64,000 nucleotides of DNA from Candidatus Omnitrophota bacterium (GCA_018812925.1 JAHJCU010000005.1:145955-209954), one strand, 5' to 3'; positions 1 through 64,000 are shown, numbered from the stretch's first letter. The notes: generated by a model not told the origin, from the sequence alone. Program-made: numbers and translations.

Positions 1-142
1 TGATATTATCGTGGAATTGAAAGGCCTGGTTGTGTTAACGGGCGTTTAATCCGTCAGTGTTGTTGGTCTAATAGTGGAAATGTCAGCTTATATAATAAAG
101 TTGGGAAAATACAAGGAGGCTTTCAATGCAAGACCGACAGGT

Positions 143-3100
143 ATGTCAAAGTACACCCTATTTCACATTGGTGTGGTGCTCTTCGCAACATTCTTGAGAT
201 TGGGGTCTCTCGTCTCATGTGCCCAAGAGTCCCTCCATTACGAAAGGCAGGGGGAAACTAAAATCGTCGTGGGCGAAGCACGCTTCACGGTAATCGCTCC
301 AGAATGCATCCGAATGGAATATTCCAAGACCGCCAAATTTATTGATGCCAGGTCCACATTTGCCATCAACCGCAAGGCGGCGTTTAAGGATTTTAAAATA
401 CTCCAGCAAGGCAATAAGACTATAATTGATACTGGCAAGCTCGAACTCATCTACTCTCCTGATGGCAATCCCTTTAATCCTCAGAATCTGAAAGCCTACA
501 TTAAGAAGGGGAAAGAGACCATAGAGTGGGTCCCGGGGAAACAAAACCAACAGAATCTTGGCGGCACCATTCGCACCCTGGACGGAGTGAGAGGCCCGGT
601 TGACCTTGGCGATGGACTGCTTGCCAGGGACGGCTGGTATTTGCTGGATGATTCCCAGAGCTGTCTCTTCACCGATGACTGGATAGAAGCCCGTCCGCAA
701 GACAGTGGAACCGACTGGTATTTGTTTGGTTACGGCGATGATTATAAGGCTGCACTTAAGGTCTTCACCAGGATTGCGGGAGAGGTGCCGATGCCGCGTA
801 AATATGTGTTGGGCGCATGGTATTCCCGCTATTGGCCCTATAGTTCTGAGGATTACCGCCAGATTGTAGAAGAATACCGCCAGCAGGATTTCCCGCTGGA
901 TGTGATGGTCCTGGATATGGACTGGCACCGGGCTGGATGGACCGGATGGTCAGTGAACCGTGAATTGCTACCCGATTTTGAGGATTTGCTGAAGTGGTTC
1001 CACGAACATAAACTCTTTGTAACCTTAAATGTCCATCCCGCTGATGGTGTTGGTCCGCACGAAGACACTTATGAGGAATTTATGGAAGCCCTGGGTAAGG
1101 ACCCTTCCACGAATGAATGGCTACCCTTTGATGCGGGCGATAAAAAGTATCTGGAGTCGCTTTTTGAACACACGCACGTGCCGCTGGAGAAAAAGGGTGT
1201 GGATTTCTGGTGGCTTGATTGGCAGCAGTATCCATTTACCCGAAGTATTCCGAGTTTAAGCAATCTGGCATGGTTAAATCACTTCTACTATCAGCATACG
1301 GGCAAGAATAATCAACGGGGACAGTCTTTTAGCCGTTGGGCAGGCTGGGGCGACCATCGGTACCCAATTCATTTTTCTGGCGATGCGGATACTAGCTGGT
1401 CAATGTTGGCATTTGAAGTGCCGTTTACCTCCACCGCCGGGAATGTCGGTTGTTTCTTCTGGTCTCATGACATCGGAGGGCATTGGGGCTCTCGCAATGA
1501 GGAATCTTATACGCGCTGGGTACAGTTTGGCTCTACCACTGCTGCTTTGCGTTCGCATTCAACCCGTTCCCCAGAATTAGACCGCAGACCATGGAAATAT
1601 AGTGAACAGGCAGAAGATTCTATGCGCATTGCCTTTCATCTGCGTTCACTCTTATTTCCCTATATCTATTCCAGTGTCTGGCAATCTCACAGAGAATCAT
1701 TACCTCTTAACCGACCGATGTATCTTGAGTATCCTGAGGAGGAAAAAGCTTATTGTAATCCTCATCAGTATTTCTTTGGCGATACATTTTTGGTTGCGCC
1801 AATCGTATCACTTGGAGCAGGACCAAATAAAGTTGCCACGCAAACGGTCTGGTTCCCTGAAGGCATGTGGTACAACTGGTTTACAGGCGAGAGATATTCG
1901 GGTAATAAGGAAGTAATCGTTGCCGCGGACATTAATGAGTTCCCGTTCTACGCAAAGGGAGGGATGCCTATTCCCAATCAGTCCTATACTTCCCGTATGA
2001 CGACTGAGCCATTGAAGGAACTGGTTATCCGTTGTTATCCCGGAGAGGATGGTAAAACCGGGAATTATTCGCTTTATGAGGATGATGGCTTCACGAAGGA
2101 TTACCTAAAGGACAATTATGCCCTTACCACCCTAAGCTATATGCGTAAAGGGAATATCGTCACCGTTAAAGTGAGTCCGGTAAAGGGCAGCTATAATGGA
2201 CAGGTAAAATCTCGGTCTTACATTATTGAACTACCTTGCACTCGCAAGGCTGAAACTGTCAAAATCAACGGCAAGTCAACTCGTATTATATATGACGAAA
2301 AGACCTATACTAATCGGATTAAAGTTCCCATTCGGTCCGTCAGCCAGCCAGTCACGGTAAAAGTTAAGGTTGAGGAGGCAAATTTCGATGACTTTCGACA
2401 TAGAGCCGCTTCACGTCGTTTGCAGGGCTTACTGGGAAAGACAACTAATCAATCTTCACAGGATATCATAGTTCAGTATGCGCAACAAAATAATCCCAAC
2501 GATGCTGTTCTTGAGACTTTGCTGGCCATAGCTGGGATTGGCGTGAAAAAGAGCAAGACGGAATATCTTTATAAAGGGCCGGAGAGGACTTGTCTTTACA
2601 ATGGCTCTGACTTGATTGATGGCAATACCTTCGGTGTTACAATCACTGATTATATCGGCGAGGGGAAAAAGGTAATATTTTCTCAGGATTATAAGGTAAG
2701 AAAGCCTTCTTCATTTTGTATTCCGGAGATTCCTTTTTTTCCCAAGCCACCATGGGTAGGGGCGCACAACAGTCAAATAATGCAGATAGACTTCAAAATA
2801 AAAGGCTATCCTATATCACTCTACAAAACTACTGCTGGGAAAGGTGGTCATTTAAGCAAATGGAACATTGTCGGACCTTTTGAGTTTGACAAAAATAAAA
2901 AACTTTCCGAACAGAAATACGGGCCGGAAGAAGGTCAAATCGATCTATCAGTTAGTTATAAGGGAGCTGACTACAGGGACATTCAGTGGCAAAAAGCTGA
3001 AATCAATGAGGACAACATTGTCAATTTGATAAAGTACTTCAAATTTGACGATAAAATTGTCTACGCTGTCACTTACTTGCATTCCGAAAGAGAACAGGAA

Positions 3101-3337
3101 GTGGTTCTTAAAATAAACTCTGATGATGGAGTTGAGGTCTGGCTCAATGGCGAAAAGATTCATTCAATGGATGTAGGTCGGTCAATAGCTCATGAACCTG
3201 ATGTGGTGAAACCAACCCTGAAGAGCGGAAACAATATTCTATTGCTCAAGGTGTCACAGCACGGGTATGAATGGGGGTTTAAGGTGGAAATCGAAAGTTT
3301 TTATCCGACCAAAGAGGCATATAGTGAGTTCCATTAG
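143..3337 (+). CDS. Secreted GH31 glycoside hydrolase (TIM barrel + DUF5110 + C-terminal PA14/jelly-roll-like domain)
   Basis: GH31 motifs LDMDWH, WWLDWQQ (nucleophile), WSHDIGG (acid/base) and LYEDDG; hydrophobic N-terminus; C-terminal SDDGVEVWLNG..LKSGNNILLLKV module. ATG at 143 preferred over the GTG at 74. Confidence 0.9.
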   Translation: MSKYTLFHIGVVLFATFLRLGSLVSCAQESLHYERQGETKIVVGEARFTVIAPECIRMEYSKTAKFIDARSTFAINRKAAFKDFKILQQGNKTIIDTGKLELIYSPDGNPFNPQNLKAYIKKGKETIEWVPGKQNQQNLGGTIRTLDGVRGPVDLGDGLLARDGWYLLDDSQSCLFTDDWIEARPQDSGTDWYLFGYGDDYKAALKVFTRIAGEVPMPRKYVLGAWYSRYWPYSSEDYRQIVEEYRQQDFPLDVMVLDMDWHRAGWTGWSVNRELLPDFEDLLKWFHEHKLFVTLNVHPADGVGPHEDTYEEFMEALGKDPSTNEWLPFDAGDKKYLESLFEHTHVPLEKKGVDFWWLDWQQYPFTRSIPSLSNLAWLNHFYYQHTGKNNQRGQSFSRWAGWGDHRYPIHFSGDADTSWSMLAFEVPFTSTAGNVGCFFWSHDIGGHWGSRNEESYTRWVQFGSTTAALRSHSTRSPELDRRPWKYSEQAEDSMRIAFHLRSLLFPYIYSSVWQSHRESLPLNRPMYLEYPEEEKAYCNPHQYFFGDTFLVAPIVSLGAGPNKVATQTVWFPEGMWYNWFTGERYSGNKEVIVAADINEFPFYAKGGMPIPNQSYTSRMTTEPLKELVIRCYPGEDGKTGNYSLYEDDGFTKDYLKDNYALTTLSYMRKGNIVTVKVSPVKGSYNGQVKSRSYIIELPCTRKAETVKINGKSTRIIYDEKTYTNRIKVPIRSVSQPVTVKVKVEEANFDDFRHRAASRRLQGLLGKTTNQSSQDIIVQYAQQNNPNDAVLETLLAIAGIGVKKSKTEYLYKGPERTCLYNGSDLIDGNTFGVTITDYIGEGKKVIFSQDYKVRKPSSFCIPEIPFFPKPPWVGAHNSQIMQIDFKIKGYPISLYKTTAGKGGHLSKWNIVGPFEFDKNKKLSEQKYGPEEGQIDLSVSYKGADYRDIQWQKAEINEDNIVNLIKYFKFDDKIVYAVTYLHSEREQEVVLKINSDDGVEVWLNGEKIHSMDVGRSIAHEPDVVKPTLKSGNNILLLKVSQHGYEWGFKVEIESFYPTKEAYSEFH

Positions 3338-3490
3338 GATTTAGATTATACTAAATACGATTAATTAATGCGCTGAGCGGGGTCTTTCTCCGATACATTC
3401 TCTTTTCCCATGCCGCAAGCCGTATAAGTCCTTTTGGGAAGGCATAAAGATGTGCGGATAATTTGGGGATTATTGAGAAATTCCTACCTT

Positions 3491-3994
3491 TTATTTAGAT
3501 TTTTTGTTCCAACTATTTTGTATTTCGCTCTTAATTTTCCTATAACTTTCCTCCAAAGATTCGGGGATAATTTTAGTTCCACCTATAACGGGCATATAAT
3601 TCGTATCCCCTTCCCATCGGGGAACTATATGCAGATGCATATGCTCTGCCACACTTGTTCCCGCACATACCCCAAGATTCATGCCAATATTAAAACCTTG
3701 CGGATGATACACTTTCTTCAATATCGGAATTATTCTTCTGGCAAGCAAAAAAATTTCATTTAATTCCTCATCGCCTAAATCTTCTAAATTTTTTATGTGC
3801 TTGATAGGGACTATCATAAGATGCCCGTTGTTATAAGGAAACTTATTTAAAATTATAAAAGAGTGTTTTCCCTTATAAAGTATCAAACTTTTCCTCGTAT
3901 CTTTTAATTTTAAATGTTGACACAGGAAACAACCTTTTATCTTTCCTACATTTGCTACGTATTTGCCTCTCCAAGGTGCCCATAAATTTTCCAT
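3491..3994 (-). CDS. HIT-family hydrolase / Ap4A phosphorylase (FHIT-like)
   Basis: LWAPWR, CFLC, LNKFPYNNGHLMIVP and the HMHLHIVPRW histidine triad. Confidence 0.93.
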   Translation of the reverse strand: MENLWAPWRGKYVANVGKIKGCFLCQHLKLKDTRKSLILYKGKHSFIILNKFPYNNGHLMIVPIKHIKNLEDLGDEELNEIFLLARRIIPILKKVYHPQGFNIGMNLGVCAGTSVAEHMHLHIVPRWEGDTNYMPVIGGTKIIPESLEESYRKIKSEIQNSWNKKSK

Positions 3995-4058
3995 GTCAAT
4001 ATTATACTATAAATCTGTTGGTAAAAATTGAGTCAGAATATGCTAAAATACTATCGAA

Positions 4059-4631
4059 ATGGGCAATATAAACGAATTCTTAGTTAGAGAGTTTTTTGAG
4101 ATATCGGGATTTATAGTCAAAGCTAATCTCAAATTTGTTCCTAAGGGTAAAACATCCAGAAGGGGAGTAGACTTTTTTGTTGTAAACCTCAATACAAATC
4201 AAACTAAAGAATTGACAGAATTTGTATTAGACGGCGAATCTGCTAAGTTAGTCCATAACGCGATAATAAGGATTGAACCCTGGCATACCGATAAATTTTA
4301 CCCTTCTGTTATTCAAAAAGACGAGGGACTGATTGATTTCTTAAGTTCTGAAAATCTAAAAGAAGCCCAAAAAACATTAAAAACAGCTGATTTTAAGAAA
4401 ATTTTGGTGATTTCCAATCTACCCACTAATAAAGATATGCGTGACAAATCAGAAAAACTTCTCAAGGCAAAAGGTGTAGACCATCTGATAACTTTCCCTG
4501 CTATGCTTGCCTGGCTTATAGAGAATATCAAGAGTAATAAAAATTACTACAACGATACTTTGGAACTTTTAAGAATATTGAAACACTATAAACTATTTAA
4601 AAAACCGCAGTTAGAATTATTCAAAAAATAA
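4059..4631 (+). CDS. Hypothetical protein, restriction-endonuclease-like (PD-(D/E)xK) fold, C-terminal QLELF motif
   Basis: E-x-LVREFFE-x-x-GFIV ... VDFFVVN pattern; directly upstream of ruvC; ends PQLELFKK. Confidence 0.6.
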   Translation: MGNINEFLVREFFEISGFIVKANLKFVPKGKTSRRGVDFFVVNLNTNQTKELTEFVLDGESAKLVHNAIIRIEPWHTDKFYPSVIQKDEGLIDFLSSENLKEAQKTLKTADFKKILVISNLPTNKDMRDKSEKLLKAKGVDHLITFPAMLAWLIENIKSNKNYYNDTLELLRILKHYKLFKKPQLELFKK

Positions 4632-4704
4632 TTTTGCGGGAAAATAAAGAGGAAGTTTTTGCGGTAATCTTCTACAAAATATCTTCTAATTTGGATAAAA
4701 ACAT

Positions 4705-5211
4705 ATGAATCCTATTGTTCTTGGTTTTGACCCCGGCATAAAAGTAAGTGGTTACGGAATAATTACGAAAGATAATAATTCAAAACTTACGACTATTGAC
4801 TATGGAATAATTGAAAATACTTATCCTGAGTCATATCCTTTGTATCTGGAAAAAATCTATGATAAAGTTGTTCAGTTAATAAAAAAGTTTAAGCCTGGCA
4901 GTATTGCGGTAGAAGAACCTTTCATTTCCAGAAACCCTAACGCAGGTTTGAAAATCGGACAAATTGTGGGAGTAGTTGGGTTGGTGGGAATAAAAAAGGG
5001 GCTTAGGGTTTTTGGTTATTCCGTTCTTGCTGTAAAACAAGCGGTTACCGGATATGGTAGAGCTGAAAAACAGCAGGTACAGGATATGGTGAAAAGAATG
5101 TTATCTTTGAATGTAGAATTCAAGCGTGTTGATATTTCAGATGCTTTGGGTGTGGCTATTTGTTGCATGAATTCTATGGATTGGGATAATAAAATAAAAA
5201 ACAACATTTAA
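4705..5211 (+). CDS. ruvC: Holliday junction resolvase RuvC
   Basis: LGFDPG, AVEE, KQAVTGYGRAEKQQVQ and SDALGVAIC motifs. Confidence 0.97.
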   Translation: MNPIVLGFDPGIKVSGYGIITKDNNSKLTTIDYGIIENTYPESYPLYLEKIYDKVVQLIKKFKPGSIAVEEPFISRNPNAGLKIGQIVGVVGLVGIKKGLRVFGYSVLAVKQAVTGYGRAEKQQVQDMVKRMLSLNVEFKRVDISDALGVAICCMNSMDWDNKIKNNI

Positions 5212-5266
5212 AATTTAAGATTGAAGATTCTAAGAATTTTTAATCTGTAATTTTCAATCTTTAATA
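5208..5266. repeat. Heptamer-periodic palindromic intergenic element (AAGATT / AATCTT type)
   Basis: Left arm aaattta-agattga-agattct and right arm taatctg-taatttt-caatctt are approximate reverse complements with 7-nt period. Confidence 0.55.
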
Positions 5267-5275
5267 AGATAAACT

Positions 5276-5875
5276 ATGATAGATTCCTTGCGAGGTAAAC
5301 TCGCTTACAAATCTCCGACTTATATCAGAGTAGATGTTAATGGGGTGGGCTTCGGATTAAATATTCCCGTTTCTACATATAATTCCTTGGGAGAAATAGG
5401 TGTAGATATTAGTCTTTTTACTTATCTTCATGTCAGAGAAGATATGATGCGTCTTTATGGGTTTAAGACGGAAGAGGAGATTAAAACTTTTAAAATGTTG
5501 ATTTCTGTTACTTTGATAGGTCCGCAATTAGCATTGGGTATTTTATCTTCCATTTCATCAGATGAATTTAAAAAAGCAATAATCCAAGACGATTTTAATA
5601 GACTTGACGCTATACCCGGGGTCGGGAAAAAGACCGCCCAAAGAATGGTTATAGAGCTTAAAGAAAAGATTTCTTCTGTGGGAGGGATATTGGACAAGAC
5701 AGAAGGATTAAATGAAGCGGAATCATCGCTTATAGAAGAAGCGGTACGCGCGCTTATATCTTTGGGTTGCAGTAAAAAAGAGGCGCTTTTATCTATAAAA
5801 ACTTCATATATAACTATTAAAGACAAAAAGCCGTCTTTGGAAGAACTTATTAAATATTCTTTAAAACACTTATAA
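5276..5875 (+). CDS. ruvA: Holliday junction DNA-binding protein RuvA
   Basis: DVNGVGF, LHVRED, LYGF, IPGVGKKTAQR and ALISLG. Confidence 0.97.
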   Translation: MIDSLRGKLAYKSPTYIRVDVNGVGFGLNIPVSTYNSLGEIGVDISLFTYLHVREDMMRLYGFKTEEEIKTFKMLISVTLIGPQLALGILSSISSDEFKKAIIQDDFNRLDAIPGVGKKTAQRMVIELKEKISSVGGILDKTEGLNEAESSLIEEAVRALISLGCSKKEALLSIKTSYITIKDKKPSLEELIKYSLKHL

Positions 5876-5876
5876 A

Positions 5877-6905
5877 ATGGCAAAAGAAAGAGTTATAAAT
5901 CCGAAACCTACGCTTGAAGACAAAGAACTGGATAATGAACTGCGACCTGCATCTTGGAAGGATTTTGCGGGACAGGGAAAGATTAAGGAGCAGCTGTCCA
6001 TATTTATAAAGGCGGCAAAAGATAGAGGGGAAGCTCTTGACCATATTCTTTTTCACGGGCCTCCGGGATTAGGAAAAACCACTCTTGCCAATATAGTCTC
6101 AAGAGATTTAGGTGTTAATATTAATTCGACATCCGGTCCCGTTATAGAAAGACCCGTAGACTTGTCGGCACTTTTGTCGCGTTTGAAGGAAAAGGAAGTT
6201 CTTTTCGTAGACGAGATACACCGGTTGCCTCATACGGTAGAAGAAGTGCTTTATTCGGCTATGGAAGATTATAAGTTAGACATAATGGTTGGTAAGGGCC
6301 CCTCGGCGCGCGCTATAAAACTTGAACTTCCGCATTATACTTTAATAGGAGCAACCACTCGCACGGGGCTTATTACTTCTCCTTTGAGGGCAAGATTTGG
6401 GATGATAATTCGCATAGGTTTCTATAATGCCGGCGAACTTGCTCAGATAGTAAAAAGGTCTGCCAGAATTTTGAATATTGAAATAGATGAAGAAGGAGCC
6501 TGGGAATTGGCCTCAAGAAGCCGGGGCACTCCTAGAATAGCAAATAGACTTCTTCGTAGAGTAAGAGATTACGCTCAAGTAAAGGCTAACGGTGTTATTA
6601 ATAAAGATATTACAGCAAAAGCGTTGGAACTTCTGGGTGTAGATGAATATGGTCTTGACGAAATGGATAAACTTTTGCTTAAAACATTGGTGGAAAAGTT
6701 TAACGGTGGGCCTGTGGGAATAAAGACATTGGCGATATCTTTGGGCGAAGAAGAAGATACTCTCCAAGAAGTATGTGAAGCTTATCTTATTCAGCAGGGT
6801 CTTATAAAAAGAACCGCGCAGGGAAGAGAAGCCACGCCGTTATGTTATGAATGCTTGGGAATTGTTAAAGCAAAATCAAAGGAGCAGAAAAAACTTTTTA
6901 AATAA
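5877..6905 (+). CDS. ruvB: Holliday junction helicase RuvB
   Basis: LRP, GPPGLGKTTLA, FVDEIHR, GATTR and SRGTPR. Confidence 0.98.
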   Translation: MAKERVINPKPTLEDKELDNELRPASWKDFAGQGKIKEQLSIFIKAAKDRGEALDHILFHGPPGLGKTTLANIVSRDLGVNINSTSGPVIERPVDLSALLSRLKEKEVLFVDEIHRLPHTVEEVLYSAMEDYKLDIMVGKGPSARAIKLELPHYTLIGATTRTGLITSPLRARFGMIIRIGFYNAGELAQIVKRSARILNIEIDEEGAWELASRSRGTPRIANRLLRRVRDYAQVKANGVINKDITAKALELLGVDEYGLDEMDKLLLKTLVEKFNGGPVGIKTLAISLGEEEDTLQEVCEAYLIQQGLIKRTAQGREATPLCYECLGIVKAKSKEQKKLFK

Positions 6906-6917
6906 AGGGGGATTGTT

Positions 6918-7127
6918 ATGCAAAAAGTTAAAATTTTCATGAGTTCAGCTACAGGAGAAGGTCTTGAAGAACTTGAACAAATTATAAATAAATGGATTGA
7001 AAAAGAGAAAATTGAAATTAAGAATATTTCCACCTCGGTGAGACTTATACCGTCTGGAGAAAGAGCAAGTTTAACATCTGAAATAACAGACCAATTTATA
7101 GTTTGCCTAACCTATGAAAGCAAATAA
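6918..7127 (+). CDS. Small hypothetical protein (69 aa)
   Basis: GGGGG SD upstream; fills the gap between ruvB and metG on the same strand. Confidence 0.65.
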   Translation: MQKVKIFMSSATGEGLEELEQIINKWIEKEKIEIKNISTSVRLIPSGERASLTSEITDQFIVCLTYESK

Positions 7128-8649
7128 TAATCCGGGCAAATTTTACGTCACTACACCTATTTATTATGTAAATAGCATTCCGCATGTAGGGCATAGCTAT
7201 ACCACAATTGCGGCTGATGTTTTAGCGCGTTCTGCTCGTCAAGAAGGTAAAGAGGTATTTTTCCTAACGGGAACAGATGAGCATGGAGAGAAAATAGCCA
7301 AGGCATCTGAAGCTGTTGGAAAAACCCCAAAAGAGTTCTGCGACGAAATTTCCGCAAAGTTCAGATATGTATGGGATAAGCTAAATATATCTTATGATTA
7401 TTTTATCCGCACTACCGATAAAAAGCATGAAGACGCGGTAAAAAAATTCTTAAGTAACCTTCATGAAAACGGTCTGATATACAAAGGCAAATATGAAGGG
7501 CTTTATTGTCGAGGATGCGAAAAATTTCTACAAAAAAATGACATAGTAGAAGGTAAATGTCCTCTGCATTTAACAGAGCCGGAATTACTAAAAGAGGAAA
7601 ATTATTTCTTTAAACTAAGCGATTATAGAGATAAACTTATAGAATTGATAGAAAATGACACAATAGAAATACTCCCTATTGCGCTTAAAAAAGAAGTTTT
7701 AAGTAAGTTGATTTTGGGGATAGAAGATATTAGCATTTCCAGGCAAACCGTTCAGTGGGGAATAAATCTTCCGTTTGATGATTCTCAGACAATCTATGTC
7801 TGGATAGACGCTTTAATAAACTATATATCGTCTATAGGATATGCCGATGACAGCAAGAATTTCTCAAAGTGGTGGCCTGCGGATGTGCATTTAATGGCTA
7901 AAGATATATGTTGGTTTCATGCGGTTATCTGGCCCGCGATGCTTTTGGCGGTTGGAGAAAAAACGCCCAAAAAACTTTTTGTCCACGGTTTTTTTACCGT
8001 TGAAGGGCAAAAGATGAGCAAGTCATTGGGCAATATGATAGACCCTTTGCCTTTAGTGGAGGAATACGGAGCAGATACTTTGCGATACTTTCTTTTAACT
8101 GAATTCCCTTTTGACCACGACGGAGATTTTTCTATCAGGAGACTTGAAGAACGTTATAATAATGACCTTGCAAATGATTTGGGCAATTTGGTTTTGCGCA
8201 TATTGACGATGATAGAAAAATATTGCGAGGGGAAAATTCCAGCTGCAAATGATGAAGCAAACAATATTAAAATAAAATCTATAAAATTAGATTTATCCGC
8301 ACAATTGAATATTCGCAATCGGGAAATCGAAGCTGCGGAATTTTCCAAGGTATTGGTCAATATAATGAATTTGATACGGGAAACCAACCGGATTATAGAA
8401 GAATACGCTCCCTGGAATTTGGCAAAACAAAAAGATACCGATTCTTTAAATACACTTCTTTATTATTTGGCGCAACGACTTGCAACGATTGCAATATTGA
8501 TATATCCCTTCTTGCCGAACACGAGCGAAGTCATATTTAGACAGCTTGGACTTGAAGTTCCATCGGCTTTTTCAATTAAAGAAAATTTAATAACTCTTTT
8601 GCCGAATAAGAAAATAAAAAAAGAAAAACCGTTATTTCCTAAAAAATGA
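7114..8649 (+). CDS. metG: Methionine--tRNA ligase (short form, no C-terminal tRNA-binding domain)
   Basis: YVTTPIYY, PHVGH (HIGH), GTDEHG, YVWIDAL and KMSKS. Confidence 0.97.
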   Translation: MKANNNPGKFYVTTPIYYVNSIPHVGHSYTTIAADVLARSARQEGKEVFFLTGTDEHGEKIAKASEAVGKTPKEFCDEISAKFRYVWDKLNISYDYFIRTTDKKHEDAVKKFLSNLHENGLIYKGKYEGLYCRGCEKFLQKNDIVEGKCPLHLTEPELLKEENYFFKLSDYRDKLIELIENDTIEILPIALKKEVLSKLILGIEDISISRQTVQWGINLPFDDSQTIYVWIDALINYISSIGYADDSKNFSKWWPADVHLMAKDICWFHAVIWPAMLLAVGEKTPKKLFVHGFFTVEGQKMSKSLGNMIDPLPLVEEYGADTLRYFLLTEFPFDHDGDFSIRRLEERYNNDLANDLGNLVLRILTMIEKYCEGKIPAANDEANNIKIKSIKLDLSAQLNIRNREIEAAEFSKVLVNIMNLIRETNRIIEEYAPWNLAKQKDTDSLNTLLYYLAQRLATIAILIYPFLPNTSEVIFRQLGLEVPSAFSIKENLITLLPNKKIKKEKPLFPKK

Positions 8650-9362
8650 GAAAAGATAAACCGATAATAGTAGCTTTGGATGTTTTTACGAGAAAAGAGG
8701 CACAGCGCTTAGTAGAAGATTTAGTCGAATATGTTTCCATTTTCAAAATCGGACATCAACTTTTCTTAAAAGAAGGAATGGATATTATCCATATGATTCA
8801 AGATAAGGGCGCAGAAGTTTTCCTTGACTTAAAATTCCATGATATCCCAAGTGTTATATCAAATGCGGTAGAAGTGGCTTTTAATGAAAAGGTTTATATG
8901 TTGACTCTGCATTCTTTGGGCGGCAGAATGATGCTTGAGCAAGTTGTAAAAAAAGTTAAAACGTTATCTTCGGAAGGAAAGGGCAGGACACCGATACTTT
9001 TGGGCGTTACCATCCTTACGAGTTTAGATGAAGAAAAACTAAAGGAAATGGGTTTTTCTTTGCCGATGAAACAGCAGGTTCTAAAACTTGCCAAAATTAG
9101 CGAAGAGTGTGGTTTGGGCGGAATAGTTTGTTCCGGTGAAGAGATAAGTTTGATAAGAGATAATACAAAAGAGAATTTTATCATTGTTACCCCGGGAGTA
9201 AGACTGGAGAAGCTACCTTCAGACGACCAAGAAAGAATAATTGCCGTTGAAGATGCAATAAAACGCGGAGCGGATTATTTAGTTATGGGTAGAAGTATAA
9301 CGGAAAGTAAAGAACTAAAAAAGAAACTGGAATTGATTTTGGAGAAATTAAATAGATTATGA
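8646..9362 (+). CDS. pyrF: Orotidine-5'-phosphate decarboxylase
   Basis: VALD, FLDLKFHDIP, GVTILTS, VTPGVR and DDQER. Confidence 0.97.
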   Translation: MRKDKPIIVALDVFTRKEAQRLVEDLVEYVSIFKIGHQLFLKEGMDIIHMIQDKGAEVFLDLKFHDIPSVISNAVEVAFNEKVYMLTLHSLGGRMMLEQVVKKVKTLSSEGKGRTPILLGVTILTSLDEEKLKEMGFSLPMKQQVLKLAKISEECGLGGIVCSGEEISLIRDNTKENFIIVTPGVRLEKLPSDDQERIIAVEDAIKRGADYLVMGRSITESKELKKKLELILEKLNRL

Positions 9363-9402
9363 TATAATTCCACCCTAATAATTTAATAAGGAGTTTTTAA
9401 TT

Positions 9403-9672
9403 ATGCCTTTTACTAAGGAAGATAAAGCGAAAATAGTTGAAGAATTCGGTAAAGACCCTAAAAATACAGGTTCGCCGGAGGTGCAAATAGCAATTATTAC
9501 ACAGAGAATAAACACTCTTTCGCAGCATCTTGCGAAATTTAAACATGACCGCACATCCAAAAGAGGATTACTGCAATTGGTCGGTAAAAGAAGAGCTTTA
9601 CTAAATTATTTAAAAAAAGAGTCCGAAGCCCGATATTTGGAAACGCTTAAAAAACTTGGTCTTAGAAAGTAA
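9403..9672 (+). CDS. rpsO: 30S ribosomal protein S15
   Basis: TGSPEVQIA, HDRTSKRGLLQLVGKRR and LGLRK. Confidence 0.98.
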   Translation: MPFTKEDKAKIVEEFGKDPKNTGSPEVQIAIITQRINTLSQHLAKFKHDRTSKRGLLQLVGKRRALLNYLKKESEARYLETLKKLGLRK

Positions 9673-9687
9673 ATCTTAAAGAAAACC

Positions 9688-10254
9688 TTGCAAGCAAAAA
9701 CACAAAGAGTTCGAATAAATAGATGGATTAGGGCAGAAACGGTTAGAGTAGTAGGACCCGATAGCAAACAGATAGGCGTTATGCCGTTAAATCGTGCTTT
9801 ATATATTGCTAAAGAGTTGGAATTAGACCTTGTGGAAGTGGCTCCGGAAGCTAAACCGCCGGTATGCAGAATAATAGATTTCGGAAAATATAAATACGAA
9901 CAACAAAAGAGAGAGAAAAACCAGAAGAAACAACAGAGAGTACAGCAGATGAAGGAAATGGTTTTTAGGCCTTCCATCGGCGAGCACGATTTTGAAGTAA
10001 AAGCAAAACACATCAGAGAGTTTCTTGAGGATGGGCATAAAGCGAAAATAGTAGTGCGATTTAGAAGAGGAGAGATGGCTCGTAAGGAAAGAGGTAGTCA
10101 GCTTCTCGCGAAAATACAGAAAGGGATGGAAGATATAAGTAAAGTTGCAAAACCTTCTTATATGTTAGGCAAAGCACTAATGATGGTTCTTGCGCCTATA
10201 GAAGTTAAGAAAGAGAAAAATGCCAAAACTGAAAACAAAGAAATCGGCGGCTAA
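9688..10254 (+). CDS. infC: Translation initiation factor IF-3 (TTG start)
   Basis: RIN..IR, LDLVEVAP..PPVCRIIDFGKYKYE and FRP.IGEHD. Confidence 0.97.
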   Translation: MQAKTQRVRINRWIRAETVRVVGPDSKQIGVMPLNRALYIAKELELDLVEVAPEAKPPVCRIIDFGKYKYEQQKREKNQKKQQRVQQMKEMVFRPSIGEHDFEVKAKHIREFLEDGHKAKIVVRFRRGEMARKERGSQLLAKIQKGMEDISKVAKPSYMLGKALMMVLAPIEVKKEKNAKTENKEIGG

Positions 10255-10417
10255 AAGGTTTCGTCGTTCTGCTTCCGGAAAAATAATAAGAAACAAAGCA
10301 GGAAAACGACACTTTTTAAGCAGTAAAGGTACAACGCAGAAAAGAAGATTAGCGCAAAAAGATACAGTTGATGCGTCAGACCATAAAAGAATAAAAGAGC
10401 TGATACCTTATAAATAA
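10220..10417 (+). CDS. rpmI: 50S ribosomal protein L35
   Basis: MPKLKTKKSAAKRF; located between infC and rplT. Confidence 0.97.
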   Translation: MPKLKTKKSAAKRFRRSASGKIIRNKAGKRHFLSSKGTTQKRRLAQKDTVDASDHKRIKELIPYK

Positions 10418-10468
10418 GGACAGATGTCAGAAAACAGAGGACAGAAAAATCTGGTTTTTGTTATCTGA
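10418..10468. repeat. Heptamer palindromic element (NNNCAGA / TCTG family)
   Basis: ggacaga-tgtcaga-aaacaga-ggacaga followed by inverted tctg units; same family as 44188-44310. Confidence 0.7.
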
Positions 10469-10492
10469 TTACGAACAGGGTGAGGAGTAAAG

Positions 10493-10870
10493 ATGTCTAG
10501 AGTAAAAAGAGGAACAATAAAAAAGAAAAAAAGAAGAAGAATATTAGGCAAAGCAAAGGGATATGTTGCCGGCAGAAGTAAACTCTATACCGTGGCAAAG
10601 GATGCTGTTCAAAAAGGACTTGTCTATGCCTATAGAGACAGAAGAACAAAAAAGAGAAACTTCCGCAGTTTGTGGATACAGAGAATAAATGCCGCTACAA
10701 GAAGCCAGGGCATAACCTATTCGCAGTTGATTGACGGCTTAGCCAAAGCCAATGTCGAAATAAACAGAAAAATGCTGGCAGAAATGGCAGTCAACGCTCC
10801 AGAATCATTCTCTGCATTAGTTGAAATTGCGAAGAAACATATTACCGTAAAACCTGCTAAGGCGAGTTAA
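10493..10870 (+). CDS. rplT: 50S ribosomal protein L20
   Basis: MSRVKRG, AKGY, YAYRDRR, FRSLWIQRINAA and NRKMLAEMA. Confidence 0.98.
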   Translation: MSRVKRGTIKKKKRRRILGKAKGYVAGRSKLYTVAKDAVQKGLVYAYRDRRTKKRNFRSLWIQRINAATRSQGITYSQLIDGLAKANVEINRKMLAEMAVNAPESFSALVEIAKKHITVKPAKAS

Positions 10871-10881
10871 GGATGACTCTG

Positions 10882-10933
10882 GAAGTAAAAAGTTAGAAGT
10901 AAAAAGGTAAAACCACAAGTTAAAAGTTAAAAC
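10882..10933. repeat. Heptamer repeat arm (AAGTTAA-like), with inverted partner at 12078-12088
   Basis: gaagtaa-aaagtta-gaagtaa-aaaggta...aagttaa-aagttaa; taaaagttaaa (10921-10931) is the exact reverse complement of 12078-12088. Confidence 0.65.
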
Positions 10934-10938
10934 AAGAA

Positions 10939-12070
10939 TTAGAATAGAGTCTTAAGATACACTTGGATAATTTTTACAACACCTTCAAAACAAGCCTTAA
11001 TGTCTTCTGAGCTCCATTCTTTTATTTTTTCTCCTGGTTTCGGAGCATGACGAATATCAGCATAACTTGCGTTAGCAACTTTCCCTATCAAATTCCATTC
11101 AGTATTACATCCTATAATATCTTTAGCTTCTTTCTCACCGCCATATTTTTTTTCTAAAACCTCAATGATTTTATAAAGATAAAAGAGAGCAACATCATCC
11201 TGTTTTAAAGCATTATCATGGTATTTGAGTACTAAATTCGCCGTATCGTCACTTTCTATGGTTTGGATTTTAATACGAGTAGCTGTAGCCAATTTTTCCT
11301 TGGCAGGTTCAAATTTTTTATCCAGAATCTCTCGTTCGTTTTCTAATTTTTGCATTTCTTCCTTGATTTTTTCTTCTCCGAGAGATAAAAAAAGATCAAT
11401 TATATTTACCTTCGATTGGGTCTCATAAATTTTCGGTATCACTCTATTAAGAAAAGTAGCTATGATTTCTTCATTAGATTTATATTCAGGCAGTATTATC
11501 AATTGTCCGTCTCCTATCTCTAGGGAGATACCCAAAATCTCACGGTTCATATTATAAAAAAGAAGAGCCCCACCTTCTCTTATTCTTAGTGGAACATTAA
11601 TCGTCTGCAAAATAGGTATTTTTAAGCTGTCTTTTACAACTAAGGGAGAAAGATAATGATTATTGAGGAAGACTAATACTATTACCAGCAAGTGGTTTAT
11701 AGTCTTTTGTAAACAATATTCCAGGTATAGATGGGATCCAATTATAAGCTTCATTTTGTTTTTTTAAGTCATCAACTATCCGATTGATAAAAATAAGGAA
11801 GGTGGCACCACGATAAATATGTCTGGATAAATTACTCAAGCTATATTCAGGTGTAAGGTCGTGAATATCACTACTTGAAATACAACCATGTTCATTCCTT
11901 GCAAAACAGTGAGGATCATATACAAATACATCCTTCTCATATACTTGACACGGCAAATTCCTTATTCCGTTACAAAAACCAATCGTACCCGAATCGACAT
12001 CAAAACCTTGGTGTTTAAGTTTCTCAGTTAAGCTACTTGAACAATCTAGTAATAAAATACTTGGTATCAT
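10939..12070 (-). pseudogene. Frameshifted accessory gene with a HEPN/MauJ-like C-terminus
   Basis: Overlapping ORFs 11660-12070 and 10939-11754 join into 377 codons if one base is removed near 11660-11695. C-terminal LYKIIEVL...ANASYADIRHA resembles HEPN-type domains. Confidence 0.6.
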
Positions 12071-12149
12071 AATTATCTTTAACTTTTACAATAACACACT
12101 TTTGTTTCACCATTATATTCCCCCACCAGAAAATTGGCAATCAATTAAC

Positions 12150-12229
12150 AACTGGCAATTGGTAATTAGTAAATGGTAATTGGTAATCTTGAAAATTACG
12201 GGTTACGGTTTACGAATTACCAGTTACGA
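12150..12229. repeat. Palindromic heptamer element family A (GGTAATT / AATTACC), copy 1
   Basis: Reverse complement aligns closely with 51100-51180 and 53698-53772. Confidence 0.85.
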
Positions 12230-12292
12230 GACTCAACTTTATGACTGTTACCATTTTCCAAAAGGTTTTAAGTCTTTAGTCTATAGTCTAAA

Positions 12293-13753
12293 TTAAATAC
12301 TATTTGTTACTTCTTCCCCTCGTTTCCCCTTCTCGTATTCTCTGATGTTTTCTATCGTGGTATCGGCGATGTTCTGAAGGGCTTCTTTGGTAAGAAATCC
12401 TTGATGGCTTGTGACTATCACATTATTGAAAGTTGTCAGGCGGGCAAGAATGTCGTCAACTAGTATACGGTTGGAAAAATCCTCAAAGAAGTAATCCTGC
12501 TCATCCTCATAAACATCTAATCCTGCATAACCTATTTTTCCGTTTTTTAATCCGTCCAAGAGCGCTTTGGTATCTATTAATGCGCCTCTTCCCGTATTAA
12601 TCAGCATGACCCCCTTTTTCATTTTTTTGATTGTTTTTTTGTCGATTATATGGCGGGTTTCTGGAGTAAGCGGTATATGAAGACTGATGATGTCGGATTC
12701 AGCCAAAAGTTTGTCCAATGGGACAAAACACACGCCTGTTTGTTTTTCAAGTTCTTTATCTCGGTGTCTTGCATAAGCAAGTAATTTGCATCCAAACCCG
12801 GCGAGAATATTTATGAGGCACTTTCCTATTTTGCCGGGACCTATAATTCCTGCGGTTTTGCCGTGAATATCAAAACCAACCAGCCCGGCAAGTGAAAAAT
12901 TACCTTCACGGATACGGTTATTGGCGCGGTGAACCTTGCGGTTAAGTGTCATCATTAACGCTACTGCGTGTTCAGCTACAGCATATGGCGAATATGCGGG
13001 GACTCTTGCTACAGTTATTCCGAACTGTTTACATGCCTCTATATCAACGTTATTGTATCCGGCAGAGCGCAGCGCTATCATCTCCACTCCCATATCTTTA
13101 AGTTCCTCAATTACACCCTTATTCACAATATCATTTACAAACACGCAAACTATCTTACAGCCGGCTGCCAGGGAAACGGTTTTTAGTGAAAGGCGGGATT
13201 CGAAAAACTGGATGGAATAATTGTATCGGTTCTGTTTTTTGAAGATTTCTTCCATGTAAGATTTTGAATCAAAAAAAGCTATTTTTAAACGCTTGTCAAT
13301 ATTACTAGAAAGTAATTTTGCCACTACAGATGTTTCCCTATGTAAATGTTTACTTAGATGCGCCAGCAGGCCTTTGGCAAGATTGTTATTTTGGTTGAGT
13401 AGTTTTTGAAAAGTAGCATGGTCAATCGTCCATACTTTGGTTTTAGTGCGAGTATGAAGTGTTGCTGAGCGCACTGTTTTCCCAAATAAGCTCATTTCCC
13501 CGGCTATATCGCCCTTTTGCAAAACAGCAACTTGAATTTTAATTTCCTGTTCGCCTTCTTTCAAAACTTCTACCTTGCCGGATTCTATAACCAACATACT
13601 ATCGCCTTTTTCTCCTTCGCGGTAGATGTTTTTACCTTTATTGAAGACTATTGGTTTCATCCTATCCACGAGCAAGCGCAGTGTTTCATTGTCCACAGCG
13701 GAGAAACAGTCCGCTTTCTTAAGTAGTTTCAATAAGTTTGCCTTATATTCCAT
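12293..13753 (-). CDS. cNMP-binding domain fused to LdhA-type D-lactate (D-2-hydroxyacid) dehydrogenase
   Basis: N-terminal GEMSLF..RSAT phosphate-binding cassette; C-terminal ALRSAGYNNVD, VPAYSPYAVAEH, GPGKIG, INTGRG, LDVYEDE and TSHQGFLT. Start placed at MEYKAN (GGAG SD). Confidence 0.9.
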   Translation of the reverse strand: MEYKANLLKLLKKADCFSAVDNETLRLLVDRMKPIVFNKGKNIYREGEKGDSMLVIESGKVEVLKEGEQEIKIQVAVLQKGDIAGEMSLFGKTVRSATLHTRTKTKVWTIDHATFQKLLNQNNNLAKGLLAHLSKHLHRETSVVAKLLSSNIDKRLKIAFFDSKSYMEEIFKKQNRYNYSIQFFESRLSLKTVSLAAGCKIVCVFVNDIVNKGVIEELKDMGVEMIALRSAGYNNVDIEACKQFGITVARVPAYSPYAVAEHAVALMMTLNRKVHRANNRIREGNFSLAGLVGFDIHGKTAGIIGPGKIGKCLINILAGFGCKLLAYARHRDKELEKQTGVCFVPLDKLLAESDIISLHIPLTPETRHIIDKKTIKKMKKGVMLINTGRGALIDTKALLDGLKNGKIGYAGLDVYEDEQDYFFEDFSNRILVDDILARLTTFNNVIVTSHQGFLTKEALQNIADTTIENIREYEKGKRGEEVTNSI

Positions 13754-13861
13754 TTTCTTTCTCCATTTTTTAATTTTGATTTTGTTGGTGTTGCAAGAAC
13801 AAAGAATTTTACTCTCATGTAGCGGATAGGTCAAAACAATCACTGTGAGTTTGGGCTAAGA

Positions 13862-13938
13862 ATTTAAGATAGTTGTAAGTTTTAGGTTTTAAGTTCTAAG
13901 TTACTACTTAAAACTTATCACTTACGACTTATAACTTG
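13862..13938. repeat. Palindromic heptamer element (TAAGTT / AACTTA family)
   Basis: taagttt-taggttt-taagttc-taagtta, short loop, then aaactta-tcactta-cgactta-taactt. Confidence 0.75.
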
Positions 13939-14051
13939 TTTCCCCTTTCTTGCTTCTGCGATATTTGTGATGTTATACTTAGACAAAATAGTTTATAGTT
14001 TAGGGTTGAGAGTTTATAGCTAGCCAACAAAATCAACAAGATAAATGAAAT

Positions 14052-15062
14052 ATGTTAAACGAACTTGAAAAAATCAAGAAAGAATTTTTAGATTCGATTG
14101 AAACTATCAAAGACAGCAAGACATTAGAAGAGTTAAGAGTTAAATTTTTAGGAAGAAAAAGCGGTTTAACCTCTGTCCTTCGTTCTTTGGGGACACTTAT
14201 TCAGGAAGAACGTGTTTTAGTTGGTCAGAAAGCAAATGTTTTACGCAAAGACATTGAGGCTCGATTAGAGGAAATAAAGCATAATCTTGGTCAGAAGACG
14301 GGGAAAGAAGTTTCTATTGACCATACTCTTCCGGGTCTTCCTTTATCACTTGGCAAAGAACATCCCATAACAAAAACGATTCGAGAAATAGTGGATATTT
14401 TTTCTCCTTTGGGATTTCAAGTGGCTACAGGGCCCGAAATAGAAACTGATTATTATAATTTTGAAGCTTTAAATTTCCCACCTGAGCATCCTGCAAGAGA
14501 CGAACAGGATTCTTTTCAGCTTTTGGGCGGCAAATATTTGCTTCGTACCCAGACTTCTCCGGTGCAGATAAGAGTAATGGAAAAAACTAAACCACCTGTA
14601 AGGATAATTTCGCCTGGCGTATGTTATAGAAGAGATAATCCAGACGCTTCACATTCTCCGATGTTTCATCAGGTAGAAGGTTTAGCCGTTGATACGGATA
14701 TACATTTTACCGACTTGAAAGGTGTTTTGTCGGAATTTATACATCAAATGTTTGGCAAGGAAATAAAGATGCGTTTTGTTCCGTCATTTTTTCCGTTTAC
14801 TGAGCCGTCGGCTGAAGTTGCTATTTCCTGTATTATATGCGGCGGAAAAGGATGTTCGACTTGCGGAAGGACAGGATGGCTTGAGGTTCTCGGAGCAGGT
14901 ATGGTTCATCCGAATGTTTTTAAGAAAGTACATTATGATCCTAAAAAATATACAGGATTTGCCTTTGGTATGGGAGTAGAAAGAATAGCAATGCTGAAAT
15001 ATGGTGTTGGCGATATACGTCTTTTTTATCAAAATAATTTACAGTTTTTACGTCAATTTTAA
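14052..15062 (+). CDS. pheS: Phenylalanine--tRNA ligase alpha subunit
   Basis: HPARD, LRTQTSPVQIR, FHQVEGL, FPFTEPSAE and GFAFGMGVER. Confidence 0.98.
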   Translation: MLNELEKIKKEFLDSIETIKDSKTLEELRVKFLGRKSGLTSVLRSLGTLIQEERVLVGQKANVLRKDIEARLEEIKHNLGQKTGKEVSIDHTLPGLPLSLGKEHPITKTIREIVDIFSPLGFQVATGPEIETDYYNFEALNFPPEHPARDEQDSFQLLGGKYLLRTQTSPVQIRVMEKTKPPVRIISPGVCYRRDNPDASHSPMFHQVEGLAVDTDIHFTDLKGVLSEFIHQMFGKEIKMRFVPSFFPFTEPSAEVAISCIICGGKGCSTCGRTGWLEVLGAGMVHPNVFKKVHYDPKKYTGFAFGMGVERIAMLKYGVGDIRLFYQNNLQFLRQF

Positions 15063-15066
15063 TCGG

Positions 15067-15162
15067 CCCCATTTAGAGAATTGGAAACTATATTTACTTG
15101 CCATTAACTTCATAATCTTGTTGGAAACTAGATTTTCTGTTGAGATTGTATTCCTAATGGGG
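15067..15162. mobile_element. MITE-like element with CCCCATT(T)AG / CTAATGGGG terminal inverted repeats
   Basis: ccccatttag at 15067 and ctaatgggg at 15154-15162; related TAACGGGG motifs at about 21599 and 28842. Confidence 0.5.
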
Positions 15163-15207
15163 TTGACAAACATGGTATAATCTCCCGGAAAGAAGAGTGA
15201 AATCGGA

Positions 15208-17949
15208 ATGCTAAGAAAGTTGAAAGCTTTAATTTTAGTTTTAAGTTTATTCGGACTGATTTGTATTCCTAACATAAATTCTGCCAAGGTTTCTTCCACT
15301 CCAGCCAAACTCGCAAGTTTAGATTCGGATAAAGACGGTTATAGCGATTCATGCGAAGTTTTACACAAATCAGACCCACAAGATAAAAAAAGCATACCCA
15401 AGCAAAATATCACAATCAATGTGCCTTCAGATGTAGAAACAATCCAAGAAGCAATAAATGTATCTATCGACGGTGATATTATTATGGTATTCCAAGGCAA
15501 ATACCAAGGCAATATCAATTTCAACGGCAAAACAATCACTCTGCTTTCCACCCTGCACCAGTCCGCTACCGAACCAATGGCGGACGGTTCAGGGCAAGCA
15601 GACTCAAATGCTACGAATTTAACTACTAATACTATTATTGAAGATATTCAAGGCGCAAACGTTATTACATTCAACAAGACAGAAGATACTAATCCAGTGC
15701 TTAAAAAGCTTACAATAACCCCCACCATAGAATCCGAAACTACTGAACCCCCACCTCCAACTATACCTATGCAATTTGAAAATTCCACTACTCCAACTGT
15801 CATTTCGGAAATAAATACCACCGCAGATGAAGAGCTCATTATCTCTTCCCCTTCCACCGCCCCCGATGAACAGCTTATTGATTCAGAGATAGCGACATCA
15901 GATACAGAACCCTCACTGGAAGTAATAGACCCTGGTTCTCCAGTGGGAGATACAGTAATTATAAGTGTAACCGCAGTTGACCTTGAAAACTTCTATTATG
16001 TGTATCTATATTGTGACGGTAGCCAGATTGGCTTGGATATAACAGAACCATTAGAATATAGCTGGAACACAATTCGTTTCACTAACGGCACCCACACTCT
16101 AAAGGCAAAAGCTTATCATAAAGTTCTCGGAGAATATATAGAATCCGTACCTATTAATGTTACAGTATATAACGAAACTCCCGATGTCCCTTCTGTAACA
16201 ATAACTTACCCCACCGAATCTCATACTGTTTCGGGTTCCATCCGCATCCAGGCAACTCACAGTCATCCTGATGAGATGACCAGATTAGCCACTTATTTCT
16301 ATGTAAACGATGAATATCTTGGCCCCAGCTTCAGTTCACCTGCCGGCAGGACTTGGGCAACCGAATACTTCTCTGATGGCGCATATATCGTAAAAGTTAT
16401 TTCCTACTTTTGTGACTCAGGATTAAAATTCAAAATTAAATGCGAAAATTCGGTTGCTGTCACTGTAGATAATACTGCCACACTAAATCCTGAAGTAAAT
16501 ATAGATAATTTAACAGATGGACAAGAAGTTAGCGGCACAGTTACAATTCAAGCCTCAGTAAGCGACCCTGCCAATATGCGAGCCGTCATCTGCTATGTTA
16601 ACGGCGGATGGATAGGATATGACTCTTCATCTCCTTATCAATTTACCTGGAATACCCAAGATTTAGAAAATGGAACCTATACAATAAAAGTTATGAATTA
16701 TCACAGTAAATCTCACCTATATTATGAAAAAGAAATAACTGTAAATGTGGATAATTCTAATCTTGATAGTGATAACGATGGTATGCCCGATTGGTGGGAG
16801 ATTTTATATGGCCTTGACCCATACAATCCCGATGATGCAGATGGCGACCCGGACGAAGACGAAGTTACCAACTTATTGGAATATATATATAACACTGACC
16901 CAACCAATCCCGATACGGATGGTGATGGGCTCTCAGATGAATATGAAATCTACGCCTATGGCACCGACCCCAATAATCCCGATTCTGATGGGGATAGTGT
17001 GAGTGATGGAGACGAAGTAAATCAGGGAAGCGACCCTGCAGACCCTTCAGACGAAGGTCAACCGCCCGCTGTGGAAGATCTTTTATCCTTATTGGAAGCA
17101 GCTTATAATGTAGGAGATTTAGAAGGGATAGCTTTAAATGCAGACAAATTAATGAAACAGGGCTCAGCGGCTACTTCGCTGTTGACAGCAGTTCTTCAAG
17201 ATGAAGAAAAAGACCTTGACTTCCGCGGAATAATTGCAGAGATAATCGCAGAGGCAAAAGACCCAGATTCCGCAGATGCCTTAATTGAAATCTTGGAAGA
17301 TGTAAATCAAGACACATATATCAGGGCAGAGGCGGCATACGTATTAGGAACAACAGGAAGCGATACTGCTCTGGCTCCTTTACTTAATGCTCTGAATAAT
17401 CCCGATGTAGATATAAAATCTTCTGCCGCTTTAGGATTGGGGTTTCTGGGCAGGCAAGAAGCAATCACTCCGCTCATTATCCTTTTAGAAAATACGGAAG
17501 AAGAAGCAATAGTTCGTGTCCGCTGCGGTGAGGCATTATCTAATCTTAAAACCCTATTAGCCCTAGATATATTTATAAATACACTGCAGAATGATGAGGA
17601 TGAAACAATTAGAGGACGTTCTGCTTTATGGCTTGGTTCTCTTGAGCATTCCGACGCAGTTCCGGCTCTAATAGAAGCTGTAAATGAAGATAGTAGTCTT
17701 TACGTAGCCGACAACGCTGCCATCGCTTTAGGAATGATAAAAGACCTTTCCGCCGTAGATACTCTGATAAATGCTTTAGACAGGGGAGGACTCCTTAGAA
17801 TAAATTCTGCAGAGGCATTGGCGCAAATAGGCGATTTGAGTGCTGCCCAACCAATAGCCGATGCAATAGAAGACGAACAAGACCCATGGGGAAAACAAAA
17901 ATTAATGGAAGCATATGAACAATTAACAGGAGTAGAGTATCAGCCATGA
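15208..17949 (+). CDS. Large secreted protein: TSP3-like Ca-binding repeats, three Ig-like domains, C-terminal HEAT repeats
   Basis: Signal peptide; DSDKDGYSD and DTDGDGLSD..E...GTDP repeats; Ig-like PYQFTWNTQDLENGTYTIKV; HEAT repeats such as RAEAAYVLG and AALGLG..AITPLI. Confidence 0.85.
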   Translation: MLRKLKALILVLSLFGLICIPNINSAKVSSTPAKLASLDSDKDGYSDSCEVLHKSDPQDKKSIPKQNITINVPSDVETIQEAINVSIDGDIIMVFQGKYQGNINFNGKTITLLSTLHQSATEPMADGSGQADSNATNLTTNTIIEDIQGANVITFNKTEDTNPVLKKLTITPTIESETTEPPPPTIPMQFENSTTPTVISEINTTADEELIISSPSTAPDEQLIDSEIATSDTEPSLEVIDPGSPVGDTVIISVTAVDLENFYYVYLYCDGSQIGLDITEPLEYSWNTIRFTNGTHTLKAKAYHKVLGEYIESVPINVTVYNETPDVPSVTITYPTESHTVSGSIRIQATHSHPDEMTRLATYFYVNDEYLGPSFSSPAGRTWATEYFSDGAYIVKVISYFCDSGLKFKIKCENSVAVTVDNTATLNPEVNIDNLTDGQEVSGTVTIQASVSDPANMRAVICYVNGGWIGYDSSSPYQFTWNTQDLENGTYTIKVMNYHSKSHLYYEKEITVNVDNSNLDSDNDGMPDWWEILYGLDPYNPDDADGDPDEDEVTNLLEYIYNTDPTNPDTDGDGLSDEYEIYAYGTDPNNPDSDGDSVSDGDEVNQGSDPADPSDEGQPPAVEDLLSLLEAAYNVGDLEGIALNADKLMKQGSAATSLLTAVLQDEEKDLDFRGIIAEIIAEAKDPDSADALIEILEDVNQDTYIRAEAAYVLGTTGSDTALAPLLNALNNPDVDIKSSAALGLGFLGRQEAITPLIILLENTEEEAIVRVRCGEALSNLKTLLALDIFINTLQNDEDETIRGRSALWLGSLEHSDAVPALIEAVNEDSSLYVADNAAIALGMIKDLSAVDTLINALDRGGLLRINSAEALAQIGDLSAAQPIADAIEDEQDPWGKQKLMEAYEQLTGVEYQP

Positions 17950-18800
17950 GAAAAATACACAACCTGATAATAATTATATTCATAGCAATATTTATATCAG
18001 GTATTGTCTATTATCAAGAAGTTTTTTCATTAGAACAAATGCCTTCCGATGAATTAATAGAACAACTTAAAGATAAATCTAATTCTAAGCGGTCGGATAT
18101 AATATCCACTTTAGCTTTTAAGGGAAATGAGAACACAATTCCAGCGTTAATAGAAATAATACAAGATAAAGATGAAAAAGAAGACATTATACTTAATACA
18201 ATTTTAGCCCTTGGTTTGTTAAGAGCTAAAGAAGCTGTCCCTGATTTAATTAACCTTCTGGACAGTGATGACCCTGAAATAAGAGGACAAGCTATATTGA
18301 TTTTAGGAAGCTTTAGGGATAAGAAAGCTTTGCCTGCCTTAGAGAAAATTAATGAAACCGAGAAAGACGACAAAGTCAAAGAAAAACTTTTGACAACCAT
18401 TAACAAAATAAAAATGGGAGAAAAAGAAATTAAGATTAATTCTGATGTAAAAAAGAAAGTTGATGAGATAATTCAAAGATTGTCAGCTTCTATGATAGAT
18501 CCTTCTCAGGCTGACCTTCAATTATACAACGAGGTTCAGAAATTATCATCAGAAAAGGGCGCAGAAATAACGCCTTACTTGATCAAGAAGACTGATGAAA
18601 TCTGTGAAGTCATTGAAGATTATGAAGGTGCAGGATGGATGGTGATACCTATAATGAGTATTATAGATACGGTTGGCAAACCAGCTCTCCCTGCACTTCG
18701 ATCTGCACTCCAAGATAAAACATTAGATAAGAAAACCCACTTGTTCATAATGGAAGCTGTAGAACATTTCACAAGCGGAGAAAAACAATCAGAGAGATAA
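17946..18800 (+). CDS. Secreted or membrane-anchored HEAT-repeat protein
   Basis: N-terminal hydrophobic segment; ALGLLRAKEAVPDLINLLDSDDPEIRGQAILILG; ATGA overlap with the upstream gene. Confidence 0.85.
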   Translation: MRKIHNLIIIIFIAIFISGIVYYQEVFSLEQMPSDELIEQLKDKSNSKRSDIISTLAFKGNENTIPALIEIIQDKDEKEDIILNTILALGLLRAKEAVPDLINLLDSDDPEIRGQAILILGSFRDKKALPALEKINETEKDDKVKEKLLTTINKIKMGEKEIKINSDVKKKVDEIIQRLSASMIDPSQADLQLYNEVQKLSSEKGAEITPYLIKKTDEICEVIEDYEGAGWMVIPIMSIIDTVGKPALPALRSALQDKTLDKKTHLFIMEAVEHFTSGEKQSER

Positions 18801-18802
18801 CG

Positions 18803-20401
18803 ATGAAATTTAATAAGAATTTTTGCCTCTTAATAGGGCTTTATCTTTTATCCTTCTCTCTTTATGCAGTTTATGGTCAGTCTGTAGTATTTGAGAAGGG
18901 AGATGCTATATATTATCAAGGTGCAAATATTGTGACTGCAAATGAAGGACATGCAGGTGTTTTTTATGGTTGGCCCTTTGCATTTGGGGGTGATCCTAGC
19001 AATAGAATTATTCCACTTACTCCAATAGAAGAAGCAAATCCGCAAAATCTCTCTCAATATGCTACCGTAGAAGCACTTGGCGGAAGCTATCCTTTTGTAG
19101 GTAAGAGTAATATAGCAAGTTTTCTATCTCGTGGAGCTACATTCTGGGGAGTTCATACTGCGGATTTAACTTATCTTCAACGAAATCAAATAGTGAATAC
19201 AGCTAAGAACCAATTAGGTTGTAAATATCACTTCTTTTGGGGTTATAAAAGTCCAGGTGTTTCTTTTAGGTGTGATGGATTAGTAGAATATTGTTATGAG
19301 CAGGCAGGTGTAGATTTAGTGCCCGGAGACACTTGGAATCCTAAAACTGCTTTACTACCATGGAGACATTTACTTACTCCAAAAAATCAGATGAATTCTC
19401 CTCTTTTATCCGGACGCAGTTTTGCTGAATTAGAGACATTAGAATTAGATAGCATACTTCAGAATAATGAGCAGGTAGAGCCTGATAGCAACGGTGTATA
19501 TTATGTTTGCGATAGACCAGGTCGTCAGGATGTAGTGACTATAAAAGTAAATGCAGATGGTGGTGGTGATGGTTCCGGAGTTAGGATGGCTGATTTCTGG
19601 GTTGGTAAACCTGATGACACACCGGATATATTTGAAGGAAATGATGGCGGTAAAAGAATAGAAATAGATGATCATAAAGAAGCAGTCGGTGGTATTTATA
19701 AAGCAGACTGGATTATTGACGATTTTGGACTTGGCGAATACACCCTCTACATCTTAGCCTATGACCAAGCAGGGAATATGGGGGATGTTATGGTGCAGGT
19801 GGAAATTATAGAAATAGCACCAATATCTGCATCAGTGTCAGGAAAACAAATAAAGGGTGAGGGCGGACAGTCGCCTTTTTGGTTTTCCTCGTTTAATCAG
19901 GCCTGGGATTGGGTTGTTGAAAGATATGGAATGGTGGATTGGCATGACACGGGTGGAACAATAATAAATTGCGCGGGAGGGATGATGCATAGAGATGCTC
20001 CTCCAGAAAACCCAGAATGGCCAGAGTGGAGAGCGACACTTGGAGCAGGAAGAGCATATCTAACTTTTAATTTAGCAGCATATATGACCGAAGAACAATT
20101 TGTTGCACTTATTGAATCGGCACAAATAACCATCCAATGTTATAATGATGCCCCAATCGCAGTATTGGGCGGAAGATATATTGTAACTCCACCAGGCATT
20201 ACAGTTGGTGCAGAAGAAGGCACAATAAGTATAAATATACCCAAGTCATCTTTACAATACCCAACAACAACAATTTTAATATCGGCAGATGAGAGTGTAG
20301 TGACAGGATTAATACCTCCGAATGGAGGTGGGGGGGTATGGTCAAGTGCAAATGGTTCCTGGCTTGAGTTAGCATCAGCAAAAATGGAGTTTTTTTACTA
20401 A
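18803..20401 (+). CDS. Secreted permuted papain-like NlpC/P60 (YiiX/YebB-type) enzyme with Ig-like and unknown C-terminal domains
   Basis: GD...GHAGVF...VEA...AKNQLGCKY...FRCDGLVEYCYEQAGVDL, with His before Cys (permuted order). Confidence 0.75.
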   Translation: MKFNKNFCLLIGLYLLSFSLYAVYGQSVVFEKGDAIYYQGANIVTANEGHAGVFYGWPFAFGGDPSNRIIPLTPIEEANPQNLSQYATVEALGGSYPFVGKSNIASFLSRGATFWGVHTADLTYLQRNQIVNTAKNQLGCKYHFFWGYKSPGVSFRCDGLVEYCYEQAGVDLVPGDTWNPKTALLPWRHLLTPKNQMNSPLLSGRSFAELETLELDSILQNNEQVEPDSNGVYYVCDRPGRQDVVTIKVNADGGGDGSGVRMADFWVGKPDDTPDIFEGNDGGKRIEIDDHKEAVGGIYKADWIIDDFGLGEYTLYILAYDQAGNMGDVMVQVEIIEIAPISASVSGKQIKGEGGQSPFWFSSFNQAWDWVVERYGMVDWHDTGGTIINCAGGMMHRDAPPENPEWPEWRATLGAGRAYLTFNLAAYMTEEQFVALIESAQITIQCYNDAPIAVLGGRYIVTPPGITVGAEEGTISINIPKSSLQYPTTTILISADESVVTGLIPPNGGGGVWSSANGSWLELASAKMEFFY

Positions 20402-20434
20402 AAAGCGGTTATAGATAAAAGCTCTAAAGGTAAA

Positions 20435-20463
20435 TTTACCAATTAAAATTTTCCTGTTATAAT
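20435..20463 (+). promoter_or_regulatory. Sigma70-type promoter upstream of the riboswitch
   Basis: TTTACC-N17-TATAAT with extended -10 TG. Confidence 0.6.
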
Positions 20464-20484
20464 TTGCACACAATTAAATATAGT

Positions 20485-20650
20485 ATTTTCTTTCGGAGTG
20501 AGGAACACCGTGAAAATCGGTGACAGTCCCGCTACTGTAAGAGGAGGACGAAAGCTCTTAAGTAAGCCACTCTCCGATGTTATGTCGGAGGGGAAGGTCA
20601 GAGCAAGTAGGTTTAATTCCTTAAGTCAGGATATTCGCCAGAAGAAAAAA
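20485..20650 (+). ncRNA. Cobalamin (B12) riboswitch
   Basis: P1 ttttctttcgg/ccagaagaaaa; AGGAA-caccgTGAAAATcggtg; CCCGCTACTGTAA; GCCACT...GGGAAGG; B12-box AGTCAGGATATTCGCC; btuFCD lies downstream. Confidence 0.93.
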
Positions 20651-20692
20651 TCGCAGACTTTCTTCGTGGAAAGAAGGTGTGATTTTTATTTG
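20647..20692 (+). terminator. Riboswitch expression-platform intrinsic terminator
   Basis: aaaatcgca..ctttctt / aagaagg..tgtgatttt stem followed by a T-rich run. Confidence 0.65.
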
Positions 20693-20759
20693 TATAAAAA
20701 TCTATAAAACCTCCTCAAACTAAGTTAAGTCTTTGCAATAAGTCATAAACGAGGAGGTT

Positions 20760-21515
20760 ATGATGAATTTAAGGATAGATAAATTCCGGATTCAAGATTT
20801 AATAGGGACTGGTTTTACCCTAATAGAACTGTTGGTTGTTATCGCTATCATAGGCATCCTCGCCGCAATGCTTCTGCCCGCTTTAAATCAGGCAAGAGAA
20901 AAAGCAAGAGGAGCTATATGTAAGAGTAATTTAAGACAGTTGTATATGGCTTTTATGTTGTATTCCCAAGACAACGATGGCTATTATTCTCCCACATATT
21001 GTTCTACTTGCATATCTGAAATCGGATGGGATTTTGCTACTGATGATTGGATTAATTATAGATTGGGCATTATTGGAGATTATTTGCAAGAAGAAAAGAT
21101 ATTTGAATGTCCTTCAAGAATGTCTTTGGCGTCAGCTGATAGACCTTTTACCGGGTATGCTTATAATGCCACACATATCGGGGGGGGATATTTCGACTGT
21201 GCCGCATGGGGAATTTCCCAGGCAGATGCTCCAGTAAAAGTGACCCAAGTAAGAAACTCTTCTGGGACAATTCTTCTGACTGATAGTGCTCTGTGGTCAA
21301 CTTTCACGAATGAAACGATTGCCAATAATTATCTTCGTGCCCCTTTAGATGTTTACTATTATGGACCAAATGTTCACTTCAGACATAGCGGATTTGCAAA
21401 TGTGAATTTTTGTGATGGTCATGTAGAGGCAAGAGGAGAAAAACATAATGTAAGTATTAATGATTCTACTTTGGGAGATTTGTCTGAAGACGATAGTTTA
21501 TATGATTTGGAATAA
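20760..21515 (+). CDS. Prepilin-type N-terminal cleavage/methylation protein, DUF1559-like, H-X9-DG C-terminus
   Basis: G|[30 protein letters not shown]...C.SNLRQ; [16 protein letters not shown]. Confidence 0.92.
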
Positions 21516-21531
21516 CACCTTATTCATCACG

Positions 21532-22341
21532 ATGAAACAATTTATAACGGTTAAGTATAATCTGAAAAAATTAAAAATTTTAAGACCTTTACCAATAGTA
21601 ACGGGGTTCACTTTAATCGAGCTACTTGTTGTTATCGCCATCATCGGCACCCTCGCCGCAATGCTTCTGCCCGCTTTAAATCAGGCAAGAGAGAAAGCAA
21701 GAGGGGCAGTATGTGCATCCAATCAAAGACAGGTTGCTTTAGCGATGTTTATGTATCAAGATGACTGGGATGGATATTACCCCCCAGCTGCTGTGGATAT
21801 TGTGTCTCCTAATCTTCATAGGTGGCATGGTGTGAGAAGTAGTCCTGGATTACCATTTGACCCTACAAGAGGTCCAATATATCCCTATCTTGGAACAGGT
21901 GAGATTAAGAAATGCCCATCTTTTATAGATTATCTGAGAGGTTTTGAAGCAGGATGTGGAGGATATGGGTATAATGCTCAATTTGTAGGCGGTACTCCAG
22001 GCAACTTTGAACTTTCTGCAAAAGCCTCTCAAATAAAGAACCCGTCTCAAACTATAATGCTTGCTGATTGTGCCTTTTCTTATGACTATTTGGAAGAAGA
22101 TGCAAATATTATTGAGTATTCTTTTGTGGAAGCGGTTTTCTGGGTAGTTTATGGCGGTAGTCCAATACCAAGCACTCATTTCAGGCATATTGAAAGAGCT
22201 AATATAACATTTTGTGATGGACATGTTGAGTTAAGAAAGATGGATTGCTGTCGTGGTGGAAACTGTGAAAATGAAACAGGATGCAAAGCCAATTATATCG
22301 GCTTTGTAGGAACAGACAATACTCTTTATGATAGAGAATAA
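21532..22341 (+). CDS. Second prepilin-type DUF1559-like / H-X9-DG protein
   Basis: G|[24 protein letters not shown]; [19 protein letters not shown] at 21532 preferred. Confidence 0.92.
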
Positions 22342-22398
22342 AAATAGGGTTTCTATTTGGGAAATGAATTGTTGTTAAAAACTATTTAAGATTGTAAA

Positions 22399-23310
22399 AT
22401 GAGTCCTATGAACAAATTGCAGAGACTTCTAAAAAAGAAAAAAGTGTTGGTTGCCGATGGCGCTTGGGGAACTGAATTAATAAAGAGAGGTCTTGCAGTC
22501 TCAGATGTCCCCGAAGTATGGAATTTGGAAAACCCCTTTTTTGTAAAGGAAATTGCAAAAAGTTATAGGGATGCCGACGCGGATATTATTCTTACTAATA
22601 CATTTGGAGCGAACAGATTGAAGTTAAATAGAACCGGTTTTAAAGGTGATGTTAAGGAAATAAATAGGATAGGAGTCGAATTGTCAAAAGAAGAAGCAGG
22701 ATCATCTTTAGTTTTTGCTTCTATCGGCCCGACAGGGGAACTTTTAAAGCCTTTAGGAAATTTTAACGAAGCCGATTTTATAGAAGTTTTTACCCAGCAG
22801 GTCAAGGGTCTTGTGGAAGGTAAAGCTGACGGAGTAATAATTGAAACAATGAGCGATGTAAAAGAGGCTTTATGCGCTCTTGAAGCAGTTAAGAAAAATT
22901 CATCGTTGCTTGTCGGCGTAAGTTTTAGTTTCAATAAAGGGCATAAAGGTTTTGCAACAATGATGGGTTTATCTGTTGAGCAGGCAGTTAAGGCTGTTTT
23001 AGAAAAAAAGCCCGATATAATAGGCGCAAATTGCGGTTCGGTTACTATAGAAGACATGATAGACATTACAAGGATAATGAAGAAATTTACATCTTTACCG
23101 TTATGGATAAAATCTAATGCAGGGCTTCCGTTGATCAAGGATAAAAAGACTATTTATCCGCAAACTCCCGAAGAAATAACTTCTTTTATTCCTGACCTGA
23201 TAGAAGCAGGCGCAAAAATCATCGGGGGTTGTTGTGGGACCACGCCCGAACATATAAAAAAAATCAGAGAAAAAGTAGACCAGTATTTTGAAAACAGCAG
23301 GAGGAAATAG
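22399..23310 (+). CDS. Homocysteine S-methyltransferase domain protein (stand-alone MetH Hcy module)
   Basis: DGAWGTEL, TNTFGAN, SIGPTG, GANC, NAGLP and GGCCGTTPEHI Zn motif. Confidence 0.93.
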   Translation: MSPMNKLQRLLKKKKVLVADGAWGTELIKRGLAVSDVPEVWNLENPFFVKEIAKSYRDADADIILTNTFGANRLKLNRTGFKGDVKEINRIGVELSKEEAGSSLVFASIGPTGELLKPLGNFNEADFIEVFTQQVKGLVEGKADGVIIETMSDVKEALCALEAVKKNSSLLVGVSFSFNKGHKGFATMMGLSVEQAVKAVLEKKPDIIGANCGSVTIEDMIDITRIMKKFTSLPLWIKSNAGLPLIKDKKTIYPQTPEEITSFIPDLIEAGAKIIGGCCGTTPEHIKKIREKVDQYFENSRRK

Positions 23311-23311
23311 C

Positions 23312-24112
23312 ATGTTCACAGTAATTGGCGAAAGAATTAACATGACCAGAAAAAGAATAAAAGAAGAAGTCTGGAAAAGGAACGAGGAATTTATCGTTTC
23401 AGAAGTGACCAAACAGGAAAAAGCGGGAGCTACTCATATCGATATTAATGCCGGGGGCGATCCTAATAAAGAAGTCGAAGACATGATTTGGTTGACTAAT
23501 ATCGTATCCAAAGCTACGAAGTTACCTTTAGTATTTGATTCCACAAATGAGAAAGCAATTGAAGAGGGGCTTAAGCTTTGCAATAGAGAAGGAACTATAA
23601 TTAATTCTATTACAGCAGAAGAGAAAAGAATTGAGAAGATTTTGCCTCTGGTGAAAAAATATGGGACAGCTATTGTGGTTTTAACGATGGATGATAAGGG
23701 TATGCCTTCAGATTCTGACAGGAGAATAGAAATTACAAGAGGAATAATAAAACTGTTACAAGCCGAAGGAATTTCACAGGATAAAATATATATTGACCCA
23801 TTGATTAGGCCGGTATCCACGGAACCGAAGCAGGCGCAGTTTATTCTCCAAGCGGTAAGGATAATCAAACAAGAATTTTCGTCTGTTCATATTTGTGTCG
23901 GTCTTTCCAATATATCTTTTGGATTGCCTCAAAGGAATAATTTAAACAAAGTTTTTCTTGCCATGTTGATTGAAGCCGGTTGCGATGGCGCAATTATCGA
24001 CCCGACAGAGGCGGATATGATGAATACACTTCTCTCTGCGCGCGCAGTCGCGGGTTTAGATGAATATTGTATGGAATATATTACGGCTTATAGAGAAGGC
24101 AAGTTAAAGTAA
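23312..24112 (+). CDS. Pterin-binding methyltetrahydrofolate:corrinoid methyltransferase (MetH folate module / AcsE-like)
   Basis: IGERIN, IDINAG, DS, IINSI, IDPL and GLSNISFGLP. Confidence 0.92.
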   Translation: MFTVIGERINMTRKRIKEEVWKRNEEFIVSEVTKQEKAGATHIDINAGGDPNKEVEDMIWLTNIVSKATKLPLVFDSTNEKAIEEGLKLCNREGTIINSITAEEKRIEKILPLVKKYGTAIVVLTMDDKGMPSDSDRRIEITRGIIKLLQAEGISQDKIYIDPLIRPVSTEPKQAQFILQAVRIIKQEFSSVHICVGLSNISFGLPQRNNLNKVFLAMLIEAGCDGAIIDPTEADMMNTLLSARAVAGLDEYCMEYITAYREGKLK

Positions 24113-24122
24113 TTCTTCAAGA

Positions 24123-25013
24123 ATGACTAATTCCTCATTTCCAAGAACTAATATGCAAACTAAAGGCTATAGTCTATGGTCTATAGTCTATGTTTTGTAT
24201 TTTATCTTTTACATCTTGATTATTAATTCTTCTCTCTTTGCTCAAGATTCAAGTCCGAAAAGAATAATCTCTTTAGGACCTGCGATTACAAGGCAACTTT
24301 CACTTTTGGATGTAGAGGATAAAATTATAGGTGTTACGACTTATTGCAATGTTCCAAATCTTGTTAATACAGAAAGAATCGGAACCGTTCTGGAAGCCAA
24401 TGTAGAAAAGATATTAATACTTAATCCTGATATTGTTTTGGCAACAAATTTAAGTAATCTCAAAACAATACAAAGATTGAAAAATCTAAAGATAAATGTG
24501 GTGGTTTTAGACGAAGTTAAAAACTTTAACGGGCTCTGCGAACAATTTTTAAAATTGGCGCAACTTGTAGGCAAAGAAAAAATTGGCAGAGCAATTATTT
24601 CTAAGGCAGAAGAAAAATTATCAAATCTTTCACAGAAAAATAAAAATTTATCTAAACAAAAAGTAGTCGTCCAAATAGGAGCCAATCCGCTTTGGATAGT
24701 TACGAAAGATTCTATGATAAACAATTTCGTTTTATTGGCGGGTGGGATTAATGTGGGTCCTATAGGGGAAAACGGGCTTGTCAGCAGAGAATATATAGTT
24801 AAACAAAACCCAGATGTAATTATTATTATAGATATGGGAATATTGGCAGAAGAGGAGAAAGGGACTTGGTTAAAATTCGACACTATAAACGCGGTTATAC
24901 AAAACAGAATCCATATATTGGACGCTTACGATATCTGTAGTCCTACACCGTTAAGTTTTGTCGGGACTTTAGAAGAATTATTTGAACTTTTTTATCCGGG
25001 AATAGAATATTAA
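24123..25013 (+). CDS. btuF: Cobalamin ABC transporter substrate-binding protein
   Basis: RIISLGP, IGVTTYC, NVEKILILNPD, AGGINV and PDVIII; riboswitch context. Start may be 24153. Confidence 0.85.
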   Translation: MTNSSFPRTNMQTKGYSLWSIVYVLYFIFYILIINSSLFAQDSSPKRIISLGPAITRQLSLLDVEDKIIGVTTYCNVPNLVNTERIGTVLEANVEKILILNPDIVLATNLSNLKTIQRLKNLKINVVVLDEVKNFNGLCEQFLKLAQLVGKEKIGRAIISKAEEKLSNLSQKNKNLSKQKVVVQIGANPLWIVTKDSMINNFVLLAGGINVGPIGENGLVSREYIVKQNPDVIIIIDMGILAEEEKGTWLKFDTINAVIQNRIHILDAYDICSPTPLSFVGTLEELFELFYPGIEY

Positions 25014-25014
25014 T

Positions 25015-26052
25015 ATGCCAGTATCTAATGGGATTTCCCAAAATAGGAAGAGAAAATTAGTTCGTTGGGCGAGTTGGATATTTATTATGCTAATTTTCGT
25101 TTTAGTCATAGGCTTTATTTCCTTGTGTATTGGCTCCGGAGGGCTTTATTTTAAAGAAATAATATCCGGTATTTTTACAAAAGGCACGCCTGAATTTAGC
25201 ATTCTTTTTGATATTCGCCTGCCCAGAATAATTCTTGCTTTTGTTGTTGGAGGGGCATTATCTTTGGCAGGTGTAATCCTACAGGGAATTTTCAGAAATC
25301 CTTTGGTTGAACCATATACTCTTGGAATTTCCGGCGGAGCGGCTTTAGGCGTAACCTTAAATATTGTTTTTGGCATAGCAAGTATTTTTGGGACGATGTC
25401 CATGCCCATATCAGGTTTTTTAGGAGCTATTGTTGTAATTATCTTCTTGTATTCTTTAAGTATAAACAGAAGAATACTTAAAATGCACGAACTTCTTTTG
25501 TGTGGGGTAATGATAAGTTTTGTGTGCTCTTCAATCCTTATGCTTTTAATGGCTATTTCCAAAACCGAAAATTTACACGGCATTATATTTTGGATGATGG
25601 GTTCTTTGGAACAACCAAACATAAATTTAATATGGATGACTCTTTTTGTATCCATCTTAGGCTTAATTGCTTCTTATTTTTTCTGTTTTGATCTTAACGC
25701 TTTACTTTTGGGAGAAGAAGAAGCAACTCATTTGGGAATAAATGTGGAAAAAACAAAAAGAGCCCTTTTTATAATAGCTTCTGTACTCACGGGGGTTAGC
25801 GTGTCTGTTGTGGGAATAATCGGATTTGTGGGGCTTTTAGTTCCGCATTTTGTAAGGATGTTTGTCGGCAATGATTATCGTATTCTTAATATTTCTGCTT
25901 TTATTGTAGGCGGAGGGTTTCTTATATTTTGTGATACTTTGGCAAGAATTGTTATTGTTCCGTTAGAATTGCCTGTAGGAGTGATTACGGGAATATTGGG
26001 TGGAATTTTATTTATTTATGCAATTCTAAAGAAAAGATTGATTTTTGGATAG
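25015..26052 (+). CDS. btuC: Cobalamin/iron ABC transporter permease
   Basis: IRLPR, QGIFRNPLVEPYTLGISGGA, LGEEEA, GIIGFVGLLVPH and ELPVG. Confidence 0.9.
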   Translation: MPVSNGISQNRKRKLVRWASWIFIMLIFVLVIGFISLCIGSGGLYFKEIISGIFTKGTPEFSILFDIRLPRIILAFVVGGALSLAGVILQGIFRNPLVEPYTLGISGGAALGVTLNIVFGIASIFGTMSMPISGFLGAIVVIIFLYSLSINRRILKMHELLLCGVMISFVCSSILMLLMAISKTENLHGIIFWMMGSLEQPNINLIWMTLFVSILGLIASYFFCFDLNALLLGEEEATHLGINVEKTKRALFIIASVLTGVSVSVVGIIGFVGLLVPHFVRMFVGNDYRILNISAFIVGGGFLIFCDTLARIVIVPLELPVGVITGILGGILFIYAILKKRLIFG

Positions 26053-26060
26053 GCAATAAA

Positions 26061-26861
26061 ATGTTAGAAATAAAAAATATTTTTTGTGGTTATCCTGAGG
26101 GATTTACTCTTAAAAATGTCAGTTTTAAGTTAGAGAAAAAAGAATTTTTAGGCATTGTAGGTCCTAACGGTTCCGGAAAAACCACTCTTCTTAAAACAAT
26201 CACACGACTTCTTAAACCTAAAAAAGGCGAAGTTATTATTGACGGGGTAAATATAGAAAAAATGAAGTTCAAAGAGATTGCTAAAAAGATTGCCGTTGTT
26301 CCGCAGATTTTTAATATGGAATTTGACATAAACGTGGAAGAATTTATTTTCTTGGGCAGAATCCCCCTTAAAAGCACTTTTCAGTTTTTGGAAAATAAAA
26401 ACGATGAAGAAGTGGTTAAAAACGCAATGGAGTTAACAGAAACCGTTAAATTGAAAGAAAGATTGGTCAATAGTCTTAGTGGTGGCGAGATTCAACGCGT
26501 TGCGATAGCACGCGCTTTAGTTCAAGAGCCGCAACTTCTTTTGTTAGACGAGCCGACTTCACATTTGGATATAGGGCATCAAATTAGAATTTTGGATTTA
26601 TTGAGAAAATTAAACAAAGAGAATTTGTTGACAATTGTGGCTATTTTCCATGACCTTAACCTTGCAAGCGAATACTGCAACAGATTATTACTTATGAAGG
26701 AAGGCAAAACTTATTGCATCGGTAAGCCCGAAGAAGTGTTAACTTATCAAGCTTTGGAGGAAGTCTACGACACACCGGTTATAGTTCAAAAAAGCATTGT
26801 GTCCGGAAAACCCTATATATTAGTTGTCCCTCATCCCGAAGAATATAAGCAATCAATTTAA
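26061..26861 (+). CDS. btuD: Cobalamin/iron ABC transporter ATPase
   Basis: GPNGSGKTT, LSGGE, LLDEPTSHLD and HDLNLA. Confidence 0.9.
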   Translation: MLEIKNIFCGYPEGFTLKNVSFKLEKKEFLGIVGPNGSGKTTLLKTITRLLKPKKGEVIIDGVNIEKMKFKEIAKKIAVVPQIFNMEFDINVEEFIFLGRIPLKSTFQFLENKNDEEVVKNAMELTETVKLKERLVNSLSGGEIQRVAIARALVQEPQLLLLDEPTSHLDIGHQIRILDLLRKLNKENLLTIVAIFHDLNLASEYCNRLLLMKEGKTYCIGKPEEVLTYQALEEVYDTPVIVQKSIVSGKPYILVVPHPEEYKQSI

Positions 26862-26973
26862 GCGGAGAAAATAATTCCCCCATTTTGTTGAGTCCTTAAG
26901 TCTTATTTTATCTATATGTTGTATTAAATATTCGCAAATCTTTTTTTTGGTTTACACAAAAAAACATGAGCAC

Positions 26974-27001
26974 TTGACAGATTGAAAAGATATTCTATAA
27001 T
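26974..27001 (+). promoter_or_regulatory. dcw cluster sigma70 promoter
   Basis: TTGACA (26974-26979), 16-nt spacer, TATAAT (26996-27001). Confidence 0.85.
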
Positions 27002-27002
27002 T

Positions 27003-27029
27003 GTGGTGTGGAGTGGGGAAAAGTGGGGG
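27003..27029 (+). promoter_or_regulatory. MraZ binding repeats
   Basis: Three GTGG boxes at exact 10-nt spacing (27003, 27013, 27023), the known MraZ operator architecture. Confidence 0.85.
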
Positions 27030-27478
27030 ATAATGCTAAACAACTTTATGGGGAATATCGGCACGCTCTTGACGAGAAAAGTCGTCTTTTTATTCCTGCA
27101 AGACTTAGAAAAGCTTTTAAGAAAGGGGAAAAGCTTGTTCTATCAAGAGGGCTGGATGGATGTCTTTTTCTTTTTCCTCAGAACGAATGGAGGAAATTAG
27201 AAGACAAAACCAAAACCTTGCCCATTACCGCCCGGGATGCTCGCACATTTACACGTCACCTGTTTTCTGGTGCTTCCTTGTGTACTATTGATACGCAAGG
27301 AAGAATTCCTTTCCCTTCTCCGCTAAGAGAATATGCAGAAATTGTCAAAGAAGTAGTTATAATCGGAGTTTCCAATAGAATAGAAATATGGGCAAAGCAA
27401 AAGTGGGAGAATTATTTCAAAAATACAGAAAATAAAGTCGAAGATATTACCGAAAAATTGGAAGAATTCCGAATTTGA
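27023..27478 (+). CDS. mraZ: Transcriptional regulator MraZ (start codon uncertain)
   Basis: YGEYRHALDEKSRLFIP, GLDGCL, DTQGRI and IGVSNRIEIW. GTG starts are possible at 27008 or 27023. Confidence 0.95.
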   Translation: MGDNAKQLYGEYRHALDEKSRLFIPARLRKAFKKGEKLVLSRGLDGCLFLFPQNEWRKLEDKTKTLPITARDARTFTRHLFSGASLCTIDTQGRIPFPSPLREYAEIVKEVVIIGVSNRIEIWAKQKWENYFKNTENKVEDITEKLEEFRI

Positions 27479-27521
27479 ATTAGAGATGGATGCCCGGTTG
27501 TAGTTTTAGGTTATTTAAACA

Positions 27522-28508
27522 ATGGACGAATTATTATTCAAAACCGAAAAGCAAGAACCGGGAGCTAAAGAAGTTGTTCATATCCCGGTTCTGCTTAAAG
27601 AAATTTTACAATATTTACAGTTGAAAGAGGGCGGAATTTATGTGGATTGCACAATAGGCGAAGGTGGACATTCCCAAAAAATTTTAAAAAATATCGGCGA
27701 AAAAGGTTTCCTTGTGGGGTTGGATAAAGACGCTAAATTGCTGGATATAGCAAAAAAAAGACTTGCAAAAATAAGCAAAAATTTTGCATTGATAAATGAT
27801 GATTTTTTAAACCTTCCTTCCCATCTTAAGATGCTCAAACTTAATAAAGTAGACGGTATCTTATTTGATTTTGGGATTTCTTCGTTTCAGCTCGAAAATT
27901 TTTCAAGAGGATTTTCCTTCAAGAACAACGGGCCTTTGGACATGAGATTTGATTCATCGTCTTTACTAATTTGCGAAGAGTTGATAAACCAAGCCAACTA
28001 TGAAGAACTTTATCAAATCTTGAAGGATTTTGGAGAAGAAAGGCGGGCATCGTTGATAGCCCGAAGGATAATTCAAAAACGCAAAGAAAAAAGAATAAAA
28101 ACCACTTTCGAATTGGCAGAAATAGCTAGCAAAGCTCTTGGCAAGGGTAAAGGAAAAATAGACCCTGCTACAAGAACATTTCAGGCATTTAGAATAGCTG
28201 TGAATAAAGAATTAGAGTCAATAGAAAAAATATTGCCTCAAATTCCTGATTTATTGGCGGATGGAGGCATAGCTTGTGCAATTTCTTATCACTCCCTAGA
28301 GGACAGACTGGTTAAAAGAGCTTTTAAGGCAGCGAAAGAAATGGGAACGATGAAAATTATTACAAAAAAACCGATTAGACCTTTATATGAGGAAATAATC
28401 AAAAATTCCCGCTCGCGTTCTGCGAAATTACGCGTAGCAGAAAAAATAAAATTTGTTAGAAAGTCTGTAAAAGAGATGGAATTTATGCCGTATGAATTGT
28501 CAAATTAA
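27522..28508 (+). CDS. rsmH: 16S rRNA m4C1402 methyltransferase RsmH
   Basis: HIPVLL, DCTIGEGGHS, DFGISSFQL, PLDMR, ISYHSLEDR and SRSAKLR. Confidence 0.97.
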   Translation: MDELLFKTEKQEPGAKEVVHIPVLLKEILQYLQLKEGGIYVDCTIGEGGHSQKILKNIGEKGFLVGLDKDAKLLDIAKKRLAKISKNFALINDDFLNLPSHLKMLKLNKVDGILFDFGISSFQLENFSRGFSFKNNGPLDMRFDSSSLLICEELINQANYEELYQILKDFGEERRASLIARRIIQKRKEKRIKTTFELAEIASKALGKGKGKIDPATRTFQAFRIAVNKELESIEKILPQIPDLLADGGIACAISYHSLEDRLVKRAFKAAKEMGTMKIITKKPIRPLYEEIIKNSRSRSAKLRVAEKIKFVRKSVKEMEFMPYELSN

Positions 28509-28516
28509 AGTAAAAA

Positions 28517-28828
28517 ATGAGAAAAATAACAAAAGGAAAAACAAATCTTAAGGCAAATAGTAAAACTTTTCTTGCGATTTTCTTTGTTTTGGCAATTGCC
28601 CTGTTTATTGTTCACTTGCGTGTTCTTGTAAACAATCTACAATATGAAATTACAGGAAAGAGTAAAACTAGTAAAAAATTATTGAAAGATAGGGAAATTC
28701 TAAAAAAAGAATTGGAATTTTTAAAATCGCCTTCAAGGATAGAAAAAGAGGCTCTGCGTAACGGCATGAATTTTCCTAAAGATTGGCAAATTAGAACAAT
28801 TGATGTTCAAAGCCAATTAGATTCTTAA
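28517..28828 (+). CDS. ftsL: Cell division protein FtsL-like
   Basis: Single TM followed by a coiled coil ending LKSPSRIEKEA..GM; position between rsmH and the PBP gene. Confidence 0.8.
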   Translation: MRKITKGKTNLKANSKTFLAIFFVLAIALFIVHLRVLVNNLQYEITGKSKTSKKLLKDREILKKELEFLKSPSRIEKEALRNGMNFPKDWQIRTIDVQSQLDS

Positions 28829-28833
28829 GAAAA

Positions 28834-28860
28834 TTTATTTCTAACGGGGTTAGAAATAAA
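28834..28860. repeat. Perfect 12-bp hairpin containing the TTTCTAACGGGG motif
   Basis: tttatttctaac-ggg-gttagaaataaa. Confidence 0.75.
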
Positions 28861-28881
28861 AACTTTTACAGACAAAGAAAA

Positions 28882-30594
28882 ATGATCGTAAAAAGAAAGC
28901 TTTACTTTGTTGTTGTTGTTGTCATGTGTACGCTCTTTTTACTTGTTTTAAGGCTAGTGGCTTTACAGATAGTTAACGGAGATAATTTTGTTAGGGATGC
29001 GGAGAATTTACACAGTACCACTATCAAAACGCAAGCCGCTAGAGGAAGGATTTTTGATAGAAACGGCAATCCTTTGGCTTTAAATGTTCCCTCTTATGAA
29101 ATTTTTTGGAGAAGAACTTCCAATGTAATTAATAAAGAAAAATTAAAATATCTTTTCACCCTTTCAGGTCAAGATTGGTCAGACATAGAGAAAAGAATTG
29201 ATGGCGGAGCGAATTTTATATATTTTAATCGCTCTGCCGATGAAGATTTTTTGAACTTGGTCAAGGAAAATTTAACAAGGGGAATAGAGTGGAAAGAGAA
29301 TAAGAATAGAATTTATCCTTGCGGTGAATTGGCTGCTAATATCGTGGGGTTTGTTGGCTCTGACCACGGATTGGAAGGCATTGAAAGAGACTATGAATAT
29401 TATCTCAAAGGAAAATCCGGATTTAAATTGGCACAAAGAGATGCGAAAGGAAATATCCTTTATACATTGGGCGGGAAAGTGGCTGTTCTTGAGCCGGGTT
29501 ATGACATCTATCTTACGATAGATAGAGTTCTCCAACATACTGTAGAAAGAGAACTTGCGGAAATCCAACAAAAATTTGATCCTACATCAATCGTTGCCAT
29601 TATTTTGGAGCCGAAAACCGGCAAGATTCTATCATTGGCGAATTATCCTTCCTATGATCCGAATAGATTCGGAGAATTTCCTACGTCTTCTTTCAGAAAT
29701 AGAGCCATAGCTGACTTTTATGAACCGGGCTCCACATTTAAGATAATCACGGCTTCTGCTGCATTGGAGGAGAAAATAATCGATCCCAAAGACAGGATAT
29801 TTTGTGAGAATGGTAGCTATCAAGTTGCCGGACATACTATTCGTGATGTGCATCCTTACGGGTGGCTGACTTTTAGGGAAGCTTTGTTATATTCTTCGAA
29901 TATAGCTTTCACGAAAATCGGGCAGAAAATGGGAGAAAAAGAATTATACAAGTATCTAAAGAAATTTGGTTTTGGAGAAAAAACGGGGATAGATTTAGAA
30001 GGGGAAGTAAATGGATTGTTGCGGGATGTAACCAAATGGTCAAAACTGTCTATAGGTGCAATTCCTTATGGGCAAGAGATAGGTGTTACGCCTTTACAGA
30101 TAGCTTCTGCGGTAGCTGCCGTAGCTAATGGAGGGGTGCTTGTAAAACCGTTTATAGTGAATGAAATTGCAAACGAAAATGGAGTGATTATTAAGAAAAA
30201 TTCTCCGACTGTAAAAAGGAGGGTAATTTCTAATGATTCCGCAAAGCTTTTAACAAGTTTGCTTGTTGATGTTGTAGAAAATGGAACCGGCAAAGCGGCG
30301 ATTGTTAATGGATACAGCATAGCAGGGAAAACAGGAACTTCCCAAAAATATATTCCCGGGGAGGGATATTCCATGACAAAATATGTATCTTCTTTTATTG
30401 GATATGCTCCTGCCAATGATCCTCAAGTATTGATTTTGGTAGTGGTAGACGAACCAAAAGGCGCTTATTACGGCGGACAAGTGGCTGCTCCCTCATTTAA
30501 AAATATAATGGAGAAAACTTTAAGATATTTGGAAATTCCGCCTGACAAAATTAGTTCAGAAATGGCAGGTTTACAATCAATTGTAAAAAGATAA
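28882..30594 (+). CDS. ftsI: Class B penicillin-binding protein FtsI
   Basis: RGRIFDRNG, RIYP, EPGSTFK (SxxK), SSN and KTGT. Confidence 0.93.
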   Translation: MIVKRKLYFVVVVVMCTLFLLVLRLVALQIVNGDNFVRDAENLHSTTIKTQAARGRIFDRNGNPLALNVPSYEIFWRRTSNVINKEKLKYLFTLSGQDWSDIEKRIDGGANFIYFNRSADEDFLNLVKENLTRGIEWKENKNRIYPCGELAANIVGFVGSDHGLEGIERDYEYYLKGKSGFKLAQRDAKGNILYTLGGKVAVLEPGYDIYLTIDRVLQHTVERELAEIQQKFDPTSIVAIILEPKTGKILSLANYPSYDPNRFGEFPTSSFRNRAIADFYEPGSTFKIITASAALEEKIIDPKDRIFCENGSYQVAGHTIRDVHPYGWLTFREALLYSSNIAFTKIGQKMGEKELYKYLKKFGFGEKTGIDLEGEVNGLLRDVTKWSKLSIGAIPYGQEIGVTPLQIASAVAAVANGGVLVKPFIVNEIANENGVIIKKNSPTVKRRVISNDSAKLLTSLLVDVVENGTGKAAIVNGYSIAGKTGTSQKYIPGEGYSMTKYVSSFIGYAPANDPQVLILVVVDEPKGAYYGGQVAAPSFKNIMEKTLRYLEIPPDKISSEMAGLQSIVKR

Positions 30595-30657
30595 TAATTT
30601 CAAGAATTTGTCGAGAGTTTTATTTGTTACTTCTAACTAACACCAAAGAATAAATTT

Positions 30658-32136
30658 ATGCAACTTAAACAACTTCTAAAAGACATATCCGTAGAAAAAA
30701 TAATAGGTGATAAAGATATCAGTATTAAAGGAATATCCTCTCATTCGGCGGAAGTAAAACAAGGATATGTGTTTGTGGCTTTAAGGGGAAAATCTCGCGA
30801 CGGTCATGATTTTGTGTCGGAAGTAACAAAAAAAGGCGCTGTTGCAGTTGTAATAGATAAGAACTTCAAACTGCCTCTTAACGGCATAACTTATATTTAT
30901 GTTCAAGATACACAGGAAGCTCTTGCTAAAATCGCCGATAATTACTATGGTAGTCCCACAGACCATATGAAAATTATAGGAATTACGGGAACTAACGGAA
31001 AAACTACTGTTTCCTATCTGATTGACAATATTCTCAAATCGCATGGTTTGGTTACAGGAAGAATAGGGACTATTGATTATTGTTGGGGGGGAAGAGTGAT
31101 ACCGTCTTCTCATACAACTCCTCCACCTATTTTTTTGAGTGAAATCTTCAATAAAATGAGGACAGATAAAGTAAAAACCGTAGTGATGGAAGTATCTTCT
31201 CATTCTCTTGTGCAGAAGAGAGTAGATGCGGTTCAATTTGATTCCTGCATTTTTACCAATATCCAAAGAGACCATCTTGATTACCATTCCACGGTTTCAG
31301 ATTATATTTCATCAAAGAGAAGACTAATAGATTTACTTTACTCAAGTAGCAAGCAAAATAAATTTTTAATTATAAACGGCGATGATGAAGTTTTAAAAAG
31401 TTTTCCTATTTCAAATTTGCCGTGTATTTTTTACGGTTTAAATAAAACAAACAATGTTTACGCCTCAGAGATAGAATTTAATTGGAATAGCACAACATTC
31501 AATCTAAATTCACCTTGGCATAAAGGCAAAGTAGAAGTTCCATTGGTCGGTAATTTTAATCTTTATAATGTTCTTGCAGCAATATCTTTTGCCGGCATGG
31601 ATGGTTTGAATATAAATACGGTTATTGAAAGTCTTAAAAATATCAAACAAGTAACAGGACGTTTCCAAGTATTTAAAAAGAACGGAATAACGACAATTGT
31701 GGATTATGCTCATACTCCGGACGCGTTAGAGAAAGTAATTGAAACAGCCAGAAAGCTTACGAATGGGAAATTAATAACGATATTTGGATGTGGCGGAAAC
31801 AGAGACAAAGGCAAAAGACCTATTATGGGAGAAATTTCATCGAAAAAATCGGATTATACTATCATAACTTCCGATAATCCTCGCTCTGAAGACCCCTTAG
31901 AGATAATCAAAGATATAAAAAAAGGAGTTTCAGGCAGTAACTGGTGTATAGAAGCCGATAGAGCAAAAGCTATTGAACAAGGAATTAATATGTTAAACAA
32001 AGGCGATGTTTTACTCGTTGCCGGAAAAGGACATGAGAGTTATCAGGTCCTAAAAGACACTGTTATCCCTTTTAGCGATATAGAGATTGTGAAGAGGCAT
32101 TTTATTTCTAATGATAGTAAAAAAGATTCTAATTAA
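30658..32136 (+). CDS. murE: UDP-MurNAc-tripeptide synthetase MurE (mDAP type)
   Basis: GITGTNGKTT, MEVSSH, DHLDYH, DYAHTPD, DNPR and AGKGHE. Confidence 0.97.
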   Translation: MQLKQLLKDISVEKIIGDKDISIKGISSHSAEVKQGYVFVALRGKSRDGHDFVSEVTKKGAVAVVIDKNFKLPLNGITYIYVQDTQEALAKIADNYYGSPTDHMKIIGITGTNGKTTVSYLIDNILKSHGLVTGRIGTIDYCWGGRVIPSSHTTPPPIFLSEIFNKMRTDKVKTVVMEVSSHSLVQKRVDAVQFDSCIFTNIQRDHLDYHSTVSDYISSKRRLIDLLYSSSKQNKFLIINGDDEVLKSFPISNLPCIFYGLNKTNNVYASEIEFNWNSTTFNLNSPWHKGKVEVPLVGNFNLYNVLAAISFAGMDGLNINTVIESLKNIKQVTGRFQVFKKNGITTIVDYAHTPDALEKVIETARKLTNGKLITIFGCGGNRDKGKRPIMGEISSKKSDYTIITSDNPRSEDPLEIIKDIKKGVSGSNWCIEADRAKAIEQGINMLNKGDVLLVAGKGHESYQVLKDTVIPFSDIEIVKRHFISNDSKKDSN

Positions 32137-32140
32137 TCAC

Positions 32141-33526
32141 ATGAATCTCAAAATTTCTGAAATTCTTAAAGTAACAGGGGGAAGAATATTTCTGACGGGA
32201 TGCAAGCAGGATATTCTTGAGAGCAATATTATAGGCATATCAACTGACTCGAGAAAATTGAAGAAAGGAGAAATGTTTATCGCTCTTAGGGGCGATAAAT
32301 TTGATGGAAATAATTTTGTTTTTGAAGCTATGAAGAAAGGCGCAATTGGAGTAATAATATCTAAAACCGAGGTCCAATCCAAAATTTCTAATTTCCGAAA
32401 ACTTATAACTAATAACCAATTTATCATCCAAGTTTCAGATACTCTAAAAACCCTGGGGGATATTGCAAAGTTTTATAGGAAAAAATTCAATATTCCATTG
32501 ATTGCAATAACGGGTAGTTGCGGTAAGACAACTACAAAAGAAATGACATCTGCATTTCTTTCTACAAAATTTAAGGTTTTAAGAACAAAGAAAAACTATA
32601 ATAACCTTATAGGGTTGCCCCTTACTTTATTTAATATTAACAATAAACATGATGTGGCGGTGGTTGAAATGGGAATGTCGCATACGGGGGAAATTAAAAG
32701 ATTGGCAGAAATAGCCCGACCGGATATTGCGGTTATAACAAATATTGGTAAAGCGCATAGAGGATTTTTTAATTCATTGGAAGATATTGCAAAAGCCAAA
32801 GCCGAAATTTTCAAAATATCCCCGCAACCAAAAATTTCTATATTAAATCGGGACGATAAGTTCTTTTCTTATTTTGTTTCTAAAACAAAAGGGGAAATAA
32901 TTACTTTTGGGATAAATAAAAAAAGCGATTTCCGCGCGGAAAAAATAACTTTTGATTCTTTTGGAAGAGCATCTTTTTTTCTGAACGGTAAGATAAAAAT
33001 AAAAATGCCTTTTCCTGGTAGAGGGAATATATACAATATCCTTACATCGCTTGCTATTGTGTCTTCAATGGGGGTAGAAATAAAACAATCTGTTTCTACC
33101 TTGCCAAAAATCCAATTGCTGTCAGGCAGAACAAATTTTTATAAAGTAAATGGAGTGCATGTTCTGGATGACACTTATAATGCAAATCCTTTGTCTTTTA
33201 TTAATTTACTTGAGATCATTGAGAAGGTTAGAATTAAAGGAAAAAAAATTCTTGTATTAGGAGATATGTTGGAATTGGAAAAAGATGCGCAAAAAGAACA
33301 TATTACAGTGGGAAAATTGATTTCTGATTCTTCTATTGATATTCTAATTGCTGTTGGGACAGAAACCCAACTTACAGCTGAAAATATCTCGGCAAATAAA
33401 AAAGTATGGCATTTTTATGACAAACATGAGGCAGAGAAAAAACTTAAGAGTTTATTAAGTAAAGGGGATTTACTGGCAGTAAAAGGGTCGCGTTCCATGG
33501 GAATGGAGAAATTTTGCCGATTTTAA
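32141..33526 (+). CDS. murF: UDP-MurNAc-pentapeptide synthetase MurF
   Basis: STDSR, ITGSCGKTTTKE, NNLIGLP, DDTYNANP, LGDMLEL and KGSR. Confidence 0.97.
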   Translation: MNLKISEILKVTGGRIFLTGCKQDILESNIIGISTDSRKLKKGEMFIALRGDKFDGNNFVFEAMKKGAIGVIISKTEVQSKISNFRKLITNNQFIIQVSDTLKTLGDIAKFYRKKFNIPLIAITGSCGKTTTKEMTSAFLSTKFKVLRTKKNYNNLIGLPLTLFNINNKHDVAVVEMGMSHTGEIKRLAEIARPDIAVITNIGKAHRGFFNSLEDIAKAKAEIFKISPQPKISILNRDDKFFSYFVSKTKGEIITFGINKKSDFRAEKITFDSFGRASFFLNGKIKIKMPFPGRGNIYNILTSLAIVSSMGVEIKQSVSTLPKIQLLSGRTNFYKVNGVHVLDDTYNANPLSFINLLEIIEKVRIKGKKILVLGDMLELEKDAQKEHITVGKLISDSSIDILIAVGTETQLTAENISANKKVWHFYDKHEAEKKLKSLLSKGDLLAVKGSRSMGMEKFCRF

Positions 33527-33534
33527 AAATTAAG

Positions 33535-33665
33535 ATATATTTGAAAATACAACAGTGGATGTATAGTGGAAATATGATGAAAATACAATAGAAATACGTA
33601 GTATGCAGACAATTTATTTCCATCATATTTCTATGATATTTCAAGGTATTTCATTTATATTTATA
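33535..33665. repeat. Palindromic 11-nt-period element family C, copy 1
   Basis: gtggaaatatg-atgaaaataca-atagaaatacg, then inverted atttccatcat-atttctatgat units; core matches 48295-48403 in reverse orientation. Confidence 0.8.
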
Positions 33666-33681
33666 TAGTGGAGGGATTAAA

Positions 33682-34779
33682 TTGTTTCTTAAATTTTTAA
33701 ATACACTTGTAAATTTATTTTCGGGTTTTAATGTAATCCAGTATATTACTTTTAGGAGCGCTTTTTCAGCAGTTACAGCTTTTTTGCTTGCGGTGTTCTT
33801 AACACCCTTTTTAATTAGAAAATTAAAAAGCAAGAATATTGTGGATATGAACGCGCGGGAATACTGCTCCACTCTCAACGCTTTACATAAAGATAAACAC
33901 GGCACGCCGACTATGGGCGGAATTATCATTATTTTATCTTTTCTGGTTTCTATTTTATTCTGGGGGGATTTGCAAAATCCTTATATCTGGCTTGTCATTA
34001 TTTCAATGTTGGTAATGGGGGCATTGGGATTTGTTGACGATATTTTGAAAATAAAAAACAAAAGCAGTAAAGCTCTATCTATAAGAAGCAAACTAATAAT
34101 TCAAATTTTGCTCGGACTTGTGGTCGGGACATATCTTTATATTTATCCCACCCATCCTGTTTACGGAACTTACTTACAGTTTCCATTTTTCAAAAATTTA
34201 ATCTTTGATATGGGAATATATTATATCCCGTTTGCTGTATGCGTAATTTTAGCAACATCAAATGCGGTGAATGTAACAGACGGTTTAGATGGATTGGCGA
34301 TAGGTTCTCTTATGATATGTATAGGCGCGTATGCGGTTATATCGTATTTGACAGGACATATCGAGTTTGCAAATTATTTACAGATTCTCCCGATTGCAGG
34401 AAGCGGAGAATTGGCAGTTTGTTCTACTGCTTTGGTTGGCGCTTCTTTGGCATTTTTATGGTTTAACACAAAACCTGCCCAAATTTTTATGGGTGATGTC
34501 GGGTCTTTACCGTTAGGTACGGCTATCGGCGTAGTAGCTTTAATAACTAAACAGGAATTATTGCTTTTTCTTATTGGCGGTGTTTTTGTTATGGAAATAC
34601 TGTCGGTAGTAATTCAGATTATATCCTATAAAATCTGGCGTAAAAGAATTTTTAAAATGGCGCCTATACATCATCATTTTGAAAAATTGGGATGGCAGGA
34701 ATCTCAGATTATTGTTCGATTTTGGATTATAGGGATAATACTTGCATTGTTGAGTTTGAGCACGCTTAAATTGAGATGA
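33682..34779 (+). CDS. mraY: Phospho-MurNAc-pentapeptide transferase
   Basis: GTPTMGG, GFVDD, NAVNVTDGLDGL, FMGDVGS and APIHHHFE. Confidence 0.98.
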   Translation: MFLKFLNTLVNLFSGFNVIQYITFRSAFSAVTAFLLAVFLTPFLIRKLKSKNIVDMNAREYCSTLNALHKDKHGTPTMGGIIIILSFLVSILFWGDLQNPYIWLVIISMLVMGALGFVDDILKIKNKSSKALSIRSKLIIQILLGLVVGTYLYIYPTHPVYGTYLQFPFFKNLIFDMGIYYIPFAVCVILATSNAVNVTDGLDGLAIGSLMICIGAYAVISYLTGHIEFANYLQILPIAGSGELAVCSTALVGASLAFLWFNTKPAQIFMGDVGSLPLGTAIGVVALITKQELLLFLIGGVFVMEILSVVIQIISYKIWRKRIFKMAPIHHHFEKLGWQESQIIVRFWIIGIILALLSLSTLKLR

Positions 34780-36149
34780 TTGATTTAAAAGATAAAGAAG
34801 TTTGCGTTCTGGGGTTGGGAGTCAGCGGTTTTGCTGCGTGTAAGCTTTTACTTGCGCAAAAAATCAATGTGAAAATATCGGAAATCAATGATAATCCAAA
34901 TACAAAAGACAAGCTAAAAATACTACAAGATAAGGGGGTTAAGTTCGAAATCGGCAAACACTCAGCGGAATTTATTTTATCTTGTGACTTAATTGTAGTT
35001 TCACCGGGTGTTAGGTTTGACCTGCCTATTTTAAAAAAGGCAAGGCAAAATAAAATACCCGTAATAAGCGAAATCGAACTTGCTTATCAGTTTTGCCCTT
35101 CCAAAATTATTGCGGTTACGGGGACAAACGGTAAAACTACTACCGTAAAACTTATCTCTCATTTGTTAAAGGAAAAGTTCAATGTATATGAAGGCGGCAA
35201 TTTAGATATCCCTTTTGAAGTCCCATTTTCTTCCTTTGTTGAAAAACTTTACGGCGAAGATATAGTTGTTTTGGAAGTAAGCAGTTTCCAGCTTGAAAAC
35301 ATTTTATATTTTGAACCGTTTGTTTCTATAATGCTTAATATTACTACTGACCATCTTAATGTTCATAAAGATATGAATGATTATTTATCTTCCAAAGCTA
35401 AAATTTTTTCCAACCAGAAAGCAGGAGATTTTACGGTTATCAATGCCTCTGACCCATATCTTTTAAAGATGAAAGATATAATACATTCTAATCTTTGCTA
35501 TTTCTCTTTAAATAAAAAGGTTCCTGAAGGAGCGTATATAAATCGGGACGAAATAATATTTTGCAAAGACGAAGAAATAGAAGTGATTTGTAAAAAGGAT
35601 GTTTTCCCTTTACTGGGAGAACATAACTTGGAGAATTGCCTTGCTGCTGTAGTTGCCGCAAGAATTTTAGGATTGAATAAATTCGAAATAGAAAAAGGGT
35701 TAAGAAGTTTCCAAAACATAGAACACCGATTGGAAGAAGTGGGAGAAATAAAAGGCGTTGAATTCATTAACGATTCCAAATCTACGAATGTCGCATGCTT
35801 AGAAAAAGCGCTTCTTACATTTAAAGCGCCTTTGTTTCTCATCTTGGGTGGCATAGACAAAGGCAATGATTATTCTCAGATAGGAACACTTATAAAAGGT
35901 AAAGTGAAATCGATTTTCGCAATTGGTAAAAGTAAAGAAAACATTGCAAAAGTTTTCAAAAACATTGTTGATGTTATCATCAAGGAAACATTGGAAGAAG
36001 CAGTAGAATGCGCGTTAAAAAATGCCAAGTCTGGCGAAAAAATTCTCTTTTCCCCAGCCTGCGCTTCTTTTGATATGTTTAAGGATTATAAAGATAGAGG
36101 CAAACAGTTTAAGAAAATTTTTTCAAGATTGAAAAAAAAATATGAATAA
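34776..36149 (+). CDS. murD: UDP-MurNAc-L-Ala--D-Glu ligase
   Basis: GLGVSG, VSPG, TGTNGKTT, EVSSFQL, NDSKSTN and SPACASFDMF. Confidence 0.97.
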   Translation: MIDLKDKEVCVLGLGVSGFAACKLLLAQKINVKISEINDNPNTKDKLKILQDKGVKFEIGKHSAEFILSCDLIVVSPGVRFDLPILKKARQNKIPVISEIELAYQFCPSKIIAVTGTNGKTTTVKLISHLLKEKFNVYEGGNLDIPFEVPFSSFVEKLYGEDIVVLEVSSFQLENILYFEPFVSIMLNITTDHLNVHKDMNDYLSSKAKIFSNQKAGDFTVINASDPYLLKMKDIIHSNLCYFSLNKKVPEGAYINRDEIIFCKDEEIEVICKKDVFPLLGEHNLENCLAAVVAARILGLNKFEIEKGLRSFQNIEHRLEEVGEIKGVEFINDSKSTNVACLEKALLTFKAPLFLILGGIDKGNDYSQIGTLIKGKVKSIFAIGKSKENIAKVFKNIVDVIIKETLEEAVECALKNAKSGEKILFSPACASFDMFKDYKDRGKQFKKIFSRLKKKYE

Positions 36150-37230
36150 AACAAATTTCATGTTGCTTATGGTGGTTGTTCTGCTTGCTTGTATTGGGCT
36201 TATTATGGTTTATTCTGCTTCTTCAGCATATGCAATGGACAGATTTGGAAGCAGTTATTATTTTTTTCACAGGCAACTTTTATGGCTATTTATTGGTGGG
36301 ATGGGACTAATCTTTACTTATAATTTGCCGTATAAAAAATGGAAAGCTGCAAGCAAGCCATTGATAATTGTTTCAATATTACTATTATTGATGACTATTA
36401 GCCCTTTGGGGCATCAAGCCGGAGGCGCTAAAAGATGGATAGGCTTTGGTGGTTTTCTTCTTCAACCTGCTGAAATCGCGAAACTCTTTTTTGTAATATA
36501 CATAGCGGAGTTCTTATCAAGAAAAAAAGTAAAAGTGAAAAGTTTTTGGCAGGGATTATTCCCGCCTCTTTTGGTTCTTATAGTTTTTGTGGGTATTCTT
36601 TTACTTCAACCGGATTTCGGCACAGCAGTACTCATTGCTGTCCTTACTTTTATTCTTTTCTTTGTGGGAGGAGGCAGTCTTATCTATCTGTTATCACTTT
36701 TTTCCCTTTCCTTGCCGATTGCTTATTATCTTGTATTTAATGTTGGATACAGAAGGGAGAGGGTTATGACTATTTTAAATCCTTACAAGGACCCTCAAGG
36801 CGCAGGTTTCCAACTTATACAATCTATTATTGCTATTGGATCAGGTAGAATTTTTGGTAAAGGGATTGGCGCTTCAAAGCAAAAATTGTTTTTTCTGCCT
36901 TCTTCATATAATGATTTTATTTTCTCCATAATAGCGGAAGAATCGGGGTTTATAGGCGCAACGATTATAATTTTGCTCTTTGTAGTTTTTGTTATTCTCG
37001 GTTTTAGAATCGTTTTAAAAGCAAGAGAAGCAAAAGATGACTTTGCAGTTTTGCTTGCGTTGGGGATTATTCTGCTAATCTCCATACAAGCTTTTATAAA
37101 TATTGGAGTAAGCACGGGGATTCTTCCTACAAAAGGTTTATGTCTTCCCTTTGTATCGTATGGAGGCAGTTCTTTGGCGGTTAACTTGACATCTGTCGGT
37201 ATTCTTCTTAACATTGGAAAGTCTCATTAG
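36142..37230 (+). CDS. ftsW: SEDS peptidoglycan polymerase FtsW
   Basis: MVYSAS, GAKRWI, QPAE, QPDFG, DFIFSIIAEE and PFVSYGGSS. Confidence 0.96.
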   Translation: MNKTNFMLLMVVVLLACIGLIMVYSASSAYAMDRFGSSYYFFHRQLLWLFIGGMGLIFTYNLPYKKWKAASKPLIIVSILLLLMTISPLGHQAGGAKRWIGFGGFLLQPAEIAKLFFVIYIAEFLSRKKVKVKSFWQGLFPPLLVLIVFVGILLLQPDFGTAVLIAVLTFILFFVGGGSLIYLLSLFSLSLPIAYYLVFNVGYRRERVMTILNPYKDPQGAGFQLIQSIIAIGSGRIFGKGIGASKQKLFFLPSSYNDFIFSIIAEESGFIGATIIILLFVVFVILGFRIVLKAREAKDDFAVLLALGIILLISIQAFINIGVSTGILPTKGLCLPFVSYGGSSLAVNLTSVGILLNIGKSH

Positions 37231-37282
37231 TAATATTTTCTATAAATAAATATCTTTATAAAATAAAGAAAGGGAGATTGGC

Positions 37283-37717
37283 ATGAAAAATAAGAAAATA
37301 ACGGACTCGGAAAAAAGAAAATATTTAAGGTTTGATTATCCTTTTTTCATTCGTATAAGGAAGAAAGGGGGAAAAGGGGGACTTAATAGAAAAGAGCAAT
37401 CTGTTATAACGTTCAAAGAATTCAAAGAAAACAATATCAGTATATCCAAGAATATATCCGTAGAAGGAATCTGTTTTACAACAAGCAAGGATTATCCTCT
37501 CAATACTCTTGTGCTTTTGGAAGTTTTTAGCCCCACTAGGAAAGTGCCATTTAACATGTTAGCAAAAATAAGATGGAGAAAAGAAAGAGTTATAAAAAGC
37601 TCTTTAAAGTGCATCTATGATATAGGAGTGGAATTCTTAAAAATAGATGCGGATGGTGAATTCCACGATTTACTTGAACAATTGGTAAACAGCAAATTAG
37701 AAAAGATTCTGTTGTGA
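37283..37717 (+). CDS. PilZ-domain protein
   Basis: EKRKYLR (RxxxR), NISVEG (N/D-x-S-x-x-G) and IGVEF. Confidence 0.88.
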   Translation: MKNKKITDSEKRKYLRFDYPFFIRIRKKGGKGGLNRKEQSVITFKEFKENNISISKNISVEGICFTTSKDYPLNTLVLLEVFSPTRKVPFNMLAKIRWRKERVIKSSLKCIYDIGVEFLKIDADGEFHDLLEQLVNSKLEKILL

Positions 37718-37793
37718 TAAAGTAGAAAGGAAAGATAATTAATATTTGTTTAATTTTTGCTAATTTCTACTATCCAACTATGAAGAGGAATCT

Positions 37794-38879
37794 TTGAGCA
37801 ATAAGATAATAATAGCGGTTGGCTCCACAGGTGGGCATTTTTTCCCAGGTTTGAGAATAGCCTGCCATGCAAGAGAAAAATATGGCATAGAGTCCATATT
37901 TTTAGGTCCTATAAAATCAAAATTTCAAACCATACTTAAAGCTGAAAATTTCCCATTTGTTAACCTTTCTATTTCTCAGGCCAAAAAAAACATAATTACA
38001 ACAATTTTTATTTATTATATGACTATGGTCAGAGCAATTGTTAAATCTTTTATCTTTCTTTGTCGTGCAAGGCCAAAACTTGTAATAGGAATGGGAAGCT
38101 TCGGAAGCTTTCCTGCTTGTATATCCGCTTATTTGTTGAAGGTTCCTTTATTCTTACATGAACAAAATATAATCCCCGGTAAAGCTAATAAATTTTTAGC
38201 TAAATTTTCACACAAGATATTCCTTGCTTTCCCTGGCTCTTCTTTCCATCCTGCGAAAACTTTGGTGGTGGGAAATCCCGTTGTAAAATGCGAATTGGAT
38301 TTAGATAAACAAAACTGTTATAAAAAATTCGGGTTGGATACGGATAAGAAAACTCTGCTTATTTTTGGCGGTTCTCAAGGCGCTTTTTCTTTGAATACTT
38401 GGGTTGTGAATATATTGCCTCAAATCGCAAATTTTAAAAATTGGCAGGTAATTCATATTGCAGGGGACGCGGATTGCAAAAGAGTTAAAGGCAAATATAT
38501 TAATTCTAAAATACATTCTATTGTTTTACCTTTTTTATTTCCGATGGATTGCGCCTATTTGATATCGGATTTGGCAATTGCAAGAGGCGGAGCACTTTCC
38601 CTTTCCGAGCTTTCTTTCTGGGGGATTGCGTCTTTGATAGTGCCTTACTCTTATGCTAAAGATAACCATCAGGAATATAACGCTTTCTACTTTCAAAAAA
38701 AGGGGGGAGCACATCTCTTAAAAACAACAGACGTCCAAAACGGTCGCATTCCCAAAATTTTACAAGAATTATTAAAAGATTCCAATAAACTTGAACAGAT
38801 GGGTAAGAAAATGAAGGGAATAATGCGAAACGATGCTTTAGAAAGAATATGCGAGGAAATATACAAAAAATACCAATGA
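37794..38879 (+). CDS. murG: Lipid II GlcNAc transferase MurG
   Basis: GSTGGHFFP, HEQN, GNP, GGSQGA, RGGA and HQEYNA. Confidence 0.96.
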   Translation: MSNKIIIAVGSTGGHFFPGLRIACHAREKYGIESIFLGPIKSKFQTILKAENFPFVNLSISQAKKNIITTIFIYYMTMVRAIVKSFIFLCRARPKLVIGMGSFGSFPACISAYLLKVPLFLHEQNIIPGKANKFLAKFSHKIFLAFPGSSFHPAKTLVVGNPVVKCELDLDKQNCYKKFGLDTDKKTLLIFGGSQGAFSLNTWVVNILPQIANFKNWQVIHIAGDADCKRVKGKYINSKIHSIVLPFLFPMDCAYLISDLAIARGGALSLSELSFWGIASLIVPYSYAKDNHQEYNAFYFQKKGGAHLLKTTDVQNGRIPKILQELLKDSNKLEQMGKKMKGIMRNDALERICEEIYKKYQ

Positions 38880-40276
38880 CAGCTAATCAATTATCAGTAA
38901 ATAATTATAAATTAAGAGGTCCAATTCACTTCATTGGTATAGGTGGATGTTCTATGAGTGGAATTGCGTATATTCTTTTCAAGAAAGGATATAAGGTCCA
39001 AGGGGCAGATTTGCAGGAAAATTCATATACAAAAAGACTTACGGAATTAGGAATAAAAGTTTATATCGGACATAAGAAGGATAATATTAAAGATGCGAAG
39101 GAAATAGTTTATTCCAACGCTGTTTCTTGTGGCAACGAAGAACTTGTACTCGCTAAACAAAAAGGATTGGAGATTTTTCCCAGAGGTCAGATATTGGCAA
39201 GTCTGATGAACAGTAGCGCAGGGATTGCCATTTGCGGCAGTCATGGCAAAACAACCACATCTTCCCTAATATCTTTTCTATTTTTACGCGCAGGACTTGA
39301 GCCCACGTTTATTGTAGGCGGCAATGTGATAGATTTAGACACGAATGCGCATGTCGGTAAAAGCGAATTATTTATAGCCGAAGCCGACGAATCTGACGGT
39401 TCATTTTTAATGTTATCTCCTCTATTCGAAATAATTACCAATATAGAAGAAGAACATCTGGATTATTATAAAAATTTCGAGAATCTCAAAAATGCTTTTT
39501 TGAAATACATTCATAATATAAAAAACGGCGGTTCGCTTATAGCAGGAGGAGATGACGAAATCGTAAAAAATATTTTAATGTCGCATAAGAAAAATATTAA
39601 GGCACAAATTATAACTTATGGCATATGTCCGACTAATTTGATTTATGCGTCCAATATCCATACTGATAACGGTAAAACGTGTTTTGAAGTTAATTTCAAA
39701 GGTAAAAATTTAGGCAAAATAAAAATGTCTTTATTGGGGATTCATAATGTAAAAAACGCTCTTGCTTGTATAGCAGTCGGGCTATTAAACGGAATTAAAT
39801 TCAAAGAAATAGCAGAAATATTACCCGGATTCAGAGGTGTAAGTCGAAGATTCCAGATAAAAGGCAGATACAAGGGTGCCTTAATTGTGGATGATTATGC
39901 TCATCATCCTACCGAAATAAAAGCCGCAATCCAAATGGTTGAAGAGTTGAAACCGAAGAGAACAATAGCCATATTTCAGCCGCACCGATATACAAGAACG
40001 CAGTATTTTGTTCGCGAATTTGCCAAAGCTTTAAAAAAGGTCGATGTCCCGATTCTTATACCTATTTATGCCGCAAGTGAAAAACCAATACCAGGAGTCA
40101 CTTCGCGACTTATTTGCGAGCATTTGGAAAAACTAGGGACGCCTGCCTTGCATTTTGAAAACAAAAAAGAAGTGGTTGCTTATCTGAAAAAGACAATTCA
40201 ACCTAATGATATTGTTTTAACCGTAGGCGCAGGAGATGTGTACAAAATAGGTGAGGAATTGTTGGGGAAAAATTGA
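38876..40276 (+). CDS. murC: UDP-MurNAc--L-alanine ligase
   Basis: HFIGIGGCSMSG, GSHGKTTT, EADESDGSF, DDYAHHPTE and FQPHRYTR. ATGA overlap with murG. Confidence 0.97.
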   Translation: MTANQLSVNNYKLRGPIHFIGIGGCSMSGIAYILFKKGYKVQGADLQENSYTKRLTELGIKVYIGHKKDNIKDAKEIVYSNAVSCGNEELVLAKQKGLEIFPRGQILASLMNSSAGIAICGSHGKTTTSSLISFLFLRAGLEPTFIVGGNVIDLDTNAHVGKSELFIAEADESDGSFLMLSPLFEIITNIEEEHLDYYKNFENLKNAFLKYIHNIKNGGSLIAGGDDEIVKNILMSHKKNIKAQIITYGICPTNLIYASNIHTDNGKTCFEVNFKGKNLGKIKMSLLGIHNVKNALACIAVGLLNGIKFKEIAEILPGFRGVSRRFQIKGRYKGALIVDDYAHHPTEIKAAIQMVEELKPKRTIAIFQPHRYTRTQYFVREFAKALKKVDVPILIPIYAASEKPIPGVTSRLICEHLEKLGTPALHFENKKEVVAYLKKTIQPNDIVLTVGAGDVYKIGEELLGKN

Positions 40277-40281
40277 AATTT

Positions 40282-41376
40282 TCAGATTTTAGCAAAAAAC
40301 TTTCCGGGTAATTGTTTTACAATTCCTTTTAGTTCCAGTGATAATAGCACAGACAATGCTTCCGAGGAACTCATTTTAGTTTCTTTGATAATCTCTTCGA
40401 TCTGTGCTGGCTCAGAAGAGAGCAAGTTATAGATTTTATTTTCTTTTTCTTCCAATTTTATTTTTGGTTTTTCTTCTGTTTTCTCTTGTGTCTGCCAATC
40501 TATTTGGGGCATAAGTTCGGATGTAATATCCGTCCATCTAGTAACAAGTTTAGTTCCGTCTTGAATGAGTCTATGTGTTCCTTGAGTGTATTTAGAATCA
40601 ATTTTCCCGGGTATGGCAAATACATCTCTACCTTGTTCTAATGCAAGATTCGCGGTAATTATCGCCCCGCTTTTCTCGCCCGCTTCGACGACAACTACAC
40701 CTAAAGATAATCCCGATATTATTCTATTTCTTCTTGGGAAATTAAATCTATCGGGCGCAGTATTCATTGGAAATTCGGAAACCAAAACCCCGCTTTGTGC
40801 TATTTCTTCGGATAATTTTTTGTTTTCTCTCGGATATATAAAATTTAATCCGCTTCCTAAAACCGCAATAGTTCTTCCCTTTTTCTTTAAAGCGCTCTGA
40901 TGTGCTGATGTATCTATCCCCCGCGCCATTCCGCTAACTATAGTGAAGCCGGCTTGAGTCAAATTGCCTGCTAATTCCGATGTTATGCTATTACCGTAAT
41001 AAGTTGCTTTTCTTGTTCCGACAATGGCTATGGGCATTTTATAATCTTGCTCTTGAAATTTTCCCTTTACATATAAGAGTAGGGGGAAAGAAGAAATATT
41101 TTTAAGAAGAGGGGGATAATCCGAATCTTGAAAAGTAATAATTTCAATACCTAATTTTTCTATCAGGGAAATTTCCTGTTTTAGGTCTAACCATTTCTCT
41201 TTATTCCTTATTTTTTCTATTAAGTCTGTTCCGATTCCCCCAACAGATGCAAGCTCTTGGTCTGTTGCTTTAAATATGTTTTCCGGCGAACCAAACCTGT
41301 CAAGAAGAGCTTTGCCTTTTACCGGTCCAAGACCTTGAATTGCATTAAGATAAAGCCAGCTTTCAATGTTTTTCAT
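40282..41376 (-). CDS. dprA: DNA-processing protein DprA
   Basis: AIVGTR, VSGMARGID, FPRRNRIISGLS, VVEA..SGA.IT and C-terminal LELKG winged helix. Confidence 0.97.
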   Translation of the reverse strand: MKNIESWLYLNAIQGLGPVKGKALLDRFGSPENIFKATDQELASVGGIGTDLIEKIRNKEKWLDLKQEISLIEKLGIEIITFQDSDYPPLLKNISSFPLLLYVKGKFQEQDYKMPIAIVGTRKATYYGNSITSELAGNLTQAGFTIVSGMARGIDTSAHQSALKKKGRTIAVLGSGLNFIYPRENKKLSEEIAQSGVLVSEFPMNTAPDRFNFPRRNRIISGLSLGVVVVEAGEKSGAIITANLALEQGRDVFAIPGKIDSKYTQGTHRLIQDGTKLVTRWTDITSELMPQIDWQTQEKTEEKPKIKLEEKENKIYNLLSSEPAQIEEIIKETKMSSSEALSVLLSLELKGIVKQLPGKFFAKI

Positions 41377-41414
41377 TTTAGAATTTATACTTATTTCTCA
41401 TTTAAACATAATTT

Positions 41415-42413
41415 CTAATGAGATAAATTTGGTTTTGCGTCCAGAGTCAAAGAAGAGGTTTTGCCTTTTTTAAACATCCAATAAGCCAAACCCGCAATCA
41501 TTGCGGCGTTGTCCGTACATAATTTAAGTTGATTCGGAAAATAGACTTTTAAGTTATTTTTATTTGCCTCCTGTTGCATTTTAAAGCGTATTCTTGAATT
41601 TGCGGCAACACCGCCGCCTACGATTATTGTATTTGTTTTTTTGTATTCCGCGGCAAGAATAGTTTTTTTAACGAGCGCATCAGCTATTGCTTCCTGAAAG
41701 CTTGCGGCTATATCGGGGAGTTCTTTTTTTGTGATTTTTCCTCTTTTTTCCACATATCTTGAAAGTGAGGTTTTGAGTCCCGAAAAACTAAAATCGAAAG
41801 GATTTTTCATTTTAGCGCGAGGAAATTTTATTGCGGAAAGATTGCCTTTTTTGCTTATTCTGTCTATAACAGGCCCGCCGGGATAACCTAATTTTAAGAT
41901 TTGTGCTCCCTTATCAAATGCTTCTCCGCAAGCGTCGTCTCTTGTTTGTCCAAGAAAAGAATAGGTCAGAAAATCTTTAACATAAAAAAGCGAAGTGTGC
42001 CCTCCGGAAATTACCAAGCCGATATACGGGAACTTTATTTTAGAATCTTCCAGAAAATTTGCGTAAAGATGGGCTTGGATATGATTTACTCCGATAAGCG
42101 GAATGGATAAAGCATATGAGAGCGCCTTTGCAAATTCGACGCCTATTAACAATGAACCTGCAAGTCCGGGCCCGTATGTTACTGCTATTGCGTCTATTTT
42201 GTTTAGCTGGATATTTGCTTTATCAAGTGCTTCTCTTACGACCCAACCTATGCTTTCTAATTGTTCACGCGATGCAAGTTCGGGGACGATACCGCCAAAA
42301 GGAGCGTGAATTTCGTCTTGGGAAGTTATTATATTAGATATAATTGTTTTTCCGTCTTTTACAATTGAAGCGGACGTTTCGTCGCAGGACGTTTCTATTC
42401 CAAGTATTAACAT
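41415..42413 (-). CDS. tsaD: tRNA N6-adenosine threonylcarbamoyltransferase TsaD
   Basis: LGIETSCDET, GGIVPELASR, HIQAH, SGGHT, FSFSGLK and DNAAMI. Confidence 0.98.
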   Translation of the reverse strand: MLILGIETSCDETSASIVKDGKTIISNIITSQDEIHAPFGGIVPELASREQLESIGWVVREALDKANIQLNKIDAIAVTYGPGLAGSLLIGVEFAKALSYALSIPLIGVNHIQAHLYANFLEDSKIKFPYIGLVISGGHTSLFYVKDFLTYSFLGQTRDDACGEAFDKGAQILKLGYPGGPVIDRISKKGNLSAIKFPRAKMKNPFDFSFSGLKTSLSRYVEKRGKITKKELPDIAASFQEAIADALVKKTILAAEYKKTNTIIVGGGVAANSRIRFKMQQEANKNNLKVYFPNQLKLCTDNAAMIAGLAYWMFKKGKTSSLTLDAKPNLSH

Positions 42414-42472
42414 ATTTTAACTATAGGTTGTCGGTTTTAGGTGTTCGGTGTTCGGTAAAGAACAAAAGCATA

Positions 42473-43048
42473 TTAATAACTATCTCTCCACAGTTTGTTT
42501 TCATCCCAACTATTTATATCGTCAGCATTATGTCCTAAACCTGTGAGTTTATCTTTACCTTTAGAGTAAATGTAATAGGGGAGTTCAGGAACCTTGTCTC
42601 CTATTAAAAAGCCCACTTGTTTATTAGTTCCGTCAATATCAGATCTATTATTAGTGTAATAGTAATATTCTCCACAAGGGTCTTTTTCTATGTCTTTTAT
42701 GTATGGACCATGCCATTTAGAATCACCAGTAATATCTGAATCGGGAATAGAAGCATTAGGTTGTTTACCTGTGAGCCTCCAAATCAAGACATCTATAGAT
42801 ACCCAATCAGAATGGGAATTTTCAGGATATTTCCCAGTATCATTTTCATACATAGCAATAGCATTTTCTATTGCAGCAATGTCTGCTTCTGCTCTAACCA
42901 TTTTGAATACTGGACGTGGTGTGCAAGTTGGGATAATAATTATCAAAAGTATTACGACAGCTGATAAAAGAACTAGCCGTAAAATAATATCCAAAAAGAA
43001 AGAGAGCCATTTGTTTTTAAGTGTAAATCTCAAATTTTTCATCTTCAT
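42473..43048 (-). CDS. GspG/PulG-like pseudopilin domain protein (degenerate prepilin N-terminus)
   Basis: AI..YENDTG.YP, WHGPY...DPCG..YYY and YIYS.G.D....ADDI.SW; no canonical G|FTLIE motif. Confidence 0.75.
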   Translation of the reverse strand: MKMKNLRFTLKNKWLSFFLDIILRLVLLSAVVILLIIIIPTCTPRPVFKMVRAEADIAAIENAIAMYENDTGKYPENSHSDWVSIDVLIWRLTGKQPNASIPDSDITGDSKWHGPYIKDIEKDPCGEYYYYTNNRSDIDGTNKQVGFLIGDKVPELPYYIYSKGKDKLTGLGHNADDINSWDENKLWRDSY

Positions 43049-43093
43049 TTTTAAAGTTCCGCTAACCGCAAACCGTTATTTTATTTAACGTTT

Positions 43094-44179
43094 TTATTGT
43101 TCCAACAGTTCCGAAACAGGAACTATTTTAATTCCTTCGGCTTCTATTTTAGGGAGCGCTTTTTTAAGGGCGTTTAATGTTGCGCGTCCGGGATGCGCTA
43201 TCCCTACGGCTTGTCCGTTTGATAATGCTTGAGAAATCAATTCATCAATTTGTTGGGCTATATATTCTTCGTCTTTTTCATTGTCGAGAAATATATCTCT
43301 TTGAAGATATTTCAATTCTTTTGCGAGTGCTATTTTTTTTGCGCTGGGATTGGATGTTGTAACACTATTAACAAAAAACATTTCTTCTTTTTTTATAATA
43401 TCTAACAATTCAGATATTATTTCCTCTTGCCCCATACCTTTGGAACCTTCATGATTATTGACTCCTACGGCGTAAGGAACTGTCTTTAAGTTTTGCATAA
43501 AAGTAGATTTAATTTCTTCTTTATTCATCCCTTCGGTAATTAATCCCTGAATTGTATTGCGATTAGTATATATGGATTGGAGAGGTTGGTGTAACAGCAC
43601 TTCAAATCCCAATTCGTGAGCTAATTCGGCAATTTTTTGCGAAGCGTTCTGATGAGGAAGAATTGAAATTGTTAATGGATAAGAAAGTTTTAATATTTCT
43701 TTTTCTATTTCTCTTCCATATCCCATATCGTCGATTATTATAGAGATTTTGGGAATATTGTCTTTACTTATAACCAGAGAATGTGTGGTAATATCCCCTT
43801 TGCCTAATGATATTTGCAGTTGTTTACCGTCTTTAAGAAAATTATAGGATAGTATCTCTCCGCCTGAGTGTTTTATGTTTTTTTCTATAATCTTCAGAGC
43901 TTCATTTAACGATATAGATTGTTTGACTACAAATTCTTCGTGGACTTGCATCCATTTTTCTTTCCCGTTTAAGGATTTTTCTTCCCAATATTTCTTGACT
44001 ATATTTTCTTCTGTTATGCCTAAAGTGATAAAAGATTTATTCAGAGAGTCTTCTACTAAAGAGGATAATGATGCTTCTTTGGTTGGATATGTTTTTTTAT
44101 GATTTAGTATCCCCCAGATGCTTGCTCCTAGGATTAACAACGCTAAAAGCCCGAATATTAAAACTTTTTTGTTACCCAT
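43094..44179 (-). CDS. Divergent polysaccharide deacetylase family protein
   Basis: IIIDDMG, LLHQP, GVNNHEGS, RDIFLDN and GIAHP; typical neighbour of ctpA. Confidence 0.9.
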   Translation of the reverse strand: MGNKKVLIFGLLALLILGASIWGILNHKKTYPTKEASLSSLVEDSLNKSFITLGITEENIVKKYWEEKSLNGKEKWMQVHEEFVVKQSISLNEALKIIEKNIKHSGGEILSYNFLKDGKQLQISLGKGDITTHSLVISKDNIPKISIIIDDMGYGREIEKEILKLSYPLTISILPHQNASQKIAELAHELGFEVLLHQPLQSIYTNRNTIQGLITEGMNKEEIKSTFMQNLKTVPYAVGVNNHEGSKGMGQEEIISELLDIIKKEEMFFVNSVTTSNPSAKKIALAKELKYLQRDIFLDNEKDEEYIAQQIDELISQALSNGQAVGIAHPGRATLNALKKALPKIEAEGIKIVPVSELLEQ

Positions 44180-44187
44180 TTTAAAAA

Positions 44188-44310
44188 TCAGAAGACAGAT
44201 GTCAGGTATCAGAAGTCAGATATCAGAAAACAGAATTCAGATTCTTTCTGTCTCTTCTTAACTGTTATCTATCTTCTGTCCTCTGTCCGCTGTTCTCTGT
44301 CTTCTGTTTT
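44188..44310. repeat. Palindromic heptamer element (CAGA / TCTG family) overlapping the ctpA stop
   Basis: agacaga-tgtcagg-tatcaga-agtcaga-tatcaga-aaacaga-attcaga, then tcttctg-tcctctg-tccgctg-ttctctg-tcttctg. Confidence 0.85.
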
Positions 44311-45636
44311 TCCTTCCAGATAATCAACCGCTTTCTGCAACTGTGGGTCTTTTTGAACGTCTTCTTTTTTATATTCCGCAAGCGATTCCCGAATCAATTT
44401 CCTTTCCTCTTTTGAGATTTCCACTTCTATATCGGGTTGGATTCCTTTGCTTTCTATGGGTTTGCCTCTGGGTATATAATTTGGGATATCTTCTTTTTTA
44501 TATTCCGCAAGGGATTCCCGAATCAGTTTCCTTTCTTCTTTTGAGATTGCTACTTCTATATCGGGTGCTATTCCTTTACCTTCTATACATTCGCCTCGGG
44601 GGATATAATAATGTGCGGTGGTGAGTCTCAAGGCATAATCTTTATCAAGCTCGATTATGGATTGAACGGAACCTTTTCCAAAAGTTTTTGTTCCTATGAT
44701 TACGGCTCTATTGTCATCTTTCAGCGCTCCTGCCACTATCTCAGAAGCGCTGGCGCTTCCTTCGTTTACTAATATAACAATACTTTTATTTATAGGAAAA
44801 AGCGGTTCGAAGCGAGAATAATATTTTCTTTCATCTTTGCTGTCTCTTCCTTGTGTATAAACAATTAATTCTCCTTTTGGCAGAAAAAGGTCGGATACTT
44901 GAATTGATGCATCAAGCAATCCGCCGGGGTTATTTCTTAAATCTAATATAAGAGAATTTGCTCCATTTTTTAATAGCTCTGCTATCGATTCTTTGAGCAG
45001 GTTAACAGTATCTTCTCTGAAAGCAGTAATGCGAACATAGCCAATTTTGTCCTTTATTATATTTGCATCTTTGACACTTTTTATATGAATGACTTCTCTT
45101 TCAAGCTCAAATGTAAGCAGGTCTTCTTCTCCTTCTCGCCAAACTTTGATTGTTACTTTTGTCCCCGGTTTGCCTCTTAATTGTTGCGCTGCTTTCCATG
45201 TGGATAATCCCTTGGTCGGCTCGCCATCGATATCAACAATTTTATCTCCGGATTCTATACCTGCGCGAAAAGCCGGAGTATCTTCAATTGGAGAAATTAC
45301 GGTAATTATATTGTCCTGAAGAGTTATTACCATCCCCACGCCTTCTAATTCCCCTTTTGTTTCGACTTCAAACTCTTTTTTTATTTCAGGCGTCATAAAC
45401 TGGGAATAAGGATCTAGAGAACTTACCATCCCTTCCAAAGAACTATCTATTAGTTCTTTTATCCCAACCTCTTTGACGTGTTTTTGCTGGATAGTTGCTA
45501 TGACTTTGGCTAAAAGTTCCAAATGCGGATAAATTTCTTCTTCTTTTGCAATCGAATTTCCGCGGGGGATATCCCCGATGGAAAACATGAGAATGAGAAA
45601 TGCAAGAAATATCAATACATATCTAATTGACTTCAT
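44269..45636 (-). CDS. ctpA: S41A carboxy-terminal processing protease with a 43-aa C-terminal tandem duplication
   Basis: LDPYS, PDZ domain, LDLRNNPGG, SASASEIVAGA and TFGKGSVQ. Confidence 0.95.
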   Translation of the reverse strand: MKSIRYVLIFLAFLILMFSIGDIPRGNSIAKEEEIYPHLELLAKVIATIQQKHVKEVGIKELIDSSLEGMVSSLDPYSQFMTPEIKKEFEVETKGELEGVGMVITLQDNIITVISPIEDTPAFRAGIESGDKIVDIDGEPTKGLSTWKAAQQLRGKPGTKVTIKVWREGEEDLLTFELEREVIHIKSVKDANIIKDKIGYVRITAFREDTVNLLKESIAELLKNGANSLILDLRNNPGGLLDASIQVSDLFLPKGELIVYTQGRDSKDERKYYSRFEPLFPINKSIVILVNEGSASASEIVAGALKDDNRAVIIGTKTFGKGSVQSIIELDKDYALRLTTAHYYIPRGECIEGKGIAPDIEVAISKEERKLIRESLAEYKKEDIPNYIPRGKPIESKGIQPDIEVEISKEERKLIRESLAEYKKEDVQKDPQLQKAVDYLEGKTEDREQRTEDRR

Positions 45637-45653
45637 CTTTTATCCTTATGCTT

Positions 45654-45747
45654 CCCGCACCAAAATTTCACAGAAATTTCTCTAAAAATTCGCGGGAATT
45701 TCTATAAAATTTCACAGAAATTTCTCCAAAAATCTTGGTGCGGGGGT
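45654..45747. mobile_element. MITE-like element: CCCGCACCAA / TTGGTGCGGG terminal inverted repeats around 11-mer tandem repeats
   Basis: 10-bp perfect TIRs; interior aaatttcacag-aaatttctcta-aaaattcgcgg-gaatttctata-aaatttcacag-aaatttctcca. Confidence 0.7.
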
Positions 45748-45752
45748 AAACT

Positions 45753-45845
45753 TTATTTATTTGTCTTATGTCTATCTCTTTTTCTTCTTTTCTTTAACTT
45801 ATGAGTAGACATCTTTTTTCTTTTTCTCTTTCTACCGCAAGGCAT
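45753..45845 (-). CDS. AURKAIP1/COX24-family small ribosomal protein (bS22/mS38-like), 30 aa; absent from the ORF track
   Basis: Manual translation MPCGRKRKRKKMSTHKLKKRRKRDRHKTNK; strong AAGGAGG SD upstream. Confidence 0.88.
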   Translation of the reverse strand: MPCGRKRKRKKMSTHKLKKRRKRDRHKTNK

Positions 45846-45901
45846 TTTAGCCCTCCTTTTTTTAAATACTCAAAGCAGCATTTGCTTTCTAATTTTTCAA
45901 A

Positions 45902-47020
45902 CTAAGTAAAGTTTTCAAAAAATTTATCCAAAAACCTTTTTCTATGTGGAATATTCTTGTCAGTTTCGAGCTTAGAAAATTCCTGCATAAGCTTTTTCTG
46001 CTCTTTGCTCAAATTGACCGGAGTTTCTATGAGTAATCTAACATACTGATCTCCGCTCCTGCGACCATGAAGATTCGGCATGCCTTTTCCTCTCAAGCGA
46101 AACACTTTGCTGTTTTGCACTCCGTGAGGAATTTGTATTTTGGTTTTCCCATCCAAAGTTGGGATTTCTATTTCTCCACCCAAACAAGCTATTGTTATAG
46201 AAATCGGAATATCTGTGATTATATCATCATCTTTTCTTTGAAAGAAGGGGTCTTCATCAACATGAACAAAAATATAAAGGTCTCCGGAAGAACTACCTTT
46301 TACCGCTCCTTCTCCTTCGCCTTTTATTTTGAGACGAGCGCCGGTATCTACGCCTTTTGGAATATTAGCAGTAATTTTTTGGGATTTTTTAACTTTTCCT
46401 CTTCCGCGACAGCTATTGCAGAGCGTTGTTATTACTGTGCCGGCTCCTGCGCATTTTGGACATGTGCGTCTTATAATTATACCTATAAATCCCTGTTGAA
46501 AAGTGGTTTCGCCCTTTCCGTTGCATTCGGGGCAAGTTTTAACGCTTGTTCCCGGCTCGTGACCTTCGCCTTTACAGTGAGGACAGGTGTCGTTTTTGGA
46601 TATTGTAATTTCTTTGATTATTCCCGTGTATGCTTCTTTTAGAGAAATTTTTAAATCATATCGCAAGTCTGCACTTCTGCGAGTTCTGGAACGAGAGGTT
46701 CCTCCAAAAAATGAACCGAATATATCCTGAAAATCCGTAAAGACATCCGAAGAAAAAATGTCAGAAAAATCGCTAAATCCTCCAAATCCTGCTCCTTTGA
46801 GTCCGACATGTCCGAATTGGTCATACGTTTGTCTTTTTCCCGGGTCTGACAAAACAGCGTATGCTTCCGATATTTCCTTGAATTTATCTTCTGCTTCCTT
46901 GTTGTTAGGATTTCTGTCAGGATGATATTGAAGAGCTGCTTTTCTATAAGTTTTTTTTATCTCGGCTCCTGAAGCGTCACGACTTACGTCCAAAACTTCA
47001 TAATAATCTTTTTTAGTCAT
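45902..47020 (-). CDS. dnaJ: Chaperone DnaJ
   Basis: KDYYEVL, HPD, G/F-rich region and four CxxCxGxG repeats. Confidence 0.98.
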
Positions 47021-47063
47021 TAGTTTTTATCTTTTCTGAGGATTTAAAAGCGGAATATAACTT

Positions 47064-48272
47064 TTATTTCTTTTTTTTCTGCTTTTCTAATATTTTAAGA
47101 GCTTGTATCTTTTGCGGAAGCCCGAAAAGTTCTATGAATCCTTTAGCGGATTGGTGATTAAAAATATCTTCCGGAGAATATGTCGCCATTTTCGTATTAT
47201 AAAGCGAATTTGGTGAATTTCTTCCTACTACAATACAGTTGGCTTTGTGTAATTTTAATGTAACTTCGCCGGTTGTATTCTCGTGTATTTTTTCTAAAAA
47301 TGAGTCAAGCGCTTCTTTTAAATCGGAATACCACAGGCCATAATAGACCAACTGGGCATATTTGCTGGAAATAACTTCCTTAAAATGTGTAGTTTCTCTG
47401 TCAAGAGTTAGGTTTTCTATTTCTCCTAAAGCTTTATGGAGCATAACTGCAGCAGGTGCTTCATATAGTTCTCTGCTTTTTATCCCAACGAGTCTGTCTT
47501 CTACCATATCAATTCTTCCTATGCCGTGTTTTGCACCTATACTATTAAGTTCTACGATAAGCGCAGATAATTCATATTTATTGCCGTCGAGCTTCTTAGG
47601 GATACCGTTTTCAAAGTATATTTTTATATATTGAGGCTTGTCGGGGGTCTTATCTATCGGATTTGTTTTATCCCATGCATCTTCCGGTGGTTCTTGATCG
47701 GGGTCTTCTAGAACACCGCATTCTATAGAAGTGCCCCAGATGTTTTTATCTATGCTGTAGGGACTTTTTTTCGTGGTTGAAACGGGGATATGATGTTTTT
47801 TCGCATATTCTATTTCTTCTTCCCTTGATTTAAGTTCCCATTCTCTTAGGGGAGCTATGATTTTTAAATTTGGGGCAAAAGAAAAGATTGTCAACTCAAA
47901 TCTTACCTGGTCGTTGCCTTTTCCGGTGCAACCGTGAGCTACGGCATCCGCCTTTTCTTTTCTAGCTATTTCTACCAATCCACTCGCGATTAAAGGTCTT
48001 GAAAGCGCCGTGGCAAGGGGATATTTCCCTTCATATAAAGCGCCTGCTTTTAGTGTGGGTGCTATAAATTCATTTGCGAATTCTTTTTTTAAATCTTCAA
48101 CATATACCTTAAATGCTCCCGTGCTTTTCGCTTTTTTTTCTATTTCACTCTTATTAATTTCATCTCCAATAGTAGCGGTATATGTTATGACTTTTGCTTT
48201 ATATTTATCTTTAAGCCATTTTAAGGCAACGGAAGTATCTAACCCACCAGAATAAGCAAGTACTATTTTCAT
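47064..48272 (-). CDS. argG: Argininosuccinate synthase
   Basis: LAYSGGLDTS, HGCTGKGNDQVRFE and GIKSRE. Confidence 0.98.
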   Translation of the reverse strand: MKIVLAYSGGLDTSVALKWLKDKYKAKVITYTATIGDEINKSEIEKKAKSTGAFKVYVEDLKKEFANEFIAPTLKAGALYEGKYPLATALSRPLIASGLVEIARKEKADAVAHGCTGKGNDQVRFELTIFSFAPNLKIIAPLREWELKSREEEIEYAKKHHIPVSTTKKSPYSIDKNIWGTSIECGVLEDPDQEPPEDAWDKTNPIDKTPDKPQYIKIYFENGIPKKLDGNKYELSALIVELNSIGAKHGIGRIDMVEDRLVGIKSRELYEAPAAVMLHKALGEIENLTLDRETTHFKEVISSKYAQLVYYGLWYSDLKEALDSFLEKIHENTTGEVTLKLHKANCIVVGRNSPNSLYNTKMATYSPEDIFNHQSAKGFIELFGLPQKIQALKILEKQKKKK

Positions 48273-48294
48273 TTACTCCTCCATTAAAAATTAA

Positions 48295-48403
48295 CATAGA
48301 AACACAATAGATATATACATAGAAATATATGGAAATAAATCGAAATATGTTGTCTGTCCACCACGTATTTCTACCATATTTCTACGCATATCTATATATT
48401 TCC
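48295..48403. repeat. Palindromic 11-nt-period element family C, copy 2
   Basis: atagaaa/atagata/atggaaa arms, core gttgtctgtccaccacg, then tatttcta arms. Confidence 0.8.
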
Positions 48404-48409
48404 TTTTTA

Positions 48410-48966
48410 TTATTTAGTATTAATAAGCCCTATTATATATCTCTCAGTCTCTTTTGCCAATTCATTCGAATTTATAAGTACTGAAAGTTCATTATTTTTT
48501 GATAATCCGGAATATGTCCAATTATGACTTCCTATTATTGTATACCTTGAATCTATGAATCTATCACTATTGTTTTTGTATGAGTCAGCGTTTCAACGCT
48601 ATTGTAATAAACTTTTACTCCTTTTTTCGAAAGGATTTTGCCGGTCTTCTGATTTTCCTTTGTGCTCTCCTCATCTCGGGAAATATCAAGCAAAACGGTT
48701 ACATCTACCCCCCTTTTCTTTGCTTCTATCAAAGCATTTACAAAGATATTGGACGGGGATTTTGGATATTGGGAATAATATTTAAAAGAATACATCGCAA
48801 CAAAGATAGATTTGGTTGCAGAATTAAATAGCGAATTAATTGTTTTACAATATTGTTCGGAAGTCAGCAATTCTACGTTTTCCGCCGTAAGTGCACAGAC
48901 GCTGGCTTGTTGCAGTAAAAATAAAAGAAAGAAGGTTATAAATAAAATCTTAAACTTTTGTGCCAT
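48410..48966 (-). pseudogene. Secreted PLD-family (Nuc-like) nuclease disrupted by an 8-bp duplication
   Basis: HTKTIVID motif, then TGAATCTA x2 at 48548-48563 creates a stop. Removing one copy restores SRYTIIGSHNWT...NNE and a 183-codon ORF. Confidence 0.88.
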
Positions 48967-49886
48967 TATTTTCCCAAAAGCAAAACCAACAACGCTTTTT
49001 GCGCGTGTAATTTGTTTTCTGCCTGTTCCCATACAATAGAGTGTGTGCCATCCAGCACTTCTGAAGTTATCTCTTCACCTCTATGAGCGGGCAAACAATG
49101 CATAACAAGAACGTGCTTTTTGGCTGCCTTGACAAGTTTTTCGTTTATCTGGAAATCTCTGAAAGCGTTTAATCTTGCTTTTTTCTGTTCCTCTTCGCCC
49201 ATGGAAACCCACACATCCGTATAAATTACATCCGCGTTTTTGACCGCCTCTATAGGATTACTTAATAGTTTGATTTTGCATTTCGGATTTATTTTTTGCG
49301 CGTCTTCCAAAATTCCTGAGCTTGGCTCATATCCTTTGGGAGAAGAAATGGTCAAGTTAATACCTGTTTTTGCCGAGCCGTATATCAATGAATTACAAAC
49401 ATTATTCCCGGCTCCTATATAAGTCAATTTTACATCTTCCAATTTACCGACTTTTTCTTTTATAGTAAACATATCTGATAAAATCTGACACGGATGGGAA
49501 AAATCAGATAAAGCATTTATCACGGGAATTGAAGAATTCTCAGCCAATTTAGTCAGATTGTCGTGGTTATATGTTCTTACAGCTAGAGCATCAAGATAAA
49601 GCGAGAAAATCTTTGCCGCATCGGATAGGGTTTCGCCTCTTTTTAACTGGAGTTGTTCGGATTGTAAAAACAATGAATTCCCGCCGAGTTCTCTTATGGC
49701 TATTTCAAAAGATATTCTCGTTCTTGTGGATAGTTTCTCAAATAAAAGCCCCAGGCTTTTTCCATCCAATAAATGGATAATCTTTTCCCCTCTTTTTCTT
49801 CTGATTTTTAATTCCGAAGCCATTTGAAAAAGAAGATTAATGTCTTGTTTATTTATATCTTTAATAGAAAGCAAATTTTTATTCAT
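48966..49886 (-). CDS. argF: Ornithine carbamoyltransferase
   Basis: STRTR, HPCQ, YTDVWVSMG and HCLPAHRGEE. Confidence 0.97.
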   Translation of the reverse strand: MNKNLLSIKDINKQDINLLFQMASELKIRRKRGEKIIHLLDGKSLGLLFEKLSTRTRISFEIAIRELGGNSLFLQSEQLQLKRGETLSDAAKIFSLYLDALAVRTYNHDNLTKLAENSSIPVINALSDFSHPCQILSDMFTIKEKVGKLEDVKLTYIGAGNNVCNSLIYGSAKTGINLTISSPKGYEPSSGILEDAQKINPKCKIKLLSNPIEAVKNADVIYTDVWVSMGEEEQKKARLNAFRDFQINEKLVKAAKKHVLVMHCLPAHRGEEITSEVLDGTHSIVWEQAENKLHAQKALLVLLLGK

Positions 49887-49890
49887 GGTT

Positions 49891-51078
49891 TTATTTTAGG
49901 TTAGTCAATACTTCTTCAAGAATCTTTATCCCTTCATCGATTTCTTTTTTCTGCACGATAAGAGGAGGAACAAATCTTAATACATTTTCGCCTGCTGTTC
50001 CTATGAGCAAACCCTTCTCCATGCATTTTAATAATATACCTCTTGCTCCGTTAGCAACAGGGGCAATTTCCATCCCCAACATTAGCCCTTTACCTCTTAC
50101 TTCTTTTATGAACGGATATTTACTTTTTAAACTGTTTAATTTGTCCTTAAAATAATCTCCCATCTTGCCAGCGTTATCAATCAGATTATCTCCCAACATT
50201 GTTTTTAATGTTACAACTGCGGCTTTTGTCGCAAGAGGATTTCCTCCAAAAGTCGCCGCATGATTGCCGGGACTAATACAGGAAGAAACTTTTTCGTTTG
50301 CGATTACGGCTCCTATAGGGACTCCTCCTCCCAACGATTTAGCAAGCGTAACCATGTCAGGTGTTATCCCGTAATATTCGTAAGCAAAGAGTTTGCCCGT
50401 TCTTCCCATTCCGCACTGGACCTCATCCAGAATGAGGAGTATATCGTTCTCATCGCAGAGTAATCTTACTTGTTTAAGGAATTCTTTTTTTGCGGGATTT
50501 ATGCCGCTTTCTCCCTGTACCGGTTCAATAAGTATTGCGCAAGTTTTGTCAGTAATAAGATTTTTGACGGATTCTATATTATTAAACTCTGCATATTTAA
50601 AACCCGGCAGTAACGGCTCAAACCCTTTATGGAATTTATCCTGCCCTGTTGCAGTAAGCGCTCCGTAAGTTCTGCCGTGAAAAGAACCGCTCATTGTGAT
50701 GATTTCGTACCTGCCCTGTCCGTATTTTCTTGCAAACTTGATAGCCGCTTCGTTTGCTTCTGCTCCTGAGTTACAGAAAAAACATTTTCCTGGGAAAGAG
50801 TTCTCAACGAGAATAGACGCCAATTCAATCTGATTTGGGATAAGGTATAAATTGGATGTGTGAATTAGTTTCTCAGCTTGTTCTTTAATTGCTTCAACCA
50901 ATTTGGGATGAGAATGTCCCAACCCACTAACCGCAATGCCGGAAAGAAAGTCTATATATTCTTTGCCTTCCACATCCCAAATCTTACATCCTTTTCCGTG
51001 AGAAAACGCAATAGTTTTCCCTGCGTATGTTGGGATAATATATTTTTGGTCTAATTTGATCATCTCTTGTGTATTCAT
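49891..51078 (-). CDS. argD: Acetylornithine aminotransferase
   Basis: NSGAEANEAA, SFHGRT, DEVQCGMGRTG and LAKSLGGG. Confidence 0.95.
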   Translation of the reverse strand: MNTQEMIKLDQKYIIPTYAGKTIAFSHGKGCKIWDVEGKEYIDFLSGIAVSGLGHSHPKLVEAIKEQAEKLIHTSNLYLIPNQIELASILVENSFPGKCFFCNSGAEANEAAIKFARKYGQGRYEIITMSGSFHGRTYGALTATGQDKFHKGFEPLLPGFKYAEFNNIESVKNLITDKTCAILIEPVQGESGINPAKKEFLKQVRLLCDENDILLILDEVQCGMGRTGKLFAYEYYGITPDMVTLAKSLGGGVPIGAVIANEKVSSCISPGNHAATFGGNPLATKAAVVTLKTMLGDNLIDNAGKMGDYFKDKLNSLKSKYPFIKEVRGKGLMLGMEIAPVANGARGILLKCMEKGLLIGTAGENVLRFVPPLIVQKKEIDEGIKILEEVLTNLK

Positions 51079-51099
51079 TTTTAATACGCCTCGCTATGT

Positions 51100-51180
51100 T
51101 CGTAACTGGTAAATCGTAAAGAGTAAAGCGTAATTTTAAATTACTATTTACCAATTACCATTTACCATTTACCATTTACG
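51100..51180. repeat. Palindromic heptamer element family A, copy 2
   Basis: cgtaact-ggtaaat-cgtaaag-agtaaag-cgtaatt, loop, then aattact-atttacc-aattacc-atttacc-atttacc-atttacg. Confidence 0.88.
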
Positions 51181-51187
51181 GGTTCTT

Positions 51188-52069
51188 TCATTTTGTTATC
51201 TCCGTTCCTACTCCTTTATCGGTAAATACTTCCAGAAGAATGCTATGCGAAATTCTTCCGTCTATTATATGTGTTTTCTTTACTCCGCCCAAAGTCGCTT
51301 TCTTGCAAGCGTTTACTTTTGGCATCATGCCGCCTTGAATAATCCCCTTTTTAATAAGTAAATCAATCTCAGATACCGGTATAGTAGAAATAAGCGTTCT
51401 TTCATCTTTAATATCTTTCAATATTCCGGGTTGGTTCGTGAGAATTATCATTTTCTCTGCTTTCAAAGCGATGGCAATTTCTGCGGCTACGATATCGGCG
51501 TTAATATTAAGCGTCATTCCGTTCTCTGTTACGCCTAATGGAGCGATTACCGGAATAAAACCTTCTCCGTTAGGCAAATTATTTTCGTTATCCAACGCCT
51601 TTATAATCGAAAGATTTATTTCTTCCACTTCTCCCACCCAGCCCAAGTCTTCCCCCTTTGAGGAATTGAGCTTTTTTGCTTTAATTAATTTACCGTCTTT
51701 TCCTGAAAGACCTACTGCGTGAGTTCCTGCCTGATTAATCAAACTAACAAGGTCTTTATTTATCTTTCCCAATACCATCTCAACGACTTCTACTGTTTCC
51801 TTGTCGGTTTTTCTCATTCCTTCTGAAAATTCCGCTTTTTTACCCAGTCTTTCCAATAAGTTAGTTACCTGCGGCCCTCCTCCGTGAATTAATACCGGCT
51901 TTATGCCGACAAATCTCATCAAAGCCATATCTTGGGCGATATTTTCTTTAACCTCTTCATTTGCTATGAGCTCACCGCCACATTTTATAACGATAACTTT
52001 ACCGTGAAATTGTCTTATATACGGCAATGCCTCTACAAGTATTTTCGCTCTATCAATCGCATTTTTCAT
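51188..52069 (-). CDS. argB: Acetylglutamate kinase
   Basis: EALPYI, VIKCGG, HGGGP, NINAD and GGMMPK. Confidence 0.97.
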   Translation of the reverse strand: MKNAIDRAKILVEALPYIRQFHGKVIVIKCGGELIANEEVKENIAQDMALMRFVGIKPVLIHGGGPQVTNLLERLGKKAEFSEGMRKTDKETVEVVEMVLGKINKDLVSLINQAGTHAVGLSGKDGKLIKAKKLNSSKGEDLGWVGEVEEINLSIIKALDNENNLPNGEGFIPVIAPLGVTENGMTLNINADIVAAEIAIALKAEKMIILTNQPGILKDIKDERTLISTIPVSEIDLLIKKGIIQGGMMPKVNACKKATLGGVKKTHIIDGRISHSILLEVFTDKGVGTEITK

Positions 52070-52071
52070 GG

Positions 52072-52404
52072 TTATTCTTTCCCATTTAATTTACCATCTT
52101 TTTTAAGATTCCCAACCCAAGATAACAAAAACGCTAAAACCAAATAGAAGATTATAGTTATCAATAATCCTGAAATACCATTAGGTGCAACGCCTATTCC
52201 TCCTCTCGAAAAATAGCTACCAAAACCTAAGGAATTTGCCAAACAAGCTGGTATGTAAAAGAACAAAATAACAAATCCCAAAGATCCAGGGAATTCTTGA
52301 GAAGTATTAGAAATTAATAATATAAGAGGAATTCCCAAAAACAATATTAAAAAAGATGTGAATAATCCCTTTCTTAATTTTGTGAACTTAAATATATTTA
52401 TCAT
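52072..52404 (-). CDS. Small membrane protein (3 predicted TM segments)
   Basis: Hydrophobic 110-aa ORF; ATGA overlap with the argJ stop; ends 2 nt before argB. Confidence 0.65.
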   Translation of the reverse strand: MINIFKFTKLRKGLFTSFLILFLGIPLILLISNTSQEFPGSLGFVILFFYIPACLANSLGFGSYFSRGGIGVAPNGISGLLITIIFYLVLAFLLSWVGNLKKDGKLNGKE

Positions 52405-53627
52405 GTCGTATAATGAGCATTTATTTTCACATATTCTTCCGTAAGGTCGCAAGTCCATACCGTGGTTTCTTTATCGCCGTGGTGCAAATCAACTTCAATA
52501 ATTATTGCATTCTCTTTTTTCAAAGAGACGGAAAGTTCCTTTTCATTATAATCAACAAATTTCCCTTTCTCTATCAAAGATGTCCCCTGTAATTTCAATG
52601 ATATTTTATCGGGGTTAAACTTCACCTTAACCGAACCCACAGCAGAAATTATTCTTCCCCAATTCGGGTCGGCGCCATACATAGCTGTCTTAACCAATGC
52701 AGAATTTGCAACTGCTTTCGCGGCTCTATGCGCATCCTTGTCATTCCAGGCGCCTTTAACTTTTACTTCTATAAGTTTGGTAGCTCCTTCTCCGTCGGAA
52801 GCCATTTTCTTCGCAAGTTCTTCGCATAAAAATGTAAGCGCTTGTGTAAACGCGGGAAAATTTTCACTTTTAGGTTTTATTCTCTCGTTTCTTGCCAAAC
52901 CGTTAGCCATTATGAGCACGGTATCATCGGGAGACATACACCCGTCAACCGTTAATCTGTTAAAAGATTTATTAACTGCAATATGCAACGATTCTTTGAG
53001 CGCGTCTTTGGATATGGACGCATCAGTCGTCAAAAATACAAGCATAGTCGCAACGTTGGGACAAATCATTCCCACGCCTTTTGCAATACCGCCGATTTTA
53101 ATCGTCTTGTTGCCTCTTCCCTTTATTCCCGTATCAATAGACAACTCTTTTGGCTTCGTATCTGTTGTCATTATCGCGGAAGCGGCAAGAACTCCGCCGT
53201 TGTAATTTAATTTTTCCACAGCTTCAATTATTCCCTTCTTAACTTTATCCATCGGCATTTTCTTACCTATAATGCCGGTTGATGACACCAAAACTTCTTC
53301 TTTTTTCACTCCCAAATTTTCAGCAGTTAAAGTAGCCATCTCCTCGGCGTCTTTAATCCCTTGTTCTCCGGTAGAAGCATTCGCATTACCGCTATTTACT
53401 ATAACAGCTCTGAAATTATCTCCATTTTTTAGATATTTCAAATCAACAATAACAGCCGCGCCTTTAAATTTATTTGTCGTAAACATCCCGGCGGTTAAAG
53501 CAGGGCCTTCGGAATATATAAGGGCTAAATCTTTTCCGCCCTTGTGTTTAATTCCGCAGGCTACACCCGAGGCTTTAAACCCCAAGGGTGCTGTAACCCC
53601 ACCTTCTATATTTTTAAATTTAAACAT
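52401..53627 (-). CDS. argJ: Bifunctional ornithine acetyltransferase / N-acetylglutamate synthase
   Basis: GFKASG, NSGNANA, STGIIG, IMTTDT, PNVATML, DGEGATK and NWGRI. Confidence 0.97.
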   Translation of the reverse strand: MFKFKNIEGGVTAPLGFKASGVACGIKHKGGKDLALIYSEGPALTAGMFTTNKFKGAAVIVDLKYLKNGDNFRAVIVNSGNANASTGEQGIKDAEEMATLTAENLGVKKEEVLVSSTGIIGKKMPMDKVKKGIIEAVEKLNYNGGVLAASAIMTTDTKPKELSIDTGIKGRGNKTIKIGGIAKGVGMICPNVATMLVFLTTDASISKDALKESLHIAVNKSFNRLTVDGCMSPDDTVLIMANGLARNERIKPKSENFPAFTQALTFLCEELAKKMASDGEGATKLIEVKVKGAWNDKDAHRAAKAVANSALVKTAMYGADPNWGRIISAVGSVKVKFNPDKISLKLQGTSLIEKGKFVDYNEKELSVSLKKENAIIIEVDLHHGDKETTVWTCDLTEEYVKINAHYTT

Positions 53628-53697
53628 ATATTTAACTATTATACGGTTAGGGCTACCTGCTTTGACGAGCAATGTGAGGCAGGCGATACCCGCTTTT

Positions 53698-53772
53698 TCG
53701 TAACTGGTAATCCGTAAATCGTAAAGCGTAATTTTGAAATTACTAATTACCGATTACCATTTACAATTTACG
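53698..53772. repeat. Palindromic heptamer element family A, copy 3
   Basis: cgtaact-ggtaatc-cgtaaat-cgtaaag-cgtaatt, loop, then aattact-aattacc-gattacc-atttaca-atttacg. Confidence 0.88.
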
Positions 53773-53849
53773 CAATGCAATTCGTCACCGTTATCCTTTA
53801 TCATTATGTTTCTACAATGCTATAATAACACTTATTTTTGAAATATTAA

Positions 53850-54719
53850 ATGGAGAATATTATGGAAGCGAAACTTATAGACGGCAAGGATATAGCCACA
53901 AAAATTAAAGAGGAACTAATACCTGAGCTGAAGGATATAAAAGCCAAAGGAATAATTCCCCGGCTTGAAGCGGTTATTGTGGGTGAGAATCAAGGGGCTA
54001 AGATATATGCAGGAAATCAGGACAAAGCGTGCAAGGAATTGAGTATTTCCTACAAACTCAATGAACTTCCTGAATCTACTTCACAAGACCAATTGATAGG
54101 TTTCATACAACAACTGAATGAAAATCCCAAAGTAACAGGGATTATATTACTGATGCCTGTGCCTTCCCATATAAATGCGCGGGAAGTTCAGATGAAGATT
54201 TGTCCTTCCAAAGATGTTGAGGGGATACATCCTTTCAATATTGGAAAACTTGTCTATGGCGAAGCGGTTATTGCTCCCTGTACTGCGCTTGCGGTTATGG
54301 AGCTCTTAAAAAGTACAAATGTTTGCCTAAAAGGTAAAGAAGTTGTAATAGTAGGACATTCGGAGATTATCGGCAAACCTTTAACTCTTCTTTTGCTTCA
54401 ATCCCGATTAGAATCTCCAACACCTACAATATGCCATATTGCCACTAAGGATTTGGCTTTTCATATAAAAAGAGCGGATATTCTTATCGTTGCGGTCGGT
54501 AAAGTAGGTCTAATAACAGGCGATATGCTCAAAGAAGGGGCTATCGTTATTGATGTGGGAATAAACAAAGTCGATGACAAAATAGTCGGTGATGTCGTTT
54601 TTGATGAAGCAGTAAAAAAAGCATCTTTTATAACTCCTGTTCCCGGTGGAGTTGGTCCTGTAACAACTGCAATGCTTCTAAAAAATACAGTGGAAGCGGC
54701 GAAGAATATCGGGAAATAG
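53850..54719 (+). CDS. folD: Methylenetetrahydrofolate dehydrogenase/cyclohydrolase FolD
   Basis: IDGK, KDVEG, PCT, VIDVGIN, GDV and TPVPGGVGP. Confidence 0.96.
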   Translation: MENIMEAKLIDGKDIATKIKEELIPELKDIKAKGIIPRLEAVIVGENQGAKIYAGNQDKACKELSISYKLNELPESTSQDQLIGFIQQLNENPKVTGIILLMPVPSHINAREVQMKICPSKDVEGIHPFNIGKLVYGEAVIAPCTALAVMELLKSTNVCLKGKEVVIVGHSEIIGKPLTLLLLQSRLESPTPTICHIATKDLAFHIKRADILIVAVGKVGLITGDMLKEGAIVIDVGINKVDDKIVGDVVFDEAVKKASFITPVPGGVGPVTTAMLLKNTVEAAKNIGK

Positions 54720-54833
54720 CTCAATCGTTTCCCAATGTGTAATATCCTCGCCCCATAAGTGTTCCCTCTTTTCCTTAGCAGCATTTCTGTATTTAAAATA
54801 GCGTTTGTAAATTTGATTATTTTAGAAGATAAT

Positions 54834-54861
54834 TCAAAGGATTTAACAGGCAATACGTCTA
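54834..54861 (+). promoter_or_regulatory. Candidate ECF-sigma autoregulatory promoter
   Basis: TCAAAG-N16-CGTCTA, about 40 nt upstream of the ECF gene; resembles AAC-N16-CGT ECF promoters. Confidence 0.35.
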
Positions 54862-54899
54862 ACCAAGTGAAAATGCTAAATTACTTCAAGGAGTGATTA

Positions 54900-55463
54900 G
54901 TGGAAAAAGAGCAAGATATAATACTGGTTCAGAAAGCGAAAGAAGGCGATAAAGATGCATTTTGCGAATTAGTGAAAAAATATAAAAGACAAGTTTATTT
55001 CGTCGCTTATAGAATGACTAATAATCACTTTGAAGCCGACGACCTTTCACAAGAGGCTTTTGTCAAAGCATATGAATCTATAGGTAACTTCAAAGAAAAA
55101 TCTGCTTTTTCTACATGGATATACAGAATAATTACTAATATGACAATTGACTATATTAGGAAAAACAGAACAAAACAAGTATTTGAATTAGATGAAAATA
55201 TATCTATAAAAAATAGCTATTACATCAATAATCCGATAGAAGAACGTGAATTACATAAAGAAATAAAGAAAGCTATAGGGTCTTTGCCATTAGAGCAAAG
55301 AGCAGTAGTGGAATTATCTATACTTGAGGGGTTAACTCATAAAAAAATAGCAGAAATTTTAGATTGTCCTGAGAAGACAGTATCCTGGCGTTTATTTCAA
55401 GCAAGAAATAAACTTAAGGAAAAGTTAGAGATATATAGGGAGGTGAACAGAAATGAATTGTGA
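54900..55463 (+). CDS. ECF RNA polymerase sigma factor
   Basis: ADDLSQEAF, FSTWIYRI..N, and region 4 LPLEQR..GLTHKKIAEIL...TVSWRL..AR. Confidence 0.95.
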   Translation: MEKEQDIILVQKAKEGDKDAFCELVKKYKRQVYFVAYRMTNNHFEADDLSQEAFVKAYESIGNFKEKSAFSTWIYRIITNMTIDYIRKNRTKQVFELDENISIKNSYYINNPIEERELHKEIKKAIGSLPLEQRAVVELSILEGLTHKKIAEILDCPEKTVSWRLFQARNKLKEKLEIYREVNRNEL

Positions 55464-56427
55464 AGAAGTTAAAAAGATATTATCGGATTATCTGGCTGAT
55501 TCATTAAATTCGGATTATAACAACGAAATCAAAGGACATCTTGATGAGTGCAAAGAATGTACAGATTGTTTTAGAGCTTTAGTCGAAACAGACAATATAG
55601 TAAAACTTATTGCTAATGAGGAACCTTCCGAAGAATACTGGGACAACTATTTGCCAAAATTTAAAAGTAAGTTAGGTAAAGATTCAACTCCGAAACTATC
55701 TGAAAATAGAAGTCCGTTTCATCTCTTTACACCTAAATTTTCATTTGTTTTTAATGGAGTTTTACTAGCATTTCTGATTCTCTTAGGTGCTCTTCTTTAC
55801 AGAAATAATCAACAGACGAAATTGTTGCAGATTGCTCTATTAGAAAAACAAGCGGAGACAATACATCCTAAAACTACGACAGAATTTATTATGCCTGTAG
55901 TATCAAGGCAAGCGATTCATGAAGATACTATGAAGAATACCAAGCTCTTTCAAGAAATAAGTGATATGTTCCCCAAAACGATTCAGTGGGTAGTTGCAAG
56001 TGATGGGCAAATTGAGTTGGGGCTTAGTAAAAACACATTGGCATCGAAAGCAATTACAGAAGAATCACAACCGATATTTCTGAAATTTAATATTATGAGA
56101 ACTGCTGAGACCCCGGAGCTTGTTTCTTCTGCAAGCATGATGGTGTTAAATGGTAATGAAGTTAATGCTAAGTTATGGGGAGTATCAGAAACAGACTATA
56201 CAACTTATAGATATCATTGTTTACCTTTATTAAGAACAGACGGAAAAATTGATGTTCGCATCAGGGTATCTCTCGATAATACCAGCTTAGAAACCGAGCT
56301 TACTGCAAATGAAGGGGACAATGTAGAAGTAGGCAGATTAAGAAAAGCAGACGCAGAATATTCTATTTATCTCAACGTTGTTTCTAAAGGTATTGATATT
56401 GTTAAAACTGAGGATATGGGGATATGA
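55453..56427 (+). CDS. Zinc-finger (zf-HC2) transmembrane anti-sigma factor
   Basis: MNCEEV...HLDECKEC; one TM segment; periplasmic C-terminus; overlaps the sigma gene. Confidence 0.88.
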   Translation: MNCEEVKKILSDYLADSLNSDYNNEIKGHLDECKECTDCFRALVETDNIVKLIANEEPSEEYWDNYLPKFKSKLGKDSTPKLSENRSPFHLFTPKFSFVFNGVLLAFLILLGALLYRNNQQTKLLQIALLEKQAETIHPKTTTEFIMPVVSRQAIHEDTMKNTKLFQEISDMFPKTIQWVVASDGQIELGLSKNTLASKAITEESQPIFLKFNIMRTAETPELVSSASMMVLNGNEVNAKLWGVSETDYTTYRYHCLPLLRTDGKIDVRIRVSLDNTSLETELTANEGDNVEVGRLRKADAEYSIYLNVVSKGIDIVKTEDMGI

Positions 56428-57977
56428 AACGACTGATTTTCATAGTTATATTGCTTTTTGCTGTCGTAAAAGTTGAGGCCTCTATTTCATTGTCTGTGAA
56501 GGAATCCGACCGCAACTTTTTTTCAAAAGAGCAAATTGAATGCACTCTATTTATTTGTAACGATACATTAGAGGCTAATAATATAATTGTTAAATGGAAA
56601 ACTTCTGTTTTTTCAGCTGTAATTCAGGAAGGTGAAGAAAAAATAGAGTTAGGAGAACTTGAAGGTAAAGCTGTTCAAATTACTCTGGAAATGCCGGAAG
56701 TAAAACATCGTTCTCCTTTTGTTTTGAAGGTGCAGATAATCTGTGATGAAAAATTAGAAGTAGAAAAACAATGGGATTATTCCGTTTTTCCGGAAAATAT
56801 ATCAGATACAATCAAAAACATTCTCAAGAATAAAGAAATAGGGGTTTTTGATTCTCCAGGGAAAATAAAACAAATATTTAATGAATATGAAATTCCTTTT
56901 ACTTCATTAACCAATCAGTTAAGCACCCAAACTTTTGAAGGGGATTTAATTATTATCGGTCCGGAAGAAAATGCAAGACAGCTAATAAATATTCTCCCTA
57001 TTCTTAAAGATAAAACAACAGAAGGGATTTCAGTTATATCTTTTCAGAAGGAATGGGACATAGAAGACCAGTTTCTTATTTCTCTAACAAACATTTCAAC
57101 CCAACCATTAGAGATAAAAAAGATAGAAATTCTTTCACCGGATCACCCCGTTTTTACAGAGCTTAATGAAAATGATTTGAGTAATTGGCGAGAAGATGAG
57201 GTGGTAACTAATTTCCCTCTAATAAAACCTATTAAAGGGAATTTTAGGATTTTGGCAGAAGCAGAGTTCTCAACTTCTGCTTTGTCGGAAGTTATTTTAG
57301 GAGAAGGTAAATTCATATTCTGTCAATTACAGGTAATTGATAAATTCCAGTCAGAGCCAATAGCTCAAACTCTCTTTGCAAACCTCATTAGATATGCTCT
57401 CATTAAACAAGAACCTCTGCAATCGGCAGTCATTTATGGCAATCCGGAAACAGGGATTATGGAAATTCTAAATTCTCTAAGTGTTGCAAAAGATACTACT
57501 GGAGATTCAAATTTCGTAATAGCGTGTATTGATGAGGATTCAGAGGAATTTATTAAAAAACTTCAAACACAAGCCTCTTCACATATAAAAGAGATTACTA
57601 AGAATGGCGGGTTAATTCTTATATTTGCAACTTTCCCGGATGCTGTTGTTCTTCTTGGAATTAAAGAAGACATTAAACGCATGAAAATTGCTCCGTTGGG
57701 ACAACAGAGGATATATTATCGTCATGAAGAGATTATTGCTTTAGATAATAGTAGTCCCTTATTGTGGGGGATTAGTGAGGACGAAAGCAACTTGTTAATG
57801 AAAAGAGGAAAGATGTTTAAACTTCAATTTGGAAATGCAGATGTAGTTATTTGCCAATCTCTATTTAATGAAGTTGACCCTGTAAGTATAAGAACAATGT
57901 CTCAACTAATTACAAATTTTGGAATAAAAATAGAAAAGGATGTAGTCAATGAAAATGGGGAAGCAAATATTGAATAA
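56424..57977 (+). CDS. Secreted hypothetical protein
   Basis: Signal peptide; HPVF..L...DLSNW and GEGKFIFCQL...EP.A..LF.NL resemble accessory domains of large glycosidases. Confidence 0.7.
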   Translation: MKRLIFIVILLFAVVKVEASISLSVKESDRNFFSKEQIECTLFICNDTLEANNIIVKWKTSVFSAVIQEGEEKIELGELEGKAVQITLEMPEVKHRSPFVLKVQIICDEKLEVEKQWDYSVFPENISDTIKNILKNKEIGVFDSPGKIKQIFNEYEIPFTSLTNQLSTQTFEGDLIIIGPEENARQLINILPILKDKTTEGISVISFQKEWDIEDQFLISLTNISTQPLEIKKIEILSPDHPVFTELNENDLSNWREDEVVTNFPLIKPIKGNFRILAEAEFSTSALSEVILGEGKFIFCQLQVIDKFQSEPIAQTLFANLIRYALIKQEPLQSAVIYGNPETGIMEILNSLSVAKDTTGDSNFVIACIDEDSEEFIKKLQTQASSHIKEITKNGGLILIFATFPDAVVLLGIKEDIKRMKIAPLGQQRIYYRHEEIIALDNSSPLLWGISEDESNLLMKRGKMFKLQFGNADVVICQSLFNEVDPVSIRTMSQLITNFGIKIEKDVVNENGEANIE

Positions 57978-58014
57978 TCACTCGATTTATTCGGGTAAAA
58001 AGGAGGGTAGGCGT

Positions 58015-59091
58015 ATGAAAAATAGGATAGGTAAAAATGCAGTGATGTTAGCGCTACTATTCGTTTGCTTTGTTTCTCTTGCAGGATTCACTTATGCAGA
58101 GCAATTAACTGTGGCGATTCTTAACTTTGATACAAAAGAGGTAAAAGAACTTACAGCCCAAGATAAAAGTATTGGTATTTTGGGTGCAAAAATAGCTGAT
58201 TTGTTAGCCGTGGAACTTTCTATTGATCCCAACATCAGCTTGGTAGAAAGAGATAAATTAGGTAATATCCTTGAGGAAATGGGGTTAGGCAGAACAGGTA
58301 TATTAGATGCAGAGCAAGCATCAAAGATTGGACAGATGACAGGGGCTCAAATTTTAGTTACCGGCCGTGCATTTACGTTAGAAAGAGAGTTGGTAATAAT
58401 TGCCAAAATTGTAGGGACAGAAACAAGCAAGGTCCAGGTAGTATTGGACAAAGGGAACTTATCTGAAGACCTGACTGCTATAGCAAAGAGATTGTCCCAG
58501 AAAGTAGCTTTGGTAATTCTTGAAAAAGGTTCTACTATGATAGCTAAAGAACCCAAGAAAGAGGAAGATAAGATACAAGAGCTTAAGGATAAAATAAATA
58601 ACAAAGATAAACCTAAAGTATTAGTAGCTATCTCTGAAAGACATGTTACTGGCGGAGCTATTGATCCCGCGGCAGAACAAGAGTTTACTTATATTTTGAA
58701 TGAATGCGATTTTATAGTAGCAAGTAAAAAAGGACTTGATTTAAGTGGTTGGGCAAAAGAATATCTTAAAGATGCAAATCTTAATATGCCTGTAAATATT
58801 GATGCAAATGTAATTATTGTTGGTGAGGCATTTAGCGAATTTGGAGCTCGGACAGGCAATTTGATTTCCTGTAAAGCACGAGTTGAAATTAAAGCTATTC
58901 AAGTTCGCGATAAGGAAACCCATGAAATCTTACAGACTCCTCAACTTTTAGCTATTGACAGGGAAACTAATACTGCGGTGGATTTATCCGAACAAATTAC
59001 TGCTAAAACGGCAATCCAAGAAGCTACCGCTAATATCGCTTATCGCATGATTCCAAAAATTGTAGAGAGGTGGAATAACAAAAATAATTAA
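58015..59091 (+). CDS. CsgG/HfaB-like secreted protein
   Basis: VAILNF, LVERDKL..ILEE..L..TG....A.KIGQMTGAQILVTG; GGAGG SD before ATG 58015. Confidence 0.8.
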   Translation: MKNRIGKNAVMLALLFVCFVSLAGFTYAEQLTVAILNFDTKEVKELTAQDKSIGILGAKIADLLAVELSIDPNISLVERDKLGNILEEMGLGRTGILDAEQASKIGQMTGAQILVTGRAFTLERELVIIAKIVGTETSKVQVVLDKGNLSEDLTAIAKRLSQKVALVILEKGSTMIAKEPKKEEDKIQELKDKINNKDKPKVLVAISERHVTGGAIDPAAEQEFTYILNECDFIVASKKGLDLSGWAKEYLKDANLNMPVNIDANVIIVGEAFSEFGARTGNLISCKARVEIKAIQVRDKETHEILQTPQLLAIDRETNTAVDLSEQITAKTAIQEATANIAYRMIPKIVERWNNKNN

Positions 59092-59106
59092 ATGTAAGAA
59101 CTAATA

Positions 59107-62100
59107 ATGACAAATAAATTCTTACATATCAGCTCTCTTGTGCTTTTGCTCTTCATCTTACTGGTAGGAGCAAATGCACAAGGGGTATCTGAAACAAAAT
59201 CCCAACCAACAATTGCGGTATTGGGGACAATATCTGAACTATCTGATTTATGCGCGCTTGTTGAGGCAGGGCTATTTCAGAAAGGGATTAATTTAGTTGA
59301 ACGGGCAAAGATAGATAGCATATTAAAAGAACAAAAATTAACTGCTTCAGGACTTGTTGACAGAGATAACCTTATTAAATTAGGACAACTACTTCGAGCA
59401 GACGGTTTTCTATTGATATCCATAGAAGAAGAACAAAAAGAAATCAAAGATAAGCCGCAAGAAAAAGCTCTTCCAATTCTCCGTATTCGCCTTATCGACA
59501 CAGCATATGGACTGCGTTTTCTGGATACATTTGAAGAATGGGACAGCACAAAACTAAAAGAAACCGCAGAGAGGATTACAGAAAATGTATCTGCAATAGC
59601 TCCTAAACTAATCTTGCCCCCTGATAAAGCAATTCCGATAGGTATTGTTGGTATTCACCGAGTTGAATTAGATGAACGCTACCAATGGCTTACAAGAGCA
59701 TTACCAACAATGCTTTCTGCGCGTCTAAATAAAGAACCACGAATAATAATGCTTGAAAGAGAAGATTTGAAGATGTTATTAGATGAGAAACTTCTAACAC
59801 AAGGAAAAGATACGGCATTCTGGGGTTCAGCAATATTAATTGACGGATATCTACAAAGAGAAGACAAGGAAGGAATAAAACTGCAAGGAGATAAAGAAGA
59901 AGTAAAGTTGCAACTTCAGATAAAGGATTTCGCAGGTAAAGAAAGAGCTGTTTTTACAGAGTTGGTTAATCCTGATAAACCACTAACAGCAGTAGACAAA
60001 GTAGTACTCAACATTATTAAAGGATTACTCAATGCGCCATCTATAACTGTATGGGAACCAGAGAAAGAAGCGGAAGAGTTTTTTCGGCAAGGAGAACTTC
60101 TTAGGAAAAATAGAAGAAACAAAGATGCAATAGCACCGCTTGAAACGGCTTATGCTCTTCAACCTGATAATGTTTCTTACACTGGAGCACTTTTTGAGAA
60201 TGAATGGGATACGCGTTTTACAGACGAGTGGGAAATGAAATGGGGCTCATATGCTAAACGTGTAGCAACAGGTATTTCTTATTATTCGGATTTAGAATTG
60301 GCTTACGTAGTTTCTCGCTTGATTCGACAAATAAAAGCAGGATATGAGAGTGGGGCAATACTTGCAAATGAGGCGTTTAAATGGCAAGAACTAATTGGGA
60401 AAGGATACACTTCTAGTAATCGGAATCAGAGATATTTAGTAAACTCTGTTTCCACCTCTACACAAGAGGTTAGGGACATAAACCGAGAGAACCGTAGAAT
60501 TTGGGTAGAACTTGTGAGGGAAATTATTAAAGCAAATCCTAATGATTGGCGTAGTAATCGTATATCTATAGATATAACTTGTATTAGTTCCGATGTTCCT
60601 GATGAGTTAATAAACAATATGAAGAAGATTTTAATGGAACTAATTATGCCTCCAGAAGATGGAGGAAAAATTCAATCATTTGATGAAAGATTTCGGCTTT
60701 GCGAGTATGCAATAGGCTCGGGGCTTTTTTACAATATGAGTCATATAAAAGACATGGGAAAATTTAACAAAATGTGGGAGGAATATCTTAAAGAATTGTC
60801 TGAAGTTAAAGATCCTTTAGTTAGATTTTATGGCTATATGACTTTATCAAATGATATAGCAAGAAGTGGAAGTAAAGAGGCGAAGGATTACTGTTTGAAA
60901 GCTATAGATATTCTATTAAATGAACTTAAAAGCCCCAATGAGCCTTTTGAAAATGAACATTTGAACAGCCCCAAATTTAATATTAGGAATGATATGAGAT
61001 TATGCATATCATTTGCCGGTTTTACTCCTATAGAAGAAATAAGCATCTATGAGAAGTTGTATTATTCCCTCATAGAAAATAATGATTGCGAGAATTTATC
61101 TGATTGGTGGGGATTTTGGCATGGCAGCCCATATCTTAATTGTAAAGACCCTGAAATAGCAAAACGCTATATTAAACTTTTGGAAGGGATAGCTGAGGTT
61201 ATGAAAAATTGCAAAGAAGACCGAGAGGCTTTAGAAAGATGGAGTAATATAACAGATTGGATAGCAGACACGAGAAAAACATTTCCCCAGTTAGAATTAG
61301 AAAAAACCCCATCCAATTTCTCTTTTCCTGTCAATATGCTTCTAAATAAAGAAAATTGGCCAAAGAAAAATATATCTTACGACTATTCAAAAGCATTACT
61401 CCAAAACAATATGCTCTGGGTTACTTTTGCAGAATCCTATGAAAAACCAATAATTGGACTTGCAGGCGTAGACCTTGAGAAGAAAAATTTAATCTCATTG
61501 TGGCAGGTTGATTTTGATAGAGATATAAAGGAGTGGAAAAAACTCTGCCTCCCTGTGGTAGATTTCTCCATGCCATTAAGCGGAGCAATAACAGGAATAG
61601 CAATAAATGAACATACCAGTTATATAGCGATGAGAGAAATAGGATTAGTAGAATTGCCTGGAGGTTCTGTTAGAGGTGTAAAATTATTTGAAAATCCCAA
61701 GATATTAACTGAAAAAGATGGGCTTCCATCGATATCAATTATGGGGATGGTTGGAGATGGGGATAAATTATGGATAGCTTATGGAGGCTTTGGTAAAGAA
61801 AGCGGGTTAGGTATATATACCCCTAAAACAAAGCATTGGGAAACAGTTCTTTGCAGTACAGTAAAAGGTGATACTCCTTTCAATATGGGTAATCCGTATG
61901 CCATATCAAACCTTACTTTTTCTCCAAAGAGAGATAAGTTATTTTTTATAGTAGGAGAAGTTGTTGATTCCCGTTGTTTGGGTTGCTTTGACGAGTGGAC
62001 CCATTTGTGGGGGCTTTGGAAAATTAATATCGAAACGAGAAAAGTAGAGTTTATATGGGATAGAGAACAAGATTGTGGTTATTACCCTGATGTAAAGTAT

Positions 62101-62520
62101 ATTATAGATTCAGGCTATAAATGGTGGCTAAAGATAAGAGAATGCCTTATAGAATTCGATCCCGATTTAGAAAAAGGGAAAATCATCGTGGGGGGTTATT
62201 ATGGGGAAATGTTATTAAGAGGGAAAAAACCAGTACCTCAATTGGAAATTGATTCTTCTTTTTCTAGGAAAAAGATTCCAATTGAATTGGGGAGCTTAAC
62301 TGTTCACAATGATAGATGCTGGGAAAGATTAGGTAACAATCAAATAATATCAATACATAAGGATGATAAAGGACATGAAGACACTAAAATATTTAATAAT
62401 GACATCTTAAATGGAGACGCCGTACGTGAATTTTTCAGCACACCTTATGGATTGATTGCTATCGGCAACGGAGTAGTAGGACTGATAGAAACCGAGAATA
62501 TAGATACAAAAAATGAATAG
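59107..62520 (+). CDS. Large secreted protein: two CsgG-like domains, TPR, C-terminal beta-propeller-like region
   Basis: LVERAKIDSILKEQKL..LGQLLRADG; second LEREDL..LLDE; TPR AIAPLETAYALQP; LTEKDGLPS..LWIAY blade motif. Confidence 0.75.
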   Translation: MTNKFLHISSLVLLLFILLVGANAQGVSETKSQPTIAVLGTISELSDLCALVEAGLFQKGINLVERAKIDSILKEQKLTASGLVDRDNLIKLGQLLRADGFLLISIEEEQKEIKDKPQEKALPILRIRLIDTAYGLRFLDTFEEWDSTKLKETAERITENVSAIAPKLILPPDKAIPIGIVGIHRVELDERYQWLTRALPTMLSARLNKEPRIIMLEREDLKMLLDEKLLTQGKDTAFWGSAILIDGYLQREDKEGIKLQGDKEEVKLQLQIKDFAGKERAVFTELVNPDKPLTAVDKVVLNIIKGLLNAPSITVWEPEKEAEEFFRQGELLRKNRRNKDAIAPLETAYALQPDNVSYTGALFENEWDTRFTDEWEMKWGSYAKRVATGISYYSDLELAYVVSRLIRQIKAGYESGAILANEAFKWQELIGKGYTSSNRNQRYLVNSVSTSTQEVRDINRENRRIWVELVREIIKANPNDWRSNRISIDITCISSDVPDELINNMKKILMELIMPPEDGGKIQSFDERFRLCEYAIGSGLFYNMSHIKDMGKFNKMWEEYLKELSEVKDPLVRFYGYMTLSNDIARSGSKEAKDYCLKAIDILLNELKSPNEPFENEHLNSPKFNIRNDMRLCISFAGFTPIEEISIYEKLYYSLIENNDCENLSDWWGFWHGSPYLNCKDPEIAKRYIKLLEGIAEVMKNCKEDREALERWSNITDWIADTRKTFPQLELEKTPSNFSFPVNMLLNKENWPKKNISYDYSKALLQNNMLWVTFAESYEKPIIGLAGVDLEKKNLISLWQVDFDRDIKEWKKLCLPVVDFSMPLSGAITGIAINEHTSYIAMREIGLVELPGGSVRGVKLFENPKILTEKDGLPSISIMGMVGDGDKLWIAYGGFGKESGLGIYTPKTKHWETVLCSTVKGDTPFNMGNPYAISNLTFSPKRDKLFFIVGEVVDSRCLGCFDEWTHLWGLWKINIETRKVEFIWDREQDCGYYPDVKYIIDSGYKWWLKIRECLIEFDPDLEKGKIIVGGYYGEMLLRGKKPVPQLEIDSSFSRKKIPIELGSLTVHNDRCWERLGNNQIISIHKDDKGHEDTKIFNNDILNGDAVREFFSTPYGLIAIGNGVVGLIETENIDTKNE

Positions 62521-64000
62521 AAAATTTTTGAGTTTTGCATTGCTTGTTCTAGTAATAATAATCCCATTAGAAGCGGCTGAGACAAAATCCCAACCAACAA
62601 TTGCAGTTCTGGGAACAACAACGGAACTGTCTGATTTATGTTCGCTTGTTGAGGCGGGGCTGTTTCAAAAAGGGTTGGCTTTAGTTGAACGGGCAAAAAT
62701 AGACAGCATATTAAAAGAGCAGAAGCTAACTGCCTCGGGACTCGTTGAACGAGATAATCTCCTAAAATTAGGACAATTAATCCGAGCAGATGGATTCCTG
62801 TTGATATCAATAGAGGAAGTCCCAAAAGAAAACAAAAACAAACTTCTTCGTATTCGTCTTATTGACACAGCACATGGACTATGTTTTCTGGATACCTTTG
62901 AATCTTGGGATGATACAAAATTAAAAGAAACTACAGAAAGAATTACAGGAAATGTATCTGCAATGGCTCCCAAACTAATCCTGCCTCCAGATAAAGCAAT
63001 CCCGATAGGTATAGTAGGTATTCATAGGGTCGAACTTGATGAACGCTATCAATGGCTTACAAGAGCATTACCTGTAATGCTGTCAGCACGTCTAAACAAA
63101 GAGCCAAGAATAATAATGCTTGAACGTGAAGACCTGAAGATGCTCTTGGACGAGAAACTACTGACAAAAGGACAAGACACAGCATTCTTAAATTCTGCCA
63201 TATTAATTGATGGATATCTACAAAGAGGAGAAAAGGAAGGGATAAAGCTACGAGATGAGGAGGATGAAATAAAGTTAGAACTACATATGAAAGATTTCTT
63301 AGGTAAAGAAAGAGCTGTATTTACAGAGTTAGTTCATCCTGATGAACCATTAACAACAGTAGAGAAAGTAGTACCCAACATCATCAAAGAATTACTTAAT
63401 GCTTCATCTATAACTGTATGGGAACCCAAGAAAGAGGCTGAAGAATTTTTCCTACAAGGAGATTTGTTAAAGAAACACGGAAGACACAAAGATGCAATAT
63501 CACCCCTTGAAACGGCATATGCTCTTCAACCAGATAATATTATTTACACAGGAGCACTTTTTGAGAATGAATGGGGTACTCGTGTTATACAGGGAGGACA
63601 TACTGTAGAAACAGGTATCTCTAATTATTCAGATTTAGAATTGGCTTGTACTGTCTCTCGTTTGGTTCGACAAATAAAAACGGGATACGAGAACGGTTCA
63701 GTATCTGCAGATGATATTCTAAAATGGGAAGAATTAATCGGTAAAGGAGGCGCTTGGAAAGGCGGCTATCTTATAAATTCCGCTTCGTCTTCTACTCAAG
63801 AAGTTAGAGATATAAACCGCGAAAACCGAAATTTTTTTGTAGAGATACTAAAAAAAATTAGTAAAAGAAACAATAACAGGTATCTTCCTTTAACTGCAGT
63901 TTACATTAGTTCTGACAATCCATACGAATTGATAAAAAACTTTAGAGAATTTGCGCAGGAAGTTATTTTGCCTCCTAAAATAGGCGAAATGGAGCAATCA
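62513..64000 (+). CDS. Tandem paralog of 59107-62520, truncated by the window edge; absent from the ORF track
   Basis: Manual translation MNRKFLSFALLVLVIIIPLEAAETKSQPTIAVLG...; frame open in the stretches checked, including the final 220 nt; highly similar to the upstream gene. Confidence 0.85.
   Translation, partial: MNRKFLSFALLVLVIIIPLEAAETKSQPTIAVLGTTTELSDLCSLVEAGLFQKGLALVERAKIDSILKEQKLTASGLVERDNLLKLGQLIRADGFLLISIEEVPKENKNKLLRIRLIDTAHGLCFLDTFESWDDTKLKETTERITGNVSAMAPKLILPPDKAIPIGIVGIHRVELDERYQWLTRALPVMLSARLNKEPRIIMLEREDLKMLLDEKLLTKGQDTAFLNSAILIDGYLQRGEKEGIKLRDEEDEIKLELHMKDFLGKERAVFTELVHPDEPLTTVEKVVPNIIKELLNASSITVWEPKKEAEEFFLQGDLLKKHGRHKDAISPLETAYALQPDNIIYTGALFENEWGTRVIQGGHTVETGISNYSDLELACTVSRLVRQIKTGYENGSVSADDILKWEELIGKGGAWKGGYLINSASSSTQEVRDINRENRNFFVEILKKISKRNNNRYLPLTAVYISSDNPYELIKNFREFAQEVILPPKIGEMEQS

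Follow-up and report, generated by a model that had tools for sequence, protein, structure and literature searches.

Fast-changing palindromes of seven-base units in the intergenic gaps of a Candidatus Omnitrophota genome

Introduction

What are the periodic palindromes that stand between the genes of a Candidatus Omnitrophota genome, and how did they come to be there? The 64,000-nucleotide stretch of DNA analysed here (the window) was originally predicted to hold nine inverted arrays and four single arms of degenerate 7- or 11-nt units, elements thought to be unrelated in sequence and yet built on one plan. The host is a small groundwater bacterium whose genome assembly, G000, is 92% complete. 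The intergenic gaps of G000 are filled with fast-changing, hairpin-forming elements made of mirrored runs of 7-base units. Below we describe these elements, compare them between relatives and weigh the processes that could have produced them.

Results

Palindromes of the window

All nine predicted palindromes are real, their RNA folds beating those of shuffled sequences: with 200 shuffles per site, none folded as well at eight of the nine, and 5 of 200 did at 53693-53777. TRF reports rows of period 7, 14 or 21 at seven of the nine and of period 10-12 at 33615-33642 and 48294-48391. Three of the four single arms are likewise recovered as TRF rows, and the fourth, at 38875-38915, was not confirmed because it has no TRF row and no clear unit and coincides with the overlap of the murG and murC ORFs.

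The gap between ruvC (4705-5211) and ruvA (5276-5875) is filled by an AAGATT-family heptamer palindrome at 5203-5261 (arms 5203-5231 and 5233-5261; hairpin score 16, period 7; fold z -3.7; TRF 5235-5265). At this site the relative G001 has a CTAAT-armed element instead, G003 has unrelated sequence, and a contig of run X8 carries 73 different letters in place of 77 nt. A CAGA-family palindrome of 4+3 units (10418-10468; fold z -4.25; TRF 10420-10448) directly follows the stop of rpmI (10220-10417) and lies 5′ of the ribosome-binding site and start (10493) of rplT; the same junction holds 5+4 units in G001 and an unrelated longer element in G003, and is empty in G002. After rplT, TRF finds an AAGTTAA heptamer array of 7.3 copies (10883-10932) that was absent from the original prediction. 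The GTAA-family palindrome at 12157-12225 (C14:158116-158181; hairpin score 18; fold z -6.87) has 5+5 units around the centre TCTTGAAAA and is flanked by minus-strand genes at 11660-12070 and 12293-13843. In run X3 a second high-depth contig maps to it with 4 differences, and the element is therefore multi-copy. Next to it, a single-arm AGTCT heptamer array (12262-12292; TRF 12271-12290, period 7) adjoins the stop of a 2-hydroxyacid dehydrogenase gene. The divergent gap between the starts of the dehydrogenase gene (13843, minus) and pheS (14052, plus) contains a TAAG-family palindrome (13871-13936, C14:159830-159885; hairpin score 16.5; fold z -5.02) and, 5′ of pheS, a single-arm ATAGTTT heptamer array (13988-14021; TRF 13988-14019, period 7, 4.6 copies). 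At the start of a called btuF-like ORF, a TAGTCTA heptamer array (24149-24204; TRF 24167-24191) folds back weakly, with a hairpin score of 12 that equals the noise threshold.

Two palindromes have units of 10-12 nt. That of the GAAATA/TATTTC family at 33535-33665 occupies the gap between murF (ending at 33526) and mraY (33682; hairpin score 16, period 11; fold z -3.8), and its arm family also encloses a TIGR02436 gene at C10:214889; the GAAATA-family palindrome at 48294-48403 lies upstream of argG (47064-48272, minus; TRF 48294-48391; hairpin score 14, period 10; fold z -3.39). A long CAGA-family palindrome, eight units followed by TCTG units (44185-44310, C14:190143-190260; fold z -5.4; TRF 44185-44242 and 44262-44308), has a right arm that encodes the 3′ end of the ctpA ORF (44269-45636, minus), ~13 codons together with the stop; the G001 site has an 11-nt-family element instead. 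Two further GTAA-family palindromes, close to each other by reading, lie at 51100-51180 (hairpin score 17.5; fold z -4.08), between the minus-strand genes argD (49891-51078) and argB (51188-52069), and at 53698-53772 (hairpin score 15; fold z -2.77), between the divergent genes argJ and folD and immediately 5′ of a conserved folD promoter-like box. The first site holds a replacement in G001; the argJ-folD gap carries a GTTAAC-type array with a period of about 10-11 in G001 and G003 and none in G004. A short TCGGTGT heptamer array found by TRF (42431-42456) sits between tsaD and a pilin-like gene, and the orthologous site in G001 has a different array.

Genome-wide abundance and unit structure

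Scanning the 1.47 Mb of G000, with three dinucleotide shuffles as TRF controls, reveals an excess of period-7 arrays and of hairpins over shuffled DNA. TRF rows number 366 at period 7 (73, 70 and 65 in shuffles), 134 at period 14 (16, 10 and 19) and 34 at period 21 (2, 2 and 1). The same 4-mer recurs three times at a lag of 7 in 1040 cases, versus 82-226 at lags of 5, 6 and 8-12, and gapless hairpins total 222 at a score of at least 12 (47 and 36 in shuffles) and 87 at a score of at least 14 (4 and 3). There are ~355 heptamer-array loci. Of 411 tandem heptanucleotide arrays, 268 have 50% or more of their length in intergenic DNA, and intergenic DNA, only ~9% of the genome, holds 78 of the 86 clear period-7 palindromes. 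Adjacent arrays form 67 pairs; in 47 of these the two arrays are inverted, in 4 they run in the same direction, and 16 are unclear. The two periods first proposed fared differently. Period 7 is general (366 rows against ~70), but period 11 shows no overall excess in TRF (58 rows against 81, 80 and 64 in shuffles); a period of ~11 marks a small family of 18 GAAATR/YATTTC arrays at spacings of 9-13, with 0 at control spacings.

In an element, a short A/T-rich centre separates two inverted arms, each made up of 3-6 degenerate 7-nt units, and a unit has a fixed core of 4-5 nt and 2-3 free positions. Elements occupy divergent gaps or the space that separates a stop codon from the ribosome-binding site that follows; the median distance is 13.5 nt from the stop and 21.5 nt to the next start, and a median 65% of the gap is filled. 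Palindromes show no preference for a junction type (38, 24, 9 and 6, where the background is 613, 487, 130 and 128); divergent gaps hold 9 of them.

The original view that only 3-4 bases per unit are fixed was right (cores GTAA, CAGA and TAAG), but the elements do show sequence relationships, falling into GTAA, CAGA, TAAG, AAGATT and minor 10-12-nt GAAATA families. Window members are 12150, 51100 and 53698 for GTAA, 10418 and 44188 for CAGA, and 33535 and 48295 for the 10-12-nt family; genome-wide, the top cores at lag 7 are GTAA, CAGA, TAAG and AGAC. The G-bearing arm comes first in most elements (GTAA>..<TTAC 30 vs 0, CAGA 16 vs 0, TAAG 8 vs 0), a polarity that is weak outside G000 (5 vs 2 in G001, 2 vs 2 in G003). 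GTAA elements have a common centre and common ends, and other tiny repeats occur in their centres. The mean pairwise identity of GTAA arms is 0.73-0.74, near that of controls with shuffled unit order, and order is barely conserved (left arms 0.733 vs 0.721 shuffled, right arms 0.741 vs 0.740). The elements are not copies of a master; their arms combine, mosaic-like, units from a common vocabulary. Unit order is weakly mirrored between arms (1316 vs 1205 of 1715 positions, a comparison that includes selection bias). Neither target duplication nor sharp ends are seen at the ends of 30 GTAA elements, and some elements adjoin a second palindromic repeat, as in BIME mosaics.

Replacement at conserved junctions

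Where sister species have ~90% identical flanks, the junction contains an array unrelated to its counterpart, a member of the same family with a different number of units, or no element at all. Unrelated families take each other's place between flanks that are still 90-98% identical, and comparison of run contigs reveals replacement of whole elements at ~98% flank identity. Unit numbers also change in place between G000 and G001, from 5 to 2 units at C4:30172 and in both arms together at rpmI-rplT (4+3 vs 5+4). At least 14 of 32 anchored loci, by reading, keep some palindrome in G000 and G001 despite unrelated sequence. Among relatives, a given junction can be empty or hold a solo palindrome or a gene-bearing cassette; the purF-like junction shows all three states, being empty in G004, a cassette in G000 and a gene-less GTAACCA-armed element in G001. 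The arrays are rarer in shuffled DNA than in the genome, and they are highly variable among relatives rather than invariant terminators.

TIGR02436 genes between periodic arms

TIGR02436 (PF05635/TIGR02436) denotes an S23p/Avd-like pentameric four-helix bundle, and a G000 member matches the solved pentameric protein XCC0516 (2gsc, E 1.3e-17). The suggested test for enrichment of such genes at the arrays gave a positive result. By reading, all five TIGR02436 genes of G000 lie between inverted periodic arms, of types CGGTT, TAAGCT, AGACT, GAAATA and GAAATACGA, and four of the five pass z>=4 for inverted flanks. Among 30 scored loci, 23 have inverted flanks at z>=4, with a best period of 7 in 19 of the 23; outside the phylum, 10 of the 15 scored loci pass. 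The cassettes at C11:294419 in G000 and on C46 in G003 align over arm-gene-arm only (83% mean column identity including an insertion), with unrelated flanks at non-orthologous junctions. The gene and its two arms move together. At all three alignable cassette junctions of G003, the G000 counterpart has a solo palindrome from a different family, and two of the five G000 cassettes have an [L][R']-gene-[R] layout. No TIGR02436 ORF is found inside the window's own elements, which would therefore belong with the cassettes only as gene-less relatives, as shared arm families and junctions suggest.

Five related genomes of the phylum were compared, four of them through samples of 195-400 kb, and the heptamer excess occurs only in the three with a TIGR02436 gene. 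Lag-7 counts per 100 kb are 65, 63 and 29 in G000, G001 and G003 (5, 4 and 6 genes) and 4.1 and 3.8 in G004 and G005 (none); period-7 palindromes per 100 kb are 5.85, 3.29 and 1.5 versus 0 and 0.25. The whole genome of G012 contains 9 TIGR02436 genes, and 3 of them lie in a contig that accounts for 380 kb of the 400-kb sample; solo palindromes are nonetheless almost absent from that sample (0.25 per 100 kb), so the gene alone does not produce them. GTAA and CAGA, the largest solo families, have no gene-bearing copy in the 92%-complete assembly, and a CAGA-armed TIGR02436 gene occurs only in G002. No junction was found with the same arm family both with and without the gene. Protein identity does not track arm similarity over all cassette pairs (Spearman -0.04), and only the closest pairs have arms in common.

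Discussion

Origin of the palindromes

The explanation that we favour, and to which we give an even chance, is that the palindromes are gene-less members of the TIGR02436 cassette class whose unit numbers are changed by slippage. The full cassette would carry its gene between arms of the same kind as those of the solos, and the repeated cores may be a cis-site that the cassette protein, or else a host factor, recognises. A solo could arise by gene loss, for instance through recombination between the duplicated right arms of [L][R']-gene-[R], or alternatively by copying in trans; slippage would then shuffle and resize the arms. Within operon transcripts the elements would form long hairpins, perhaps tolerated here given that searches of the lineage recovered no RNase III gene (no TIGR02191 or PF00636 match in G000, no PF14622 in 9 of 9 phylum genomes). 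The specificity for period 7, the inverted and polarised arms, their presence round the TIGR02436 genes, the mobile arm-gene-arm unit, the interchangeable occupants of junctions and the co-occurrence across genomes speak for this view. Speaking against it are the two largest solo families without a gene-bearing copy in G000, the lack of target duplication and of sharp ends, the barely conserved unit order, the near-absence of solos from the G012 sample, the weak polarity outside G000 and arm similarity that protein identity does not track. The original proposal of a common mechanism instead of simple slippage stands as regards the specific architecture (period 7, 47 inverted against 4 direct pairs, fixed polarity), and needs amending in that slippage contributes.

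It is possible, though we think it rather unlikely, that the elements are neutral hairpins and a mutational by-product, the polymerase slipping preferentially by 7 nt and template switching copying one arm onto the other. Such quasi-palindrome template switching would leave TIGR02436 genes merely inserting into pre-existing hairpin loops. The in-place changes of unit number at rpmI-rplT and C4:30172, the mosaic arms with almost no conserved order, the lack of target duplication and the tiny repeats in GTAA centres all agree with a slippage origin, which the accessible parts of two earlier reports already propose for heptamers (PMC4692102, PMC4679880). However, G004 (a sister genus) and G005 (family f2), with GC contents of 37% and 42% and a replisome presumably similar to that of G000, have no lag-7 excess. 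Random seeds would not be expected to yield a fixed polarity (30, 16 and 8 vs 0) or the common centre and ends of GTAA elements, and arms that move with a gene to a non-orthologous site and whole elements replaced at ~98% flank identity also speak against it.

Selection for cis-regulatory structures appears doubtful. The elements would act either as intercistronic RNA hairpins that govern how long an mRNA lasts, how it is processed or how translation is coupled, or as regulator-binding DNA arrays; with only structure or core spacing selected, the sequence would turn over. The palindromes kept in G000 and G001 with unrelated sequence, the tight placement in the gaps and the presence of elements inside the essential operons rpmI-rplT, ruvC-ruvA and murF-mraY are consistent with such a role. 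Against it, orthologous sites are empty in close relatives (rpmI-rplT in G002, argJ-folD and the purF-like junction in G004), and the hairpin is therefore dispensable. Moreover, G-U vs A-C mismatches ignore the direction of transcription (63:40 in >>, 34:28 in <<), and there is no junction-type preference, no Rfam match and no RNase III found.

Mobilisation as REP/BIME/REPIN elements by a RAYT (Y1 HUH) transposase, or as MITEs of ordinary DDE transposons, is very improbable. The likeness is evident: REP-type elements are also abundant, strain-variable, intergenic imperfect palindromes, dispersed in families and sometimes forming mosaics, and some elements here stand beside a second palindrome as in BIMEs. 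But the suggested search for RAYT genes, made with PF01797 (Y1_Tnp) as the one transposase family and positive in 6 of 14 control genomes, found no match in the 92%-complete G000. Periodicity within the arms and the lack of near-identical copies also set the elements apart, and although the inverted arms of a MITE are present, the target-site duplication is not seen at the 30 GTAA elements. Intrinsic terminators or attenuators, despite the stable hairpins at gene ends, can practically be dismissed: they need a short GC-rich stem and a T-run, whereas the stems here are AT-rich, 20-40 bp long and without a T-run, none of 19 terminator-like sites (4000-15000 and 34000-53900) falls in the 8 palindromes covered, and the elements are not conserved among relatives; some stand in operons that transcription has to traverse (rpmI-rplT), and 9 occupy divergent gaps. 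Terminators, Rfam RNAs and RAYT-REPs were each tried as identities for the elements and ruled out by these searches.

Relation to known repeats

STRRs, initially named as the nearest precedent, agree in architecture, being tandem intergenic heptanucleotides, but differ in sequence and host. They have consensus heptamer units and heterocystous cyanobacterial hosts; the cores here are GTAA, CAGA, TAAG and AGAC.

In the portions of Rehm et al. (2015, PMC4692102) available, Xanthomonas has intergenic (GGGAATC)n and (GGGANTN)n heptamers with 4-5 fixed positions, mostly of 4 units, and 70-75 pairs per genome converge on opposite strands as potential stem-loops. The G000 elements resemble them in pairing degenerate-core heptamers convergently between genes. 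As here, the Xanthomonas repeats differ in length and sequence from one close relative to the next, but 83% keep context and type between species, whereas the G000 lineage replaces whole elements; they also form one G-rich family with G-quadruplex potential, in contrast to the many AT-rich families here with single-G cores and no G-tracts. Xanthomonas is also the source of the S23p-family structure 2gsc matched by the G000 protein (PMC4990558, in the text available), and the accessible text of PMC4692102 makes no link between its heptamers and S23p genes.

The intervening sequences (IVSs) of 23S rRNA, as described in the available sections of Warrier et al. (2016, PMC4990558), contain an S23p ORF between terminal inverted repeats, which pair into a long stem (28 bp in Coxiella); their sporadic distribution suggests horizontal spread, and gene-less stem-loop IVSs exist. 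The five G000 genes are similar in that a gene of the same family is enclosed by inverted repeats. IVSs, however, are inserted in rRNA helices and excised by RNase III, whereas the elements here lie at protein-gene junctions, have periodic arms and occur where RNase III was not found.

TAACTGA-type heptanucleotides are, in the part of MacGregor (2015, PMC4679880) available, concentrated in intergenic DNA, often just upstream of starts, patchy across phyla and of unknown function. Their sets are direct (169 direct and 1 indirect in the genome described there), whereas an inverted pair defines the elements here, and the host phyla differ. One protein encoded in the window has its nearest named relatives, at 59-60% identity, in uncultured MAGs, of which two are labelled Candidatus Omnitrophota.

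Heptamer palindromes in the window and the genome

The original prediction had described nine fold-back palindromes in the window, each with two inverted arms of degenerate 7-nt (or 11-nt) units round a short centre, together with four single arms, and the observation is real and striking. All nine palindromes fold below their shuffles (z −2.8 to −6.9), with 0 of 200 shuffles matching eight of the sites and 5 of 200 matching one. TRF periods are 7, 14 or 21 at seven sites and 10–12 at the other two. Three of the single arms are likewise TRF arrays; the fourth, at window 38875-38915, holds no array and lies in a coding overlap. The surrounding gene content is ordinary housekeeping (ruvCAB, metG, pyrF, rpsO, infC-rpmI-rplT, pheS, the dcw/mur cluster, dprA, tsaD, dnaJ, arg genes and folD), and the stretch is present in groundwater and biofilm metagenomes. 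Two uncultured Candidatus Omnitrophota MAGs (59-60% identity) are among the best named matches of one window protein, on a par with other MAGs.

The period of 7 extends across the whole genome (G000; 1.47 Mb, 14 contigs, 37% GC, rated 92% complete, the window being C14:145955-209954), where TRF returns 366 rows at period 7 against 73, 70 and 65 in shuffles, 134 at period 14 against 16, 10 and 19, and 34 at period 21 against 2, 2 and 1. Period 11, which had been put forward beside 7, is not a general period, with 58 rows against 81, 80 and 64 in shuffles and hence no excess. Thrice-repeated 4-mers number 1040 at lag 7 and only 82-226 at lags 5, 6 and 8-12, and neighbouring arrays are paired in inverted orientation in 47 of 67 cases and in direct orientation in 4. 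A strict Watson-Crick gapless scan (mismatch −2) gave 32 hairpins and missed most of the listed sites, and softer scoring was used instead, yielding 222 hairpins vs 36-47 in shuffles. Period-7 or -14 arms occur in 86 of the 222, and 78 of these 86 are mostly intergenic, in a genome whose intergenic share is 9.2% by a crude ORF map. Two short contigs, C12 and C13, have 68-70% GC vs 36-44% elsewhere and are probably foreign to the bin.

The 77 intergenic palindromes occupy 62 co-directional, 9 divergent and 6 convergent gaps, which matches the background of junction types. The upstream stop is a median 13.5 nt away and the next start, crudely called, 21.5 nt, and the median share of the gap taken up by an element is 65%. 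Elements can also extend or rewrite gene ends: the last ~13 codons of ctpA and its stop, as called, come from the right arm of a CAGA palindrome in the window (44262-44308), and turnover of the element thus rewrites the C-terminal tail of the protein.

Families, polarity and mosaic structure

Families are set by a 4-5-nt core. Triple matches at lag 7 number 235 for GTAA/TTAC (none at lag 6 or 8), 108 for CAGA/TCTG, 35 for TAAG/CTTA and 30 for AGAC/GTCT. Arm order within a family is constant, with GTAA before TTAC in 30 cases vs 0, CAGA before TCTG in 16 vs 0 and TAAG before CTTA in 8 vs 0. G outnumbers C in the 5′ arm of 65 of the 86 palindromes and is outnumbered in 10, compared with 65 vs 53 for other hairpins, and the G-first split persists outside the GTAA and CAGA families (27 vs 7).

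GTAA elements share the centre GTAA-TTTT(T)AAAA-TTAC and frequently the ends TTCGTAA...TTACGAA, with 4-5 units per arm. Six of them (C6:41054, C10:99006, C10:147367, C10:219907, C11:374580 and C14:268474) carry a conserved central insert of ~30 nt (TTTTTTCAGTTGTTTTTTATTATTTAA type), in either orientation, that looks like a tiny repeat targeting hairpin loops. Five GTAA elements adjoin another palindromic repeat, of the CCCTTAGAGATTGC..GCAATCTCTAAGGG type, and form BIME-like mosaics (C10:145851, C11:247090, C11:306934, C11:571482 and C11:579764). GTAA copies are themselves mosaics in which one copy retains little of the unit order of another (left arms 0.733 vs 0.721, right arms 0.741 vs 0.740), and the opposite arm mirrors that order weakly, at 1316 vs 1205 ± 13 of 1715 positions, a figure that includes a selection bias. 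By heptamer distance, adjacent junctions share a family no more often than expected (24 observed vs 22.7); the same family nonetheless recurs in local clusters at C11 369-390 kb, at C4 27-30 kb and in the arg operon.

Turnover among relatives

Comparison with relatives, in a GTDB phylum sampled here by nine species genomes (G000 and its relatives G001–G008), reveals that the elements are replaced at otherwise orthologous junctions. Between argJ and folD, G000 has a GTAA palindrome, G001 and G003 have a GTTAAC-type array with a period of about 10-11, and G004 has nothing; the promoter-like box of folD beside the element is kept in all four genomes, and ArgJ identity to G000 is 96% in G001, 76% in G003 and 85% in G004. 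Between rpmI and rplT, CAGA units number 4+3 in G000 and 5+4 in G001, G003 has an unrelated longer element, and the junction is empty in G002, where the ribosome-binding site directly follows the stop. A marine-metagenome contig with ~1.6% differences in ruvC and ruvA has 73 other letters in place of the 77-nt element between these two genes.

In a 243-kb sample of G001, with a nucleotide identity of about 90%, 32 of 355 array loci could be anchored. By-eye reading of the paired sequences placed ~6 as unchanged (short or coding arrays), ~5 as the same family with other unit numbers and at least 14 as an unrelated array or element, the remainder being absent or ambiguous. Counts of the GTAA four-unit pattern are 135 in G000, 20 in G001, 3 in G006, 7 in G007 and 0 in G002-G005 and G008, with 1 for the backwards control. 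At two G001 loci (L041 and L059; G000 junctions C4:30270, 30415 and 87723), other MITE-like repeats (GTCATTGCGAGC...GCTCGCAATGAC type) stand where G000 has heptamer palindromes, and G001 contigs tend to stop at junctions with MITE-like repeats. In practice the elements break assemblies, G001 contigs ending at elements.

Cassettes of TIGR02436 genes between inverted arms

The original prediction had suggested a test for enrichment of four-helix-bundle TIGR02436 genes beside the arrays, and in G000 this test is positive. Each of the five such genes in G000 lies between inverted periodic arms when the flanks are read by eye, and 4/5 do so at z>=4 by alignment, compared with a background in which any period-7 locus is found at only 222/1358 junctions. 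The arms are of the types CGGTTxx/xxAACCG, TAAGCTx/xAGCTTA, AGACTxx/xxAGTCT, the minor 10-12-nt GAAATA family and GAAATACGA. The gene is present in 14/31 genomes, and inverted flanks reach z>=4 at 23 of the 30 loci with usable flanks, with a best period of 7 in 19 of the 23; outside the phylum, 10/15 loci pass. The solved Xanthomonas pentamer XCC0516 (2gsc) is matched by a G000 TIGR02436 protein (E 1.3e-17), and the S23p/TIGR02436 family is related to Avd, an accessory protein of DGRs. No overall correlation was seen between cassette protein identity and arm similarity. Elsewhere, at C11:486154-486637, a predicted 129-aa membrane protein that is not TIGR02436 lies between inverted A/T-rich heptamer arrays 399 nt apart.

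The arms are part of the cassette, and cassettes and gene-less palindromes (solos) occupy the same junctions in different relatives. The G000 cassette at C11:294419 aligns to a G003 cassette across arm, gene and arm, and the alignment ends there; in G003 the cassette occupies the counterpart of the C10:146101-146331 junction, where G000 itself has a solo GTAA palindrome. All three G003 cassette junctions that can be aligned to G000 hold a solo palindrome of a different family in G000, and a further junction exists in three states: G004 has nothing there, G000 carries a cassette, and G001 has an element with GTAACCA arms but no gene. In two G000 cassettes the order is [L][R']-gene-[R], from which recombination between the two right arms would yield a solo palindrome. 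The 67-nt loop of the G001 element at the purF-like junction begins with an ORF resembling a TIGR02436 N-terminus, a likeness that its alignment score does not support (29 vs 27 ± 3 shuffled).

The association is also seen at the level of genomes, across five related genomes only, four of them as samples. Lag-7 matches per 100 kb are 65 in G000 (5 TIGR02436 genes), 63 in G001 (4) and 29 in G003 (6), vs 4.1 in G004 and 3.8 in G005, both of which lack the gene; in the same order of genomes, the density of period-7 palindromes per 100 kb is 5.85, 3.29 and 1.5 vs 0 and 0.25. Two further genomes speak against a simple rule. G012 has nine TIGR02436 genes genome-wide, three of them in the contig that forms most of its 400-kb sample, and almost no solos in that sample (0.25 per 100 kb). 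G017, which is AT-rich and without TIGR02436, has 1.75 period-7 palindromes per 100 kb, that is, 7/109 hairpins.

Origin of the elements

We favour the reading that the elements are gene-less members of the cassette class and give it an even chance. The common generating or recognising mechanism of the original prediction is supported in part; slippage, which it had set aside, stays in contention when combined with template switching. This combination is the main rival, and we regard it as unlikely. Polymerase slippage is the only explanation offered for the heptamer excess in the relevant passages of PMC4692102 and PMC4679880, which cite both the excess and the idea to Mrazek 2007. The portion of PMC4692102 on Xanthomonas (GGGANTN)n arrays describes 70-75 as convergent pairs, variable between close species.

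Other candidates were weighed as well. Healing of breaks by telomerase-like 3′-end addition might account for G-first polarity, but the polarity is mixed outside G000 (5 vs 2 in the G001 sample, 2 vs 2 in that of G003). As to RAYT, suggested in the original prediction, no gene was found in G000 (92% complete), and no target-site duplication was seen at element ends. Terminators are rejected, 0 of 19 terminator-like sites in two scanned stretches overlapping the 8 palindromes covered, as are known RNA families, the only Rfam match in the window being a cobalamin riboswitch. Integron attC sites seem improbable, the elements standing between housekeeping genes of fixed order. G-U and A-C mismatches bear no relation to transcription direction and therefore offer no evidence that RNA wobble pairs are selected; the contigs of RNA run X14 cover gene pieces only and cannot reveal element transcription or RNA ends.

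Among long simple repeats, heptamers are the most strongly over-represented in many bacterial genomes. G000 is an unusually dense case with many families, and the comparative evidence connects its arrays to the widespread S23p/TIGR02436 family and to rRNA intervening sequences (IVSs). A wider proposal, tentative and somewhat improbable, is that the bacterial intergenic heptamer excess (STRR, Xanthomonas GGGAATC, long heptamer SSRs) is the footprint of one widespread selfish-cassette family and not a slippage quirk. The S23p/Avd-like pentamer would recognise, and perhaps lay down or copy, inverted 7-nt arrays, and the cassette would enter rRNA helices as IVSs and, without RNase III (as here), would spread unchecked through operon junctions as gene-less fold-backs. 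If the link is true, it would establish a small mobile cassette of a new kind, assign the four-helix-bundle protein a role open to testing (the binding of periodic arms), and account for intergenic regions evolving far faster than genes in some lineages. In a search of papers available without subscription, no description of the gene-repeat link was found, whether among those on TIGR02436/PF05635/S23p (none on repeats, judged by title or abstract), on Omnitrophota heptamer or palindromic repeats, or on STRR and heptamer palindromes.

RNase III was not found with TIGR02191 or PF00636 in G000, nor with PF14622 in any of the nine phylum genomes (completeness 64% to 96%), an absence that is unusual among bacteria, if real. 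Excision of rRNA IVSs by RNase III is described in the pertinent part of PMC4990558; with no RNase III match, IVS-type excision cannot be assumed here. Its lack could explain the tolerance of long hairpins inside operons.

Other features of the window

The cobalamin riboswitch (window 20477-20656, 69.6 bits) lies upstream of pilin-like and DUF1559 genes, with a split metH-like pair (22399-24112) and a B12-type uptake set (24123-26861) also downstream. The ctpA ORF (S41 peptidase) contains a 129-nt tandem duplication at window 44360-44609 (1.9 copies, 86% matches). The dnaJ-ctpA gap (window 45662-45733) holds a period-11/22 array of AAATTTC-type units between the inverted 7-mers CCGCACC and GGTGCGG, a design unlike that of the heptamer palindromes.
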